Below, in pieces: positions 1 to 64,000 of a DNA stretch of 64,000 nt (positions are counted from its first letter, which is position 1; each line of letters starts with the position of its first letter). Source of the stretch: Lepidodermella squamata (taxonomy: Eukaryota > Animalia > Gastrotricha); the NCBI GenBank assembly GCA_047495785.1, contig JBLDXI010000003.1, positions 3,286,001 to 3,350,000 of the forward strand. The letters run 5' to 3'. The position numbers and the translations under genes were made by a program. The notes below the pieces were generated by a model, which had not been told where the DNA came from, did not search any database, and saw only the letters and a list, made by a program, of their open reading frames with translations.

Positions 1-625
1 TGACCACATTAAAATCAATAAAGTCTTTAGCGTATCCGTAAAATAGTTCTCAGTATGAATGCATTATAGTTTCTCGAACACTTCGGGATCTAGTGACAGC
101 TGAGGCCATAGTGACGTATCACAGCGTTCGATTAAAATTTCAATTTTATCCTCATTTCATATTTGGAGCCAGTTTATCGGGAAAGTGTCGATGCTTCGTG
201 GATAAAACTTGAAATCAGAGAATTAGCTGGCAACTCTCGTGACCATCATTCAGTTCAACTGCTACTCACTTGAACTTGAAAGGAATGCTACAGAATGCTT
301 TTCAGTCAAGACAGTGAATGAATGCCAAAGACAATCTTGAGTTGTAGCCGGAAACAACATTTGAGGTTTTTCTATTGACTTGGCACTCACTTGAAACGCA
401 ACGCCTGAGTTGAATCGCGGCAGCAGAAATATCATATTTCGCGCAAATTTCAAAAAATGAATAAATGGTTGCGTGAAAATTCCTATTCAATTTATCATTT
501 AGAAACCACTTCAGTTTTCCTATGAGATCGCTTAATCGATAGCATCCGCCCTGCATTTTAGATGCGCATCATATCAAATGCGGAATCAAATCAAATAATC
601 AGGCGAGTTCTTTTGCAAAATTATT

Positions 626-656
626 CCAATTAAGGCCGAAGTCAATGGTATATAAG
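626..656 (+). promoter_or_regulatory. Core promoter of gene A1: CCAATTAAGG element (626-635) plus TATATAAG (649-656)
   Basis: TATA lies ~95 nt upstream of ATG 748. The same CCAATTAAGG occurs upstream of A2 (5254-5263); A3 has TATATAAAA at 7640-7648. Confidence 0.55.
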
Positions 657-747
657 CAGCGAAAATTGGGTTCAAAATTATCAGCTATATTCATTGCTTC
701 GATTTTCGAATTGATAATTTTTCTTCATCCACTTCTCTTGCTCAATA

Positions 748-1251
748 ATGCGTGCTTTCCTCGCCATTGCTGCTGTCGTCCTGCTCGGACTTGGTAACAA
801 ACTTTCAACCTTTTGCCGATAACCTGAAATTCATTTCTGCATTGTTTCAGCTTACTCTGAGGCCAAGGTCTGGAATGTTGAATCGAAAGAAATGCACCGC
901 CACTACGAGAAGAAGGTGAGCGCCTCGGCGAGCCGATCCTTCGAGAACAAGAGGGCTTTCCGCAAGGGACGTGCCTTCCCGATGAAGAAGCGCCACGGCA
1001 AGAAGATGAACAAGCGCCGCGGATCCTTCTCCAAGTCGGTCTCCAAGTCTGTTTCCTACTCGCGGTCCGCCTCGTTCTCCGGCAACCGCTTCGGCAAGAA
1101 CAAGCGATTCGGTGGTCGCAAGTTCGGCAAGCACGGCAAGAACTTCGGCTACGGCCGCAAGGGCGGCAAGTTCGGCCACGGCAAGTTCGGCGGTCGCAAG
1201 GCCAACAAGGGCTCTTACTCCTTCAGCAAGTCCGTCAGCGTCTCCAACTAA
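748..1251 (+). CDS. Family A secreted cationic Lys/Arg/Gly/Ser/Phe-rich protein, copy A1 (148 aa; exons 748-793, 851-1251)
   Basis: Exon 1 encodes hydrophobic signal MRAFLAIAAVVLLGL. A phase-1 GT..AG intron (794-850) joins in frame to ORF 892-1251. AATAAA at 1303. Two near-identical paralogs in the window. Confidence 0.88.
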
Positions 1252-2562
1252 ATTATGATCACAAGAACTTTCCACAATTGATGAATTACCATTGTCATCA
1301 GAAATAAATAACTATTTTAAACTCCTAACCATATCGAGATTCTTGAAATTCATTTACGCTGCGGTTGCTAGCCTTTCACGGACCTTACTGTTGGCGAAGG
1401 ACGTCGTATCAATGACAACAAGAACTTTACACCACTGATGAATACTCATCAGAAATCAGTGAAAATACGAGCTACGCCTATTTGAATTAATTGGACAAAT
1501 AATATTCTCAAGGTTTCGAGATTTTCGAGACGCAGCCCGTGCATTTTTTTAACCTAATCATAAAAGATGTTTATTATTGTTGGCGCAAAGTTGACACAAT
1601 CGAATTTTGTATTTTCGCGGGCCCCATTGATAAAGCCAGGCATCATTTCACTTGGCTAGACTTTTAAAATGATAGCTAATATCTACACCAAGTATCTCGA
1701 TCACACGGCGTTATCAGGCATAGAATTACAGGCATTTCGATAGCGTCGTTGAATAACTCTGATTCTACCCAGTGGCCGGAGAAGTAGTTGGCTTGCTTAT
1801 GAGGTAATCCTTTTTAAAATGTTACTGACATAAATTCATCATTCGACATTTTGTATAGGAACCATAATCGGCTCTTTTTTATTCATCTTTGCTCATGAAT
1901 CAGTAGTCCTTGCCGAGAATTACACGCGATCCCAAATTGTCCTTTCAATTGAAGCCGTGATCCATCTTAGGTGAATAATTTATTATGAAAAAGTCCGAAG
2001 AACGTCTGCAAATGTAACGCGTGATATGAGCTTCAAAACAGCCATGCCACCTACGCCGTTCAAAATTCAAGATTTACCTTTGAAATTTGGGTAGAAAAGA
2101 TTTTGCTTGTTTTCCTTTGTCCTAATTCGAGAAAAAAATTATAAAATAAACTATGATAAACGACGGATCAGATAGAATAAAATAGGTTTTTGCCGGGTGC
2201 CTATATTATCGTGAAAATGAAAAAATGAAAAGGCTCAAAAATTCGAAACGATATTTAAAAAGGGCAAAAATACAGGTTAGGACGATTTACCATTTCGGAC
2301 AAAAAATTAAAAAAAAATAAACCACAGACGAAAAACAACAAATGACACGGTCAGTTTCGAACCACAATCACGCGATTTGTATGAAGTTGACATGGAAAAT
2401 AATAAAAATAAGCAAGTCGCACGCGCGACCAGTCGCCCTCATACGCAACAGGTATGCGGATAGCAGGCAAACAAGGCTTTAAAAGCTGGTCTCAAAATCG
2501 GAAATGTATCATTCCAATCCGTTGCCTCTTCTCTATTTCATTTCTCTCCCTGAACTATCAAG

Positions 2563-3397
2563 ATGCGTTTAACCCTCGTCGCAGCTGCTGCCGCTCTGTT
2601 CTGCATCGGTACAAGTTTATTTTTGTTATGACTGGTTTCAAAAGTAATTTTCGTCGTCCATAGTTGCCGTTTCGGCGAACGACGCGTCCGCCTCTGTGAA
2701 CAAGAAGGAGGCCTCCGCTTCGGCTGGCGTCGACAAGGCTCGTCATGGCGATCTGATCGGCCGCAAACACGGTCGCGGTTTCGGCTTCCATGGCCGCCGT
2801 CGTGGCAACTACGCTTCTGCCTCGGTTAACAAGAACTCTGCTTCCGCTTCAGCTGGCAATGGCGGCCGTCGTGGTGGTCGCTTCTTCGGCCACAAGGGTC
2901 GTCGTGGTGGCAACTTCGCCTCGGCTTCCGTCAACAAGAACTCCGCCTCCGCCTCGGCTGGCTCCAACAAGGGCCGCAAGGGATTCGGCCGTCGCCACCA
3001 CGCTGGTCGCTACTTCGGCCACGGTCGCCGCCATGGAAGAAACTTTGCTTCCGCCTCGGTTAACAAACGCTCCGCTTCGGCCGCTGCCGGCAACTTCCGC
3101 GGCCGCCGTGGTCATGGCAACTTCTTCGACCGTCGTCACGGTGGTCGTCGCGGTGGCAACTTCGCCTCGGCTTCTGTCAACAAGAACTCTGCCTCCGCCT
3201 CGGCTGGTAACTTCGGCAAGCGCGGTGGATTCAAGCACGGCCGTCGCGGATTCCACGGCAAGGGAAAAGGCAAGGGCAAGCACGGTCGCCGCTTCGGTCA
3301 TCATGGTCGTCGTGGTTCCCGCTCTTCCCGTTCCTCCCGCTCATCGGCCTCATCCCGCTCGTCTCGCTCGTCCTTCAAGGGTCGTCGCCACCATTGA
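2563..3397 (+). CDS. Family B secreted Arg/Gly/His-rich protein with repeated ASASVNKNSASASAG blocks, copy B1 (259 aa; exons 2563-2608, 2664-3397)
   Basis: Signal exon MRLTLVAAAAALFCI, phase-1 intron 2609-2663, in frame with ORF 2696-3397. Three paralogs share the structure. Confidence 0.88.
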
Positions 3398-3571
3398 ATA
3401 ATTATATACGAGACATGAACCTGTGAGAGAGAAAATGATTGTGAAAGTTCATTTTTTCTGACTTCATGTATATTTATTTTTCAATCGTGACAGTCGTCGA
3501 AAGATCTATAATCGCAAAATCTTAAAATCCCTGTTTACCTATTTTTTTTATTTAGAATTATTAATCTCAAA

Positions 3572-4807
3572 ATGCGTGTCTACCTCGCTCTCGCTGTGAT
3601 TATCCTGCTTGCCGCTACCGGTAATTTCATGCCATCTCATCTTTTAAGCATTGTTAGTTTTGATATTTTCAATGTAGTCTCTGCCGGCGGTAAGGGCAAA
3701 GGTGCCAAGAAAGGTGGCAACAAAAAGGAAGCTTCGTTCTCTGCCTCGGTTGACCAACGCGACACCTACGACCGCAAGTCCGCCTCTGCTGAGCAGGAAT
3801 CCGCTGCCGTCGACTACGCCTCGGCCGATGCTTCCCACAACAAGAAGACCAGCGACAAGCGCAAGCTGATCAAGACCCGATCGGCCAGCCGCGAACGCGC
3901 CTCGGCCAGCTACGAATCTGCCGGCAAGCGCGATTCCGCCTACGACCAGAAGAAATCGAAGGCTGGCAGCAAGCGCCACGGCCGCGTTGTCCGCAAGAGC
4001 GACTCGGCTGCCTCCGCCAAGCACGACAACGCCTACGCCGACTCTGGCGCCGCCGCCGCTGCCCAGAAGCACAAGCGCAACAAGAAGCACGGCCGTGCCG
4101 ACCACAAGCGCAAGGCTGCTTTCCAGAAGGACCAGGCCCGCGACAAGGCCGGCGAGGTTATCGAGTTCAAGAAGAAGACCTTCACCGACAAGGGCCACAA
4201 CAAGGTCAACAAGTTCAGCTTCGAGTCCGGCTCGCAAGAGTTCGCCAAGGCCGACTCTGATGGTGCTGCGACCACTGCCACCCGCAAAAAGACCGCCAAG
4301 AAGGCCCAAGGCAAGAAGTCCCGCAAGGCCCACTCTGCCGACTACGCCTCCCGCGACTCGAAGGCCTCTGCTGCCGCTGCCTCGAAGAAGGCGAAGCGCA
4401 ACAAGGCCCACAAACGCCGCGCCTCGGCTTCCGTTGCTCGCGCTTCTCACAACGCCCGCGACTACAAGACCAGCAACAAGAAGACCTCCGTCTCCGACTC
4501 TGCTCACACCCGCAAGGCTGGAGCCAAGTATGGCCGCAAACGCGCCTCCGCCTCGGCTGAGCGTGCCACCCACGATTTCGCTGCATCTGTCTCTGGCAGC
4601 TACCAAGAACAAAAGAGCGCCAGCGCCAAGAAGGCCAGCCACAGCGCTGCTAAGGGCAAGAAGGCTTCCAAGAAGGGTGGCAAGAAGGGCGGTAAAAAGG
4701 AAGGAAAGAAGTCCGGCAAGAAAGAAGGCAAAAAGGGCGGAAAGAAGACCGAAAAGAAGGGCGGCTACAACAAGGCGTCTTCAGCCGGTCATAGCTACAC
4801 CTACTAA
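3572..4807 (+). CDS. Family C secreted Lys/Ala/Ser-rich protein, copy C1 (~392 aa; exons 3572-3620, 3678-4807)
   Basis: Signal MRVYLALAVIILLAAT. A 57-nt GT..AG intron (3621-3677) is hidden inside the ORF, at the same position as in paralogs. Conserved SASVDQRDTYDRKSASAE, KKGG repeats, C-terminal YTY, downstream AATAAA. Confidence 0.88.
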   Translation: MRVYLALAVIILLAATGNFMPSHLLSIVSFDIFNVVSAGGKGKGAKKGGNKKEASFSASVDQRDTYDRKSASAEQESAAVDYASADASHNKKTSDKRKLIKTRSASRERASASYESAGKRDSAYDQKKSKAGSKRHGRVVRKSDSAASAKHDNAYADSGAAAAAQKHKRNKKHGRADHKRKAAFQKDQARDKAGEVIEFKKKTFTDKGHNKVNKFSFESGSQEFAKADSDGAATTATRKKTAKKAQGKKSRKAHSADYASRDSKASAAAASKKAKRNKAHKRRASASVARASHNARDYKTSNKKTSVSDSAHTRKAGAKYGRKRASASAERATHDFAASVSGSYQEQKSASAKKASHSAAKGKKASKKGGKKGGKKEGKKSGKKEGKKGGKKTEKKGGYNKASSAGHSYTY

Positions 4808-5371
4808 GCGAATATCGCCAAATTATTTTTGATTGCGATTTTGACGATCTACAAACATATTTGTGATTGTGATTTCTCAATTAACGAAATGAAATAAATC
4901 AAGAGATTAGTACTCATGGTATCTTTTGTTCGGGTTCACCCAAAGAAAGGAAGTCATCATTTCTTGCTACAGAATGTTCAAAATTTGCGTAATGAACACC
5001 GGGTATCATGAAGTTGCCATGAAGTTAACTAGTGACTAGTGTGCTAAAAAGTGCATACACTGGACTCATGGCTAGTTCGTAAATTAATATGAGGATGAAG
5101 GAAAGTAAAAACTCCGACTTCATGTTATTATTGATCGAGTTTCATTTCGGGTTTCAGAAATAGCGATATTCTGGCCAGCGACATCTACTATAATTCGCTC
5201 AGCATTTCAAATGCGTATGCTGGATGACAGAGGCGAAGTATTCCTCAATTATTCCAATTAAGGCCCGGAGCCATAAAAGCAGCGAAAATGCCTTTCAAAA
5301 TCATCAGCCATCTCTCGCTTCGATTTTCAATTAACAGTTTTCCTTCAACCACTTGGTTTGTTTAACAAACA

Positions 5372-5871
5372 ATGCGTGCCTCCCTCGCCATTGCAGTTGT
5401 CGTCCTGCTCGGCCTTGGTATAACCTATTTATCAATTTTGCCGATAACCTGAAATTCACTATTGTTTCAGCTTACTCTGAGGCCAAGGTGTGGAATGTTG
5501 AATCGAAAGAAATGCACCGCCACTACGAGAAGAAGGTGAGCGCCTCGGCGAGCCGCTCCTTCGAGAACATGAAGGCTTTCCGCAAGGGACGTGCCTTCCC
5601 GATGAAGAAGCGCCACGGCAAGAAGATGAACAAGCGCCGCGGATCCTTCTCCAAGTCGGTCTCCAAGTCTGTTTCCTACTCGCGGTCCGCTTCGTTCTCC
5701 GGCAACCGCATTGGCAAGAACAAGCGATTCGGTGGTCGCAAGTTCGGCAAGCACGGCAAGAACTTCGGCTACGGCCGCAAGGGCGGCAAGTTCGGCCACG
5801 GCAAGTTCGGCGGCCGCAAGGCCAACAAGGGCTCGTACTCCTTCAGCAAGTCCGTCAGCGTCTCCAACTAA
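5372..5871 (+). CDS. Family A copy A2 (exons 5372-5417, 5471-5871)
   Basis: Same exon structure as A1; exon 2 almost identical to A1. Confidence 0.87.
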
Positions 5872-5984
5872 ACTAAAACTCAAAGTGCTAAATTATGATT
5901 ATGAATCAATCGTGAATTGTATTCGCTTTTCATGAATAAAATCGCGAAAGTTCAATGCGCAATCCTCGTTTTGGTTAATGTCGG

Positions 5985-6262
5985 TCAAAGTCGGTCTCCA
6001 CGTCTGTTTCCTACTCGAGGTCCGCCTCGTACTCGGGTGTTCGTCATGGCAAGCGCAACAACCGATTCGGTGCTCGCAAATACGGCAGGAACCACGGCAA
6101 GAAGGGCGGCAAGGGGGAAATAACTTTGGCAACAACTACGGCCACAATTTCGGCAACAAGTACCGCCATAATTTCTCCAACAAATTGGGCCACAACTTCG
6201 GCGGTCACAAGGCCAACAAGGGCTCGTACTCCGTCAGCAAGTCGGTCAGCGCCTCTAACTAA
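5985..6262 (+). pseudogene. Degenerate 3' fragment of a family A-like gene
   Basis: Begins with a match to aagtcggtctcc..tctgtttcctactcg and ends GGHKANKGSYSVSKSVSASN*. Frame-disrupted, with no signal exon. Confidence 0.7.
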
Positions 6263-6546
6263 ACAATTTGGCGAATGAAAATAATTGTGAAATTGGAAAA
6301 TATTTTTATGAATGAATTTCTGAAAATAAATTATGCAGATAATAATATTTATTTCTCGCCGAGAAATAAAAATCAGTAAAATATGGATAAATTAAACTCA
6401 CTAGCTTGATAGGTTTCAATAAGAAAATGGTCATAAATTTTCGATTTCACCTGTAAACAAATCATCGAAGGTTGGAAAAGTTAGATATTGAGTCAGCGAA
6501 TATAGCTTAATGTAGTTATGATGCATTTTGAACATCTTCGGTTTAC

Positions 6547-6999
6547 TCAAGTCGAAGGCTCAGGATTAGAGAAACCGGGTGCGATTTCGTTCATCTGATC
6601 CTGGGTCAGAATTTTCGAAGCCGTTATCTCTTGGAAATAGCTTTGTATCGCATGTTCAACGGCTCCTTTTCGGCTGGCCCAGCCGCGAGACTCGGTAGTA
6701 TGACCCGGCCACAGCTTCGGGCAGGTGAACTGACCGTCCCAGACCCATTGAAAGGTTCTAATCCTTCCCTTGTAATTTGCCGTGCAGTCATAGGATCCAA
6801 TCTTGTATGACTGTCCGTCGGACCACTGGTGCAGGTTATACACAGCAGTTCCTAATCCGATCCCACATTGGATCCAGTTTTGTTGAATACACGCAGAAAG
6901 GTCGACCTTGACCGAACCAATTTGGGCCGAACCAGCTTGCGCCGAACCAACCGCAGCGCAAATGGATAGAACACTGGCAATCGCGAGGATAGAATGCAT
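6547..6999 (-). CDS. Anti-lipopolysaccharide factor (ALF)-like secreted antimicrobial protein (150 aa, single exon)
   Basis: Signal peptide. C-x20-C loop CTANYKGRIRTFQWVWDGQFTC followed by PKLW, then SRKGAVEHAIQSYF..KILTQ, matching the ALF layout of LPS-binding hairpin plus C-terminal helices. Confidence 0.75.
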   Translation of the reverse strand: MHSILAIASVLSICAAVGSAQAGSAQIGSVKVDLSACIQQNWIQCGIGLGTAVYNLHQWSDGQSYKIGSYDCTANYKGRIRTFQWVWDGQFTCPKLWPGHTTESRGWASRKGAVEHAIQSYFQEITASKILTQDQMNEIAPGFSNPEPST

Positions 7000-7741
7000 C
7001 GTCACGTAAAAAAATGAGTTGAAAGTGAAATTTCGACCAACAACGCCTGGATTTAAGTATAGTTTACATGAGTTTACATATAGGCTGAAGTAAGCATCAA
7101 CAGCATCATAGCCTCCGCAGTAATCACCACACGCTGTCAGGTGTATCTTACCCTGTATAGCAGTAGGGAGAGTTATAAATTGTGATTCATATTAAACAAC
7201 AATTTTTTGCCTCAACAAGCTTCCGCATTGACGACTTTCATCGGATAAAAATGAATTATGAAAATTATGAAAAAATCAACGAGATGAAATTTTAATGTCC
7301 TGATTGGAAATCCTATACCTAAAATAAGCTAACCTTACCTACTCGCAATTTTCAGAAATTTTAATTGCGATAAATTCAATGTTACTTATGAGAAGAAGTC
7401 ATCAAGATCCACGGCTGATGATCGACTCCCGAAATACCCTGCGAAATATCGGTGCGAATTTTTGAATTTGTGACCTCGGTTAACATGGAGATTTCTGTTT
7501 TTCCATTGTCGTGTAATGGGCTTGGAAATGGGAGCCTTGAAAAAATAATTGATGCGAATTGGGCTGATCGCATGCAAACCTTATTTTTCCTAATTGGAGC
7601 AATTAGAGCCATATTACTAGCGCAATAAGAGCAGTGATGTATATAAAAGCGGCGATTTTAGTTTAAACATCATCAGCCATTCATCCAAGCGATTTTCAAT
7701 AAATCAAAAATATTTTCCGAGTCTCACTCCCCTCTACAATA

Positions 7742-8243
7742 ATGCGCGCTTTCCTCGCTGTTGCTGTTGTCGTCCTGCTCGGACTTGGTAATATAGCTTC
7801 CGAATCGATTTCGCCATTATTCCATTATTTCCATTATTTTAGCTTACTCCGAGGCCAAGGTCTGGAATGTTGAATCGAAAGAAATGCATCGCCACTACGA
7901 GAAGAAGGTGAGCGCCTCGGCGAGCCGCTCCTTCGAGAACATGAAGGCTTTCCGCAAGGGACGTGCCTTCCCGATGAAGAAGCGCCACGGCAAGAAGATG
8001 AACAAGCGCCGCGGATCCTTCTCCAAGTCGGTCTCCAAGTCTGTTTCCTACTCGCGGTCCGCCTCGTTCTCCGGCAACCGCTTCGGCAAGAACAAGCGAT
8101 TCGGTGGTCGCAAGTTCGGCAAGCACGGCAAGAACTTCGGCTACGGCCGCAAGGGTGGCAAATTCGGCCACGGCAAGTTCGGCGGGCGCAAGGCCAACAA
8201 GGGCTCGTATTCCTTCAGCAAGTCCGTCAGCGTCTCCAACTAA
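7742..8243 (+). CDS. Family A copy A3 (exons 7742-7787, 7843-8243)
   Basis: Same structure as A1/A2; TATA at 7640; AATAAA downstream. Confidence 0.88.
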
Positions 8244-10815
8244 ATTATGATCACAAGAACTTTGCATCATTGAGAAATCATGAGTAAATTATCATCAGAA
8301 ATAAAAAATGAGATTTAATGATGTCATACCTTTTTATTCAATTTGTAATTTTGACAAAATTTTCCAGAAATTTCTTGCAAGAAACAGCGGCGAGCGAAAT
8401 TTACACATGCCGCGCTTTTACCCTTCTTTTTTAGTTAGCCCGACCTGCCCGAGCTGGATGCTGCCCATGCAGCTTTTTGTCCTTCTCGCATGCATTTACA
8501 GCGTGAAAGAAAAGCTGAGCAACCATCTTATATTTTTGCAACTTTATGTCGAAATTTAACCAATGTTTGACATTAGACTCACCGCTTTCCGGGAGAGATT
8601 ATTGACCGAAAAAATGCACGAGATGACGTCTTATTTGTGATAAGCCTATTTATATTATCAAGTTCATACCATCGAGAATTTCATTCGGCTAAATTATACA
8701 GTGTTTATTATTTCACATAAAAAGATGACATAAAAGTATTTCATTTGACCAGACGTGTAAAATGATGGCTAATATCGGCACCACGTAGATCGATCGCCCG
8801 GCGTTCTCAGGCATAGAATCACAGGCATTGAATGTCGCCGGTAGATGTGTTGTTTTGAAGGCAGGTTGCGCGTCTTGTAGCGGACGGAAAGCTCGATGAG
8901 GTACTCGGCTAATTTCGGAAACCAAGAATTCGACATATTTAGTAACGAAAATGAGTGTAATTACAACGATTTCCCAGTCTTTTATATCGAGAAGGGGTGA
9001 CTGATTGTATAGCTATTGTAAGTATATTAGATTACCAGCGTGTATCAAGGCCTAAGACAAAACAGTACGAGAATTGCAGCGTAACCTCCAGACGGGCCAG
9101 TTGTAATCTCACGCAATTTGTTGCTTCAGTTTATTAGCGGGGGTATACATTCCTCTAAATGACAGGTTCTAATATTTTTTGTACGATCTAGACATGATAT
9201 TATTGATATTAATGACGCAGGTCTCGCTATAATCTGGGTAAAAAGGTCATTTTTCGCAAAACAAGACAGTAAGAATTAAAAAAACTGAGAATTTTGTTTT
9301 CGCGAGTTGTCTCAAAGTGTCGTTGTGACCTATTACTCTCATTTCTTGTGGGCGGTATCGAATGTAAATTGTAAGGCCGAAAATCTTTAGCGTCGTTGAA
9401 TAACTCGGTTTTAAGGCGATAGGTGCCGAGAAAGTGGCGTTTCTTACGTGAATGAAGAGGCAAAACAAGTATTACCTGTTACCTGTCACCATGAAGCTTA
9501 AAAAACCTGCTTAAAACCGAAAATGATGGCTATGTGACGGCATCAATCCCTGGATTCGACAGAAAATGAGGGCAGTTTCGATTACAGGTAATTAAATGTT
9601 TTTTAAGTGGCAAATGTACGCTGTACGGTGTAAATCTACTGCGATTATTAGCAGGGCAAATTAAACAATTTAGCTCAATTTCCCTGTGCAAAAAGAACCT
9701 GACAAAATTACTAAAACGCACTAGTTCTCAACCTTTTTTCAATATTGGACCCAGCAGCCGTTCACATTTTTCATAGGCTCTCCCAGGTCACCCGTAGAGT
9801 CTTCAGCCTTCAGATATTGTTCATGGTTTCCCGTATTTACCCGCCTGTCCAAGTTCTTGGGTCTCAAGAGGCGATTGGGCCAAAAAGCAAAATTAATTGC
9901 TCGAACTCGAATATTTCAAGGCATTTCAGCATATCAGCTGGATTTCAGGGCTGACCGTATATGGGCTAAGTAATTCAAGAAAATGAACCGGAAAAATACG
10001 CAGAAAGAGTGGAAAGAGTCATATTGTCGCCAGCCTCGCCAGCTTTGAATTCTGACGCATTTTCAAAACTCTGAAAAATAGCTTTACAGCAGTAAAATAT
10101 CGGAAAAATATGATATCAGATTGATTTTGCGAACTTGACTAACATTACATTTATTCAACTACTGCATTATTAACACTGACCATGAATTCGTAAAATTATG
10201 GAACCACTTGAAAGACCCCTTCGCGACCAAAAGTCAAATGCCAGAATCATAATTATTGATCGATTGGCCAATCAGCCAAGGTCACATTAACCCCAATAAC
10301 CAATAACTATTATTATGAGCATAATAAGACCACTTAAATTAACCTGGAAAATATTGTCATGATATTGCCAGCCTTTTTCGTGTAACTTCTCTTCGGGTTG
10401 AAAGAAGATCGCTGGATCGATTTTAAATGCGGAGAGCTAATGCGGAAACATCCCTCGATTCAATCAACAAAACATACACATCCTGAATCCTGATACGTGA
10501 TAATAACAGACATGCCAAATCTTCCTGTTGAGGAAAAGCACGATGGCATAGCGGAAACATCGGAAACGTCTTACCTTAAAGCCATTAGCATCGAATCTTA
10601 ACCAGTCATTGGATATCTTCAAGGAAATCGTATGACGTCTGAGCGCGATGAAAGTGGGCGCGTAAAAGGGAGATTGAGCGAAATAGCTCGGAGATCTTCC
10701 CATGAGTAGTCATCAACTCCTTATTTTGCACTTTTAATTTGCAAAACATTAAGCGTTAATTTCAAATCCTTTCATGCAAGCCCTTGAGAATAAGACAGAT
10801 GATGTGCTTATAACA

Positions 10816-10992
10816 GTGGCTTTTACACCTTACACCTGCTTTTATTTTTCGGTTTTACCGCGGTTTTTTCTGCTTCGTATCAGAAGAGGTGGCTGGAAGA
10901 GTCTATATTACGTAATTAACCACAACGTTTGCCACGGAGCGGAAAGAAACTGCGGTTAAAAACCGACAAATAAAAGTCAGTGTAAAAGCCAC
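10816..10992. mobile_element. Short foldback/MITE-like element with imperfect ~50-bp inverted arms
   Basis: gtggcttttacac...ttttatttttcggttttaccgcgg pairs with ctgcggttaaaaaccgacaaataaaagtcagtgtaaaagccac. No TSD established. Confidence 0.5.
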
Positions 10993-11130
10993 CAATATCG
11001 TTAGCGTCGTTGAAAGACTCGGATTCAAGTTTAAGCTTATTTATTTGGGCGACAAGTGAAAACATGAATGACTTCATAATTGTCACCTAGAATCCAGACT
11101 CATTTCGCTTAAAATATCACCTAGGCTATT

Positions 11131-13482
11131 ATGAGCATGTTAAACTTCGTTATTCTCCTAGCGGTCCTGCATCTGTCGACTGGCCAACAGATGAAAAAGT
11201 ACAATTTGTCAATGGTTCAGATGTTTCCGAATTTCCATGAAGGATGCCCCGAGGCTCTCAAAATCATTGTAGATCACGTTAATAGTCGCCCCGATGTTTT
11301 GCCGGACTACAACATCGTACCTCATTACCAGGACGAGGTAGATCTCTGGGTTGGTTATGCCCCTATTCAAGCCCTAGTCAACTACGGCCGGGATTGGGAA
11401 AATCGTCCGAATGACGGCGTAAACATTCGATCACCTGTTTTTGTCGGCCCGTTTTTATCAATCGGATGCAAACCTTATGGCAAACCTCTGAAATACTTTG
11501 ATATGGTTGGCTTGTCCATCGCTTGTGCTGCCCCGAATTTGGCTGACCATATAGCTTATCCGAATCTGTACTTAATTCAGCCCACCGGGGAATTAGGCGC
11601 AATTTCACTGGTTCATTTCATGAAAGATGTCGGAAAGTGGTCGAAAGTCGGCATTGTGACTCTAGCAGCGTTTCCTAACGATTATTTAGCCGCGATTTAC
11701 GCCCAGAAATATTCAGCCCAAAGTGGAATTTTCGTTCCAGCATTCAACGCAATCCTTGACGTAACTGACGATTCATTGAACGAGTTGATATATCACGACA
11801 CACGGATAATTTTAGTCTATATCACCCAAGAGGCTATGTTGTGGAGGTTTCTTTGCAAATGCTACCTATCCGGCTTGACCGGGCCGAGGTATTTGTTCTT
11901 CTTGAATAATAATCTTGCAGGGGAACCCGACAAAATTCTGCCAGTTATGATAACCGATCCCTGGTGTAGTAGAAGCATCGTCCGGGAGCAATTGCGCTAC
12001 TCGATATTTTTCGGTCCAATCAACCAAATAATCGACGACAGTAGAAAAAGTGAGCTAGGCTACAATAAGACGGTTTTCGACGGTTGGCTGACTAAATTAT
12101 TACCAAAGCCAGTAGTTTCTTTGAAATACGTCTGCCATGATGCCACCTTAATGGCTATTTATGCCTTGCAAGATGCTGATAATCGCTTGAAAAAGGAGTT
12201 CAAAATGTCCCTACTCGACATGAACACAAATTCGACCTTTGTCATGAAAATCTTCAACGAATCTGTGATCAATGTCAATGTGTCCGGCTTACGAGGTCAA
12301 ATGAGGTTCAGTAAACGTGGTTTCAACGAAAATAGCCCTATTTTATACTCCTACTACGATCCGAATGGCTATCAAAATAAATACATGTCCATCGAGGTCG
12401 ATACATCGAAGGATTTCATGTTCTACGGTCGTTACAAAGTTTTGCAAATGGAACCCTGGGACTGGGCGGCTTGGCAGAATAACGGCCGCCCTCCTAAAGA
12501 TCGAGCTTTCACAGTTTCGTTAAAAAAGGACTTCCCTGATGACCTCGCTTTGGCACTCAGAATTCTAATAGGAATACTCTCGGTGCTTGAAATCGGAATG
12601 TTGGCTGCTACGATCGGATACAGGAATAAAACGGCATCTCCTGCAGTTAAGGTGGCTGGCTATTTAGGTTGCTTGGCACTAAATGCAGCTGGCATAGCCT
12701 TCACCGTTAAAAACAGCCAGGGCATGATCGTAATTGCTGCTGTTAGGATTTCAATATTGGTTTTCGCCATGTCGTTACTGAATGGCATTCTTTCATTTCG
12801 CTCGATTGTTTTGGCGAGGAAAAGGCCTACGCAGTTTAGGATGGGAAATGGTTCAAAGCCGACAACCCCGTCAGCTTCACTGGTTAACGCTAATCCAGGA
12901 GTTTCATGCCCCTCCCGGCTTTCTAGCCGTGCAGCGGCTTCATCGAATCGGAATCAGGCAAAAGTATTTGAGGACGGAATCGCTTTGAAAGTACTAGTTT
13001 CAGTCTTAATATTCCTCGTTGTCAATGTTGTTTCACTGGTGGTTTGGTTGAAGTTCGACTCGCTAACTTGCTATGATTTTCATGCCCGAAAACAGGACAA
13101 TTACGACGTAGTTAGCGATACATATTTCGACATTTCAATGGTGATCTGCTCGACGGAAAACGGGGCAGTTTGGATGTTCAGCATAACCCTTTTGCACTTG
13201 CTTCTGCTAGCATATGGCACGTATCAAGGCTACTGCGTTAAAGCCAAGCTAAAAACGCTGGCTCGCCGTGTCCGTGCGGATGTTCTGGGTGTGTGGCTTG
13301 GGACGATTAATGCAATATCCCTTTTGCTATGCACGGTACTCATCGTGGTGACTCTTGGCGATCAGATCAAGCAACACATTGCCGTTTCATTCGCTTGTCT
13401 ATTCTTCTCAGCTACCACTTGTCTGAGTTTGGGCCATAAAACGTTGAAGGATGTTTTCAAAAGGCAATCTTCCCAACGCTGA
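11131..13482 (+). CDS. Class C GPCR, GABA-B-receptor-like (Venus flytrap domain + 7TM), intronless, 783 aa
   Basis: Signal peptide; ANF-receptor-like motifs (VDHVNSRPDVLPDY, YPNLY, WSKVGIV, FLCKCY..GLTGPRYLF, GLRGQMRF, GRPPKDR); seven hydrophobic segments; no Cys-rich linker. Confidence 0.85.
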   Translation: MSMLNFVILLAVLHLSTGQQMKKYNLSMVQMFPNFHEGCPEALKIIVDHVNSRPDVLPDYNIVPHYQDEVDLWVGYAPIQALVNYGRDWENRPNDGVNIRSPVFVGPFLSIGCKPYGKPLKYFDMVGLSIACAAPNLADHIAYPNLYLIQPTGELGAISLVHFMKDVGKWSKVGIVTLAAFPNDYLAAIYAQKYSAQSGIFVPAFNAILDVTDDSLNELIYHDTRIILVYITQEAMLWRFLCKCYLSGLTGPRYLFFLNNNLAGEPDKILPVMITDPWCSRSIVREQLRYSIFFGPINQIIDDSRKSELGYNKTVFDGWLTKLLPKPVVSLKYVCHDATLMAIYALQDADNRLKKEFKMSLLDMNTNSTFVMKIFNESVINVNVSGLRGQMRFSKRGFNENSPILYSYYDPNGYQNKYMSIEVDTSKDFMFYGRYKVLQMEPWDWAAWQNNGRPPKDRAFTVSLKKDFPDDLALALRILIGILSVLEIGMLAATIGYRNKTASPAVKVAGYLGCLALNAAGIAFTVKNSQGMIVIAAVRISILVFAMSLLNGILSFRSIVLARKRPTQFRMGNGSKPTTPSASLVNANPGVSCPSRLSSRAAASSNRNQAKVFEDGIALKVLVSVLIFLVVNVVSLVVWLKFDSLTCYDFHARKQDNYDVVSDTYFDISMVICSTENGAVWMFSITLLHLLLLAYGTYQGYCVKAKLKTLARRVRADVLGVWLGTINAISLLLCTVLIVVTLGDQIKQHIAVSFACLFFSATTCLSLGHKTLKDVFKRQSSQR

Positions 13483-14195
13483 TATCATTTATTTCATGTT
13501 TGTTTTAAAGTTATTGAACTTCATCATGATCTCAACCGTGAAAACGTCTATGTAAATCAAAATTTGAATATTTATTTTACCTATTTATTTATATTACAAC
13601 CGGTTGAATTCAACGAATTCTCCCTATTGAATGATTTCCTTTCCCAACGGCGTGAAAAATCGTAATTTAGGCCTCAGTGTTAAATAAAAGGTAAAATTGA
13701 CGTTGATTTTCTATTGACGTTGGAAAATCCCTTATTTTCAAAATCAATACTCAAAATAATTCTCGTATAATTCCAAATCGAAATCGGCGCTTCGGCGGCT
13801 GCTGAAGATCATGGAAGCCATTGAAGGTCGTACCATAAATTCCTTTTAAAAAGCGATTGTCGATTGTTGCGCCATAATCTGGGTCTAATAATTAGATCTA
13901 ATTCTTGGGTCTGATTTTTGGCTCTAATCCAAAATTTCGACGTTATTTCACAGTCATTTTCAAAGACCTGCTCAGAACTTGTGGCCCCATACATGTCGGT
14001 TTTACTTCGTTACCATAATCACGATCTAGCAAAACTGGGAGAACGAAGCACGATTTCGTGCCGCAAACATCCATTATCAATATTCTACGGGGCTAGAGAT
14101 ACAGCACAAAAATGACGTCTAGACTTTCAAGGGGGTGTTGACTTTTCGAAACTGAGAATTCGGCTTCCGCATGCATCCGCATGCATCGCCTTCAT

Positions 14196-14806
14196 CTACC
14201 ACTCAGATTCAAGATAAACATCGATGATGAAAGAGTGAACTGCAATGCCAGCTAGAAGACACAAGCCCAAAACGATGAAATCAAAAATTCTGACGAGACC
14301 GCCGTTTTTGACGAAAAAAGCGGGCAAGCCGGGATAACCAAGCTTGTCATCTATCTGACGCCAGAGTCTTTCGTAACAGCAAGCCACAAACTGGTAAACA
14401 GTGCAGCAACTAGCCAACCAAAACATCGAAAATACGTAATCGACTAGGAGAATTCGCTGGGAGGTTTTGGCGACGTTGCTAGAGACCGTCGATTGCGCGA
14501 CGCCCATCGCCAGCAAAACAGTCATTGAGAAGGCGGGACGGTCAGGCTCAGTTGGCGGGATGGCGAATGAGGCAATTTCAACGATATACAACACAGCGCT
14601 TGGTATCAATAGGTTATAAATGAAATACGACGGATTGCGAACCATAGAGGCTACGTAAAATACAGCGCTAGATTTCGTTCCTTTGTAGCTGATAGTCGAG
14701 ATGTTGTAACCGTGCCCGACGAAATTCCATCTGTCCTCGTCGTCGTTGCCCTGCAGAGCGAAAATAGGATCGCTAAACGTCATGAATTCCTCCCCGTGAT
14801 GAGAAG
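14196..14806 (-). pseudogene. 5'-truncated duplicate of the Cys-loop channel gene (end of ECD plus M1-M4 only)
   Basis: Highly similar to the C-terminal ~195 aa of ORF 19070-20281. Similarity stops at ~14806, so the Cys-loop is absent. Confidence 0.75.
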
Positions 14807-16160
14807 GCGACTGCTAGTCAATTAAAACCAAACTTATTCATCGCTTTGCACTCGGCTGCGCGGTGTGTTAAAAACAATCGACAAAAACAGCAGTAGCAGA
14901 ATAACAACAATAACAGCAGTTCGGGGTAATAACAATAATGAGCGATTGATTACTAATTGTCAAAAAGTGAAAAAAACGCGAGCCGGAAAAAACACACACA
15001 ACGACCGCACGCGCGGCAGTGATTTCTCTCGGCTTCTTTCGTGCTACTGCTGGCCGATTTAATTGATTGACAGTAGTAGCAGGGCTGTTTATTATTGTTA
15101 TTATTACTCTACTCAGGCGTAATTGACGCGCACGGAAAAAGAACGACGGCTAAGAAATCACGAATATACATACATACAGGACAACAAGTGTTGTCGCGCA
15201 ACGGCTACTTACCTTCTAAACATCCATCACTTACTACTATTACTACTGTACTGCTACTACTACGACGGCGCGGCTAATTTTGTTGTTTCTTTTAGCGCGC
15301 GGACAAATAACAACAAAAACAGCGCGCCTAATCGAGGGCGTGTGCGCGCGAGTGTCGCAATCGCGAGCGCGCACACCTGAGTTTGTGTGTCACCTTTTTT
15401 CGATGCAATCCACTCGAGGCTGTCGCGAGTCAAACAATGATGACGATGACAGGTCGCCGCCGCGCGCAATAAGATTTTCATCAATAATAATATTACAAGT
15501 ATTGCATCTCCATTCAGATTACCTATCGCAACAATATACAAAACCATTACTACCAACTAAACGCAGCAGTAGCAGCAGATGCTAGTATGTAGTAAATCAA
15601 CACATTGTTGCCGCCTCAAGTGGGAAAAACTCAAATACAAACAATATTCTCACAAATTCATCAGAAACGTTAAACAATTCTGAAAATGTAAATTTCAACA
15701 AAATTAATGCATTATTTTGGGCGTTAATTGAGAAATCATCATCATATGTGAGGTCAAACTGCAAGGTAGAATGAACTGAAATGAGGCATGGCCGAAGAAG
15801 GTCATCCTCGTAATGATACATCTAAGACGTGAGAAAAACTGTCGAAAGTAAATCTCGACATACAAGCTATTCAGGGTCTTTCTGGATTCGCGATGCTATT
15901 TAAATGTAATGTTTAGAGCTCATAAAAAGCTGAAATGAATTAAGCTTCAAATTAGAATCCGGAATAACTTGAATTCTAAAACGAAAACTTGAGTATTATA
16001 GCCATTTTTGTCAATTTTAATTACTGAGCTGAGGCGCAAACCCGGCATAAACAGAAATTAAACGGTATTTTTGAACGGTATTTCACCACGATTCTTCAAA
16101 TTAACTAAACTACTTGGCATTTTTGAAATTCTTAATTCTGAATTTTGGAAAACTTTGAAA

Positions 16161-16228
16161 ATCTTAGTGGAACCAGTGAATCCACCCGACCAATCAGATA
16201 ATTGTGGATTCACTGGTTCCACTAAGAT
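16161..16228. repeat. Perfect 25-bp inverted repeat with 18-nt spacer
   Basis: atcttagtggaaccagtgaatccac (16161-16185) and its exact reverse complement (16204-16228). Confidence 0.9.
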
Positions 16229-17260
16229 ATTTGAATTTTTTTCGTCTCGGCCACGGATGCTAGTTTGGTCTAATACCTTTATAGTAATACCTGTATTCTA
16301 TAACCAAATGATGACGACGAAGAGATAGATGATTTTTAATTGCTTGAGAAGATGAAATTTGAAGAAAAAGATTGCACTGAATAAAAGTCACTTGAATGTT
16401 CCAAGTTCTGTTTCTGAAAAGGGTTCTGGATTTAGGGTTCCAGCAGAAAATCTCCCCAAAATTGGGGTTTTCTGGTTTCTAGTTCTTACAAATCAATTAT
16501 TTATTTCGATATCAGCGCAATCTAAGAAAAACTAATATTAAACTATTTCTACAGACTTGTGGTACAAGTTGGCTATAGGAAAAAATTTACAATTTACAAT
16601 TACACAAGTAAGGAAACTTTCGAAATCGCGAAAATTCGGAAACATTTAACCTCAATTTTAGTGTTGCGCATCTTTGGACCCTACCGATTCGAACTTGAAG
16701 CCCGGCCGAAATCGCTCACCGTGCCGATGATTTCATTTTAGCTTAATTTTGAGTTGGAGGAGAGGCTCTGGTCCTATTTTTCGAGATTATTGATAGACAA
16801 CTTTCGTTAATAGAAACTTTGTTTCGAGCCTATAAAATTTGAAATTTGAAGGTGTCTCAAGCCAAGTCATGAGAATTTTTGTTGAATTATAAAAAATGGC
16901 AGCTGACTCATGACCCGCGCATTAGGCTATCACCTTTTTTACTGCTAAATAAAAAAACTCACTTGGGGTTGCTCTTACGCACACAGCCGTGCTAGGTGCT
17001 AGGCTGTTCTGCACTTGCGTCATGCCTATAACCAGAAAACATATTTACGAAACATTGTTGGCAACGTTTCCACCGTTTCAATAGTTTGAAAATTGGCAAC
17101 AACAAGGCGATATCGATGCCAACAGCCAGAAAAACTGGCCTTACCAACGGTATTTAAACGCTGCAGGAATGGTTTACAGGCATCAAGCAACAATTTTTCA
17201 ACTCAAAGCAATTCAAAGCTAATTTTTCTCTAAATTTCAACGTGAATTTCAAGCTCCATC

Positions 17261-18330
<1,070 letters not shown>

Positions 18331-18734
18331 ACCCAGCATAAGGGGATATCAATAGCTTTACACAATTTGACTTTAATGTGATAATTTACTGGAAATTTTG
18401 GCTATTGGGAATGCTACGTTTTATCAATAAACTAATGTATAATTGACATTATCTGTGTGATTTCCCACGTCTGATAGCCAGCCATGGGCGGTTGATTATT
18501 ATTCAGCATATTGCTGCAATGGGGCGACTGCCGAATTGCAGAACAGGGATTTCAAAATCACCTTCAGCCTAAATCTGAAAGTGGAACGTGGCAAGCATAG
18601 ACAACAATTTTACATCATGTCATTGCACCTTACAGTTAATAATTCATACATCAAAATGGCACTAATGACTTTTTGAGCTATGGCTAACGGACAACGTATA
18701 TGTTGGTGTCACTTGGTTACCATCATCACCATCT

Positions 18735-18902
18735 AGCCACAATAAGCTGCTATACAGTGCAGCAACTAGCCAACCCGAACATTGAATAGACGTAATCGAC
18801 TAGGAGAATTCGCTGGGAGGTTTTAGCGACGTTGCTAGAGACTGTTGATTTGCGCGACGTCCATCGCAAGCAGAACAGCCATTGAAAACGCGGGGCGGTC
18901 AG
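18735..18902 (-). pseudogene. Small degenerate M2-M3 fragment of the Cys-loop channel gene
   Basis: Encodes DRPAFSMAVLLAM and STVSSNVAKTSQRILLVDYVYSMF in different frames. Confidence 0.75.
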
Positions 18903-19069
18903 AAAAGAGAACAAAGCACAATATAGAGCTAATGCTAGAGATAAAACACAAAAATGCCGTCCAGACATTTAAGGGTGATTTAAGGGGGTGTTGAATTGTT
19001 GCGAAACCATGTGACTTCACTTGCGAAACCGACTTCACGCATTAGAATCGCAGCTGTGCCTCGCATCTG

Positions 19070-22000
19070 CTAGGCAGAATCAAGGTAAACCTTGATGATG
19101 AAAGAGTGAACTATAAGGCCAGCGAGGAGACACAAGCTCAAAATGATGAGATCGAAAATTCTGATGAGACCGCCGTTTCTGACAACAACAGCAGGCAAGC
19201 CGGGATTACCTAGCTTGTCATCTATCTCACGCCATAATCTTTCGTAGCAGCAAGCCACAAGCTGATAAACAGTGCAGCAACTAGCCAGCCAGAACATCGA
19301 AAATACGTAGTCGACTAGGAGAATTCGCTGGGAGGTTTTGGCGACGTTGCTAGAGACTGTCGATTGCGCGACGCCCATCGCAAGCAGAACAGCCATTGAA
19401 AACGCGGGGCGGTCAGGGTCAGTTGTCGGGATGGCGAATGAGGCTATTTCAACGATATACAACACAGCGCTTGGAATTATTAGGTTGTAAACGAAATACG
19501 ACGGGTTTCGAACAATTGAGACTACGTAAAATACAGCGCTAGATTTCGTTCCTTTGTAGCTGATAGTCGAGATGTTGTAACCGTGCCCGACGAAATTCCA
19601 TCTGTCCTGATCGTCGTTGTCCTGCAGAGCGAAAATTGGATCGCTAAACGTCATGTATTTCACCCCGTAATTGAGAGAAAAAACCAATGCACATGTTTGC
19701 TTGTCGAATGGGTAGTTGTTAAGTTCCATGCTACAGGAAGCTGTGAACTTTCCCTCTTTCAGCCAGAAAAATTGGACCGTTCGATTTGGTGATTGATCAG
19801 ACTTTGAAGTGACAGCGATTAGGTCTTCGCCGAACTCGTCAGAGTATTGCATGTAGACACTGCCATCACCACCATTGACAAATCGGAACGAAGGCGTCCA
19901 TATTTCGGAGGATTTGGCTACGTACAACTGCTCGTAGGGCCGTTCTGTGAAAATGTCCTTACTATCAGCCGAGCAGGTATCGACTGTCCACTTAAGTAGG
20001 ACATTGCCAGATACAGAAAACGTTTCCTGGACCACATCAACGTCGAGTAGTTTTTGTAAGCCAAACGCAGGTCGAATGACGAGAGGAGACGAGTCTGAAG
20101 TCGGTGGAACAGCTCTTAAAGGAATAAAGTCTTTGCACTCGTCGGCCAACTGCTTAGCTGTTATGTTTGCGAACGGCAGCCCTGTTTCGAAGAGCACAGT
20201 CAATAGTTGGTCGAAAATTCGTTTCGCTGAGCCGCCATAGTCATCAACCGTCTTGGCGAAAGCTGCCACATCTTGAAACAATCATTCAATTAATATAAAT
20301 TATGAAGAGACGATGAACTCTCACCAAGTTTATCAGTGCTGAAAAGCATGACATCTTTCTGTCCAATCTTTGCAGGCTCTTCGACGGTCGAAGTAGAGAC
20401 AGTGAAGGCAGTGGAGGCAGTTGAATCCTGCAAATGATATGGCTGAAAATGGGATTTTATTGTGGAATTGGTGATTTACTTTCTCTAGTGCAAGAGTTGA
20501 GCTTATAGTAGGGGCAAGTCGAGATAATATAAGTGTGGAGGTGATTGTCTTTGGCGATGGCGTTATGCTTGCTGACGATGATGGACTGGAACTCGAGCCT
20601 CGGGTTGTTGTTATTGCAGTAGAAGTTGTGCTTGCTGATACCGTAGAAGTTGAAAGTGAAGTAGAGCCCGTAGTTGTTGTTGTAGCGTTTGATGGCATGG
20701 CGCAATCGTAGAAACTTACGGAGCGTACTTCGGTGGTTAGTGGGTTTGATACATTATCACGGCCTCGGTTGCTTGCAGTAATTCCGAGATAGTAATTGCC
20801 GGCTCCAATGAAGCTCTTCAGTGAAGCGCTCATATTTATATTTCTCAAAAAGTTCACACAATATGTGTTGTCGAAATTGCAAGCGTTTATCGACAACGAT
20901 TGGTTCGTAATACGCACTTGCCAAGTCGATCTGCCCATGATGTATGAACTGAGAACAAGTTGGCTCATAGAACGCGGCGAGCACCAATCGAGCGGGTTGG
21001 CACCGGTGCAACCTTCGTACCAGTATTTGCTTGAATTTGGAGAAGTGTAGATTGCTCCCATTATACCATGGCGTAGGTAAGGTTGGAAAAATAGGGTTAG
21101 GCCTAAAATACACGAGAATAATTTTTGAAAAAGAATGCTGGCTATACCTGTGCGCTGATCCATGGCGACGCCGAAGTCGTATTTTATTGAAGAGTTGTAA
21201 TAGCTAGGATGAGTTCCGCCGGGCGGCCGCACTATTCCATTCTGATTAGTTACGGCAAGCTGGAAGCCATATGGCCAAAAAGACAATGCATTTCCAACGT
21301 AATTCGTACAGTTTCCTTGCAGATCCATGCTGAATGCGACGTATATGTCCGTGCCTGCCGTCAGTGCCTATAACTAAAATTATTTAACTGCTGTGTAATC
21401 CTTGAATATTTACGGTTTGCGCCCATAAGGCGGCATTTTCACCAGCTACAGAAGAAAGAAGCCGAACGTTGCCCGGAGTCACTCCAGTGCTGTTCAAATT
21501 GAACGGAGGATAGTAGTCCCATCGCGACAGATCTGCTGGCGAGGTGTATGACCACTCTTGGCGAAATGTTCCACTCGGACAGGCAAGCTCCGAAGGACTG
21601 ACAGGCGAAGGCACAGGTACTGTTCCACAATCCCATGTATCGACCTTGAATATGTCCAAGTTGACGTAGCTCCCTATAGGATGTGCGGCGATTACTCCCA
21701 GCGACATTTGCGCTGATGCAAACGAGGTCTGAAGCGACTCACCCAAGTCAATGTTCGACATAGTTGTCATACAGTTTGTCGAATTAAATATACAGACGTC
21801 AACCGTGAAATAGCGCTGTTGAACGCGCAGTTTCAAGGTCGCTTTTGTTTTCAGGTACGTATCAATAAACGATTGAGACGTGCTGGAGCAAAAACTGGCT
21901 TGTGTGCTTGTGGGCTTGCAGTTATCAATCCACTTTGTGGCGTTTGGCTCCTGTGTAATAATATTGGCCCTGATATATTTGGCGCTGCTCACAGTGTCCA

Positions 22001-22549
22001 CGGCCGCCGTGAAACCTAATTCGGAAATGCTAGTAAAATATTCATATCAAAACATTGTCTGCACAAACCGATATGATCATCCCTCGAGACGCCGTATTCC
22101 TTTCTGACGTCAGAGTTACTCAATTCGCCGCTAGGAGTTCGAACAATACCATTCTGATTTGACAAAATTATTGCGAAGCCAGAAGGACTGTTTGAGCCTT
22201 GAGTCAAATTTGTCATCGAAAAGGTCAACTCGATGTAGAAGTCGTCCAGCTTGAAAGGCTTTGGAAAGGGTATGAAAAAATCATTTGATAAGTACCTAAC
22301 ATCTGAATTTCATACCGCTCTAGCCCACATGGCGCCGTTTTGATTTTCTACCTGAGACACAAGCCTTACGGCATCAGCTGGTTTAGATGTAGTCACCAAA
22401 CCAATGGGCGGATAATACTCCCAAAGCGTTGGCAAGTCTGAAAGCCCTTGGAATGATAATGTTGGTTGGTATTGGCCGGTATTCGAGCATGTCAAAACCA
22501 CGTTTTGGTCGATTATGACCAGTGCAAAAAGGAAAATTATTGTCTGCAT
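19070..22549 (-). CDS. Multidomain Cys-loop ligand-gated ion channel subunit: signal peptide, 2x L-type-lectin-like domains, Ser/Thr stalk, ECD, 4TM (~1057 aa; exons 22549-22316, 22258-22069, 22015-21414, 21367-21148, 21102-20480, 20427-20325, 20271-19070)
   Basis: Six GT..AG introns of 45-57 nt, all phase-compatible. Cys-loop CSMELNNYPFDKQTC (C-x13-C), IWTP, M1-M4. Lectin-like motifs VRLVSQVENQNGAMW..PF...GFAIILSNQNG occur twice. Confidence 0.8.
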
Positions 22550-23983
22550 TTCGTTAGAGGTTCGATTCCGCAAAAAGTCATTTGCGAATATTTTTTTCAA
22601 ATAGGTAGCGGAGCCTGCACGTCAATCCGATGTTATCAATAATTCATGGTCAGCCTGAAACCTGAAACTTCAAGGGATGTAAACTCTGCAGTTTTGCAAA
22701 ATAGAAGATGCAACAAATAGCTTTTTACAAGTGAGAAATTTATTTAATGGTCTAATGACGGAAACCTTTATTCATGAAAAATTCATGAATATAAAACGAG
22801 ATGCGCAGTTCGAAGGCAAGCTCATGCGGATCAACAGGCTTAAATAGGCTTATTAGCTAGGGTCGAATCTGGTGCAAATCCAAGGAATGAATCTTTTAGG
22901 CTGAAATTATAGCCCATAATATCATCATAATTGAGGCAGTGGCTAAGCCAGTGATGTTCAGCATGTTTTTATTGCATTAAGAAAACTTCAGGCTTGAATA
23001 AAAGTATGTGAATACATCGTTTTTTCCCGCAATCTCGCATCTCCTTAAACACGGGAACAAACTTCGTTAACTTAGTCAGTGTTTCGGCTGTTCAAGTTTT
23101 GGATAAGCCATTTGCAGCAATTCGATTTACCTCGGCAAAAACTGCTGGCTGAGACGGTTGGTTGTGCGAATGCTGATTGTCGCAACCTGTGCGTTCTTCA
23201 CACATCCGGCGGAATAGTAGCTAAGCGTTGCCTGGCCTTCTCTGAAAATACCTTGACTCCGCATGGTCATAAGATGAACCGGTCCCGAATAGGATCACAT
23301 CCAGGAAACCTACAAGCCCATTGGTTTCCGTGCAAGTTTTCCCAGACCAGGCGCCGGTTAGAAATTGAGAGCAGACGCGGGATTTACAGGTTCCAGTACC
23401 ACTGCCGGCTGTTATTTGAAATGCCATGAAATGGCGAGATTCGAAGCGCCACAGGCGATTCATTTTAGAACCGAAAGCTGTTTGCATCTTGACCTTATTC
23501 TTGACTTCATTTCCTGCGAGACAGTTTTAAATTACAGTTGTTATGAAGTAGCCAAAACCCAGCACAGTCTACAACCTTAACCTGAGCGAAACTTGTCATC
23601 ATTCAAGTTAATACTCAAAATAATTCTCGTATTATTCCAAATGGAATTTATCGGCTCTTCATGCTGAAGATCATGGAAGTCGTACCAGAAATTCCCGTGG
23701 AAAGCTGCCGGAAACGACACAGTCATTGGCGAGGCCTGCAATACATCTAGTGACGAAAATACAAAGCTTTTAGTAGGACAGAGCCGTTCATATCGTCATA
23801 AACGCGCTGATACAGGTTCCCTAGCTTGGACCGATGCTTGGGCATCTGGCTAGCTGGACTTGTCTGGCAAACGAAAGGCCCCTTGTCACACCCCGAGCTT
23901 TCAACAATGGGATTCATGTCTTTTTCAAGTTCTAATTATTCATTTTTCAGTATGAAGAAAATGACCTGAATTAATTTTTTCCC

Positions 23984-26900
23984 CGCCGACCGAAGCCTGG
24001 CCGAAGAAATTCAGGGCCAAAAGGCTCATCTACGCGAAATCGCGTCTACAGTCAAGAGAATCGCGGCCGATTTGCCGTCTGATGTCGATCAAGAGTTAGC
24101 GCAACGTCTGCAAACCGCTCGCGATTTGTGTCAATCAGTCTCGAAGCGGAACGGCGATTTGCTGTCGACTTTAGACCAGGCCATACCTCAGGCTGAGGTC
24201 TTCACCGAACTTCACGATGAATTGTCCACGTGGCTGGGCGATATCGAGTTCGAAATCAGCGACCTGGACGCTCAACCAGCTGCGGTTACGCCTGAGCGAA
24301 TTCGCCAGTTGCGAACTGCCGTTGCCGCCCTGCGTCGCCAAATCACCGATGCGAGGCCGAAAGTTGACCGGCTGGTTAAGGCCGGGTCGCTTTTGGCCAG
24401 CCTGTCGTCGCCTCAAGTCGCTGAGGGCATTCGATCGGTCTCGGATGAAGTCCGCAACAGGGTCGACGCCCTTCGCCAACGACTCCAGATGCGGTCGTCC
24501 GATCTTGACAAAACCATGGAAGCCACAGTTGAGGTAAAAAAATCCTCCTTAATTTTTTTTAATTTTTAAAATTATTTAATAATTAAAATTATTCATTAAT
24601 TAATCCTGATTAATTAATTTTTAAGGAGGAAGAACAACAAAGAAAGGTAATTGAGGTCGATTATGGGTATCTTTCACTTAAATGAGAGGAGCTTGCGAGA
24701 AATGCCTGCAATTATCTGTTCTAGTATTCGAGACATGTCCCCACCCGTCTCACTGTATAATACCAATTATTTACTCGTCTTCGTCATAATTATTATAAAG
24801 CCAGCAGTCACTTCTATATTTTTTTATGATTTTTCTGAAATTAATTTTTTTAATTAATTTTTAAGGTTTCCGAGCGATTGGATGCGGTGATGAATGTCCT
24901 GACCAAGGCGTGCGATAGGGTTGAAAGTGCTGAGCCGATTTCAGCGCAACCAGCTCGTCTCCGCGAGCAAATCGCAACAAACCGCCAACTGGTGGGCGAA
25001 CCCGAGCGGCAACTCGATGCCTTGACCGCCGTGCGCCAGGCCGCTGAGGCGCTGCTGAGCCAGGCCCCGGCCTCGGCTGCCGACGACCCGGCTGTCATGG
25101 AACTTCGAGGCAAGGTCGATAAATTGGTCAATCAGTACGATAAATTGCGGCAGATCACAGCGGCGCGGGCTGATACGTTGGACGAGGCGCTTGATGTTAG
25201 CGAGCGATTCTGGGCTCAGTTGAGTTCGTGCCAGGAGGCGATTCGCGAAATCGAGGAAGAACTCGCGCAGCACTCGCAGCCCGGCCTCGAAATGAACGAG
25301 TTGGAAGACCAGCGGCAGTTGATTGACGAAGTCGCTGAGCACCTCGTCGCTACCCGGGCTGATCTCGAAATGTTCGGAACTGACGGCGCGAGGCTGGCGG
25401 ATTTGGTCGGAAGCCAGGACAAACCGCTCGTGCAGCGAACTGTCGACGAGTTGGAACAACGCTTCGACTCACTAGTCGGGCAATACGAGACGGCTCAAAA
25501 GGCGATTGCTGCCGCTTACGAACGGACGCACGATTTCAACTCGAGGGTCGCCCTTGTTTTGGACCAGCTTAAACTCTGTGATGAGCAGTTCGAACTAATG
25601 GGCCGAGTCCCGGGTGATATCGATGCGGTTAAGGCTCAAGTCGCTCAGGTTAAGGACTTCCGCGAGGGGGTGATGTCCCTCAAGCCGAATATTGACGAAT
25701 TGAAGAAAATCGGCGAGCAATTGCTGAACGCGGCCGGAATTTCGCCGGGTGAAGAACGAAGCCTGGCGATTACCGAGCCGCTGCAGCAGTTAACCTCTCA
25801 CTGGGAGAAGTTGCTAGGCAACGGAGCGAGGCGAAGTGCGAAATTGGACCTCGCCCTGTTGGAAATGGGTTATTTCAACGAGGCGGTCGCTGAACTGACC
25901 GCGTGGCTTGAAGAGACCGAAAAACAGCTGGACGACGCGCCGCCGGTTAGCGGCGACGCAACGGCGGCTGAGATTGAAATGACGAAGTTGCAACTGCTGC
26001 AGAACGATCTGGACCAGCATCGAGATGCGATGGAGAATGTCATGTCGGCGGCGCAGCGCGTTATCGCGTCTGAGGCTGGCGCGACCGCCGTTGATATGCG
26101 GCGCCGGTTGGATGAGATTGACGCGCAGTGGCGGCGAGTTTTGGCGAAGGCTCGCGATCGCCAGTTGTACCTGGACGGCGCGCTGAGAACTGCGTCGAAT
26201 TTCCACGACGAACTCGATAAAGTCCTTGAAGATCTGTCCCAGGTTGATAGCCTGCTAGCAACCAGCCGGCCAATCGGCGGAACGCCCGAGTCTGCTAGTC
26301 AACAATTGACTGAATTCCTTTCGTTGCAAAACGAATTGAAGCCCCTGCTAGCGCGGGCTATTGAGTTGAAGGAGGCTGGAGCCACCTTAACGAATTCAGC
26401 GACTGATACGGCTCAGGAGATTTTGGGCTATCAGCTCGAGCAGCTTGACCAGCGTTGTAGTAATATCAGCGAAAAATCAGCAGTCAAGCGGAAACAGCTT
26501 GAAGACGCCGTGCAGGGTGCGATTGATTTCGATGCGAAGCACGAGGCCTTCACCGCGTGGTTAAGCGAGGCGGAACGGTTGGTGGTCTCCAACAACCAGT
26601 CGCAGCCAGTCTCGCGGGCCCTGTCCACCTTAACCGTGCAACAGGAGGAGCATCGGAAACTACTCGCGTCTCTGGCTGAACAGGCGCAGAAGTTGAACGA
26701 GCTAGACGCGGCTGGTACCCATCTGCAGTACTTTGCCATTAAGCCGGACGCGATTCAAATCAAGAATATGCTACTAGCGGTTTCGCATCGTTGGGACAAG
26801 CTCAAGTCGAAGGTTGCGGACCGCACTGCGCAGATTGATTTCGCTATGCGGGATGCTAAGCAGTTCTATGCCGATCAGAAGGAACTCTGCGACTATCTCG

Positions 26901-29900
26901 ACGCGATTAAGGACAAACTAGCGGCGGAACCAGCGGCGACGGTTGATGAGCCGGAGCGCATCAGGGCTTTGTTAGCTCGCCAACGCGACATTTCGCGCCA
27001 GTTGGATGCGAAACAAGCGGCTTATGACGCGGTTGTACGCCAGGGAACGTCGCTGATTGACCGCTCGACTGAATCTGACCGTATGGAACTGCAAAATTTG
27101 GTCACTGGCCTCAAGGAACGGTGGGTAGACTGCCGGACAAGTTGCAGCGAAAGACAGCAAAAACTCGAAGATGTCCTATTGCTATCAGGTTCGTATCATA
27201 AAATTTTGAATTATTTGAAAAATTCGAATAATAATTGAAAAATTGAGATTTAAAATTATTTTTTAAGAATTTAAATTTATTTTTGAAATTTTAAATTTTT
27301 TTGAAAAATTCTAAATTTCGTAAAATTCAATTTTGAACTAAAAATTAAAAATTAAAAATTTTTACAATTTTTTCAATTTTATATGAATTTTTCTAAAATT
27401 TTGGAAAAATAATTGGAATTTTAATAATTTTTTTTTCATTTTTCAGGACAATTCCGCGAAGCTCTTCAGGCTCTGCTTGAATGGCTCGGTCGTACCGAAC
27501 CGTTGCTGTCGGACGAAACATCAGTGCGAGGCGATTCGGATACCGTCGCGCGACTCCTCGACGAGCAGAATCTCTTTGAAGCCGAATTTGCGAAACGCGC
27601 CGTTATGGTCGACCAAGTCAAGCGCCAGGCCGTTCAAGTGCTGCAGCAGGGCCCCGACGGCTCGTTACCAGCCGACGGGCCGCGCCTCCAGTCGGAACTC
27701 GCCGATTTGGAAGCGACCTGGGCGAATGTGTCGAAATTGTCGCAACAACGCTCGGCCCGCTTGGCTGAGGCGAAAATAGTCGCGGATAAATTTGCGTCGC
27801 TGAACCGCGGCCTGCTCGACTGGCTTCAGTCGGCGGAGAACCGCGTCAGGGCGCAGGGCCCCGTGCCGCTGGGTGACCGCGGCGAACTGGTCATTCAACA
27901 GGCCGATGTTCGCGATTTGTTGGAGCTCGCCGAGACGAAACAGCCAGATCTGAACGAGGCGCAAGCTGTTGGCCGGTCGATTTTGGAACAATGCCACCCG
28001 GACGCTATCGTCCCAGTCCGCCACTGGATGACCGTACTGCAATCGCGGTGGGAAGAAGTTGTCCCGGGCGTTCTAACTCGTCGCCTTCAACAACTGGACG
28101 AGGCGTTGTCGCAGCTTCAAATGTCGGAGCAGCTTCTCTCGGAACTGCTCGCCTGGCTAACCGGGGCTGAGGCGACGTTGAAAGCGCTGAACGAACAACC
28201 GATTCCGAATGACACGCAGGTTATTCAACAGCTGTTGAAAGAACACGAAGATTTCGAGTCGGAGATGAACAGCCGTAAGACGGATGTTGACAAGGTGACT
28301 AAAAACCAGCGTCGCCTCAACGCTCACCCGGCTGAAATGCTGGACCATTCAATCTCGCCGAACTTCCTAGCCGAGGGCGGTATGAAGCGAACGATTTCAT
28401 CGACGCTGAAAACCGGCAAAGGCAAACCGGGCCAGCCGTCATCGGGCGGTATCAGCCTATCGGGTACCATGGGCAATCTGGCGAGCAATGAGCCGCGTTT
28501 CGCCGATCCTCAGGTCGATAATATGTACGCGACGTGGCGCCGAGTTTGGCTGTTGGTCGTCGAAAGACGGCGCCGTCTCATGGAGGCGCTCGAGTACAGC
28601 AAAGAGGTAAATTTCCGGCGAAATCAAATTTTTCAAAAATTCCACCTTAAAAATAGTTTTACGCACAAATTTCGCTTTCATTTCATTTAATTAATGTTAT
28701 TTTTTGTAATAATTTCACTTATATCGAAAGATTGCCAATCACAAAGAGGTACATTTTGAAACAGTGTCGTGTTATATATTATATGCTATCCTGGACACGT
28801 TCGAAATTGAGCGAAAAAGTTGAATCCTCTCCATTAGATTTGATGAAAAAATATGCTGTTTTCAATGTAGCGTGCATGTTATATTGCTGAAAAATGGAGA
28901 AAATTTCAATCAAATATAGCTATACCCTCTAATTTTTACGTCTGTAAACAATATAAAAGCCCATTATGTTTATTGAAAATTTCGATAATATTATATTATA
29001 AGCATGGCTTTTAATTATATTGAAAAATATTATCATCTGTCTATTTGCGCTTTTGAATACACAAGTTGCCCTTTAATTTTTATGTGTTTGCTTCTATTTT
29101 TCTGTAAAATCGAGAATTTTTCTAATTTTAACTGTTTTCACAGACCGAACGTTTGAAGAACTTCAACTTCGACGACTGGCGCCGGCGCTATTTAGGCTGG
29201 ATGAATCACAACAAGACGCGCATCATGGACTTTTTCCGTCAGCAAGACCGTGACCGTGACGGCAAGTTGACGCGCGAGGAGTTCATTGAGGGCATCATTC
29301 AGTCGAAATTCCCGACCAGCCGCCTTGAAATGGAGTGCGTCGCCGATATTTTCGACTCGAATGCCGATAATTACATCGACTATTCCGAATTCGTTCGTGC
29401 CCTTAAACCGGACACTAATGTAATTTTTTTCGATTTTTTCCGAATATTTTGAAAAAAATTTAATTTTTTCTAGCATGTTCGAGGCGAGGGTGAACAAATT
29501 GCTGAAGAAATGAATCGCCAAGTTGCTCAATGCACGTGCCAACAACGTTACCGTATCGAAAAAGTGGACGAGCGTAAATATCGCGTAAGTTAAAAAAATT
29601 TAAAAATTTTGAACAAATTTAATTTTCGAAGTTTTTACAGTTTGGCAAAGAGCAAAAATTATGCTTAGTCCGCATTCTGTCATCAACTGTTATGGTACGA
29701 GTTGGCGGTGGCTGGGTAGCTTTGGACGAATTCCTGGTGAAGAACGATCCTTGCCGAGGTAAGAATTTTTAAAATTTACCCGATTTTTTTCTGGCTTCAA
29801 TTTGTCAAGCGTTCACTCACGCTTTTAAGTTTTAGCGTAATGAAGTTCACAGTAATATTAATTTTATTCAATCATGTGTATCAGCCGCTATTACCGTCTG

Positions 29901-30986
29901 CGATTTTTGCCTCCGAAGTAAGTGAAGTTGTCTTGAAAAAAAATAAGCCGCATCCCTTGTTCGGTTTTATGTTTTGACAAAATGTCTCGTGCCAAAAAAA
30001 ACTCATTTGTTGTGTCGTGCCCTTTCATATTATGTGTTTAATTTATTTAAGAAAAAAAAAATTCCGAAATTATTTTTTCAAGCGGCATGAGGGTTTCTGC
30101 GTGATTTCTTGATCTCTCGTGTTTGCTTTTTTTCGGTGCATGGTTTATTTTGCATTTATGGTGGCCCGGTAACTTTTCGTGTGTGAAACTATTTTATATT
30201 GATAACTAATTCGGAGAAATTATATATTATTATTATAACCAGGCATGATGTCAGACGTGCGCAAAACACTGACTAGTAAATTGCGCCAACATTCGCCGAG
30301 TGAATGCTCGGTCGCCGCATCAGCATCAGCATCCTCAGGATTTATTACCCGTAATTACCGAGTGTAGTAAAAAAATTGAGTTGGAGTGAAAAAATTAAGT
30401 TGGATGATATTTAGCTCTAGAAAATTATTTTTCTGTTGTCAACTTTTTTAGTCGATTTTTTCGAAATTTTTATTAATTTTATTTTCGATTTTTTCCAGCT
30501 AAAGGACGTACAAATATCGAATTGCGAGAGAAGTTTTTGTTGCCGGACGGCGCCAGTCAAGCGATGGCGCCTTTTGTGGCGAAATCGATGGCGGCGCGCC
30601 CGCCCAGCGCCGGGCCGTCGCAGTCGCCGCCGCACAGCCACGCGCACCCGCCGCACGACCACGCCCACCCTCACACGCCGAAGACGACAACGGCGCAGAG
30701 CCCGCGCGCGACCACGCCATCGTCAACCGGGCCGCGCATCAAGGTGAAATCGAACCTGTTGGCGGCGCCGAAAAACGGCTCGACGCCGACGAAACCTCGA
30801 ACTGGGCCTGGCGCGGTGAGCCGCACCCCGGGCACGCGCACCCCGGGCAGCATCGGCAGCCGGACGCCGCAGATCCGATCGGGACACGGGTCTTCGATCG
30901 ACCTGACGGCGCCGTCGCCGCGTGTCCGCAAGCCGTCGACCTCATCAGCGGCGCAAAATGGCGCAAATGGCGCGTCGCACCACTGA
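23984..30986 (+). CDS. Spectraplakin (Shot/MACF1/dystonin family), C-terminal portion only: spectrin repeats, EF-hands, GAS2/GAR domain (exons ~23984-24533, 24866-27188, 27447-28606, 29144-29419, 29474-29584, 29641-29758, 30499-30986)
   Basis: Tandem spectrin repeats; [26 protein letters not shown] plus EF-hands; GAR motif [36 protein letters not shown]. The 5' boundary is approximate. Confidence 0.92.
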
Positions 30987-33253
30987 AAAAACAAAACAAA
31001 CAAATATTCGAGCTTTCTTCTTCCGTTACAACAATAGCGAGGAAACACACTATTTACCCGAAATTTTTTCTATCGAAGTCCAATATTAAATGTGGTTACA
31101 TTTCTTAGCGTTGTGCTTGATATAAACTGAGACGATGATTGTTTTTTTTGCGTGTCCTGATAAATTGTAAATAATATTGTTACTCATGATGAATATATTA
31201 TTATTCGAAAAATGAACGATGCTTCCTACTTGTGTATTACTATGCGGCTTGCTAGTAGGTGGGTGACTCGATGAGGCCTTGAACATTATATACAAGACTA
31301 CTATAGCAGAAAAATTGTTTGTGCAAAACATTGAATGCTACAATTTGTACAGTTACGATGTAAAATAATTTCGATGATTGATTGAAATATTATTATTACT
31401 ATTACCTGTTATATTATACTGAATGAAGAAAATTATGACGACGATATTTACATCAGTAATAATTTGATGAAGCTATTTCATGCAATACGGCTGTTGAAAA
31501 TATACATAAAAAAAGAGCTATGTCACCCGTTTACCGACAGAACATCATCAGTATGCATATATCATTATAGCGCCTTTTATTTGGAGACAAAACAAAAATG
31601 AGACGATTTTGAAGAAATAAAATACTGCTTATTTAAAATTACGGTTGAGCGTTTTTTTTCGAGTTGAAATACTGGAGTTCAGTTCGGTTAGGTTTACATG
31701 TGGTGTAAGGGCAGTATTTGATACCATGGTTATCGGAATAATCTGGAATTTTCTGGTTGGAATCAAAGCATTCACCTCAAAACAGATTTTCGCTCACGGG
31801 TCTAAAAAATAATGTATCCAAATATATTTGCAATTTGCACCACTAAAAACGAGGCTCTAGCACTAAATTTAAGCGTCCTGGCACTAAATGTATCATATTT
31901 TTGCGATTTCGGCATTTTCGTTTTTTGATCGATGCTCCATCCTCCTCCATGAACTTATGATTTTTTATTTTAGCTACCTGGCGCCCTAAGCTACGTAGAA
32001 AAATTATCGCCGTTGGGTTCCACTGAGGCTGAAAATCACTGATTTATAAAGTCGATACTTGGAATCGATATCGGCTCTGCATGCTGAAGTAGAAATCATA
32101 CACTTACTGCTTTTTACGCATAATATGAAGATCTATCGGTTAGGCATGACAACAAAAAATTGAGATTCCAGAGAAGACATGAAACTCGAAATAACATATT
32201 TAAGGGAAATCTAGTGCTGAAGTCTCAAATTTAGTGCTGTAACCCTTAATTTAGGGTGCGCACTTGGCACATCCAAAAATAATATTTTTTCACCATTATA
32301 GAGGTTCCAGCAGTACAATTTTCCGATTCTTCGCGACTTGGCGTATTTCTCTTGATCTTGACCCCCACGACCCTGGGATTGTTATATTAGCTATCTGGTA
32401 TCCTCAGCTGGGGACAAGCATTTTTAAGGTTTGCTTCGAAGACTTCTAATATTATGGGAAAAATCACTGATTTGTAATTTGTAAAATCGATACTTGCAAT
32501 CGATATCGGCTATACAGGCTGAAGTACAACTCGTGAACTTGCCGCTGGTAGCGTAACGTAAGTTGTGAGATCTAACGGTTAGGATTGATCCGAATTTTAG
32601 GAAAGACGAGAAACTGGAAAACCCTCACACTGGGACCATCTTGAGTTCTGGAACCCTAAATTTGGGACATATTGGAGCATCTTTCACTCACCTGAAATGC
32701 CTAATCAAACTTTATCGATAAAGAATCGAAAGTTTCATGCCTATGGAAGGGGTCAACTAACAACAAGAACCCGTCACGATTTGTGGAAAGCTGTGCATAC
32801 ATGCTAGGATGCGCCTTGAACTTTGCCCAACAGCTTTGAAGGTTGCCACTAGGTACATTTTCCGAGGCCTGCCTGATTTGGTTGTAGTTCCTATTTCTTG
32901 TATCCAGGATAATCCAGTGATTTTTCGATAACAAAATTGCACCTTTGATGACCTTGTGAAAAAATTCAAGCCACACGCCTGTTTCAGCAAGCGCGGGTGT
33001 TCTACTTTGCTGCTGGCGTCGGTGGAAAAAAACCCGTTTGAAACCGGACTCGAAAATAATTATATGGGCAAAATAACAAACTCGCGATTGCAAACTCGCG
33101 CACGTGTCACACATCTCACCGCAGCGTTGCACAACACGGAAAACCGGTGGGTCGGTAGCATATTTAAGGCCATACCGGAGGCTGGTTAAACATCAATCAG
33201 CGTTTTCTCTTATTCTTTGAATAGTTTTCAATTCGAGAAGTCTCATTCCAAAG

Positions 33254-33928
33254 ATGCGTCTTGTTTTGGTTGCAGCTGTCGTTGCTCTTTTCTGCATCGG
33301 TGAGCATAGGAGAAATCGTATCAGTGATCTTCTTATATTTGTGTTGATTTTTTCGCCAGCCGCCACCTCGGCGAACCTTGGCAAACGTGGACGTGGCAAC
33401 AATGTTTCCGCCTCGGTGAACAAGCGCTCGGCCTCCGCCTCGGCTGGCAATGACGGTCGTCGTGGTCGCTTCTTCGGCCGCAAGGGTCGTCGCGGCAACT
33501 TCGCCTCTGCCTCGGTCAACCGCCGCTCCGCCTCGGCTTCTGCCGGCAACAACCGTGGTCGTCGCGGCTTCTTCGGTCGCCGTCGCGGTGGCAACTACGC
33601 CTCGGCCTCCGTCAACAAGAACTCCGCCTCGGCGAGTGCTGGTGACAACCGTGGTCGCCGTGGTCACTTCGTCGGCCGCCGTGGCTCCCGCTCGTCCCTG
33701 TCTGGTTCCTTCCGCGGCCGTCGCCACGGACGCGGTTTCTATGGCCGTCGCCACGGTGGTCGCTTCGGTCGCCGCGGTTTCGGATATGGCCGTCACGGTC
33801 GTCGCGGATTCCACGGCCGTGGTCGCCATGGTTACGGCTACGGTCGTTTCGGCCATCGCGGTTTCTACAGCGGCTCGTCCTCGGCCGGCGACTTCTACGG
33901 CCGTCGCAATGGCTGGTACTGGCATTAA
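33254..33928 (+). CDS. Family B copy B2 (204 aa; exons 33254-33299, 33360-33928)
   Basis: Signal exon, 60-nt phase-1 intron, ASASVN repeats, C-terminal GRRNGWYWH. Confidence 0.88.
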   Translation: MRLVLVAAVVALFCIGEHRRNRISDLLIFVLIFSPAATSANLGKRGRGNNVSASVNKRSASASAGNDGRRGRFFGRKGRRGNFASASVNRRSASASAGNNRGRRGFFGRRRGGNYASASVNKNSASASAGDNRGRRGHFVGRRGSRSSLSGSFRGRRHGRGFYGRRHGGRFGRRGFGYGRHGRRGFHGRGRHGYGYGRFGHRGFYSGSSSAGDFYGRRNGWYWH

Positions 33929-34871
33929 GCTCATCTTCGAGAACATTCCCCAAGAACATTCAAAAATTCAAATTTATCCAGCTATATTTGATGGAAAATG
34001 CAAATTATTTTGTCTATCAAGACTTTCCTAATTCATCTTCATTTTAGAATATTTTGTTCTGATTTATCTAAGATGCGAGGTTTCTTGGTTCTTTCTATCA
34101 TCGCTTTGGGCTGCATCGGTAGGATTCACCCAGTTATGCATAATCATAACGATTACTTTTTTTCCGTTTCCAGCCTTGAGCTCAGCAACGTTCGACTACG
34201 GTAAAAAGGACGGACACAAGGGCGGCTACGGCAAGGGATATGATGGTCACAAGGGTGGCTACGGCAAGGGCCATGGCAAGGGAGGTCGCCGTGCTTCCTA
34301 CTCCGCTTCGGTCGACCAACGCGACACCTACGACCGCAAGTCCGCCTCTGCTGAGCAAGAGAACGGTGCCGTCATTATACTCCCGTTTTGCAGGTCAAAG
34401 ATCACACGTGCACACGTGATCAAAACGTGTGATCAAAACACTAAACTTTAAAGTTGTTGCTTGTTGTTAAGTTGGTGGTGGTTTCGTCATTTCGTCAATT
34501 CGTCACTTTGAAAAACTTCCAAAAGACCGAAAAAATAAAAGTAAATGATATGAGCTGGAGTCGAACTATCAACCTCTGGTTTCGAGTGCTAGTGCTGGAA
34601 CCACTAAGCAAGCAAGTTGTCTTAAAATCGTTTGCATCTATCTTGTTAAAGTAAGCTTTAACTGTGGCCTATATCAATTGATTCTAAGACGGTTCCTATG
34701 TGTCTCCTGTGTGGCTTAGTGGTTCAAGCTATAGCTCAGGAATCCAGAGGTTGATAGTTCGACTCCAGCTCACAACATTTTTTTTATATTTTTTTCATGG
34801 TGACGAAATGACGAAATGACGAAATGACGAAACTTCCACACTAGCAACAACCTAAAAGTTTAGTGTTTTGA

Positions 34872-37219
34872 CATAGACATAATATCAGTATAGACTGTCT
34901 ACTCACGAGAAAAGGGGTGTAACGCCATGGGCGCCAGATGGTCTGCTGATTCATCAATTTCTTGGAGGCCAAAAATCGAAAAATTCAAAATTTCCTCCGT
35001 CGATTTCTTGGCGATGAAAGGTCGCATTCGGAAGAACCAAGTGCCATCAGATAGATCTTTTCATGAGGAACATGGTGATCATTTTTCCAGAATTTTAAAA
35101 ATATAGGAAGTGATCGAAAATTAGGAAATAAGTTTTTCTAAACACAAATAAATCATGATAACTGGTTATTAAAAAATGAAATTGAACGACTTTTTCAGAA
35201 AATCAGATTCCCCGCGCCAAGAGCTACATTTCGACACCAAGTTTGAAATCACCCGACAGAAATTCAATTTTTGGCAATTTTTTTTGTATTAAATTGCATA
35301 CACACCATTAAAAAAGAAGCACACACGCGCCTCATTGGCACTTATTTTAAGATTTGTTGCACTTTTATTGGTTGAGTTGAAGTATCAATTTGTTTAGTTT
35401 CATGCGGATGGAAGGCTTATTGTTCATGAGCAATTCTGTACGCCTGCGCTTCGCATAACTGCGTAGAAAAATAGTAAAATATTTAAAAATGAGTTTGAAA
35501 ATAAGATCGAATCTGTGACTTTTCTGAGGGCAATCACAGTGCATAGCGCGTAAAAATAGTCCTTTCGCCAAGGCAATGTTCACAGCAGTCAACACGCAAG
35601 TCATAATTTGGAAAGACGCGGTGATTCGAACGTTGCCAACAAAAACTGCCTTCGCCACAATCAGCGCTTGAAATGTATCGTCGGAAGGATGGTGCAGACC
35701 GCCTTTATCTTTCACCGCTGTCAAGTTACTGAAGTCGGGCGGTGGAAGAGGGTCATCCCGCTGATAGAAAAGCAAATGACGACTGGTATAACATGAGAAT
35801 TCGGACGCAACAGCGCTAGCCAAGTAGCCTGAGATGTAGTAAAGACCATTCATTTCCATGGCGTCATCGCAGTTGAAAACGGACTTGCTCGCTATCTCAG
35901 CCATAACCTCATCATCGACGTGAATGAGCTGTGGTTCAACCGGCAATGTCTTCACAGCGGATGATCTTTTCAACGGCATGCCATCCCCAGACTTATTGTC
36001 AAGATCTGAGGCTAGCGCAGCCACGTTTCCTCTGGAAGATGGGCATACGCTGCTATTCATCAGAATCGCTCGAATGGCATACTTGAACTGAAGAACGTTT
36101 GGATTGTTGTTCCAGCCGCCTCGAGCCCTAATTTTATTGAATAAAAGCTCAATGTGGTCGTTGCTGACCTGGTAGGTCAGGAAACTGCGGAAAGGCGTCG
36201 ATGGACTGCTAGGAAACAGGAGAGACGAAGACAACCCGATAATTGCAGATATAGATATGCATATTCCGCGCATGAATGTGCTTCTTTTGTGCCGCTCGAA
36301 AGGCTCTCCCTTTGGCGTTACCAGTGACGACAACAGGGCGCGTGTTTCCGATAGATAAGCTGACTGAGAAACAAAATTTTCGCTACTCAGAGGGGCTTGA
36401 AACCGCGGTGCTCCAAAGAACCTAGACGACGTAGTTTGCACGATTGGAGGTAAAAGAAATTCTAGGATGACTAACAACTAACATACCTTGAATTTAAAAT
36501 ATCGAAGGAGTTATTCATGCGGCGGATGAAGTCTTCTGTAAATTCACTGCCAGCGAACGCCTGTAAGCGCATGACCTCGCGAAGGTATCTGATTGCATCT
36601 GCCATGGAATTGCTGAAAATCTGAACAGCTAACGATACCTTCATCTTCTGCGCGCCCCAGAAAATGTGAGCGGGACTCAATCGTATCGGCAGCTTTATAT
36701 GGGCCATCTGCTGCTGCACCTTGAATACCTCCTCCACGTATCTCCATTCAACCCTTGAACCATCGCTGAAATGAAGAATGCCCAAATCGGACAGTGCGTT
36801 TCGCATTAATTTCATCATGTGACAAATGTCATAGATGAGATAGACGGGATGCTCGAGATCCGGATGGATGAATGAACTTGTAAGTTTCTCCGGATCCTGA
36901 TGAAAAGCCACTCCGAGAAGCTTAGCGAATCGCTGATTCGCCCTTTCTCCATCGAAGATAACGCATCGGGTAGAAATACCTGATTTAGACAACTCGGAAA
37001 TAGTTTCCATCACCAGCGCTTTGAGAACTTCAGCCTGCGGGTGGTTGACATCGAAATAAGCCACAGGGCACTTCCATTTGCCATGCAATCCGACAGCCAT
37101 TAATACCAAAGCTTCTGTTGCGAACTCCTCTGTGTCGCTCAAGGTCTCCGTTACTGGTAGTTTATCCTTCAAATTGCCGTAGTCGATACCACCGGCGAAC
37201 CTCTGATATTATGTCTATG
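34872..37219 (-). mobile_element. P-superfamily DNA transposon (deletion derivative), 17-bp TIR CATAGACATAATATCAG, 8-bp TSD TGTTTTGA
   Basis: TIRs at 34872-34888 and 37203-37219; TSD at 34864-34871 and 37220-37227; contains a P-type transposase. Confidence 0.92.
35365..37201 (-). pseudogene. 5'-truncated P-element/THAP9-like transposase (intron 36422-36486)
   Basis: Motifs GIDYG, WKCPVAYF, FDGERAN, DICHMMKLMRN, QKMKVSLAVQIFS, SNDHIELLFNKIRARGGWNNNP. The THAP domain and the first catalytic-Asp region are missing. Confidence 0.88.
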
Positions 37220-38977
37220 TGTTTTGATCACACGTTTTGATCACGTGTGCACGTGTGACCTTTGACCTGCAAAACGGGAGTATAATGGTCGACTACGCCT
37301 CTGCCGATGCTTCCCACAACGCGCGAACCAGCGACAAGCACAAGTTGATCAAGAACCGCTCTGCCAACCGCGAACGCGCATCGGCCAGCTACGCCTCGGC
37401 CGGCAAGCGTGACTCCGTTTACGACCAGAAGAAGTCCAAGGCTGGTAGCAAGCGCCACGGTCGCAAGCACCGCGAAAGCGGCAAGGCTGCCTTCGCCAAT
37501 CATGATCAGGCATACGCCGACTCTGGCGCCGCCGCCGCTGCCCAGCACCACAGTCGCAACAAGAAGCACGGCCGTGCTGACCACAAGCGCAAGAGCGGTT
37601 TCACCAAGGACCAGGCTCACGACAAGCAAGGAGAAGAGATCGAGTACAAGAAGAAGAACTTCGCCGACAAGGGCCACAACAAGATCAACAAGTTCAGCTA
37701 CGAATCCGGTGCCAAGAACTTCGGTGCCTACGACTCCGATGGTGCTGCCACCACTGCCAGCCGCAAGAAGACCGCCAAGAAGGCCCATGGCAAGAAGTCC
37801 CGCAAGGCCCACTCTGCCGACTACGCCTCTCGCGACTCGAAGGCCTCGGCCGCCGCCGCCTCGAAGAGCGCGAAGCGCAACAAGGCCCACCACCGCCGCG
37901 CCTCAGCCTCCGTCGCCCGTGACTCGCGCAACGCCCGCGACTACAAGGCCAGCAGCAAGAAGACCTCCGTCTCCGACTCTGCCCACGCCCGCAAGGCTGG
38001 ATCCAAATATGGTCGCAAACGCGCCAACGCCTCGGCTGAACGTGCCACTCACGACTTCCATGCAGGTGCCTCTGGCAGCTACCAGGAAAAGAGCGCCAGC
38101 GCCAAGAAGGACAGCGCCCCCAAGAAGGCTGCCAAGAAGGAAGGAAAGAAGGGCGGCAAGAAGGCCAAGAAGACCTCAGTTGCTTACAGCTACAAGGAAA
38201 AGAGCGCCAGCAGCGCCAAGAAGGACAGCAGCAACGGCTACCATGGCAAGAAGGCTGCCAAGAAGGGCGGCAAGAAGGGCAAGAAGTCCTCAGGCTCTTA
38301 CGGCTACGGAAAGAAGAGCGCCAGCAGCAACGGCTACCATGGCAAGAAGACCGAGAAGAAGGGTGGCAAGAAGGGCGGCTACAACCACGGCTATGGTCAT
38401 GAAGCAGCTCATGGAGATAGCACCTACACATACTGAGCCTTGGCTTTCAGTCAATATTTTGGCTTGAGATAAAGAACTGATTAAATGATATTTACTCTGG
38501 CGAGAATAATGTTGTGATCTGTTGATGTTTTTAGGATTCATTCGACGAAATAAAAATGCAAAATGTAGATAATAATGTCTCTTTGTGTATTGTAAACGGT
38601 TTAGTGCAAAGATGCAAGTAATTTGGTTATCTCCTGCTAAGACTAAATGAGCCCAAAAGACTAGCTTTTCAGCTGTACCGGATTGGAGGCCTTTAAATAT
38701 AGCTTGTTTTAACTTGATAAAAATACATGAATTATTTTACCTAATACTTCCAAGTTCCGAGGTCAAACTTGCACACTTGTAAAAACGGATCGAATTCTGT
38801 GAATTAAAGCTGTTCTTATAAGAGTTAATGCTTCTTGCAGTTGCAGTCTCTTGATAATAAACGTTCGTCATGTTCACATTATAATTGGAGAAATCCTGTT
38901 GCGGCCGTCTAAGATGTATTCTATCTTAAAACATAAAATGCTACACCATCAAACCGTACGCTACACATTTTTCATGG

Positions 38978-40348
38978 TCACACTTTTATTAAAGAAATGA
39001 ACTTGGAGAATTCGTACAATTTACAATAAACGCATAGTTCAGACCACTCTTGCTTCAACCGTCTCGACAACTCAGTTGAATTTTTCACGAATTCAGCCAG
39101 TTTCGACATTTTGAATGGATGCAGCGCAATTATTTCATCGAAATCAATTCGTTGCGCGAAATGCCGTTTCTTCCAATTTCGCATGAAAATTCGCCGCCTA
39201 TCCAGCGTTCTAGCTCGGCCTGGGTCAAAACTGGCAAAGGTCGTGCCAAGGGCAATCTCTTGAAAGACATTATGCCGAGCCAATCTCTCGAACATGGCTA
39301 GCGTAATCGGTAGATCAGTTTGCGAAATATAGAAAAAATCCGCGGGACAATGAGACATGCGACGAGCTCTGCCTGACTTCAATTCCAGATTCTTACGAGC
39401 GTTGCGAAAAATAGAGGAAGTGTTTGAAAGCTCAAAAAATTCCTGGAAAAAAATATAGTTCAAGAATAATTAATTATTATTAATTTTGCTTACGTCATAA
39501 AAATTTCTCATTGAGGCCTTGTATTGAAACAAATGCTTCCAAGAAAACGGCGTCGTACAATTGCCAGGGCCTGAGCAAGCCTTGAGAACATCGACGTCGT
39601 AGTAATAACCTCGGTCAATCTCAAACGTTGAATAGCTTTTATCTAGGTCAAGTTGAACTGGGTCATAAATCGCCTTCCAATAGCTGAATAGCACGTCGTC
39701 ATGAGCGAAAACCACACCGCTGGTATTTGGCAATTTTGACGATTTAACGGCAGAGTTTAAGCAGCTGTAAATCGTCTCGCCAACTCCTTGAACAACTGGG
39801 ACTTGGTTAACATGATTCAGCTGTCGATCTTCGAAAAATCTCGAGAACTCTCGGGTCGAATTTGGATAGAAATCTTGAATAGCCCTCGAAAATTCAGATT
39901 TAATTGCCGTTGGCAGGCAAAAGTAAACTTCCGCGAAAAGTCTGCCGAAGATTGCGTTAACTAGCGGGGCGACTTCGTAGTGATGAACTCGATTGAAAGC
40001 CAGTATCAAAATAGTTGAATTGCGAAGGCGTTGCAGGTGGTGAAGTTCGTCACGCCTCAGCGGTTTCGCATCTGGAGGTTTCGATTTCTCCGTGAAATTG
40101 CACGTTGTAGCCAGGTCGAAATCACACAGTCGATTTTTAATAAATCGATCGCTTTCGGTCCAGAAAGGCGTGGACTCATTCTGGAGCTCGTTCTTCAAAT
40201 TAATGATAAATTCTTCAGGCGCCAAGAGCCATTTGTTGGGCAACCAGGCTCTCTGCGACCCGAAAATCGTTATCGCTGTGAAGCTGATTATCAGCGTAAT
40301 AAAAAATGTAGCTAATAGCCATTTATTCTTAATAGACTTTCCTTCCAT
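38978..40348 (-). CDS. Type II membrane STELLO/DUF288-like putative glycosyltransferase, copy 1 (exons 40348-39494, 39442-38978)
   Basis: N-terminal TM anchor; GVVFAHDDVLFSYW, ADFFYI, FQEIALGT and LHPFKMS resemble STELLO C-terminal motifs; near-identical inverted paralog. Confidence 0.65.
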
Positions 40349-41114
40349 AGTTATTTTGGAAATGTTTCCATAACTTGTCAATTTTTCGATTCGCGTGGCA
40401 GAGTGCTACGCCATTCATTTCTTTGAATACCGGAAGCGAAAATATCCACGCGATCTGAGGTGTTTTTCAGCCATAACAAAAAATGCACTGCGCTGCAAAT
40501 AGAAATCATATGTACCTCAAGTGGGATTAGCCGAAGTAGTTATTTTCAGATCTGCCTGATTTCGAAAGAATTTCACTCTATGGGACTAAGGGGTACCTGC
40601 GATTGGATGAATGAGACAAGCCCTGCTAATATCGGATGGCACGTTCGATAATCTTGAATGCAAGAGAATGCTGGAAAAGCTGTCTATTAGTATCATATCG
40701 AGCGTCTATTCATCAATGCCTCTTCACGGAAATAGATCAACTGAGGATTAATTTGTTTACTACATCACGTAAGTTCATTATGTCCCAAATTTCAGTTAAA
40801 CTGCAGTCAAAATTTAGCCATCGCCTTGCCCCCAAAATGTGTTAGAAATTTGTTAGTTCTAGTTGGATCTCCATCAGCGTCGACGTATGAAGATCGCGGT
40901 TAAGTTGTTATTAATTCAGCTTTGATGATAGGATAACAAATCACGATCTTCCGCTACCCCTTCCTGATTGCATAGGATGGCTAGTTTTTAAATCGGAAGT
41001 TATTATACATCGCCAACGACATCCCGTAGTGCATGGCATTGGCAGGGTGTCTCAAAACAACACTTTAATTAAAACGAGAATTTCACAATTTTTCATAAAA
41101 AATAAAAAAATATC

Positions 41115-43134
41115 ATGACGGTTTCTCTAAATATGTCCTCATCATTGGCGATTTTACAGGTCGTCGATTCCGAGAAAGGCCTACTAGCGATTATCGACTA
41201 CGTCCTAGTAATTCTAGCCTTCTTCGCCAATATCATTGCACTGAACGCCGTTATGAAAACCGAATTCGGCCTAATCAGCTATCGATTTCTGTTAATCAGC
41301 CTCGCTAGCAGTGATTTGTTCCTCTGCAGCGTTCACATTGGCATTTTTCTGTTTCAAATGATCAACAACTTCCTGGATACAATTTGCGTCATCCATTTCC
41401 TTCGAAGTCTCCTCCTATTCGGCGTTTTCGCTAATTTGTTCAACTTGATGGGAATGAGCTTCGATCACTTTTTAGGAGTATCTAACCCTATGCGCTATCG
41501 ATGTGTGAGTCAATAAGAATTTCTAAATTTAATTTCGAATTTTTATATTTAAATTTCCAAATTTCAAATTTTAATCAAATTTTACATATTTTAAACATTT
41601 AAATTTTTTTTTAGATGGTAAATCCAACAACGGTTCGGCTATCAATAGCTTTAATTTGGGTCTTAGCATTCATTTGCGGTAAAATAAATACTATTTCCTA
41701 GAATTTCTCGAATTTTTTCCGTCTCTAGGTTTTGCAGACTTGCCAATCTCTGCTGTAGTTTATACCATGACGAGAAAGCCGTCTGAACTCGCTGAAAAGC
41801 CGCCTGATTGCCCGCAATCACCCATGACTACAGCAGCAACGATCGTTTGGAGGAAAACTACGAGAATTCTCGCATTTTCGAGAAAAATGAAATCGAAACG
41901 GCTGAGATTATTCAACGTAACAACGAAAGCTCCGCGGGTTACGCGATCGATCCCGCTCGGCAGTGAAACTGAGAATTTGTTCGGTTTAGACCTGAAAAAA
42001 TTTACAGAAATTCTGGAAAGCAAGCTCAGCCCTCCTAATTTGTACGCAAATTTTCGGCGTATTATTCTCAAACTAATTATTCACATTTTTAGTACCGCGA
42101 ATCGAGACGTTAAATGCAAAAATGGGACACTTACGGACAAGGAGGAGGAATTTTTCCGAGAGTTGGCGGCATTTGAATCGCGAGACGTCGCGCATCCCGA
42201 CTACAACTGGGTCGGCTGGTGTGCCTATGGTAACAGCAACAAAATCTGGGTTGAAATTTTCGCGCTTTTCCTTACAATTCTTTCTTTCATCGTCGTGTCC
42301 TATTTTTACTTCAAAATATTTCGAGAGGTCAGTAATTATCTCTAGATTTTGATTGATTTTAATTTTTTTTGTTTTATTAGGTCTCAACTCGTAGGAGTAA
42401 TGTTCGAAAATTGACTACTACGACCTGCCTATTATTAGGAATTCTAGCCTTATCGTGGCTTCCATTGTCATCTTTCGAAATTATTATGTGGCTATTAGTT
42501 TCGAATAACGAGCAAGAACACGAAATGTCCCACGGGTAAATTTTAGGAAAAATTAATTAATTTATTTTAATTTAATTTTTTCAGTTTATTTATAATGCAC
42601 AACATTTTCGAGACGCTATTTTTCTGTCACGGTCTGTTGGACCCGATCGCTTACATCGCGAGGCTACCGAATGTTCAGGTGTCTATTCTAAGGCGTGTTA
42701 GCGAGACTGTTCCATTAGCTGGGAAATACCTGAAACGAACCTCGATCATGTCGTCTCACCCTACGCTAGCGGCCATGGTGTCTAATCGGTCGTTGATTCG
42801 GCCACTTTTAGGCGATAGCCACAGCGACACGCTTGACATAACGCTGAGCGCTTACAGCAATTCTGGGTCGAATACACCGTCGCAGAACCGGCCGAGGCGT
42901 TACACGATAATCGCCAAGGATGAAGCGGCGTCGATTCTCGACGATTCATCGCCTCGGACGCAATTTAATCACGAGTTGCTAAAACTGTGCGCCTACGCGA
43001 GTGAAACGCAAGTCCCTGGCAACTGGGACGATCATCATCATCACGAGCCGCAAAATCAGGGCAGTAGTATAGAAGACGTTCAATCGACTTCCCATCAAAA
43101 ATTGCATCGACAAGACAGCGTAGCGTCGATGTAA
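41115..43134 (+). CDS. Multi-exon class A (rhodopsin-like) orphan GPCR 1 with a long second extracellular loop
   Basis: TM1 Asn, SLASSD (TM2), MSFDHF..NPMRY (DRY variant), SWLP (TM6), DPIAY (NPxxY variant); short GT-AG introns. Confidence 0.82.
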
Positions 43135-43738
43135 ATCTGTTTTGTGTTAAAAATAAACTACGACTTTTAATGAGAATTGACGTGTCATTTATGGGAGTGA
43201 AATTAATGAAACAACACCGCGGATTATTTTAAGGACCATATACAACTTTTTTATTATTCCATTTTGATCTCCTATTAAGTCGCTACAGATTTTGCGTGAA
43301 AAATATCATTTAATAAAAAATCATTGATTTATTTTTTCATCATTTTTCGCCTCGACTTCGGAAGTAATAATATTGTGCGAGATAGGATGTGCCCCTCGGC
43401 TTTAAATTCGCACCTGAGCCTATATACTATCATGTCTCTTAGTGGCAAGTTCTTGTTATTTTTTGTCATAGGTAATTTAATTGGCTGTCATTAAATTAAG
43501 CTATTGTCTGGCCACCGAATTACTGCTTTTTTTTATTCAATTTACGGCGAATCCTTATACTATACTCAGCACTGAGCTTCAATATAGGTACATGAAATCA
43601 GATAGCTTAATAGGCGATATGTGGGAAATGATCAGTATCACCTTCCTTCTTCTTCCTCTCACCTTGAAAATGCTTTTAAACCCTCGAAGCTAAACGCATT
43701 CAATTCATTGCTGTTTTTTTTCAATTTTTTGTTTAGCC

Positions 43739-45748
43739 ATGTCTACGGCACAAAATTTTGATATATCAGCCCTATTTTCGGCGGTTGATTACACGGTTGT
43801 ATGCCTGGCAATTGCGTTCAACGTCGCGGCGTTGAATGCCGTTATGAAGGCTAAATTTGGTCTAATAAGTTACCGCCTTCTGCTCATCAGCCTCGCCGCC
43901 AGTGATTTGTTCTCCTGCTTGTTACAAGCCGCGTATTTCGTCACGCTGGCGATAAGCGAGAAATACAACACTGTCTGCATTTTAAATTTGCTTCGAAACC
44001 TTATTTTATTCGGATTTATCGCAAGTCTTTTCATCCTGGTCGGAATGAGTGTCGACCATTATTTGGGCGTATCGAATCCTATTCGATATCGATGCGTAAT
44101 TGACCTCGTTTTTTCAGTGATAATTTAAGAAAAAATTAATTTTCACAGATGGTCAACTCCAGTAGCGTTAAAGGAGCGATAGCCTTCATTTGGGTGTTGG
44201 CGTTAATATGCGGTAAATTTTTATTGAAAACCTGTTTAAATTTGGCCTATAATAGTTTTTCCTCAGGTTTTATCGATATTCCTATATCAGCCGGTGTTTA
44301 TAGCCAGAAGCCTGATTTAGCGTTACAAGGACCCGTGACCGCCTGTACCCCCATGACGACATCAACTGCTGCAACGATAGCTACCCGTTCGGCGAGGAGG
44401 CCGAAATTAATAGCCCAAAAAACGATAAAGCCTAAGCATAACAAATCGCTATCAAACGCCCCGAAGAGAGATAGGAAGCCGAGATTTTTATTCCGGACAC
44501 GAACTGAGGAAGAAGGTGAGACGACGCCTGGGGACGATTGGGAACTCTACGACCTCGAAAAATTGTCGAAAATTTTAGAAAACAAGCTCAACCCGTCAAA
44601 TGGGTATAAAATAATTTATACTGGCAATTTTTCTGAATTACAAATACAATTTATAGATCAATTTTCGAAGGACTGCCGTGCCTCAGCGATGGCGGCAATG
44701 ACGACAAGGAGCGGGAATTTTTCAAAGAATTAGCTCAATTTAACTCGAGAAAGGCCGATAATGCTGTTCAGACAAGCTCAAATTGGTGCCGATTTGCGAA
44801 TGAAAACAAAATTTCAATCGAAATAGCCGCACTGGCCCTGACTATGATTTCATCAGTTATTGTCGCGATTTGCTACCTGAAGACCTTCAAAATTGTAGGA
44901 AAAATTGTTAGGAAAATATTTTTTTTAATTATTATTTTTATAGGTCGCGGATCAAAGAGGTCAGCGGAGTATTCGAAAACTGACTACAACAACGTGTTTA
45001 TTATTGGGAATTCTCGGAATGTGTTGGTTGCCCTTATCCATCTACGAATTTTCTATGTGGCTCGTCATTTCGAATTCTAACAGTGAAGAATCCCGTCCAG
45101 GGTAAAAAAATTCAAAAAATCCTCCTTAATTGAATAAATTTTCATTTTTTTCTTAGATTAATCATTTTGCATAAAGTTTTTAATACGCTATTTCTCAGTC
45201 ACGGTCTGCTGAATCCTATCGTCTATATCGCCCGGTTGAAAAATATTCAAGTTTCGATAGCGAAAAGGATAACTGATGGCTTGCCTTTTATTGGGAAATA
45301 TTTGGAAAAATCTCCCCTTGCGCCGAGATTGAGCAGTAGCAGCAGCGTTTTTCAACCGGGCACGCGTACAGGCAGTACGTCGATACCTTCATCGCAAATT
45401 TTAACGCAACAACGTCGCTACCGGTGCATGACTGCTGTTAGTACTAGTGCTAGTAATAGTAATAGCCGCGCGGGCCTTAAATTGAGGCAATTCAACAACG
45501 ACGTGCAGCCGTACAAAATGAAGTCGTCGCGATGTCACAGTGCTATCGACAGTGAAGAAACTACGGAGTTGACACTAATGAGCCAGGCGTCTTTCAAAAT
45601 TGCTGACAGCGAATCGAGCCGACGAGACAGCGTGTTCTACGATGATATTGATGCTAATAATCAAGTTCCGGCGACTGCGGTTATTATAGCCAAGCTAGAG
45701 CCGCAGCTATCACCTAGTGGCAAACGAGGCAGTGCTATTTCTTTATAA
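43739..45748 (+). CDS. Multi-exon class A orphan GPCR 2, tandem paralog of GPCR 1
   Basis: SLAASD, MSVDHY..NPIRY, CWLP, NPIVY; matching intron positions. Confidence 0.82.
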
Positions 45749-45916
45749 CCATAAGGTGACCGTACTTATTTTTTTATTTTAATGATAAATGATAAATCTG
45801 AAGGAAGAGACATCTTTTAGTTTTTTACACATGAAAGATACCCGATGCTTACTATTTTTCGAATAATACGTTGAATAAAGCGCGAAGTCTTATATTTTCG
45901 CTCACTTGCAATGTTT

Positions 45917-46174
45917 TTAGTTAGCTAATATTACACCCATTGCCGCATTATAGTCGTCACGCTGCTTCGTGGGAAGGGTGCAGCCACAGCAGCCAGATAA
46001 TTTACCACCCTTCGGGCAGCAGATACAGCCTCTTGCTGGCATCGCGTTGACCGGAGCGTCCATTGGGCTGTCATCTGCCTGGAGAGTGTATTCATAGTCG
46101 CCAATCACATTTGCTGAAGTGCCAATGGCGAAAATAGCCAAGGCGAAGAAGAACATTACATGAAAAACGTTCAT
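45917..46174 (-). CDS. Secreted Cys-rich prepropeptide 1 (CxCC-x8-CCxC), 85 aa
   Basis: Signal MNVFHVMFFFALAIFAIGTSA, acidic pro-region, then R-GCICCPKGGKLSGCCGC; paralog conserved. Confidence 0.75.
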   Translation of the reverse strand: MNVFHVMFFFALAIFAIGTSANVIGDYEYTLQADDSPMDAPVNAMPARGCICCPKGGKLSGCCGCTLPTKQRDDYNAAMGVILAN

Positions 46175-47105
46175 TTTCAACTGCTCAGAGTTTCAGTTTA
46201 ATCAACGGAAAAATTAAACTAGAACTAGAGCCTTTTAATAATGAGCCATTTAAAGTCGCAACATGCACTTGTTTAAAGACAAATCCAGCGGAAATTCCCA
46301 TGGTTTTACACGAAATGTCGATTAAATTTAGTAACACCTAGCGGACACCTGTGCGTGGCGGGCGTGGCACTTGTACATTTGGTTGCACTCGGTTATTTTC
46401 CCATGAACCATTTAGTAGACAAATTACTCAATTTATTCGGTAATTATGCGTGATTTTCGCGTACGATATAGTGAGACCTACCCTGTTTAGCTGATAAAAG
46501 GTCACACGTTAATTAGGTAATTCATGTAATTACATCGAATTTTGGGACAATCTTAGCTATCGAAAGAAAAATGACAATTGGTTTTCTCATGGTAATCACT
46601 TTAAGTTCAGTGAGAATCGGACGATTTTGAAAACGTGGATGCGACATTTTTCGCATTTTTCTCATTTTTTTCCAAAAAAGTCAAAATTTACTAAAAGCTA
46701 CCAATGCCAAAGCTACCAAAGCTACCAATTTCCGTATGCAAATGAGAATCTGCAAATTATTTTCTTTCGTGGAAACATTTTTTCGTTCGCCAAAAAATGA
46801 GGTAAAAAATTTCTGAGTTTTTTAATACTCGGAAACATGGTTTTGTCGAACATCACCCTGCCAAAATAAATGTTGCGCGTGTTTTGCTCTTTTGTCGTTG
46901 CTGTAATACCTTAGATAAGGTGACCGTACTTATGTTTTTATTTAAATGATACATGATAATTCTGAAAGGAGAGACAGCTTTTAGTTTTTTTACACATGAA
47001 AGATAAGTACCCGATGCTTATTATTTTTCGAATAATATGTTGAATAAAGCGCGAAGTTTCTTTATTTTGGCTCACTTGTAATGTTTTTGCTGACTCATAA
47101 CCCAA

Positions 47106-47330
47106 TTAGCCGACACGGATACGCCGCTTCAAAAAATTGCAGACGCAGCATCCATGTGTTTTACCACTCTTCGGGCAGCAGGCACAAAAGTCTCCCTTTG
47201 ATTGGCCTGGATCGTCCATTGGGCTGTCATCTGCTTGGAGAGTGTACTCACGGTCATCGATCACATTTGCTGAAGTGCCGATGGCGAAAATAGCCAAGAC
47301 GAAGAAGAACATTACATGAAAAACGTTCAT
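47106..47330 (-). CDS. Secreted Cys-rich prepropeptide 2 (CxCC-x8-CCxC), 74 aa
   Basis: Near-identical signal and pro-region; core CACCPKSGKTHGCCVC. Confidence 0.75.
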   Translation of the reverse strand: MNVFHVMFFFVLAIFAIGTSANVIDDREYTLQADDSPMDDPGQSKGDFCACCPKSGKTHGCCVCNFLKRRIRVG

Positions 47331-48325
47331 TTTCAACTGCTCAGAGTTTCAGTTTAATCAACGGAAAATTAAACTATGGAACCAGTGCCTCTGAAATAAG
47401 CCTTTTGAGGGCGTAACGTGCACTTGTATAAAGACAAATCCAGCGGAAATTCCCATGGTTACACACGAAAAATCGTTTAAATTCTGTAACACCAAGCGAA
47501 CACCTGTGCGTGGCGGGCGTGGCACTTGCACATTTGGTTGCACTTGGCTATTTTCTCATGAACCATGTAGTAGAAAAATGACTCATTTTATCGGTTATAC
47601 GTGATTTTCGCGAACGAAAATCGTGAGACACTCCCTTTTTCGCTGATAAAAGGTCACACGTTATCCACGTAATTACGTCGACTTATGGGACAAGAGCGTA
47701 TTTTTCCATATTTTTATCCAAACTTTGATTCAATGATTCGAAATTTACTAAAAGCTACCAATGCCATTCCGTATGCAAATGAGCATCTGCAAATAATTTT
47801 CCTTTCATGCAAAATTGAGGCAAAAATCGTCCGTAAAATGGCTTAACTTTGCAAATAAGTAAATCGGACATAGCTTTTACACACAATTGAGATGTAATAA
47901 ATTTCTGAGCTTCCAATACTCGAAAACATGGTTTTGCCTAACATCACCCTGCCAAAATTAAATGTTGCGCTTGTGTCCTTTTGCTCTTTTGTCGTTGCGC
48001 TAATACCTTAGATCCTTTATTCCAGCGGAAATAATGAAGAATCGAAGTTCTTTCTCGCTGATTATTGGTATCGGTCATTGGTTTCATCGATAGGAAACTC
48101 ACATAATTACAAGCACGATAAAGGTGAAGCAGGAAGTGAAGCAGATAAAACAGCGTGACTCTATGCTTAATTATTGGAGAAGCTTAAATTCATAACAATT
48201 CAAGCGTTTGGGAACGTGATAGTGACGTAAACAGCGCAATGATAATGTAAATGAGGTCACGATTAACAGGAGAGTAAACAAAACACCGAAACCTGATAAA
48301 CAAATACACGAATTTATATGAGAAA

Positions 48326-49342
48326 ATGGCGGCACTGAAAATACTGGTAACAGGTGAATTTTCTACAATTTTCCCTTCTATTTAGTTCTAGTTCTGAGCC
48401 AATACAGGTGGCGAAGGCTTAATCGGCTCGGCCCTAGTCGAAAAATTGCGGCAAAAATACGGCAATACCAACGTGATTTCTTTCGACAACCGGGCGAACC
48501 AATCCAGCTCGGAAAGTTTGTTTATTCAAGGCGATGTTACAGATTACCAATCCTTGGAAAAGGCGGTCAAGGATCATGGTATCACATGGGTCTTCCACAT
48601 GGCTGCGATGTTGTCCCTATGCTGCGAGGCCAACCCTGTTGTAGGGCTCAAAGTCAACGTAGATGGCTTTCACAACTTGATGGAAATCGCAAGAATTCAC
48701 AAGTTGCGAGTTTTCGCTCCATCCTCCTTATTGGCTTTCGGCCCGTCGACGCCTAAAATTATGACACCTGACATCACAATCCAACGGCCTACGTCACTTT
48801 ACGGAGTAACAAAATTACACACCGAATTAATCGGCGAATTTTATCACCGCAAATACGGCGTTGATTTTCGGTGTTTGAGATACCCAGTTGTCATAACGTT
48901 GCTGTCGGATCTTCATCGATCGACCATCGGCTTTGGCGGGGAAATGTTTGCCAAGGCGGTGAAATCTCGGAAAATTCTAGTCGACGTCGCCCCTGGAACT
49001 TGCCTACCCTACGTTTTCATCGATGATTGCGTTGATGGTACGATGCAATTTATGGAGGCCGAAAGCGATAAGTTGACCTTGAGGTGTTATAACATAACGG
49101 CGTTCAGTGTCTCGGCGTCTCAAATTGCGGCCGAAATTCGAAATCACATGCCTGATTTACAGGTCGATTACGAAGAGGATGAGTTGAAGCTGCCGATTAT
49201 TGACGCGCAGGTCAAGTCGATGGACGATTCGAATGCTAGGGAAGACTGGGGTTGGAAACCTTCATTTCTATTACCTGAACTTACTGCAGAAATACTCGCT
49301 AGATACAAGGCTATGGAAAGTGAAAAATCAGAAAATGGATAA
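48326..49342 (+). CDS. TDH: L-threonine 3-dehydrogenase-like extended SDR (exons 48326-48353, 48408-49342)
   Basis: Spliced ILVTGGEGLIG Rossmann motif; HMAAMLS; AFGPSTP; TIQRPTSLYGVTK (YxxxK); GVDFRCLRYP; AREDWGWKP. Confidence 0.8.
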
Positions 49343-50003
49343 TTTGAGATGCTCACAAGCAATGAATAAAATGCCACGCCGCAATAAAATAAATGAATCT
49401 TTGGAAATTTTATGAAAATTCAGTATTAAAAAGTTGAACAAAGGCATGGGGAAAAATCATATATACCTATAATCTGACATCCGAACGGGCTCAAACTAGA
49501 TCAGGTCACCGCACTGGTGGACATTGGACATTTTATGACTCTGAAATCAATGCGAGAGACCAAAATAACCGTCATTATTGGCTAATAAAAAAAATCAAAA
49601 ATCGGGTTTTTAGCAATTGAAATCCCCTCAATTAGGCCTCCTGTAAGTACATATGCGAGGATTAGAATCACGATATGAATTTGTATTGGTACGAAATGAC
49701 CACGATATGAATTTTCCGGTACGAACTTACACTAAATCATCCTAATTAACCGCTTCTCAAAAATTACCTGAATTCACGCTCAGAAAACTGAAAATCATCC
49801 TAATTTATCCCCAATTCCCCAAAAGCATGAATTCTGATACCAAAGATAAATTCATGCCTTCGGATTGGCGATTTTTCTGGTGCATATTATAGATAATTGA
49901 GTCGAATAGAAGAAAATATATTTTTGAGAGGTTTTTTAAGCCTGCATTTTTCAAATAATTCCGTTCTAGGCAAAAAAATGATAAACAACCAACAATGGTA
50001 ATA

Positions 50004-50148
50004 CCGTATCTGTTCCACTACTCGTAGCCCGCAAGGTGGAGGTTCGAAAACATCAAAATGAACGATCCACCAAAATTTATTTTTTGAAATTCTCCAAATT
50101 TCGAGGTTGAAATTTTAGTAGCGCGGACTGTTATAGGAACAAATACGG
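50004..50148. mobile_element. Tc1/mariner-type MITE (145 bp) flanked by TA
   Basis: ta|ccgtatctgttcc ... ggaacaaatacgg|ta. Confidence 0.65.
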
Positions 50149-50470
50149 TAATTTATGAAATTTTAGAAAGCAACCTTTTCTTTTATTAGATGATAATATA
50201 AGTCACTTGGGGAAATTTAATTAAATTAGCATGAATCAATAAGTATGCACGGCGTGGCAAGAGAATTCACAATTTATCACCAGATACCTCGAAATTTTTT
50301 AAAACTGGATAATTACAACTTAAACAGCGATTACATGTCAATCGTTGTCAAGAAAAATATTATAGTCTCGAAATCGTTTTCATGGTATCGATTTTCAATG
50401 AAAATTCAAAGTTGATTCAAAGTGGTTGTTATTATTGCAGGAACCCAGGAAGAAACGCATTTCAGGGCTC

Positions 50471-50749
50471 TTAATTGTTTGGTTCATCGGACTCAATCAC
50501 CGTTTCGAGTCCTGTTGCCGGGTCTTCAACAGTCCTACAGCATTTCGACGTTGACCTTGCAGGACAGCGGCTGCAACCTCCACCGAAAGTGATGTAGCTA
50601 TCGTCGTTCGGCTTCCGACGACGATGGCGATGCTCCCTTGGTCGTTTTTCATCCAGCCCAATTTCAGTCGTCGTTTCGTCCTCTTCAGCTAAGCAAATGC
50701 TTACCAACAGCATGGTAGTGAGCATGAAAGCTATAAGATATTGGCCCAT
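50471..50749 (-). CDS. Small secreted peptide precursor (92 aa) with basic cleavage sites and a 4-Cys core
   Basis: Signal MGQYLIAFMLTTMLLVSICLA, acidic spacer, KR and RHRRRK, CSRC-x7-CC; TATAAAA ~70 nt upstream. Confidence 0.6.
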   Translation of the reverse strand: MGQYLIAFMLTTMLLVSICLAEEDETTTEIGLDEKRPREHRHRRRKPNDDSYITFGGGCSRCPARSTSKCCRTVEDPATGLETVIESDEPNN

Positions 50750-51081
50750 GTTTTCCTCGCTAAATTGAATATCTGGGTCTGCGAAAAGTAACATTCATCC
50801 AGCATGCTGAAATTGACGTTTTATATCCAATAAGGTCCAACACCTGTGAGCTTTCACATATGCTAAAAGAGTTGGATCGAGGTATGCGAACAAAGTTCAT
50901 CCGTGGGAATATACCATATGTGGGTTTTTTTCGTTGAAATTCTAAAACTAGGCAAAACAGTTGTTCTTCACTTCCACTAAAACTAATGAATGGCGTAGCA
51001 AAAAAAACGCAACATGTCAACACGCGATATGATGCATAGAATGAAAAATTCAAAAAATTAATTGATCTCAGATTAAAGATT

Positions 51082-52449
51082 ATGACAGGGAAATCTAGCG
51101 AAACTAAATGGTTATTTGCCACATTTTTCACCATATTACTAACCGGTTTCACAGCGCTAACGATCTTTGGTTCTCAGAAATCCTGGCAGGCCAATACATG
51201 GCTCCTGAGCAATTCACCGCCGAAAGAATTGAAAGATAAGTTGGAAAACGAGTCGAGACCATTCTGGATCGAAAGCGATAGATTCGTCGTGAATCGGCTG
51301 TGTGATTTTGACCTAGTTACAACGTGCAATTTCACGGAGAAATCGAAACCTCCAGATGCGAAACCGCTGAGGCGTGACGAACTTCACCACCTGCAACGCC
51401 TTCGCAATTCAACTATTTTGATACTGGCTTTCAATCGAGTTCATCACTACGAAGTCGCCCCGCTAGTTAACGCAATTTTCGGCAGAATTTTTGCCGACGT
51501 TTACTTCTGCCTGCCAACGGCAATTAAATCTGAATTTTCGAGGGCTATTCGAGATTTTTATCCAAATTCGACCCGGGAGTTCTCGAGATTTTTCGAAGAT
51601 CGACAGCTGAATCACGTGAATCAAGTCCCAGTTGTACAAGGAGTTGGAGAGACGATTTACAGCTGCTTAAACTCTGCCGTTAAATCGTCGAAATTGCCAA
51701 ATATCAGCGGCGTGTTTTTCGCTCATGACGACGTCCTATTCAGCTATTGGAAGGCGATTTATGACCCAGTTCAACTTGACCTAGATAATAGCTATTCAAC
51801 ATTAGAGATTGACCGAGGTTATTACTACGACGTCGATGTTATCAAGGCTTGTTCTGGCCCTGGCAATTGCACGACACCGTTTTCTTGGAAGCATTTGTTT
51901 CAATACAAGGCCTCAATGAGAAATTTTTATGACGTAAGCAAACTTAATAATAATTAATTATTCTTGAACTATATTTTTTTCCAGGAATTTATTGAACTCT
52001 CAAATAAATCTTCGATTTTTCGTCATGCTCGTAAGAATCTGGAATTGAAGTCAGGCGGAACTCGTCGCATGTCTCATTGCCCGGCGGATTTTTTCTATAT
52101 TTCGCAAACTGATCTACCGACTACGCTAGCCATGTTCGAGATATTGGCTCGGCATAATGTCTTTCAAGAGATTGCCCTTGGCACGACCTTTGCCAGTTTT
52201 GATCCAGGCCGAGCCAGAACGCTGGATAGGCGGCGAATTTTAATGCGAAATTGGAAGAAACGGCATTTAACGCAACGAATTGATTTCAATCAAATAATTG
52301 CGTTGCATCCTTTCAAAATGTCGAAACTGGCCGAATTCGTGAAAAATTCGACTGATTTGTCGAAACGGTTGAAGCAAGAGCGGTCTGAACTATGCGTTTA
52401 TTGTAAATTATACGAATTCACCAAGATGGTTTCTCTAATAAAAGTGTGA
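51082..52449 (+). CDS. STELLO/DUF288-like putative glycosyltransferase, copy 2 (exons 51082-51933, 51985-52449)
   Basis: Inverted paralog of 38978-40348 with the same intron. Confidence 0.65.
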
Positions 52450-53311
52450 AAGTGAAAGATGAGACATTAATGTTCCATTATTTTCATTGCCTGATTTGAG
52501 CGTCTCCACTCAAACCAGATGAAATATTCCTTGAATCAGATTTGGATGTACTTTAGAACGTCGGATACTGTATCTGTTCACAGCTTTAATAACTCGACAA
52601 AAATGTGAAGCGAATATTGGGACATGAGTGCAATCTTAAAGCTAGCTCTATGGCAACAGCCTTCGTATTGCTCTGATTGTTTATTTCATCAACATATTTC
52701 CTTCGCGCCAAGATCACGTCATTTGAATTTGCTAGGTGTCTGACTTATCCTCGCTGTTTAGTCGTTGGAACCGCCAGAAGTGTTCCCAAATGTCGCCCTA
52801 AATTTGGCGGATTTTTGTTGTTTTTTGAATTTTCAAACTTTCAATTTTGAATTTTAATTAGCTCGGCAAAGGTTTTAGGAATCAGCTGCTAGGGTTTTGT
52901 AAAAATTCTCCAGCAAACTCTTACTCATATGGATGATTGCAGCTCGAAATAGCTCGTGGTTGAAGGTTAACATGTCATTTGAAAAAGTCGAAATTATTTA
53001 TAAATGATTAGTTATCAATTTATTAAATTTCATAAAATAAATACATCATTTGCGTTGTATTTTTGGTACAGCTGGCGAGCTGGATGTTTAGCTTTGAAAT
53101 GAGGGCGTAGATTTTGCTGGTCATTTAACCAGCCCAGTAGTTGCTCTTTCACTGTACGAAAACAACAAACATTCAATATATTAACCCAGGATTTTATTTC
53201 ATCGAATCCTACAAGCATAAATAGATCTCGTTATTCTCAAGCAGAGTGAATTTAATTCAAATACAGTTTATTAGTTCGAGCCGAGATGATGACTGGAGAA
53301 TGCCAGGACAC

Positions 53312-56300
53312 TCAGTAGGTGTTGTCGCTATCTCCATTCTTCTTGCCGCCCTTCTTGCCACCCTTCTTGGAGACCTTCTTGCCATGGTAGTCGCTGTTGC
53401 TGCTCTTGGAGCTGGCGCTCTTTTCCTTGTAGCTGTCAGAGGCTGAGGACTTCTTGCCCTTTTTGCCGCCCTTCTTCACGGCCTTCTTGCCCTTGGGAGC
53501 ACTGTCCTTCTTGGCGCTGGCACTCTTCTCTTCTTGGGAGCTGGCGGAGACGGAGCCACGGAAGTCGTGGGTGGCACGCTCAGCCGATGCATTAGCTATC
53601 CTGAACTATCCTGATGTACCTATCCTTGAAAACTTGATCTTTCGATTCTTGCAACTGTCCGTTGAAACTTATGGCGAGTCGTTTGTTGTAACAAAGCTTC
53701 ACAACCTTGTTCATTATCCGCAGCAAATGCGTGAATACGGACCTGCGCGATTCTACTCGTCTCTTGGCTTCGAGCGAGGTCTCTGTAAAATTGAACCAAA
53801 AAATTACCATAATCCTGTTTCTCAAATTTTTAACTGTGCAAAATATCAATCGAAAAGATTCTTGAATTCGACTGATTCGCTGAAATTGATTGATGGAGGA
53901 AAAGAGAAAAATCTAACCGAATATTTGAGCTACCTTGACGTTTCTGCTTTGAGTCTACCTGAAAGAGCTGTCGTGCGTAATTCGATTCGCTATAAAGGAG
54001 CTTTTTTTGTAATCGGCTCGGCTATTACTACTTCGAAGCCGAGTGTCGGCTGGTTTAATAGTCCCAATCGACCTACTTTTCACCAAATTGAGTGCATTTA
54101 CTCTATTGATGATGACGTTTTTTTCGTTGTTGTTGAACTGACCATCGAGCGCTTCTTCCGCCGCTACTTCTCTTATCATGTAACCGGTGACATGAAAAAA
54201 ATTTCTATAGTTTCATGGAAGGAATTACATGTAAAAAGATCATTTCCAATTATTCCTCACTCCAACGATCACATGCACCTCATTGTTGACTGTTTGCCTC
54301 ACAACCCTCAAGCAATGTAAATATAACTGAAAAATCGCGACATTTGAGCTTTGCTAGGCTGCTCTGAAGCCTGATTTTGTTTTATATTCTCGTCGCAATT
54401 GCGATAAATGGACAATAAAATGTGATTACTGGCATTTTGGGCGCGTTTTAATTATTGTAGGCGTGGTTCGGGCGAGGTTGGAATGGTCGCTACAAAATGA
54501 GCAGGGTAGCAACCGACTTTCTACATACTTGCTACAAGGCAACTTGCTCTTTAATGACCTCCAATTTCTTTAGCACGAATAAACTCATTAAATAGCAAGT
54601 ATCGCCAAGAGCATTAAAACTTGCTACCTAGCATGCTACAAAATGAGTTGTTTTTTACACTGTAAAAAACAACTCATTTTAGCTATCAACGGAGTGAAGC
54701 AACACGCGAAAATTAAATAAGAAATTGTCTTACCTTTTGAGGGGAAACGGCTACAACAACCGTTACAGCAGCAGCAGCAGCGACGGAAGCAGCTCGATTT
54801 TTAAGGAACGCCACAACGACTTCGCAAGCCTTTCGCAGGCCGAGCGAATTCGGAAACATTTCCCGAATGTCATCTTCCGTCAATGCAAGCATAACGGCCT
54901 CGTACAACTGTTCCCCTATAATAGAAAATATTCGATAAAAATAATTCAATAAAAATTCAGATCAAAATCAGAAAAATTATCGCAATATTTCAATAAATAT
55001 AAAAATAATTCAATTAAAATTCAGATCAAAATCAGAAAAATTATCGCAATATTTCAATAAAAATAAAAATAATACAATTTGAATTTAGAGCAAAATCAGA
55101 AAAATGGGAAGCCGATTTTCCAAGTATTATAATATAAATTTGATTGAATGAAAAAATTTCGAAAAATCATAATTTTCACTACAATAATAAAATAAGGGAG
55201 CGAACCTGCAAATTTAGCCGACAGGCCATCGACGTGATCTTGGTTTGTAATGCCGGCTTCAGTAACGAGCTTGATTGCCTCCGTCAAATAATCCATCTTA
55301 ACAAGAATTCTAAGGAAAAAATGTTTGAAAAATTGTGTAAAAAAAGTTGAGCGAGAACAGGGGCGAAGAAGTGGATTGGGCCAGGTAATTTTTTCGCGAG
55401 TTATGGTACCGAGGAGTACGAGCCGTGGGAAAATTCGAAAAAATGGCTAATTTGGCTAGAATAGCCGGGGTTGACTAGGCCTGGATTGGGCCTACAAAAT
55501 TAGGCGGAAAGGTATAAAACTGGAATAGAATGAAAACAGCACTGACTTGAACGAAAAATTTAGAGGCGGTTTTATACCGGTTGGGTAGCGGTTGTAAAAC
55601 ATGGAGGCGACGAGCGGGAGATGTTATAGGCGCTAAAAACTTTGCGTGACGTGCAACGCAGTCAACCACGCAAAGGGAGGCGATGGTGCGTGCCTAGATC
55701 CAGGGTGAGACCCGAGGCGGTGACAACGTCGCGCTGCAGCTGTCAGGTGTTGACGCGGCAAGTTTTGAACGACGGCGTCAACTACGGTTTCAAAGGCTGT
55801 GATCACGCAAGGGCGAATAATAAACAACAACTAGTGTAGCGACAAGCCACAATGCCGCAAAAAATGGGCCGAGTATGCGCAATGAGCCCATAAATCAGCC
55901 TAGCTCAGAAATAACCTGATGATGAACAAAATTAACGCGAAAAAAGTCTTGCGTTTAAGACGAAAGGCGCAAACAACAAAAAAGCCCGCTTTATGCGGGT
56001 CCCCAAAATTAACTGAATTGAAAAGTAAGGATGAATCAAAAATTTCAGCCGATTATTCAAATTCTAACCTAGAACACCCGTTACTTGGAGCCTTATGGTA
56101 AACAAATCAAGCAGAAAAGTTGAAATTAACCAAATTCGCTGCGAGAGATACCAAGCCGTTTTTCCGTGTTCGCCGTGAAATGCCGTTAAATGCCGTTTTA
56201 AACGGCCGTAAAACTCATGAAAAGCGCAATTCAGGCAATATACATTATCAGCGCAATGAAAATCTCACGATTTTCGCCGGCGTTGCAGTCTGTAACTTTT

Positions 56301-57404
56301 TTATTGCCGCATAAGTGAAAAATCTAGTAACGCGTTTCTCGTAGTAAAAAAATCTATGAACGCAGCCATCATTAAACGATCTCACAAAAAACGGGTGTTT
56401 CGATGCCAGCCGCGCCGGTCGCCGGCATGACGATACCTGCCCGGTAAAATATAACTCAGCCACGCTAATCAGCCAACGACTGTAATAAAATAACCCTAAT
56501 ATCGTGAAAACCTGACGCTGCTTTTCAAAGATGGTAATTTATCTATGAAAAAGCGACGGCAATGGCTGAAGGCTGAATGGTGATAATTAACCTAGAAACG
56601 AAGCGCGGGTGAAGCGCCAGGCGGTTATTGACTGAACTGAGGCGCCTTCGGTTTGAACGTCAACTTGTGAAACGACAGAAAATTCATGTGCAAACGACGA
56701 GCAAAAAGCGACAAGTGCGCGCAGCGCTCAAATTGTCGCCCGCGCGCACACACTCACGAGTGACCTATTACGCATTATTAAGTTAACAATAAAAATTACT
56801 TCATCATGAGCGACGTGAGTTATCTAATGAGGTACACGCTCAATGGTACGCGCAATTTATTAGCACCTTTGCGCGCTATTCAGGTATCGCGTGAATTGAA
56901 AAGTGAGGTGACGAAGCAAGCAGGTTTTTACAGTGAGAGTCGGCGTAGGCGTTGTCGTGTTCGGCGGAGGCAGACTTGGCACTGTCACGGTGTTTGCGGC
57001 CGTGGCGCTTGCTGCCGGCCTTGGACTTCTTCTGGTCGTAGGCGGAATCGCGCTTACCGGCAGATTCGTAGCTGGCCGATGCGCGTTCGCGGCTGGCCGA
57101 TCGGTTCTTGATCAGTTTGCGCTTGTCGCTGGTCTTCTTGTTGTGCGAAGCGTCGGCCGAGGCGTAGTCGACGGCAGCGGATTCAGATTCAGCAGAGGCG
57201 GATTTGCGGTCGTAGGTGTCGCGTTCAGAGACCGAGGCAGAGAAAGAGGCTTGGCGACCTCCCTTGCCTTTGCGGCCGTAGCCGCCAGCTGAGCTGAGAG
57301 CTTAGAGAACAAAAAAGCACTAACATAGCCAAGAACTACGATAAATTCTGAAACTTACCGATGCAGCCGAAAGCAATGATTGCCAAAACTAACACAGTTC
57401 GCAT
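53312..57404 (-). pseudogene. Family C copy C3, split by a transposon and missing ~500 bp of central coding sequence (pieces 57404-57359, 57300-56936, ~53596-53312)
   Basis: The 5' part ends at ..HDNAYADS. The 3' part resumes at NASAERATHDF and ends GDSDNTY*. The intervening segment present in C4 is absent. Confidence 0.85.
53597..56935. mobile_element. Rearranged CMC (CACTA/EnSpm-like) DNA transposon remnant
   Basis: CACTGTAAAAA termini at 56935 (minus) and 54658. Transposase C-terminal fragment 53597-54320 (TKLHNLVHYPQQMREYGPARFYSSLGFER). Opposite-strand exons ~55296-54730 include a SAM-like LALTEDDIREMFPNSLGLRK. Confidence 0.72.
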
Positions 57405-57550
57405 TTTGAATAAGTGTAAGTATCTAATAAGGCAGATAGGAAAGCTTTCATCATCGATTTTGCTTATTCGTCGCGACCCTCTGGAAAAATAATTATAATG
57501 TTTGGACGTAAAATCCACACACATCTCATCAAGTTCTTTCACGTTCAAGC

Positions 57551-58178
57551 TTAATGCCAGTACCAGCCATTGCGACGGCCGTAGAAGTCGCCGGACGAGT
57601 ACGAGCCACTGTAGAAACCGCGGCGACCATGACGACCATAACCATAGCGACCGCGGCCGTAGAATCCACGACGACCGAAGCGACCACCGCGACGGCGGGA
57701 GGACGAGCCGGAAGAGGAGGAGCTGGAGGACGACGAACTAGAGCCACGGCGGCCGATGAAGTGGCCACGGCGACCACGGTTGTCACCAGCGCTCGCTGAT
57801 GCGGAGTTCTTGTTGACGGAGGCCGAGGCGTAGTTGCCACCGCGACGACGACCGAAGAAGCCGCGACGGCCACGGTTGTTGCCGGCAGCGGCCGAGGCGG
57901 AGCGGCGGTTGACCGAGGCCGAGGCGAAGTTGCCGCGACGACCCTTGCGGCCGAAGAAGTGGCCACCACGACGGTTGTCACCAGCCGAGGCGGAGGCCGA
58001 TTTCTTGTTCACCGAGGCGGAAGCCTTGTTGCCACCTTCACGTCCACGCTTGGCAAGATTCGCCGTGGTGGCGACTGGAAGAAATCAGAAGCAAAATTCA
58101 AAAGCTGTTGGAGCCAGCTGTGCAAAAATTACCGATGCAGAAGAGAGCAACTACGGCAGCGACAAGAATGACACGCAT
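57551..58178 (-). CDS. Family B copy B3 (exons 58178-58133, 58074-57551)
   Basis: Signal exon, 58-nt intron, repeats, GWYWH end; TATAAAAA at 58259-58252. Confidence 0.88.
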
Positions 58179-59139
58179 TTTGGAATAGTTTTTGAATATA
58201 CTCAAGAGATGGAGAAAACAGTTCACTGATGTAAAAGGCCAATTTTTCAGGTTTTTATAACCGATCAAGACATGCCCCAGTTCTGCAACAAGCGAGGAAG
58301 ATTCGCGCTCACGCATGTCCGAACGACGATCGCGAGCGTGTTTACGCTACAAGTCATCACATCGCTTCCTCGCCATTGTAGCAATGACCCAGTTGTTTCA
58401 GACCACAATATGCAACTTCCAGCTCGTGCCGCCGGTTGCCACGCCCAATCACGACCATCTACAGCGGTGCGAAAAAAATTAGTTCAGGTCGTTTTATTCA
58501 TTCTGAGCAATTTTGAACTATTTTACGCTGCTTTTAAGTTGCTTTTATCTGTAATGTGGCAAATGATTTCATTCATATATATTCCTGTGCCGCTTTGCGT
58601 TTATTAATCTTTCAAATTATAGGGGCAATGTGTTTTCAGGGGGTTTGATGGTCATTGCGCCTTTATAGCTAGCTCTAAGAATAAAGAAGTTGAAAGATTA
58701 ATACCTAGTTGAATTTTGATATTCGACTGGCGCCTAGACGTATATCGTTAACATCCAGGCGTATTCGGTGATATTGATATTCGGTGAACTTCAGTCGTGA
58801 GCGGACATATTCACTGGCGCCTAGGCGTGTTCAAGTTGGACCTTGGACCTTGGAACTACTAAATTAATTAATAGGTATTTAACTTAAGTTTAAAAAAGCT
58901 GTATTTAAAGGCCTAACCAAAGGCTTCTAATCCGGTACAGCTGAAAAGCTAGTCTTTTATAGCAAGGGATAACCAAATTACTTGCATCTTTGAACTAAAA
59001 ACCGTTAATAAACACAAATAGAGATTATTATAACTCAGCATTTTTATTTCGTCGAATATCGATTCCTAAAAACATCAACAGATCCTGTTATTCTCGTCAG
59101 AGTAAATATCATTTAATCAGTTGTTAATTATCTCGGTTA

Positions 59140-60552
59140 TTAGTAGGTGTAGGTGCTATCTCCATGGGCTGCTTCTTTACCATAGCCGTGGTTGTAGCCG
59201 CCCTTCTTGCCACCCTTCTTCTCGGTCTTCTTGCCATGGTAGCCGTTGCTGCTGGCGCTCTTCTTTCCATAGCCGTAAGAGCCTGAGGACTTCTTGCCCT
59301 TCTTGCCGCCCTTCTTGGCAGCCTTCTTGCCATGGTAGCCGTTGCTGCTGTCCTTCTTGGCGCTGCTGGCGCTCTTTTCCTTGTAGCTGTAAGCAACTGA
59401 GGTCTTCTTGGCCTTCTTGCCGCCCTTCTTTCCTTCCTTCTTGGCAGCCTTCTTCGGGGCGCTGTCCTTCTTGGCACTGGCGCTCTTTTCCTGGTAGCTG
59501 CCAGAGAAACCTGCATGGAAGTCGTGGGTGGCACGCTCAGCCGAGGCATTGGCGCGTTTGCGGCCGTACTTGGCTCCAGCTTTGCGGGCGTGGGCAGAGT
59601 CGGAGACGGCGGTCTTCTTGCTGCCGGCCTTGTAGTCGCTGGCTTTGTGGGCAGCACGGGTGGCGGAGGCCGAGGCGCGGCGGTGGTGGGCCTTGTTGCG
59701 CTTAGCATTCTTCGAGGCAGCGGCAGCAGCGGCAGTCGAGTCGCGGGAGGCGTAGTCAGCAGAGTGGGCCTTGCGGGACTTCTTGCCATGGGCCTTCTTG
59801 GTGGTCTTTTTGCGGCTGGCAGTGGTGGCGGCGCCGTCAGAGTCGTAGGCACCGAAGTTCTTGGCACCGGATTCGTAGCTGAACTTGTTGATCTTGTTGG
59901 TGCCCTTGTCGGCGAAGTTCTTCTTCTTGAACTCGATCTCTTCTCCTTGCTTGTCATGAGCCTGGTCCTTGGTGAAGCCGCTCTTGCGCTTGTGGTCGGC
60001 GCGGCCGTGCTTCTTGTTGCGGCTGTGGTGCTGGGCAGCGGCGGCGGCACCAGAGTCGGCGTATGCCTGATCATGATTGGCGAAGGCAGCCTTGCCGCTT
60101 TCGCGGTGCTTGCGACCGTGGCGCTTGCTGCCGGCCTTGGACTTCTTCTGGTCGTAGACGGAGTCGCGCTTTCCGGCAGATTCGTAGCTGGCCGAGGCGC
60201 GTTCGCGGTTGGCAGAGCGGTTCTTGATCAGCTTGTGCTTGTCGCTGGTCTTCTTGTTGTGGGAAGCATCGGCCGAGGCGTAGTCGACGGCAGCGGATTC
60301 AGCTTCAGCAGAGGCGGACTTACGGTCGTAGGTGTCGCGTTGGTCGATCGAAGCGGAGTAGGAAGCACGACGACCACCCTTGCCATGACCCTTGCCGTAG
60401 CCACCCTTGTGTCCCTCCTCTTTACCATAGTCGAACGTTGCTGAGCTCAAGGCTAAAAAAAACAAAAGTGATATTTTTGCTGATATAAAGTGGATGAATC
60501 CTATACCGATGCAGCCTAAAGCAATGATAGAAAGAACCAAGAAACTTCGCAT
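59140..60552 (-). CDS. Family C copy C4, intact (~452 aa; exons 60552-60507, 60452-59140)
   Basis: Signal exon, 54-nt in-frame intron, closely similar to the reconstructed C2. Confidence 0.88.
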   Translation of the reverse strand: MRSFLVLSIIALGCIGIGFIHFISAKISLLFFLALSSATFDYGKEEGHKGGYGKGHGKGGRRASYSASIDQRDTYDRKSASAEAESAAVDYASADASHNKKTSDKHKLIKNRSANRERASASYESAGKRDSVYDQKKSKAGSKRHGRKHRESGKAAFANHDQAYADSGAAAAAQHHSRNKKHGRADHKRKSGFTKDQAHDKQGEEIEFKKKNFADKGTNKINKFSYESGAKNFGAYDSDGAATTASRKKTTKKAHGKKSRKAHSADYASRDSTAAAAAASKNAKRNKAHHRRASASATRAAHKASDYKAGSKKTAVSDSAHARKAGAKYGRKRANASAERATHDFHAGFSGSYQEKSASAKKDSAPKKAAKKEGKKGGKKAKKTSVAYSYKEKSASSAKKDSSNGYHGKKAAKKGGKKGKKSSGSYGYGKKSASSNGYHGKKTEKKGGKKGGYNHGYGKEAAHGDSTYTY

Positions 60553-60702
60553 TTTAGATAAATCAAAAGAAAATATTCTAAAATGAAGAACAAAGAAGGC
60601 TTGTTAGACACAAAAATTTGCATTTTCCATCAAATATAGCTGAATAAATATAATCATCTCCGTTACACAATGAACATGTGCGATAGGTTCTTGGGGATGA
60701 GC

Positions 60703-61390
60703 TTAATGCCAGTACCAGCCATTACGACGGCCGTAGAAGTCGCCAGCCGAGGACGAGCTGCTGCCGAAGGCACCACGGCGGCCATGGCGACCGAAACCTT
60801 TGCCAAAGCGACCACGGCCGTGGAATCCACGACGACCGTGACGGCCGTATCCGAAACCGCGACGACCGAAGCGACCACCACGGCGACCATGGAAACCGGG
60901 GCGGCCAGAGAAGGAGCTGGACGAGCGGGAGCCACGGCGACCGATAAAGTGGCCACGGCGACCACGGTTGTCACCAGCATTCGCCGAGGCGGAGTTCTTG
61001 GTGACGGAGGCCGAGGCGTAGTTGCCACCGCGACGGCGACCGAAGAAGCCGCGACGGCCACGGTTGTTGCCGGCAGCAGCCGAGGCGGAGCGGCGGTTGA
61101 CCGAGGCAGAGGCGAAGTTGCCGCGACGACCCTTGCGGCCGATGAAGCCACGACGACGGTTGTCACCAGCCGAGGCGGAGGCCGATTGCTTGTTCACCGA
61201 GGCGGAGGCCGATTGCTTGTTCACCGAGGCGGAAGCTTTGTTGCCAACTTCGCGTCCACGCTTGGCAAGGTTCGCCGAGGTGGCGACTGGAAGAAAGTAA
61301 AAGCAAAATTAAAAAATGAAATTAGTCAGCTGTTCGAAAATTACCGATGCAGAAGAGAGCAACTACAGCTGCGACGAGAATGACACGCAT
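60703..61390 (-). CDS. Family B copy B4 (exons 61390-61345, 61286-60703)
   Basis: Same structure as B3; TATAAAAA at 61471-61464. Confidence 0.88.
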
Positions 61391-61713
61391 TTTGGAATAG
61401 TTTATGAATATACTCAAGAGATCGAGGAAATAGTTCACTGATTTAAAAGCTCAGTTTTTCAGGTTTTTATAACCGATCAAGACATGCCTATTGTCTTTAG
61501 CACGCGTGAAAGATTCGGGCTCACGCAAACCCGAACCATGATCGCGAGCGTGTTTACGCTACAAGTCATTAAATCAGCTCTTCACCATTATAGCAACGAC
61601 CCAGTTGTTGCAGACCACAATAGACAACTTTCCAGCTCGTGCTAGTTGCTACGCCCAATCACGACCTTCCACGCCGGTGTAGAAAAAAATCACTTCAGGT
61701 CATCTATTCCTGC

Positions 61714-61760
61714 CATAGACATAATTCACCATAGACATAATTCACTTAATTATGTCTATG
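61714..61760. mobile_element. P-element excision footprint or minimal element (47 bp) between 8-bp TSDs ATTCCTGC
   Basis: catagacataattcac x2 plus ttaattatgtctatg; TSD at 61706-61713 and 61761-61768; absent from the paralogous B3 upstream region (~58490-58510). Confidence 0.82.
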
Positions 61761-61966
61761 ATTCCTGCTGAGAAAATTTGAACTTCTTCACACTTGAAGT
61801 TACATTTATTTTTCTAATTTGGCAAATAAATCACATACCAATATTTAAATATCGAAGTCGTGACTTTGTTCCGCAGTGTCGCCAGCTCTACTCAAGTTCG
61901 AATTCGGTCGAATTGGCAAAAGGCATAAATCATACCCTATGTCCTATGTGATATGACTCATTTACC

Positions 61967-62038
61967 GGCCCAGTGGCCTAATGGTAAGGCGTCGGCCTCC
62001 GGAGCCGGAGATTGTGGGTTCGAGTCCCATCTGGGTCG
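61967..62038 (+). tRNA. tRNA-Arg(CCG)
   Basis: GGCCCAG/CTGGGTC acceptor stem, A box TGGCCTAATGG, anticodon loop CTCCGGA, T-loop GTTCGAGTCC, downstream T6 terminator. Confidence 0.95.
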
Positions 62039-62703
62039 CCTGATTTTTCTACAATTTAAAATTTAAAAATTCATTCTATGGTTTTTGAGCTTGAGAATAA
62101 AATAGGAAATCTACAAGAATAATACATAATGCTTTTTTCGGCTCTCGGTTTTTTCGGGTTTTCTCTTCTTGATTTTAACCGACCCTCTAATGGCCGAAGA
62201 CTAGAAAAGCTGAATCTATCAATGCTTTGCATCTAGCGCAATTACTGTGACCCCAAGTGGAAAATAAACGCCACCGCTGCTTTGCTCTTAGCAGTGAGTT
62301 TTCATGTTTTGCTGGGATTTCCGGGTCCAAGTCCTTAGTTTCGACATTATTTTACCGTCAGTTCCGGTCGGCTTGTTACTTGTTACACGTCGGTCCTTGT
62401 TACATTTTTTGTCCTCTATGAGCTAATTTTACTTTATATAATAATCGGAGGTAAGGTTTCACGCCTGCAATTATTGGTTATTGTGATAAGGCACAATCAA
62501 GATAGTCATGGAAAAGAGCCGAAAACGTAATTCAGGCTTGTTTCCCGCCTCCTATTGCAGTCAACAGATGTTATATTGAGACTCGTGCCTCGCTTATGGC
62601 CACAAATTCCCGCTCAGAAGCTTCACTCACGCTATAAAACTCAAACTTTAAAAACAGTCAATTAAATTTCTGTATTTCGACTCGATTTAGTTTCTAATTA
62701 ATT

Positions 62704-64000
62704 ATGGCAAAACTATCAGTTTTGCTTATTCTTGCGCCGTTTTTCGCCGCCGCATTCGCCACTGAGGACATAATAGAATGGTGTGGCATGGTTATTCACG
62801 ACAAACCACAGGCGAAACCAGTTCCTCTGACTTCGGTTTCGGTTCACGCCGATGTTCGCGGCTGGGCTGTTGGCGTGACTGCAGAGCTCGAGTACAAAAA
62901 TAACCTCGAAGAAGCCATTGAGTGCGAGTTCGTCTTCCCACTCACCGAAACGGCTGCAATTTATCAACTCGAAGCTGAAGTCGATGGTAAAAAACTCGTC
63001 GCTCAGGTCAAGGAGCGAAATGTTGCAGACAAGGAATACACGTAATATTAATTTTGAATTTTTAAATTATTTAATTTTTTTAGATTCGATTGAAATTATT
63101 TAAAATTTTGAAATTTTGAATTTTGAATTAAAATTGAAGTTTAAATGTAATTAAAAAGTTTAAAATTTAATTTAAAATTTAATTTTAATTAATTAACAGA
63201 AAACATGTAAAGTTTCAAATTTTTTTGCTTTCAGTGAGGCTGTGAAAAAGGGCAAGACTGCGTTTCACTTGGAGAGCCAGACTGGTACCACCGATGTCTA
63301 TCGCCTCCGCATTGGTAACCTGGCTGCCGGTCAATCAGCCACGGTTAAAATCGGCTTCGCCCAGCCGATCGATCGCGTTCTCAGCGATGGCCTGCTTTCT
63401 CTCAGCCTACCAGTCGTCCTCAACCCACGCTACGTCCCGAAGCACCAGATCGAAAATCGCGAAATCATCGACAAATTGTTCCTGGTGAAGACGCCGTTCG
63501 TCGCTGTTTCACAGGTTCAGTACAAGATGAAGTTTTCAGCCGACATCGACCTTGGCCAACTGCGTCAAATCGTCGATGTGAAGGCTCTGAATTCTAGCGA
63601 TATTCTCAAGGTGACGTATGGCGAGGGCAAAAACACGGCCAAGGTCGAGTTGACCAGCGATATCGTCCAAGATCACGACTTCACCCTGCTGATCACCCCT
63701 GACAAGGCGTTAAACTCGAAATCAGTTGTCTACGTCGAGCCAGGTGTTGCGGTTTCGAGCGAGTCGAAGCAACCGTGGTTGAACTACGACATTGCCGCGG
63801 CTTGGTTCGAACAATTCGACTCGGGTGATAAAACGTCTCAGAAGTCGATCGATGAATACTGGATCGTTGTCGATCGATCTGGGTCCATGTGGGGTGATAA
63901 GATCGTTGACGCCAAGTCGGCACTTGCTGTTATTGTCAAGAGCCTGCCATATGGCTGCAAGTTCAACATTATTGGCTTCGGCTCTACTTACAAGGTTCTG
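62704..64000 (+). CDS. VIT + vWA domain protein (VWA5A-like), partial; exons 62704-63041, 63235->window end
   Basis: VIT motifs (VPLTSVSV, LEYKN, EFVFPL, AIYQLEAEVDGK), MIDAS VDRSGSM, FNIIGFGS; phase-2 intron. Confidence 0.85.

Follow-up and report, generated by a model that had tools for sequence, protein, structure and literature searches.

The window analysed here, i.e. the whole stretch of 64,000 nucleotides from an animal genome with small introns, contains three families of predicted genes, A, B and C, that are lineage-restricted and without detectable relatives. There is about an even chance that they encode secreted structural or adhesive proteins assembling via β-forming blocks and cationic coacervating linkers. 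The most likely products would be extracellular materials, candidates being a cement or other adhesive, the coat of an egg or cocoon, or a silk-like or similar secretion. In expression and codon optimisation the genes rank with the strongest of the window, and they are without annotation anywhere. If they encode material proteins they would represent a fresh and very compact case of a known design (β-forming Ser blocks with cationic, aromatic, Gly-rich linkers) that caddisflies, barnacles and tube worms reached independently, and such short Cys-free genes could directly be synthesised and expressed for work on adhesives, coacervates and fibres.

The original prediction recognised no named family in these genes, and this is confirmed by the searches: homologues were found neither in Pfam, PDB, Atlas and metagenomes nor among up to 5.8 billion protein clusters. 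The protein libraries of 5.8 billion clusters and 1.84 billion representatives, derived from public genomes, gave zero matches. In Pfam no family was retrieved for B or C at E ≤ 1, and A obtained a single match (Spem1) at chance level.

According to models rebuilt from the sequence, the window comprises three A, four B and four C genes of 0.5–1.4 kb. All eleven have the start codon context ATGCG (Met-Arg), an exon 1 of 46 nt (49 nt in C1) and a phase-1 intron of 53–60 nt with GT..AG ends, and the mature protein is encoded by the single exon 2. The whole window was scanned for a hydrophobic first exon of 43–52 nt followed by an intron of 45–94 nt and an open reading frame of at least 60 amino acids; only the eleven genes and one spurious match were returned, which means that this signal-exon architecture is specific to A, B and C. 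Models and scan thereby agree with the eleven genes with MR signal exon and short phase-1 intron proposed before. By eye and hydropathy all eleven precursors show MR, a hydrophobic core and AYS, VSA, TSA or SSA, and A, B and C all present the features taken as typical of a signal peptide of the classical pathway, namely basic residues in the n-region, a hydrophobic stretch of some 12–14 amino acids and small side chains at positions −3 and −1. The coding parts had been described as Cys-free, which holds for the mature proteins, but the signal peptides of B and of most C copies contain one Cys.

The A genes are located on the forward strand. A1 (748–793 and 851–1251, 57-nt intron) encodes a precursor of 148 amino acids and has a TATA box about 100 nt upstream; A2 covers 5372–5417 and 5471–5871 (53-nt intron) and A3 7742–7787 and 7843–8243 (55-nt intron). 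Two B genes are on the same strand, B1 (2563–2608 and 2664–3397, 55-nt intron) with 259 amino acids, five ASASVNK-type blocks and the C-terminus RRHH, and B2 (33254–33299 and 33360–33928, 60-nt intron) with 204 amino acids. On the reverse strand B3 (58178–58133 and 58074–57551) encodes 189 and B4 (61390–61345 and 61286–60703) 209 amino acids, both with introns of 58 nt. The predicted motifs and termini are present, with GWYWH at the C-terminus of B2, B3 and B4, TY in C and SVSVSN in A.

In the reading frames of these models dN/dS is 0.03–0.38, which shows that A, B and C are real genes and evolve under purifying selection. They use codons in the manner typical of very strong expression: AAG accounts for 83–96% of the Lys codons, for Arg B and C rely almost exclusively on CGT/CGC and A predominantly on CGC, and GC3 reaches 0.66–0.87 versus 0.46–0.54 in most neighbouring genes. 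The public run X1, the RNA nature of which is only guessed, consists of contigs, so that introns or dicistronic RNA are not visible in it; 5438 contig fragments were placed on 3.9 kb. The summed depth rises to about 190,000 on C1, the highest value, and to about 50,000 on B1, and is 0 in the intergenic stretch 4889–5412. This presumed RNA run, with its enormous depth on both, suggests very strong co-expression of B and C. Less convincing is the claim of three co-secreted components, because the depth of A is 100–1000 times below that of B and C (just 8–65 on A2), the A genes have their own TATA promoter, and C always follows B.

All four C genes follow a B gene in the same orientation at a distance of 144–174 nt, forming four head-to-tail B>C pairs. 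C1 (3572–3620 and 3678–4807, forward strand, 57-nt intron, 392 amino acids) starts 174 nt behind B1, and C4 (60552–60507 and 60452–59140, reverse strand, 54-nt intron, 452 amino acids) 150 nt behind B4. In every unit a TATA promoter stands ahead of B, and the spacers share a conserved T-rich tract and an AG shortly ahead of where C begins, with a conserved TTTTAG-type acceptor 20–30 nt upstream of the ATG. The depth of the B1–C1 spacer in run X1 is non-zero (43). The four pairs may be operons, and each unit would deliver two partners together, possibly as trans-spliced dicistron. Their strict pairing offers a testable case of an animal that fixes the ratio of two material components by gene arrangement, possibly by an operon.

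The mature proteins are low-complexity chains of about 130–430 amino acids (C 370–430) with a pI of 10.2–12, a net charge of +32 to +66, zero Cys and at most one Pro. Local charge and the content of Ser, Ala and Thr are anticorrelated (r −0.30 to −0.64), which shows that the block structure noticed earlier is real; A, B and C all alternate uncharged STGA-rich with charged blocks, as in cp19k-type proteins. In A 20 of 21 serines fall in alternating (Ser-X)n runs, a count matched by none of 2000 shuffles. These runs ((SX)3S-x-E with the sequence SASASRSFE, (SX)9S and (SX)5S, X being Val, Lys, Phe, Tyr or Arg) are separated by Gly/Lys/Phe spacers. C has an Ala/Lys/Ser/Asp-rich chain, enriched in SxSx[ED] (p = 0–0.02) as (SX)2–3 followed by Glu or Asp, and a KKGG/GY tail. 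The blocks of B (ASASV/SASASA) are without Glu, and no S-x-E site is found in B; these uncharged Ser/Ala β blocks are its most conserved features, accompanied by Gly/Arg/Phe/His/Tyr linkers and an RG/YG-rich tail. AlphaFold models, which are of low confidence (mean pLDDT 50 and 45) and built on 4–5 paralogues, predict for B2 strands at residues 14–19/24–29, 45–52/56–64 and 78–85/89–95, i.e. β-hairpins that coincide exactly with its three Ser/Ala blocks (pLDDT 60–75), and disordered linkers and tail (pLDDT below 50). For C long low-confidence helices and a disordered Lys/Gly tail are predicted. Of the β-prone blocks postulated for all families, those of B are consequently recovered as predicted hairpins, but C is predicted helical or disordered.

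A mechanism of assembly can be proposed from these properties. In B the three to five (Ala-Ser)n hairpin blocks would stack into silk-like sheets, and linkers and tail would favour condensation driven by cation–π contacts. C would provide a Lys/Ala/Ser-rich chain with helical propensity, (Ser-X)2–3-Glu/Asp cassettes and the KKGG/GY tail, and A would act as a small protein with nearly all serines in (Ser-X)n runs between Gly/Lys/Phe spacers. Secretory-pathway kinases of the FAM20C type prefer S-x-E/pS. Since the (SX)nE cassettes fit this preference, phosphorylation is proposed, by which the chains would become polyampholytes with a charge close to neutral that coacervate and then set, comparable to the silk of caddisflies and the cement of sabellariids. 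The polycations might alternatively bind an anionic partner, e.g. a sulfated or acidic glycan. As S-x-E sites are absent from B, we purely infer that B might be phosphorylated as well. In the most elaborate version, which we think probably goes too far, B>C is a dicistronic trans-spliced two-component cassette for a material, in which B contributes a silk-like β-hairpin polycation and C a helical or disordered partner rich in Lys; together with A, both would be serine-phosphorylated, self-neutralising polyampholytes that coacervate and set. If true, an underwater silk or cement with a compact genetic basis would have evolved independently in a microscopic animal, from families without relatives.

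Three known systems show a similar design. The H-fibroin of caddisflies has [(SX)nE]m motifs alternating with Gly-rich basic spacers (PMC13267644) and phosphoserine β-domains bridged by Ca2+ (PMC4929942). The same (SX)nE-plus-spacer pattern is seen in the (SX)n runs and Gly/Lys/Phe spacers of A and in the SxSx[ED] motifs of C. In contrast with H-fibroin genes of more than 20 kb, however, A, B and C are two-exon genes for 130–430 amino acids, no sequence homology was obtained in any protein search, neither conserved Cys-bearing termini nor an L-fibroin partner were seen, and the host genome is not insect-like. Barnacle cp19k and cp19k-like proteins are small secreted block copolymers of uncharged Ser/Thr/Gly/Ala-rich and charged blocks (PMC9097139). 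Their alternation of blocks recurs in A, B and C, but these stand apart by a much higher basicity, an abundance of Arg, His, Phe and Tyr and regular hairpin-sized repeats, and the searches of the large protein libraries revealed no homology. In sabellariid cement the highly expressed polybasic Gly/Lys/His/Tyr proteins Pc/Sa-1, -2, -4 and -5 are co-secreted with phosphoserine-rich partners (Pc/Sa-3), complex coacervation takes place and FAM20C kinases were proposed for phosphorylation (PMC12621633). A similar composition is found in the tails of C (GY/KK) and B (RG/YG). The differences are that no homology was found and that the positive and negative charges reside on separate proteins in the worms but Ser and basic blocks on one chain in A, B and C.

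Gly-rich cationic proteins are a known class of antimicrobial effectors, and in invertebrates they typically have a signal peptide, short two-exon tandem genes, Gly/Arg/His/Tyr/Phe repeats and lineage restriction. A, B and C share the signal peptide, the two-exon tandem genes, the Gly-rich repeats and the restriction to one lineage. A, and perhaps B, could act in host defence on microbial envelopes, either intact or processed, as products of a fast-evolving tandem immune cluster, a reading we judge unlikely, albeit the best of the alternatives. It is in line with the very high pI, the Gly/Arg/Lys/His/Phe/Tyr-rich segments, the multicopy tandem arrangement of lineage-restricted genes, the 1–3 R-x-R-R sites in the linkers of B and an open reading frame between A2 and A3 that matches the anti-LPS-factor/scygonadin domain of Pfam at 34.8 bits (cut-off 25); the low basal depth of A combined with strong codon bias would be compatible with an inducible gene. 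The original prediction had offered antimicrobial peptides released at dibasic sites as alternative, but A and C lend it no support: furin-type R-x-K/R-R sites number zero in A and C and only 1–3 in B, acidic spacers are lacking in A, B and C, and repeated peptides between convertase sites with propeptide spacers were not seen in them. Moreover, C is not amphipathic and, with its 370–430 residues, not like a peptide, run X1 shows constitutively enormous values for B and C, conservation is highest in uncharged Ser/Ala β blocks, which is unusual for antimicrobial peptides, and the A copies are nearly identical (dN/dS 0.03–0.13) without diversification. Should the proteins be immune effectors instead of materials, they would constitute new families of cationic defence proteins that are large and free of Cys.

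Somewhat less probable still is a role as polycations that are not load-bearing but condense a negatively charged cargo in secretory granules or a gel coat, be it polyphosphate, acidic partner proteins or a sulfated or acidic mucopolysaccharide. The high net charge without hydrophobic cores and the KKGG and RG tracts would suit such packing, and the window also contains two STELLO-like glycosyltransferase genes and a gene for a NAD-dependent sugar epimerase/dehydratase, whose proximity is perhaps coincidence. Sabellariid granules do pair charged proteins with sulfated polysaccharide (PMC12621633). Neutralisation of charge alone, however, needs no conserved β-hairpin or (SX)n blocks. We consider it improbable that the proteins are abundant secreted hydrophilic disordered protectants with an LEA- or SAHS-like role, shielding surfaces during drying or freezing. 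The composition of C, its predicted long low-confidence helices and disorder and the extreme depth in the RNA-like run X1 are compatible with this role, but no LEA profile and no other convincing Pfam family was matched at E ≤ 1, and such a positive charge together with silk-like β blocks is atypical of known protectants. That the sequences are no genes at all but GC-rich low-complexity DNA open by chance in several frames, as might be suggested by the long open reading frames that this DNA also contains in its other frames and on the opposite strand, has a negligible probability and is contradicted by the signal exon and intron kept in eleven copies and nowhere else in the window, dN/dS well below 1 in the proposed frames, frame-specific codon bias, TATA boxes and X1 depth confined to exons.

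The count of eleven genes, finally, stands but includes two broken C copies out of four. C2, on the forward strand 144 nt behind B2, is interrupted by a 2.9-kb DNA transposon. Its 5′ part (34073–34372) consists of exon 1 (34073–34118), a 55-nt intron and the first about 66 codons of exon 2 (from about 34174), and past the exact end of the transposon the reading frame picks up again in the 3′ part (37288–38436), which corresponds to residues about 68–452 in C4 numbering and is 94% identical to C4. The inserted element (34373–37287, reverse strand) has terminal inverted repeats of 69 nt (99% complementary) and a P-element/THAP9-type transposase with the Pfam domains TNP-like RNaseH_N, GBD and RNaseH_C. 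C3, on the reverse strand 146 nt behind B3, has lost its middle. In the 5′ part (56876–57404; exon 1 57404–57359, 58-nt intron, exon 2 from 57300) about 120 homologous codons are retained, beyond which the sequence becomes unrelated and runs into a stop; the loss amounts to about 170 central codons, and the last about 95 codons with the NTY end survive as a 3′ remnant (53312–53596). A twelfth, divergent A-like sequence without signal exon, unmentioned in the original prediction, lies at 5925–6259 on the forward strand. It shows 54–58% identity in tblastn spread over two frames, with a frameshift near 6119, and in this assembly probably represents a pseudogene; run X2 has a 1-nt insertion at 6119.

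Genes are densely packed in this eukaryotic window; introns are short, many genes have one exon or a few, and the GC content between genes is about 42%. When the long stop-free translations of the window were filtered for a high content of Ser, Ala, Gly, Arg and Lys and for the absence of Cys, twelve candidate pieces were left. Every complete piece is preceded by an exon of 46 nt (49 nt in C1) that begins with ATGCG and codes for a hydrophobic leader, followed by a GT..AG intron of 53–60 nt with a phase 1 joint. In the rebuilt models, family A has three genes of 148 aa, family B four of 189–259 aa and family C four, of which the intact ones have 392 and 452 aa. An unbiased scan of both strands of the window for this architecture (ATG and hydrophobic exon of 43–52 nt, intron of 45–94 nt, open reading frame of at least 60 aa) found the same eleven genes and one plainly spurious match. 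Thus both approaches reproduced the eleven genes and the exon and intron sizes of the original prediction, and its conserved termini were confirmed in the A, B and C sequences. Splicing is predicted from sequence; no intron joints were seen in the contigs of the public sequencing runs described below, where contig pieces cannot be placed on an exon as short as exon 1.

That these reading frames are not genes at all is contradicted by the architecture scan, by pairwise dN/dS in the proposed frames (A 0.03–0.13, B 0.33–0.35, C 0.17–0.38) and by a codon usage that is extreme and frame-specific. Lys is encoded by AAG in 83–96% of cases and Gly by GGT or GGC. For Arg, B and C use CGT or CGC almost exclusively, and A uses mostly CGC. 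GC3 reaches 0.66–0.87 compared with 0.46–0.54 in most neighbouring genes, the highest neighbours (up to 0.68) being spectrin-like and cathepsin genes. This bias, in A as in B and C, is the pattern expected for very highly expressed genes. Boxes of the TATAAAA type are found 85–100 nt upstream of the ATG in A and B genes.

With the leader cleaved after AYS, VSA, TSA or SSA (sites judged by eye), the mature chains contain no Cys, at most one Pro and very few aliphatic residues. They carry a net charge of +32 to +66, with a pI of 11.6–11.7 in A, 12.0 in B and 10.2–10.4 in C. Local charge is anticorrelated with Ser/Ala/Thr content (r -0.30 to -0.64), which confirms the blocky design that had been proposed for these proteins. 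In A, 20 of the 21 Ser are located in three alternating runs, namely (SX)3S followed by x-E, (SX)9S and a C-terminal (SX)5S, and none of 2,000 shuffles placed as many Ser in such runs. B shows three to five ASASVNK-x-SASASAG blocks separated by Gly/Arg/Phe linkers of about 17 residues, followed by a Ser-rich stretch and a tail of RG, YG, FG and HG. An AlphaFold2 model of B, with an alignment of four paralogues and a low mean pLDDT of 50, assigns six strands, paired into three hairpins, to precisely the three blocks (pLDDT 60–75) and predicts disorder in the remainder. For C long low-confidence helices and a disordered KKGG/GY tail are modelled (pLDDT 45). Its Ser/Ala blocks typically end with Glu or Asp two residues past a Ser, and the pattern SxSx[ED] is enriched (p = 0–0.02).

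Public data matching the DNA of the window come from two runs, X1 and X2, both available as contigs only. In X1, a run from 2015 whose type was guessed to be RNA, 5,438 contig fragments were placed on 3.9 kb, with a summed depth of about 50,000 on B1 and 190,000 on C1, about 1 upstream of B1 and 0 in the intergenic stretch 4889–5412. Coverage of this magnitude that is confined to exons speaks for X1 being RNA, with B and C (or very close paralogues) among the transcripts most abundant in it. A2 reaches a depth of only 8–65. X2 behaves like DNA, with an intergenic depth of 45 and a longest contig of 130 kb. Its summed depth on the A, B and C coding parts (2400–6300) is 30–100 times the flanking single-copy level, so that many more copies may be present elsewhere in that genome, although copy number can be read only poorly from summed contig depth.

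The original prediction recognised no named family, and the searches found no relative. Pfam (E≤1; A1, B1, B2, C1 and C4) and the ESM Atlas (B2 and A1) gave no usable match, and none came from 5.8 billion clusters in a word-indexed search for B2 and C4. With C, an exhaustive HMMER profile search of 1.84 billion representatives returned 0 matches. HMMER discounts biased composition, and its composition filter may hide low-complexity relatives in these searches. A PDB profile search with B was also negative, and JGI metagenome scans with C and B matched patterns but confirmed no relative. For A the search covered Pfam and the ESM Atlas only. The exact products have no database record; the collections seem not to include the proteins of this genome itself, and close relatives from an under-sampled lineage are possibly missing as well. 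None of four characteristic motifs appears in the text of 8.4 million papers, and nothing relevant was found in work on rotifer adhesives, eggshell or glycine-rich proteins. Similarity among A, B and C themselves (tblastn, 23–46% identity without composition correction) was rejected as homology, being compositional.

We give about an even chance to the reading that A, B and C are components of a bulk extracellular product. It is based on the signal peptides, the very high expression with codon optimisation, the lack of an enzyme-like fold, and the combination of silk-like blocks of beta-propensity with cationic, aromatic and glycine-rich linkers. In caddisfly H-fibroin, [(SX)nE]m regions are followed by G-rich spacers (PMC13267644), and Ca2+ forms cross-bridges between its phosphoserine beta-domains (PMC4929942). 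The barnacle protein cp19k, a block copolymer, combines Ser/Thr/Gly/Ala-rich blocks with charged ones and forms beta-rich fibres (PMC9097139, PMC10410215). The cement of sabellariids contains polybasic Gly/Lys/His proteins, expressed at high level, which condense together with phosphoserine-rich proteins, sulfated polysaccharide and Mg/Ca; kinases of the FAM20C type have been proposed to modify them (PMC12621633). These nearest designs are convergent analogues and not relatives. FAM20C prefers S-x-E/pS, and both A and C have S-x-E cassettes that fit this preference. A kinase of this type could prime the alternating Ser upstream of such a site in turn. As the Ser number per chain (21–55) corresponds to 0.5–0.9 of the net positive charge, extensive phosphorylation would render each chain roughly neutral.

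The strongest rival is a role in defence, above all for A, which we regard as unlikely. Known effectors include a class of Gly-rich polycations, and A, for all its codon bias, has a low depth in X1. Among the A genes, between the A-like remnant and A3, lies an open reading frame of 152 aa (6547–7005, minus strand) with an anti-lipopolysaccharide-factor/scygonadin domain (PF11630, E 1.9e-8, 34.8 bits with a cut-off of 25). Its product has a signal-like N-terminus and a Cys-x20-Cys basic loop, and no PDB chain was matched by its sequence. The family is known from crustaceans and horseshoe crabs. Three points speak against the related proposal that A, B and C are precursors of antimicrobial peptides: A and C contain no R-x-K/R-R, acidic spacers are missing in all three families, and conservation is highest in uncharged parts. 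Packing of polyanions in granules or gels appears improbable, and a protectant role very improbable.

A new point compared with the original prediction is the strict pairing of B and C. Every C gene is situated directly behind a B gene on the same strand, with stop-to-ATG distances of 174, 144, 146 and 150 nt. All four spacers contain a T-rich tract ending in AG (TTTTAG, TTTAG or TTAG) 20–30 nt before the C ATG, an element without counterpart in A and B genes. This layout resembles that of the downstream gene in a trans-spliced operon. The B1–C1 spacer retains some X1 depth (43, a low value), in contrast to the true intergenic stretch with its depth of 0. Alternatively, C may be transcribed from its own promoter, as TATA-like AT-rich strings are present in the spacers too. 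A set of spliced-leader sequences gave no match within the window. The operon reading is given about an even chance.

The unit itself has been duplicated. B2–C2, together with two genes next to it, has its mirror image in the region of B3–C3 and B4–C4, a large inverted segmental duplication. Between 37288–40198 and 51229–60288, with 92–94% identity over blocks of 1.1–1.2 kb, it mirrors C2 and a gene pair, a STELLO-like glycosyltransferase frame and a frame of 161 aa, against the C4/C3 region. An Rfam scan of the window found only a tRNA gene (61967–62038, plus strand; RF00005, 66.8 bits), about 580 nt beyond the B4 start. Further neighbours are two divergent Cys-loop channel frames (19070–22001 and 14196–14783, both minus strand; Neur_chan_LBD, E 5e-13), one of which adjoins Ser/Thr-rich, lectin-like frames, and a class-C GPCR without match at 1e-10, its Atlas neighbours being taxonomically uninformative.

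Intact copies are A1–A3, B1–B4, C1 and C4. A divergent, frameshifted A-like remnant without signal exon is found at 5925–6259; in X2 it has gained 1 nt at 6119 and lost 3 nt at 6090, changes that would alter the frame compared with this assembly, so another strain or species may carry it in intact form. C3 retains the signal exon, the intron and about 120 codons before unrelated sequence and a stop; some 170 central codons are gone and the final 95 or so are displaced by 3.3 kb (53454–56870). This stretch contains tandem AT-rich 64-nt repeats (54935–55126) and a frame of 288 aa without Pfam match, which starts antisense to the C3 remnant and otherwise resembles a transposase tail. C2 is broken after codon ~86 by a DNA transposon of 2,915 bp (34373–37287) with terminal inverted repeats of 69 nt (99% complementary) and a P-element/THAP9-type transposase (Pfam TNP-like RNaseH_N, GBD and RNaseH_C domains). 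Exactly behind it the reading frame resumes in phase, so the insertion is young. Classical P elements produce an 8-bp duplication at the insertion site, whereas here a GTC trinucleotide abuts both ends.
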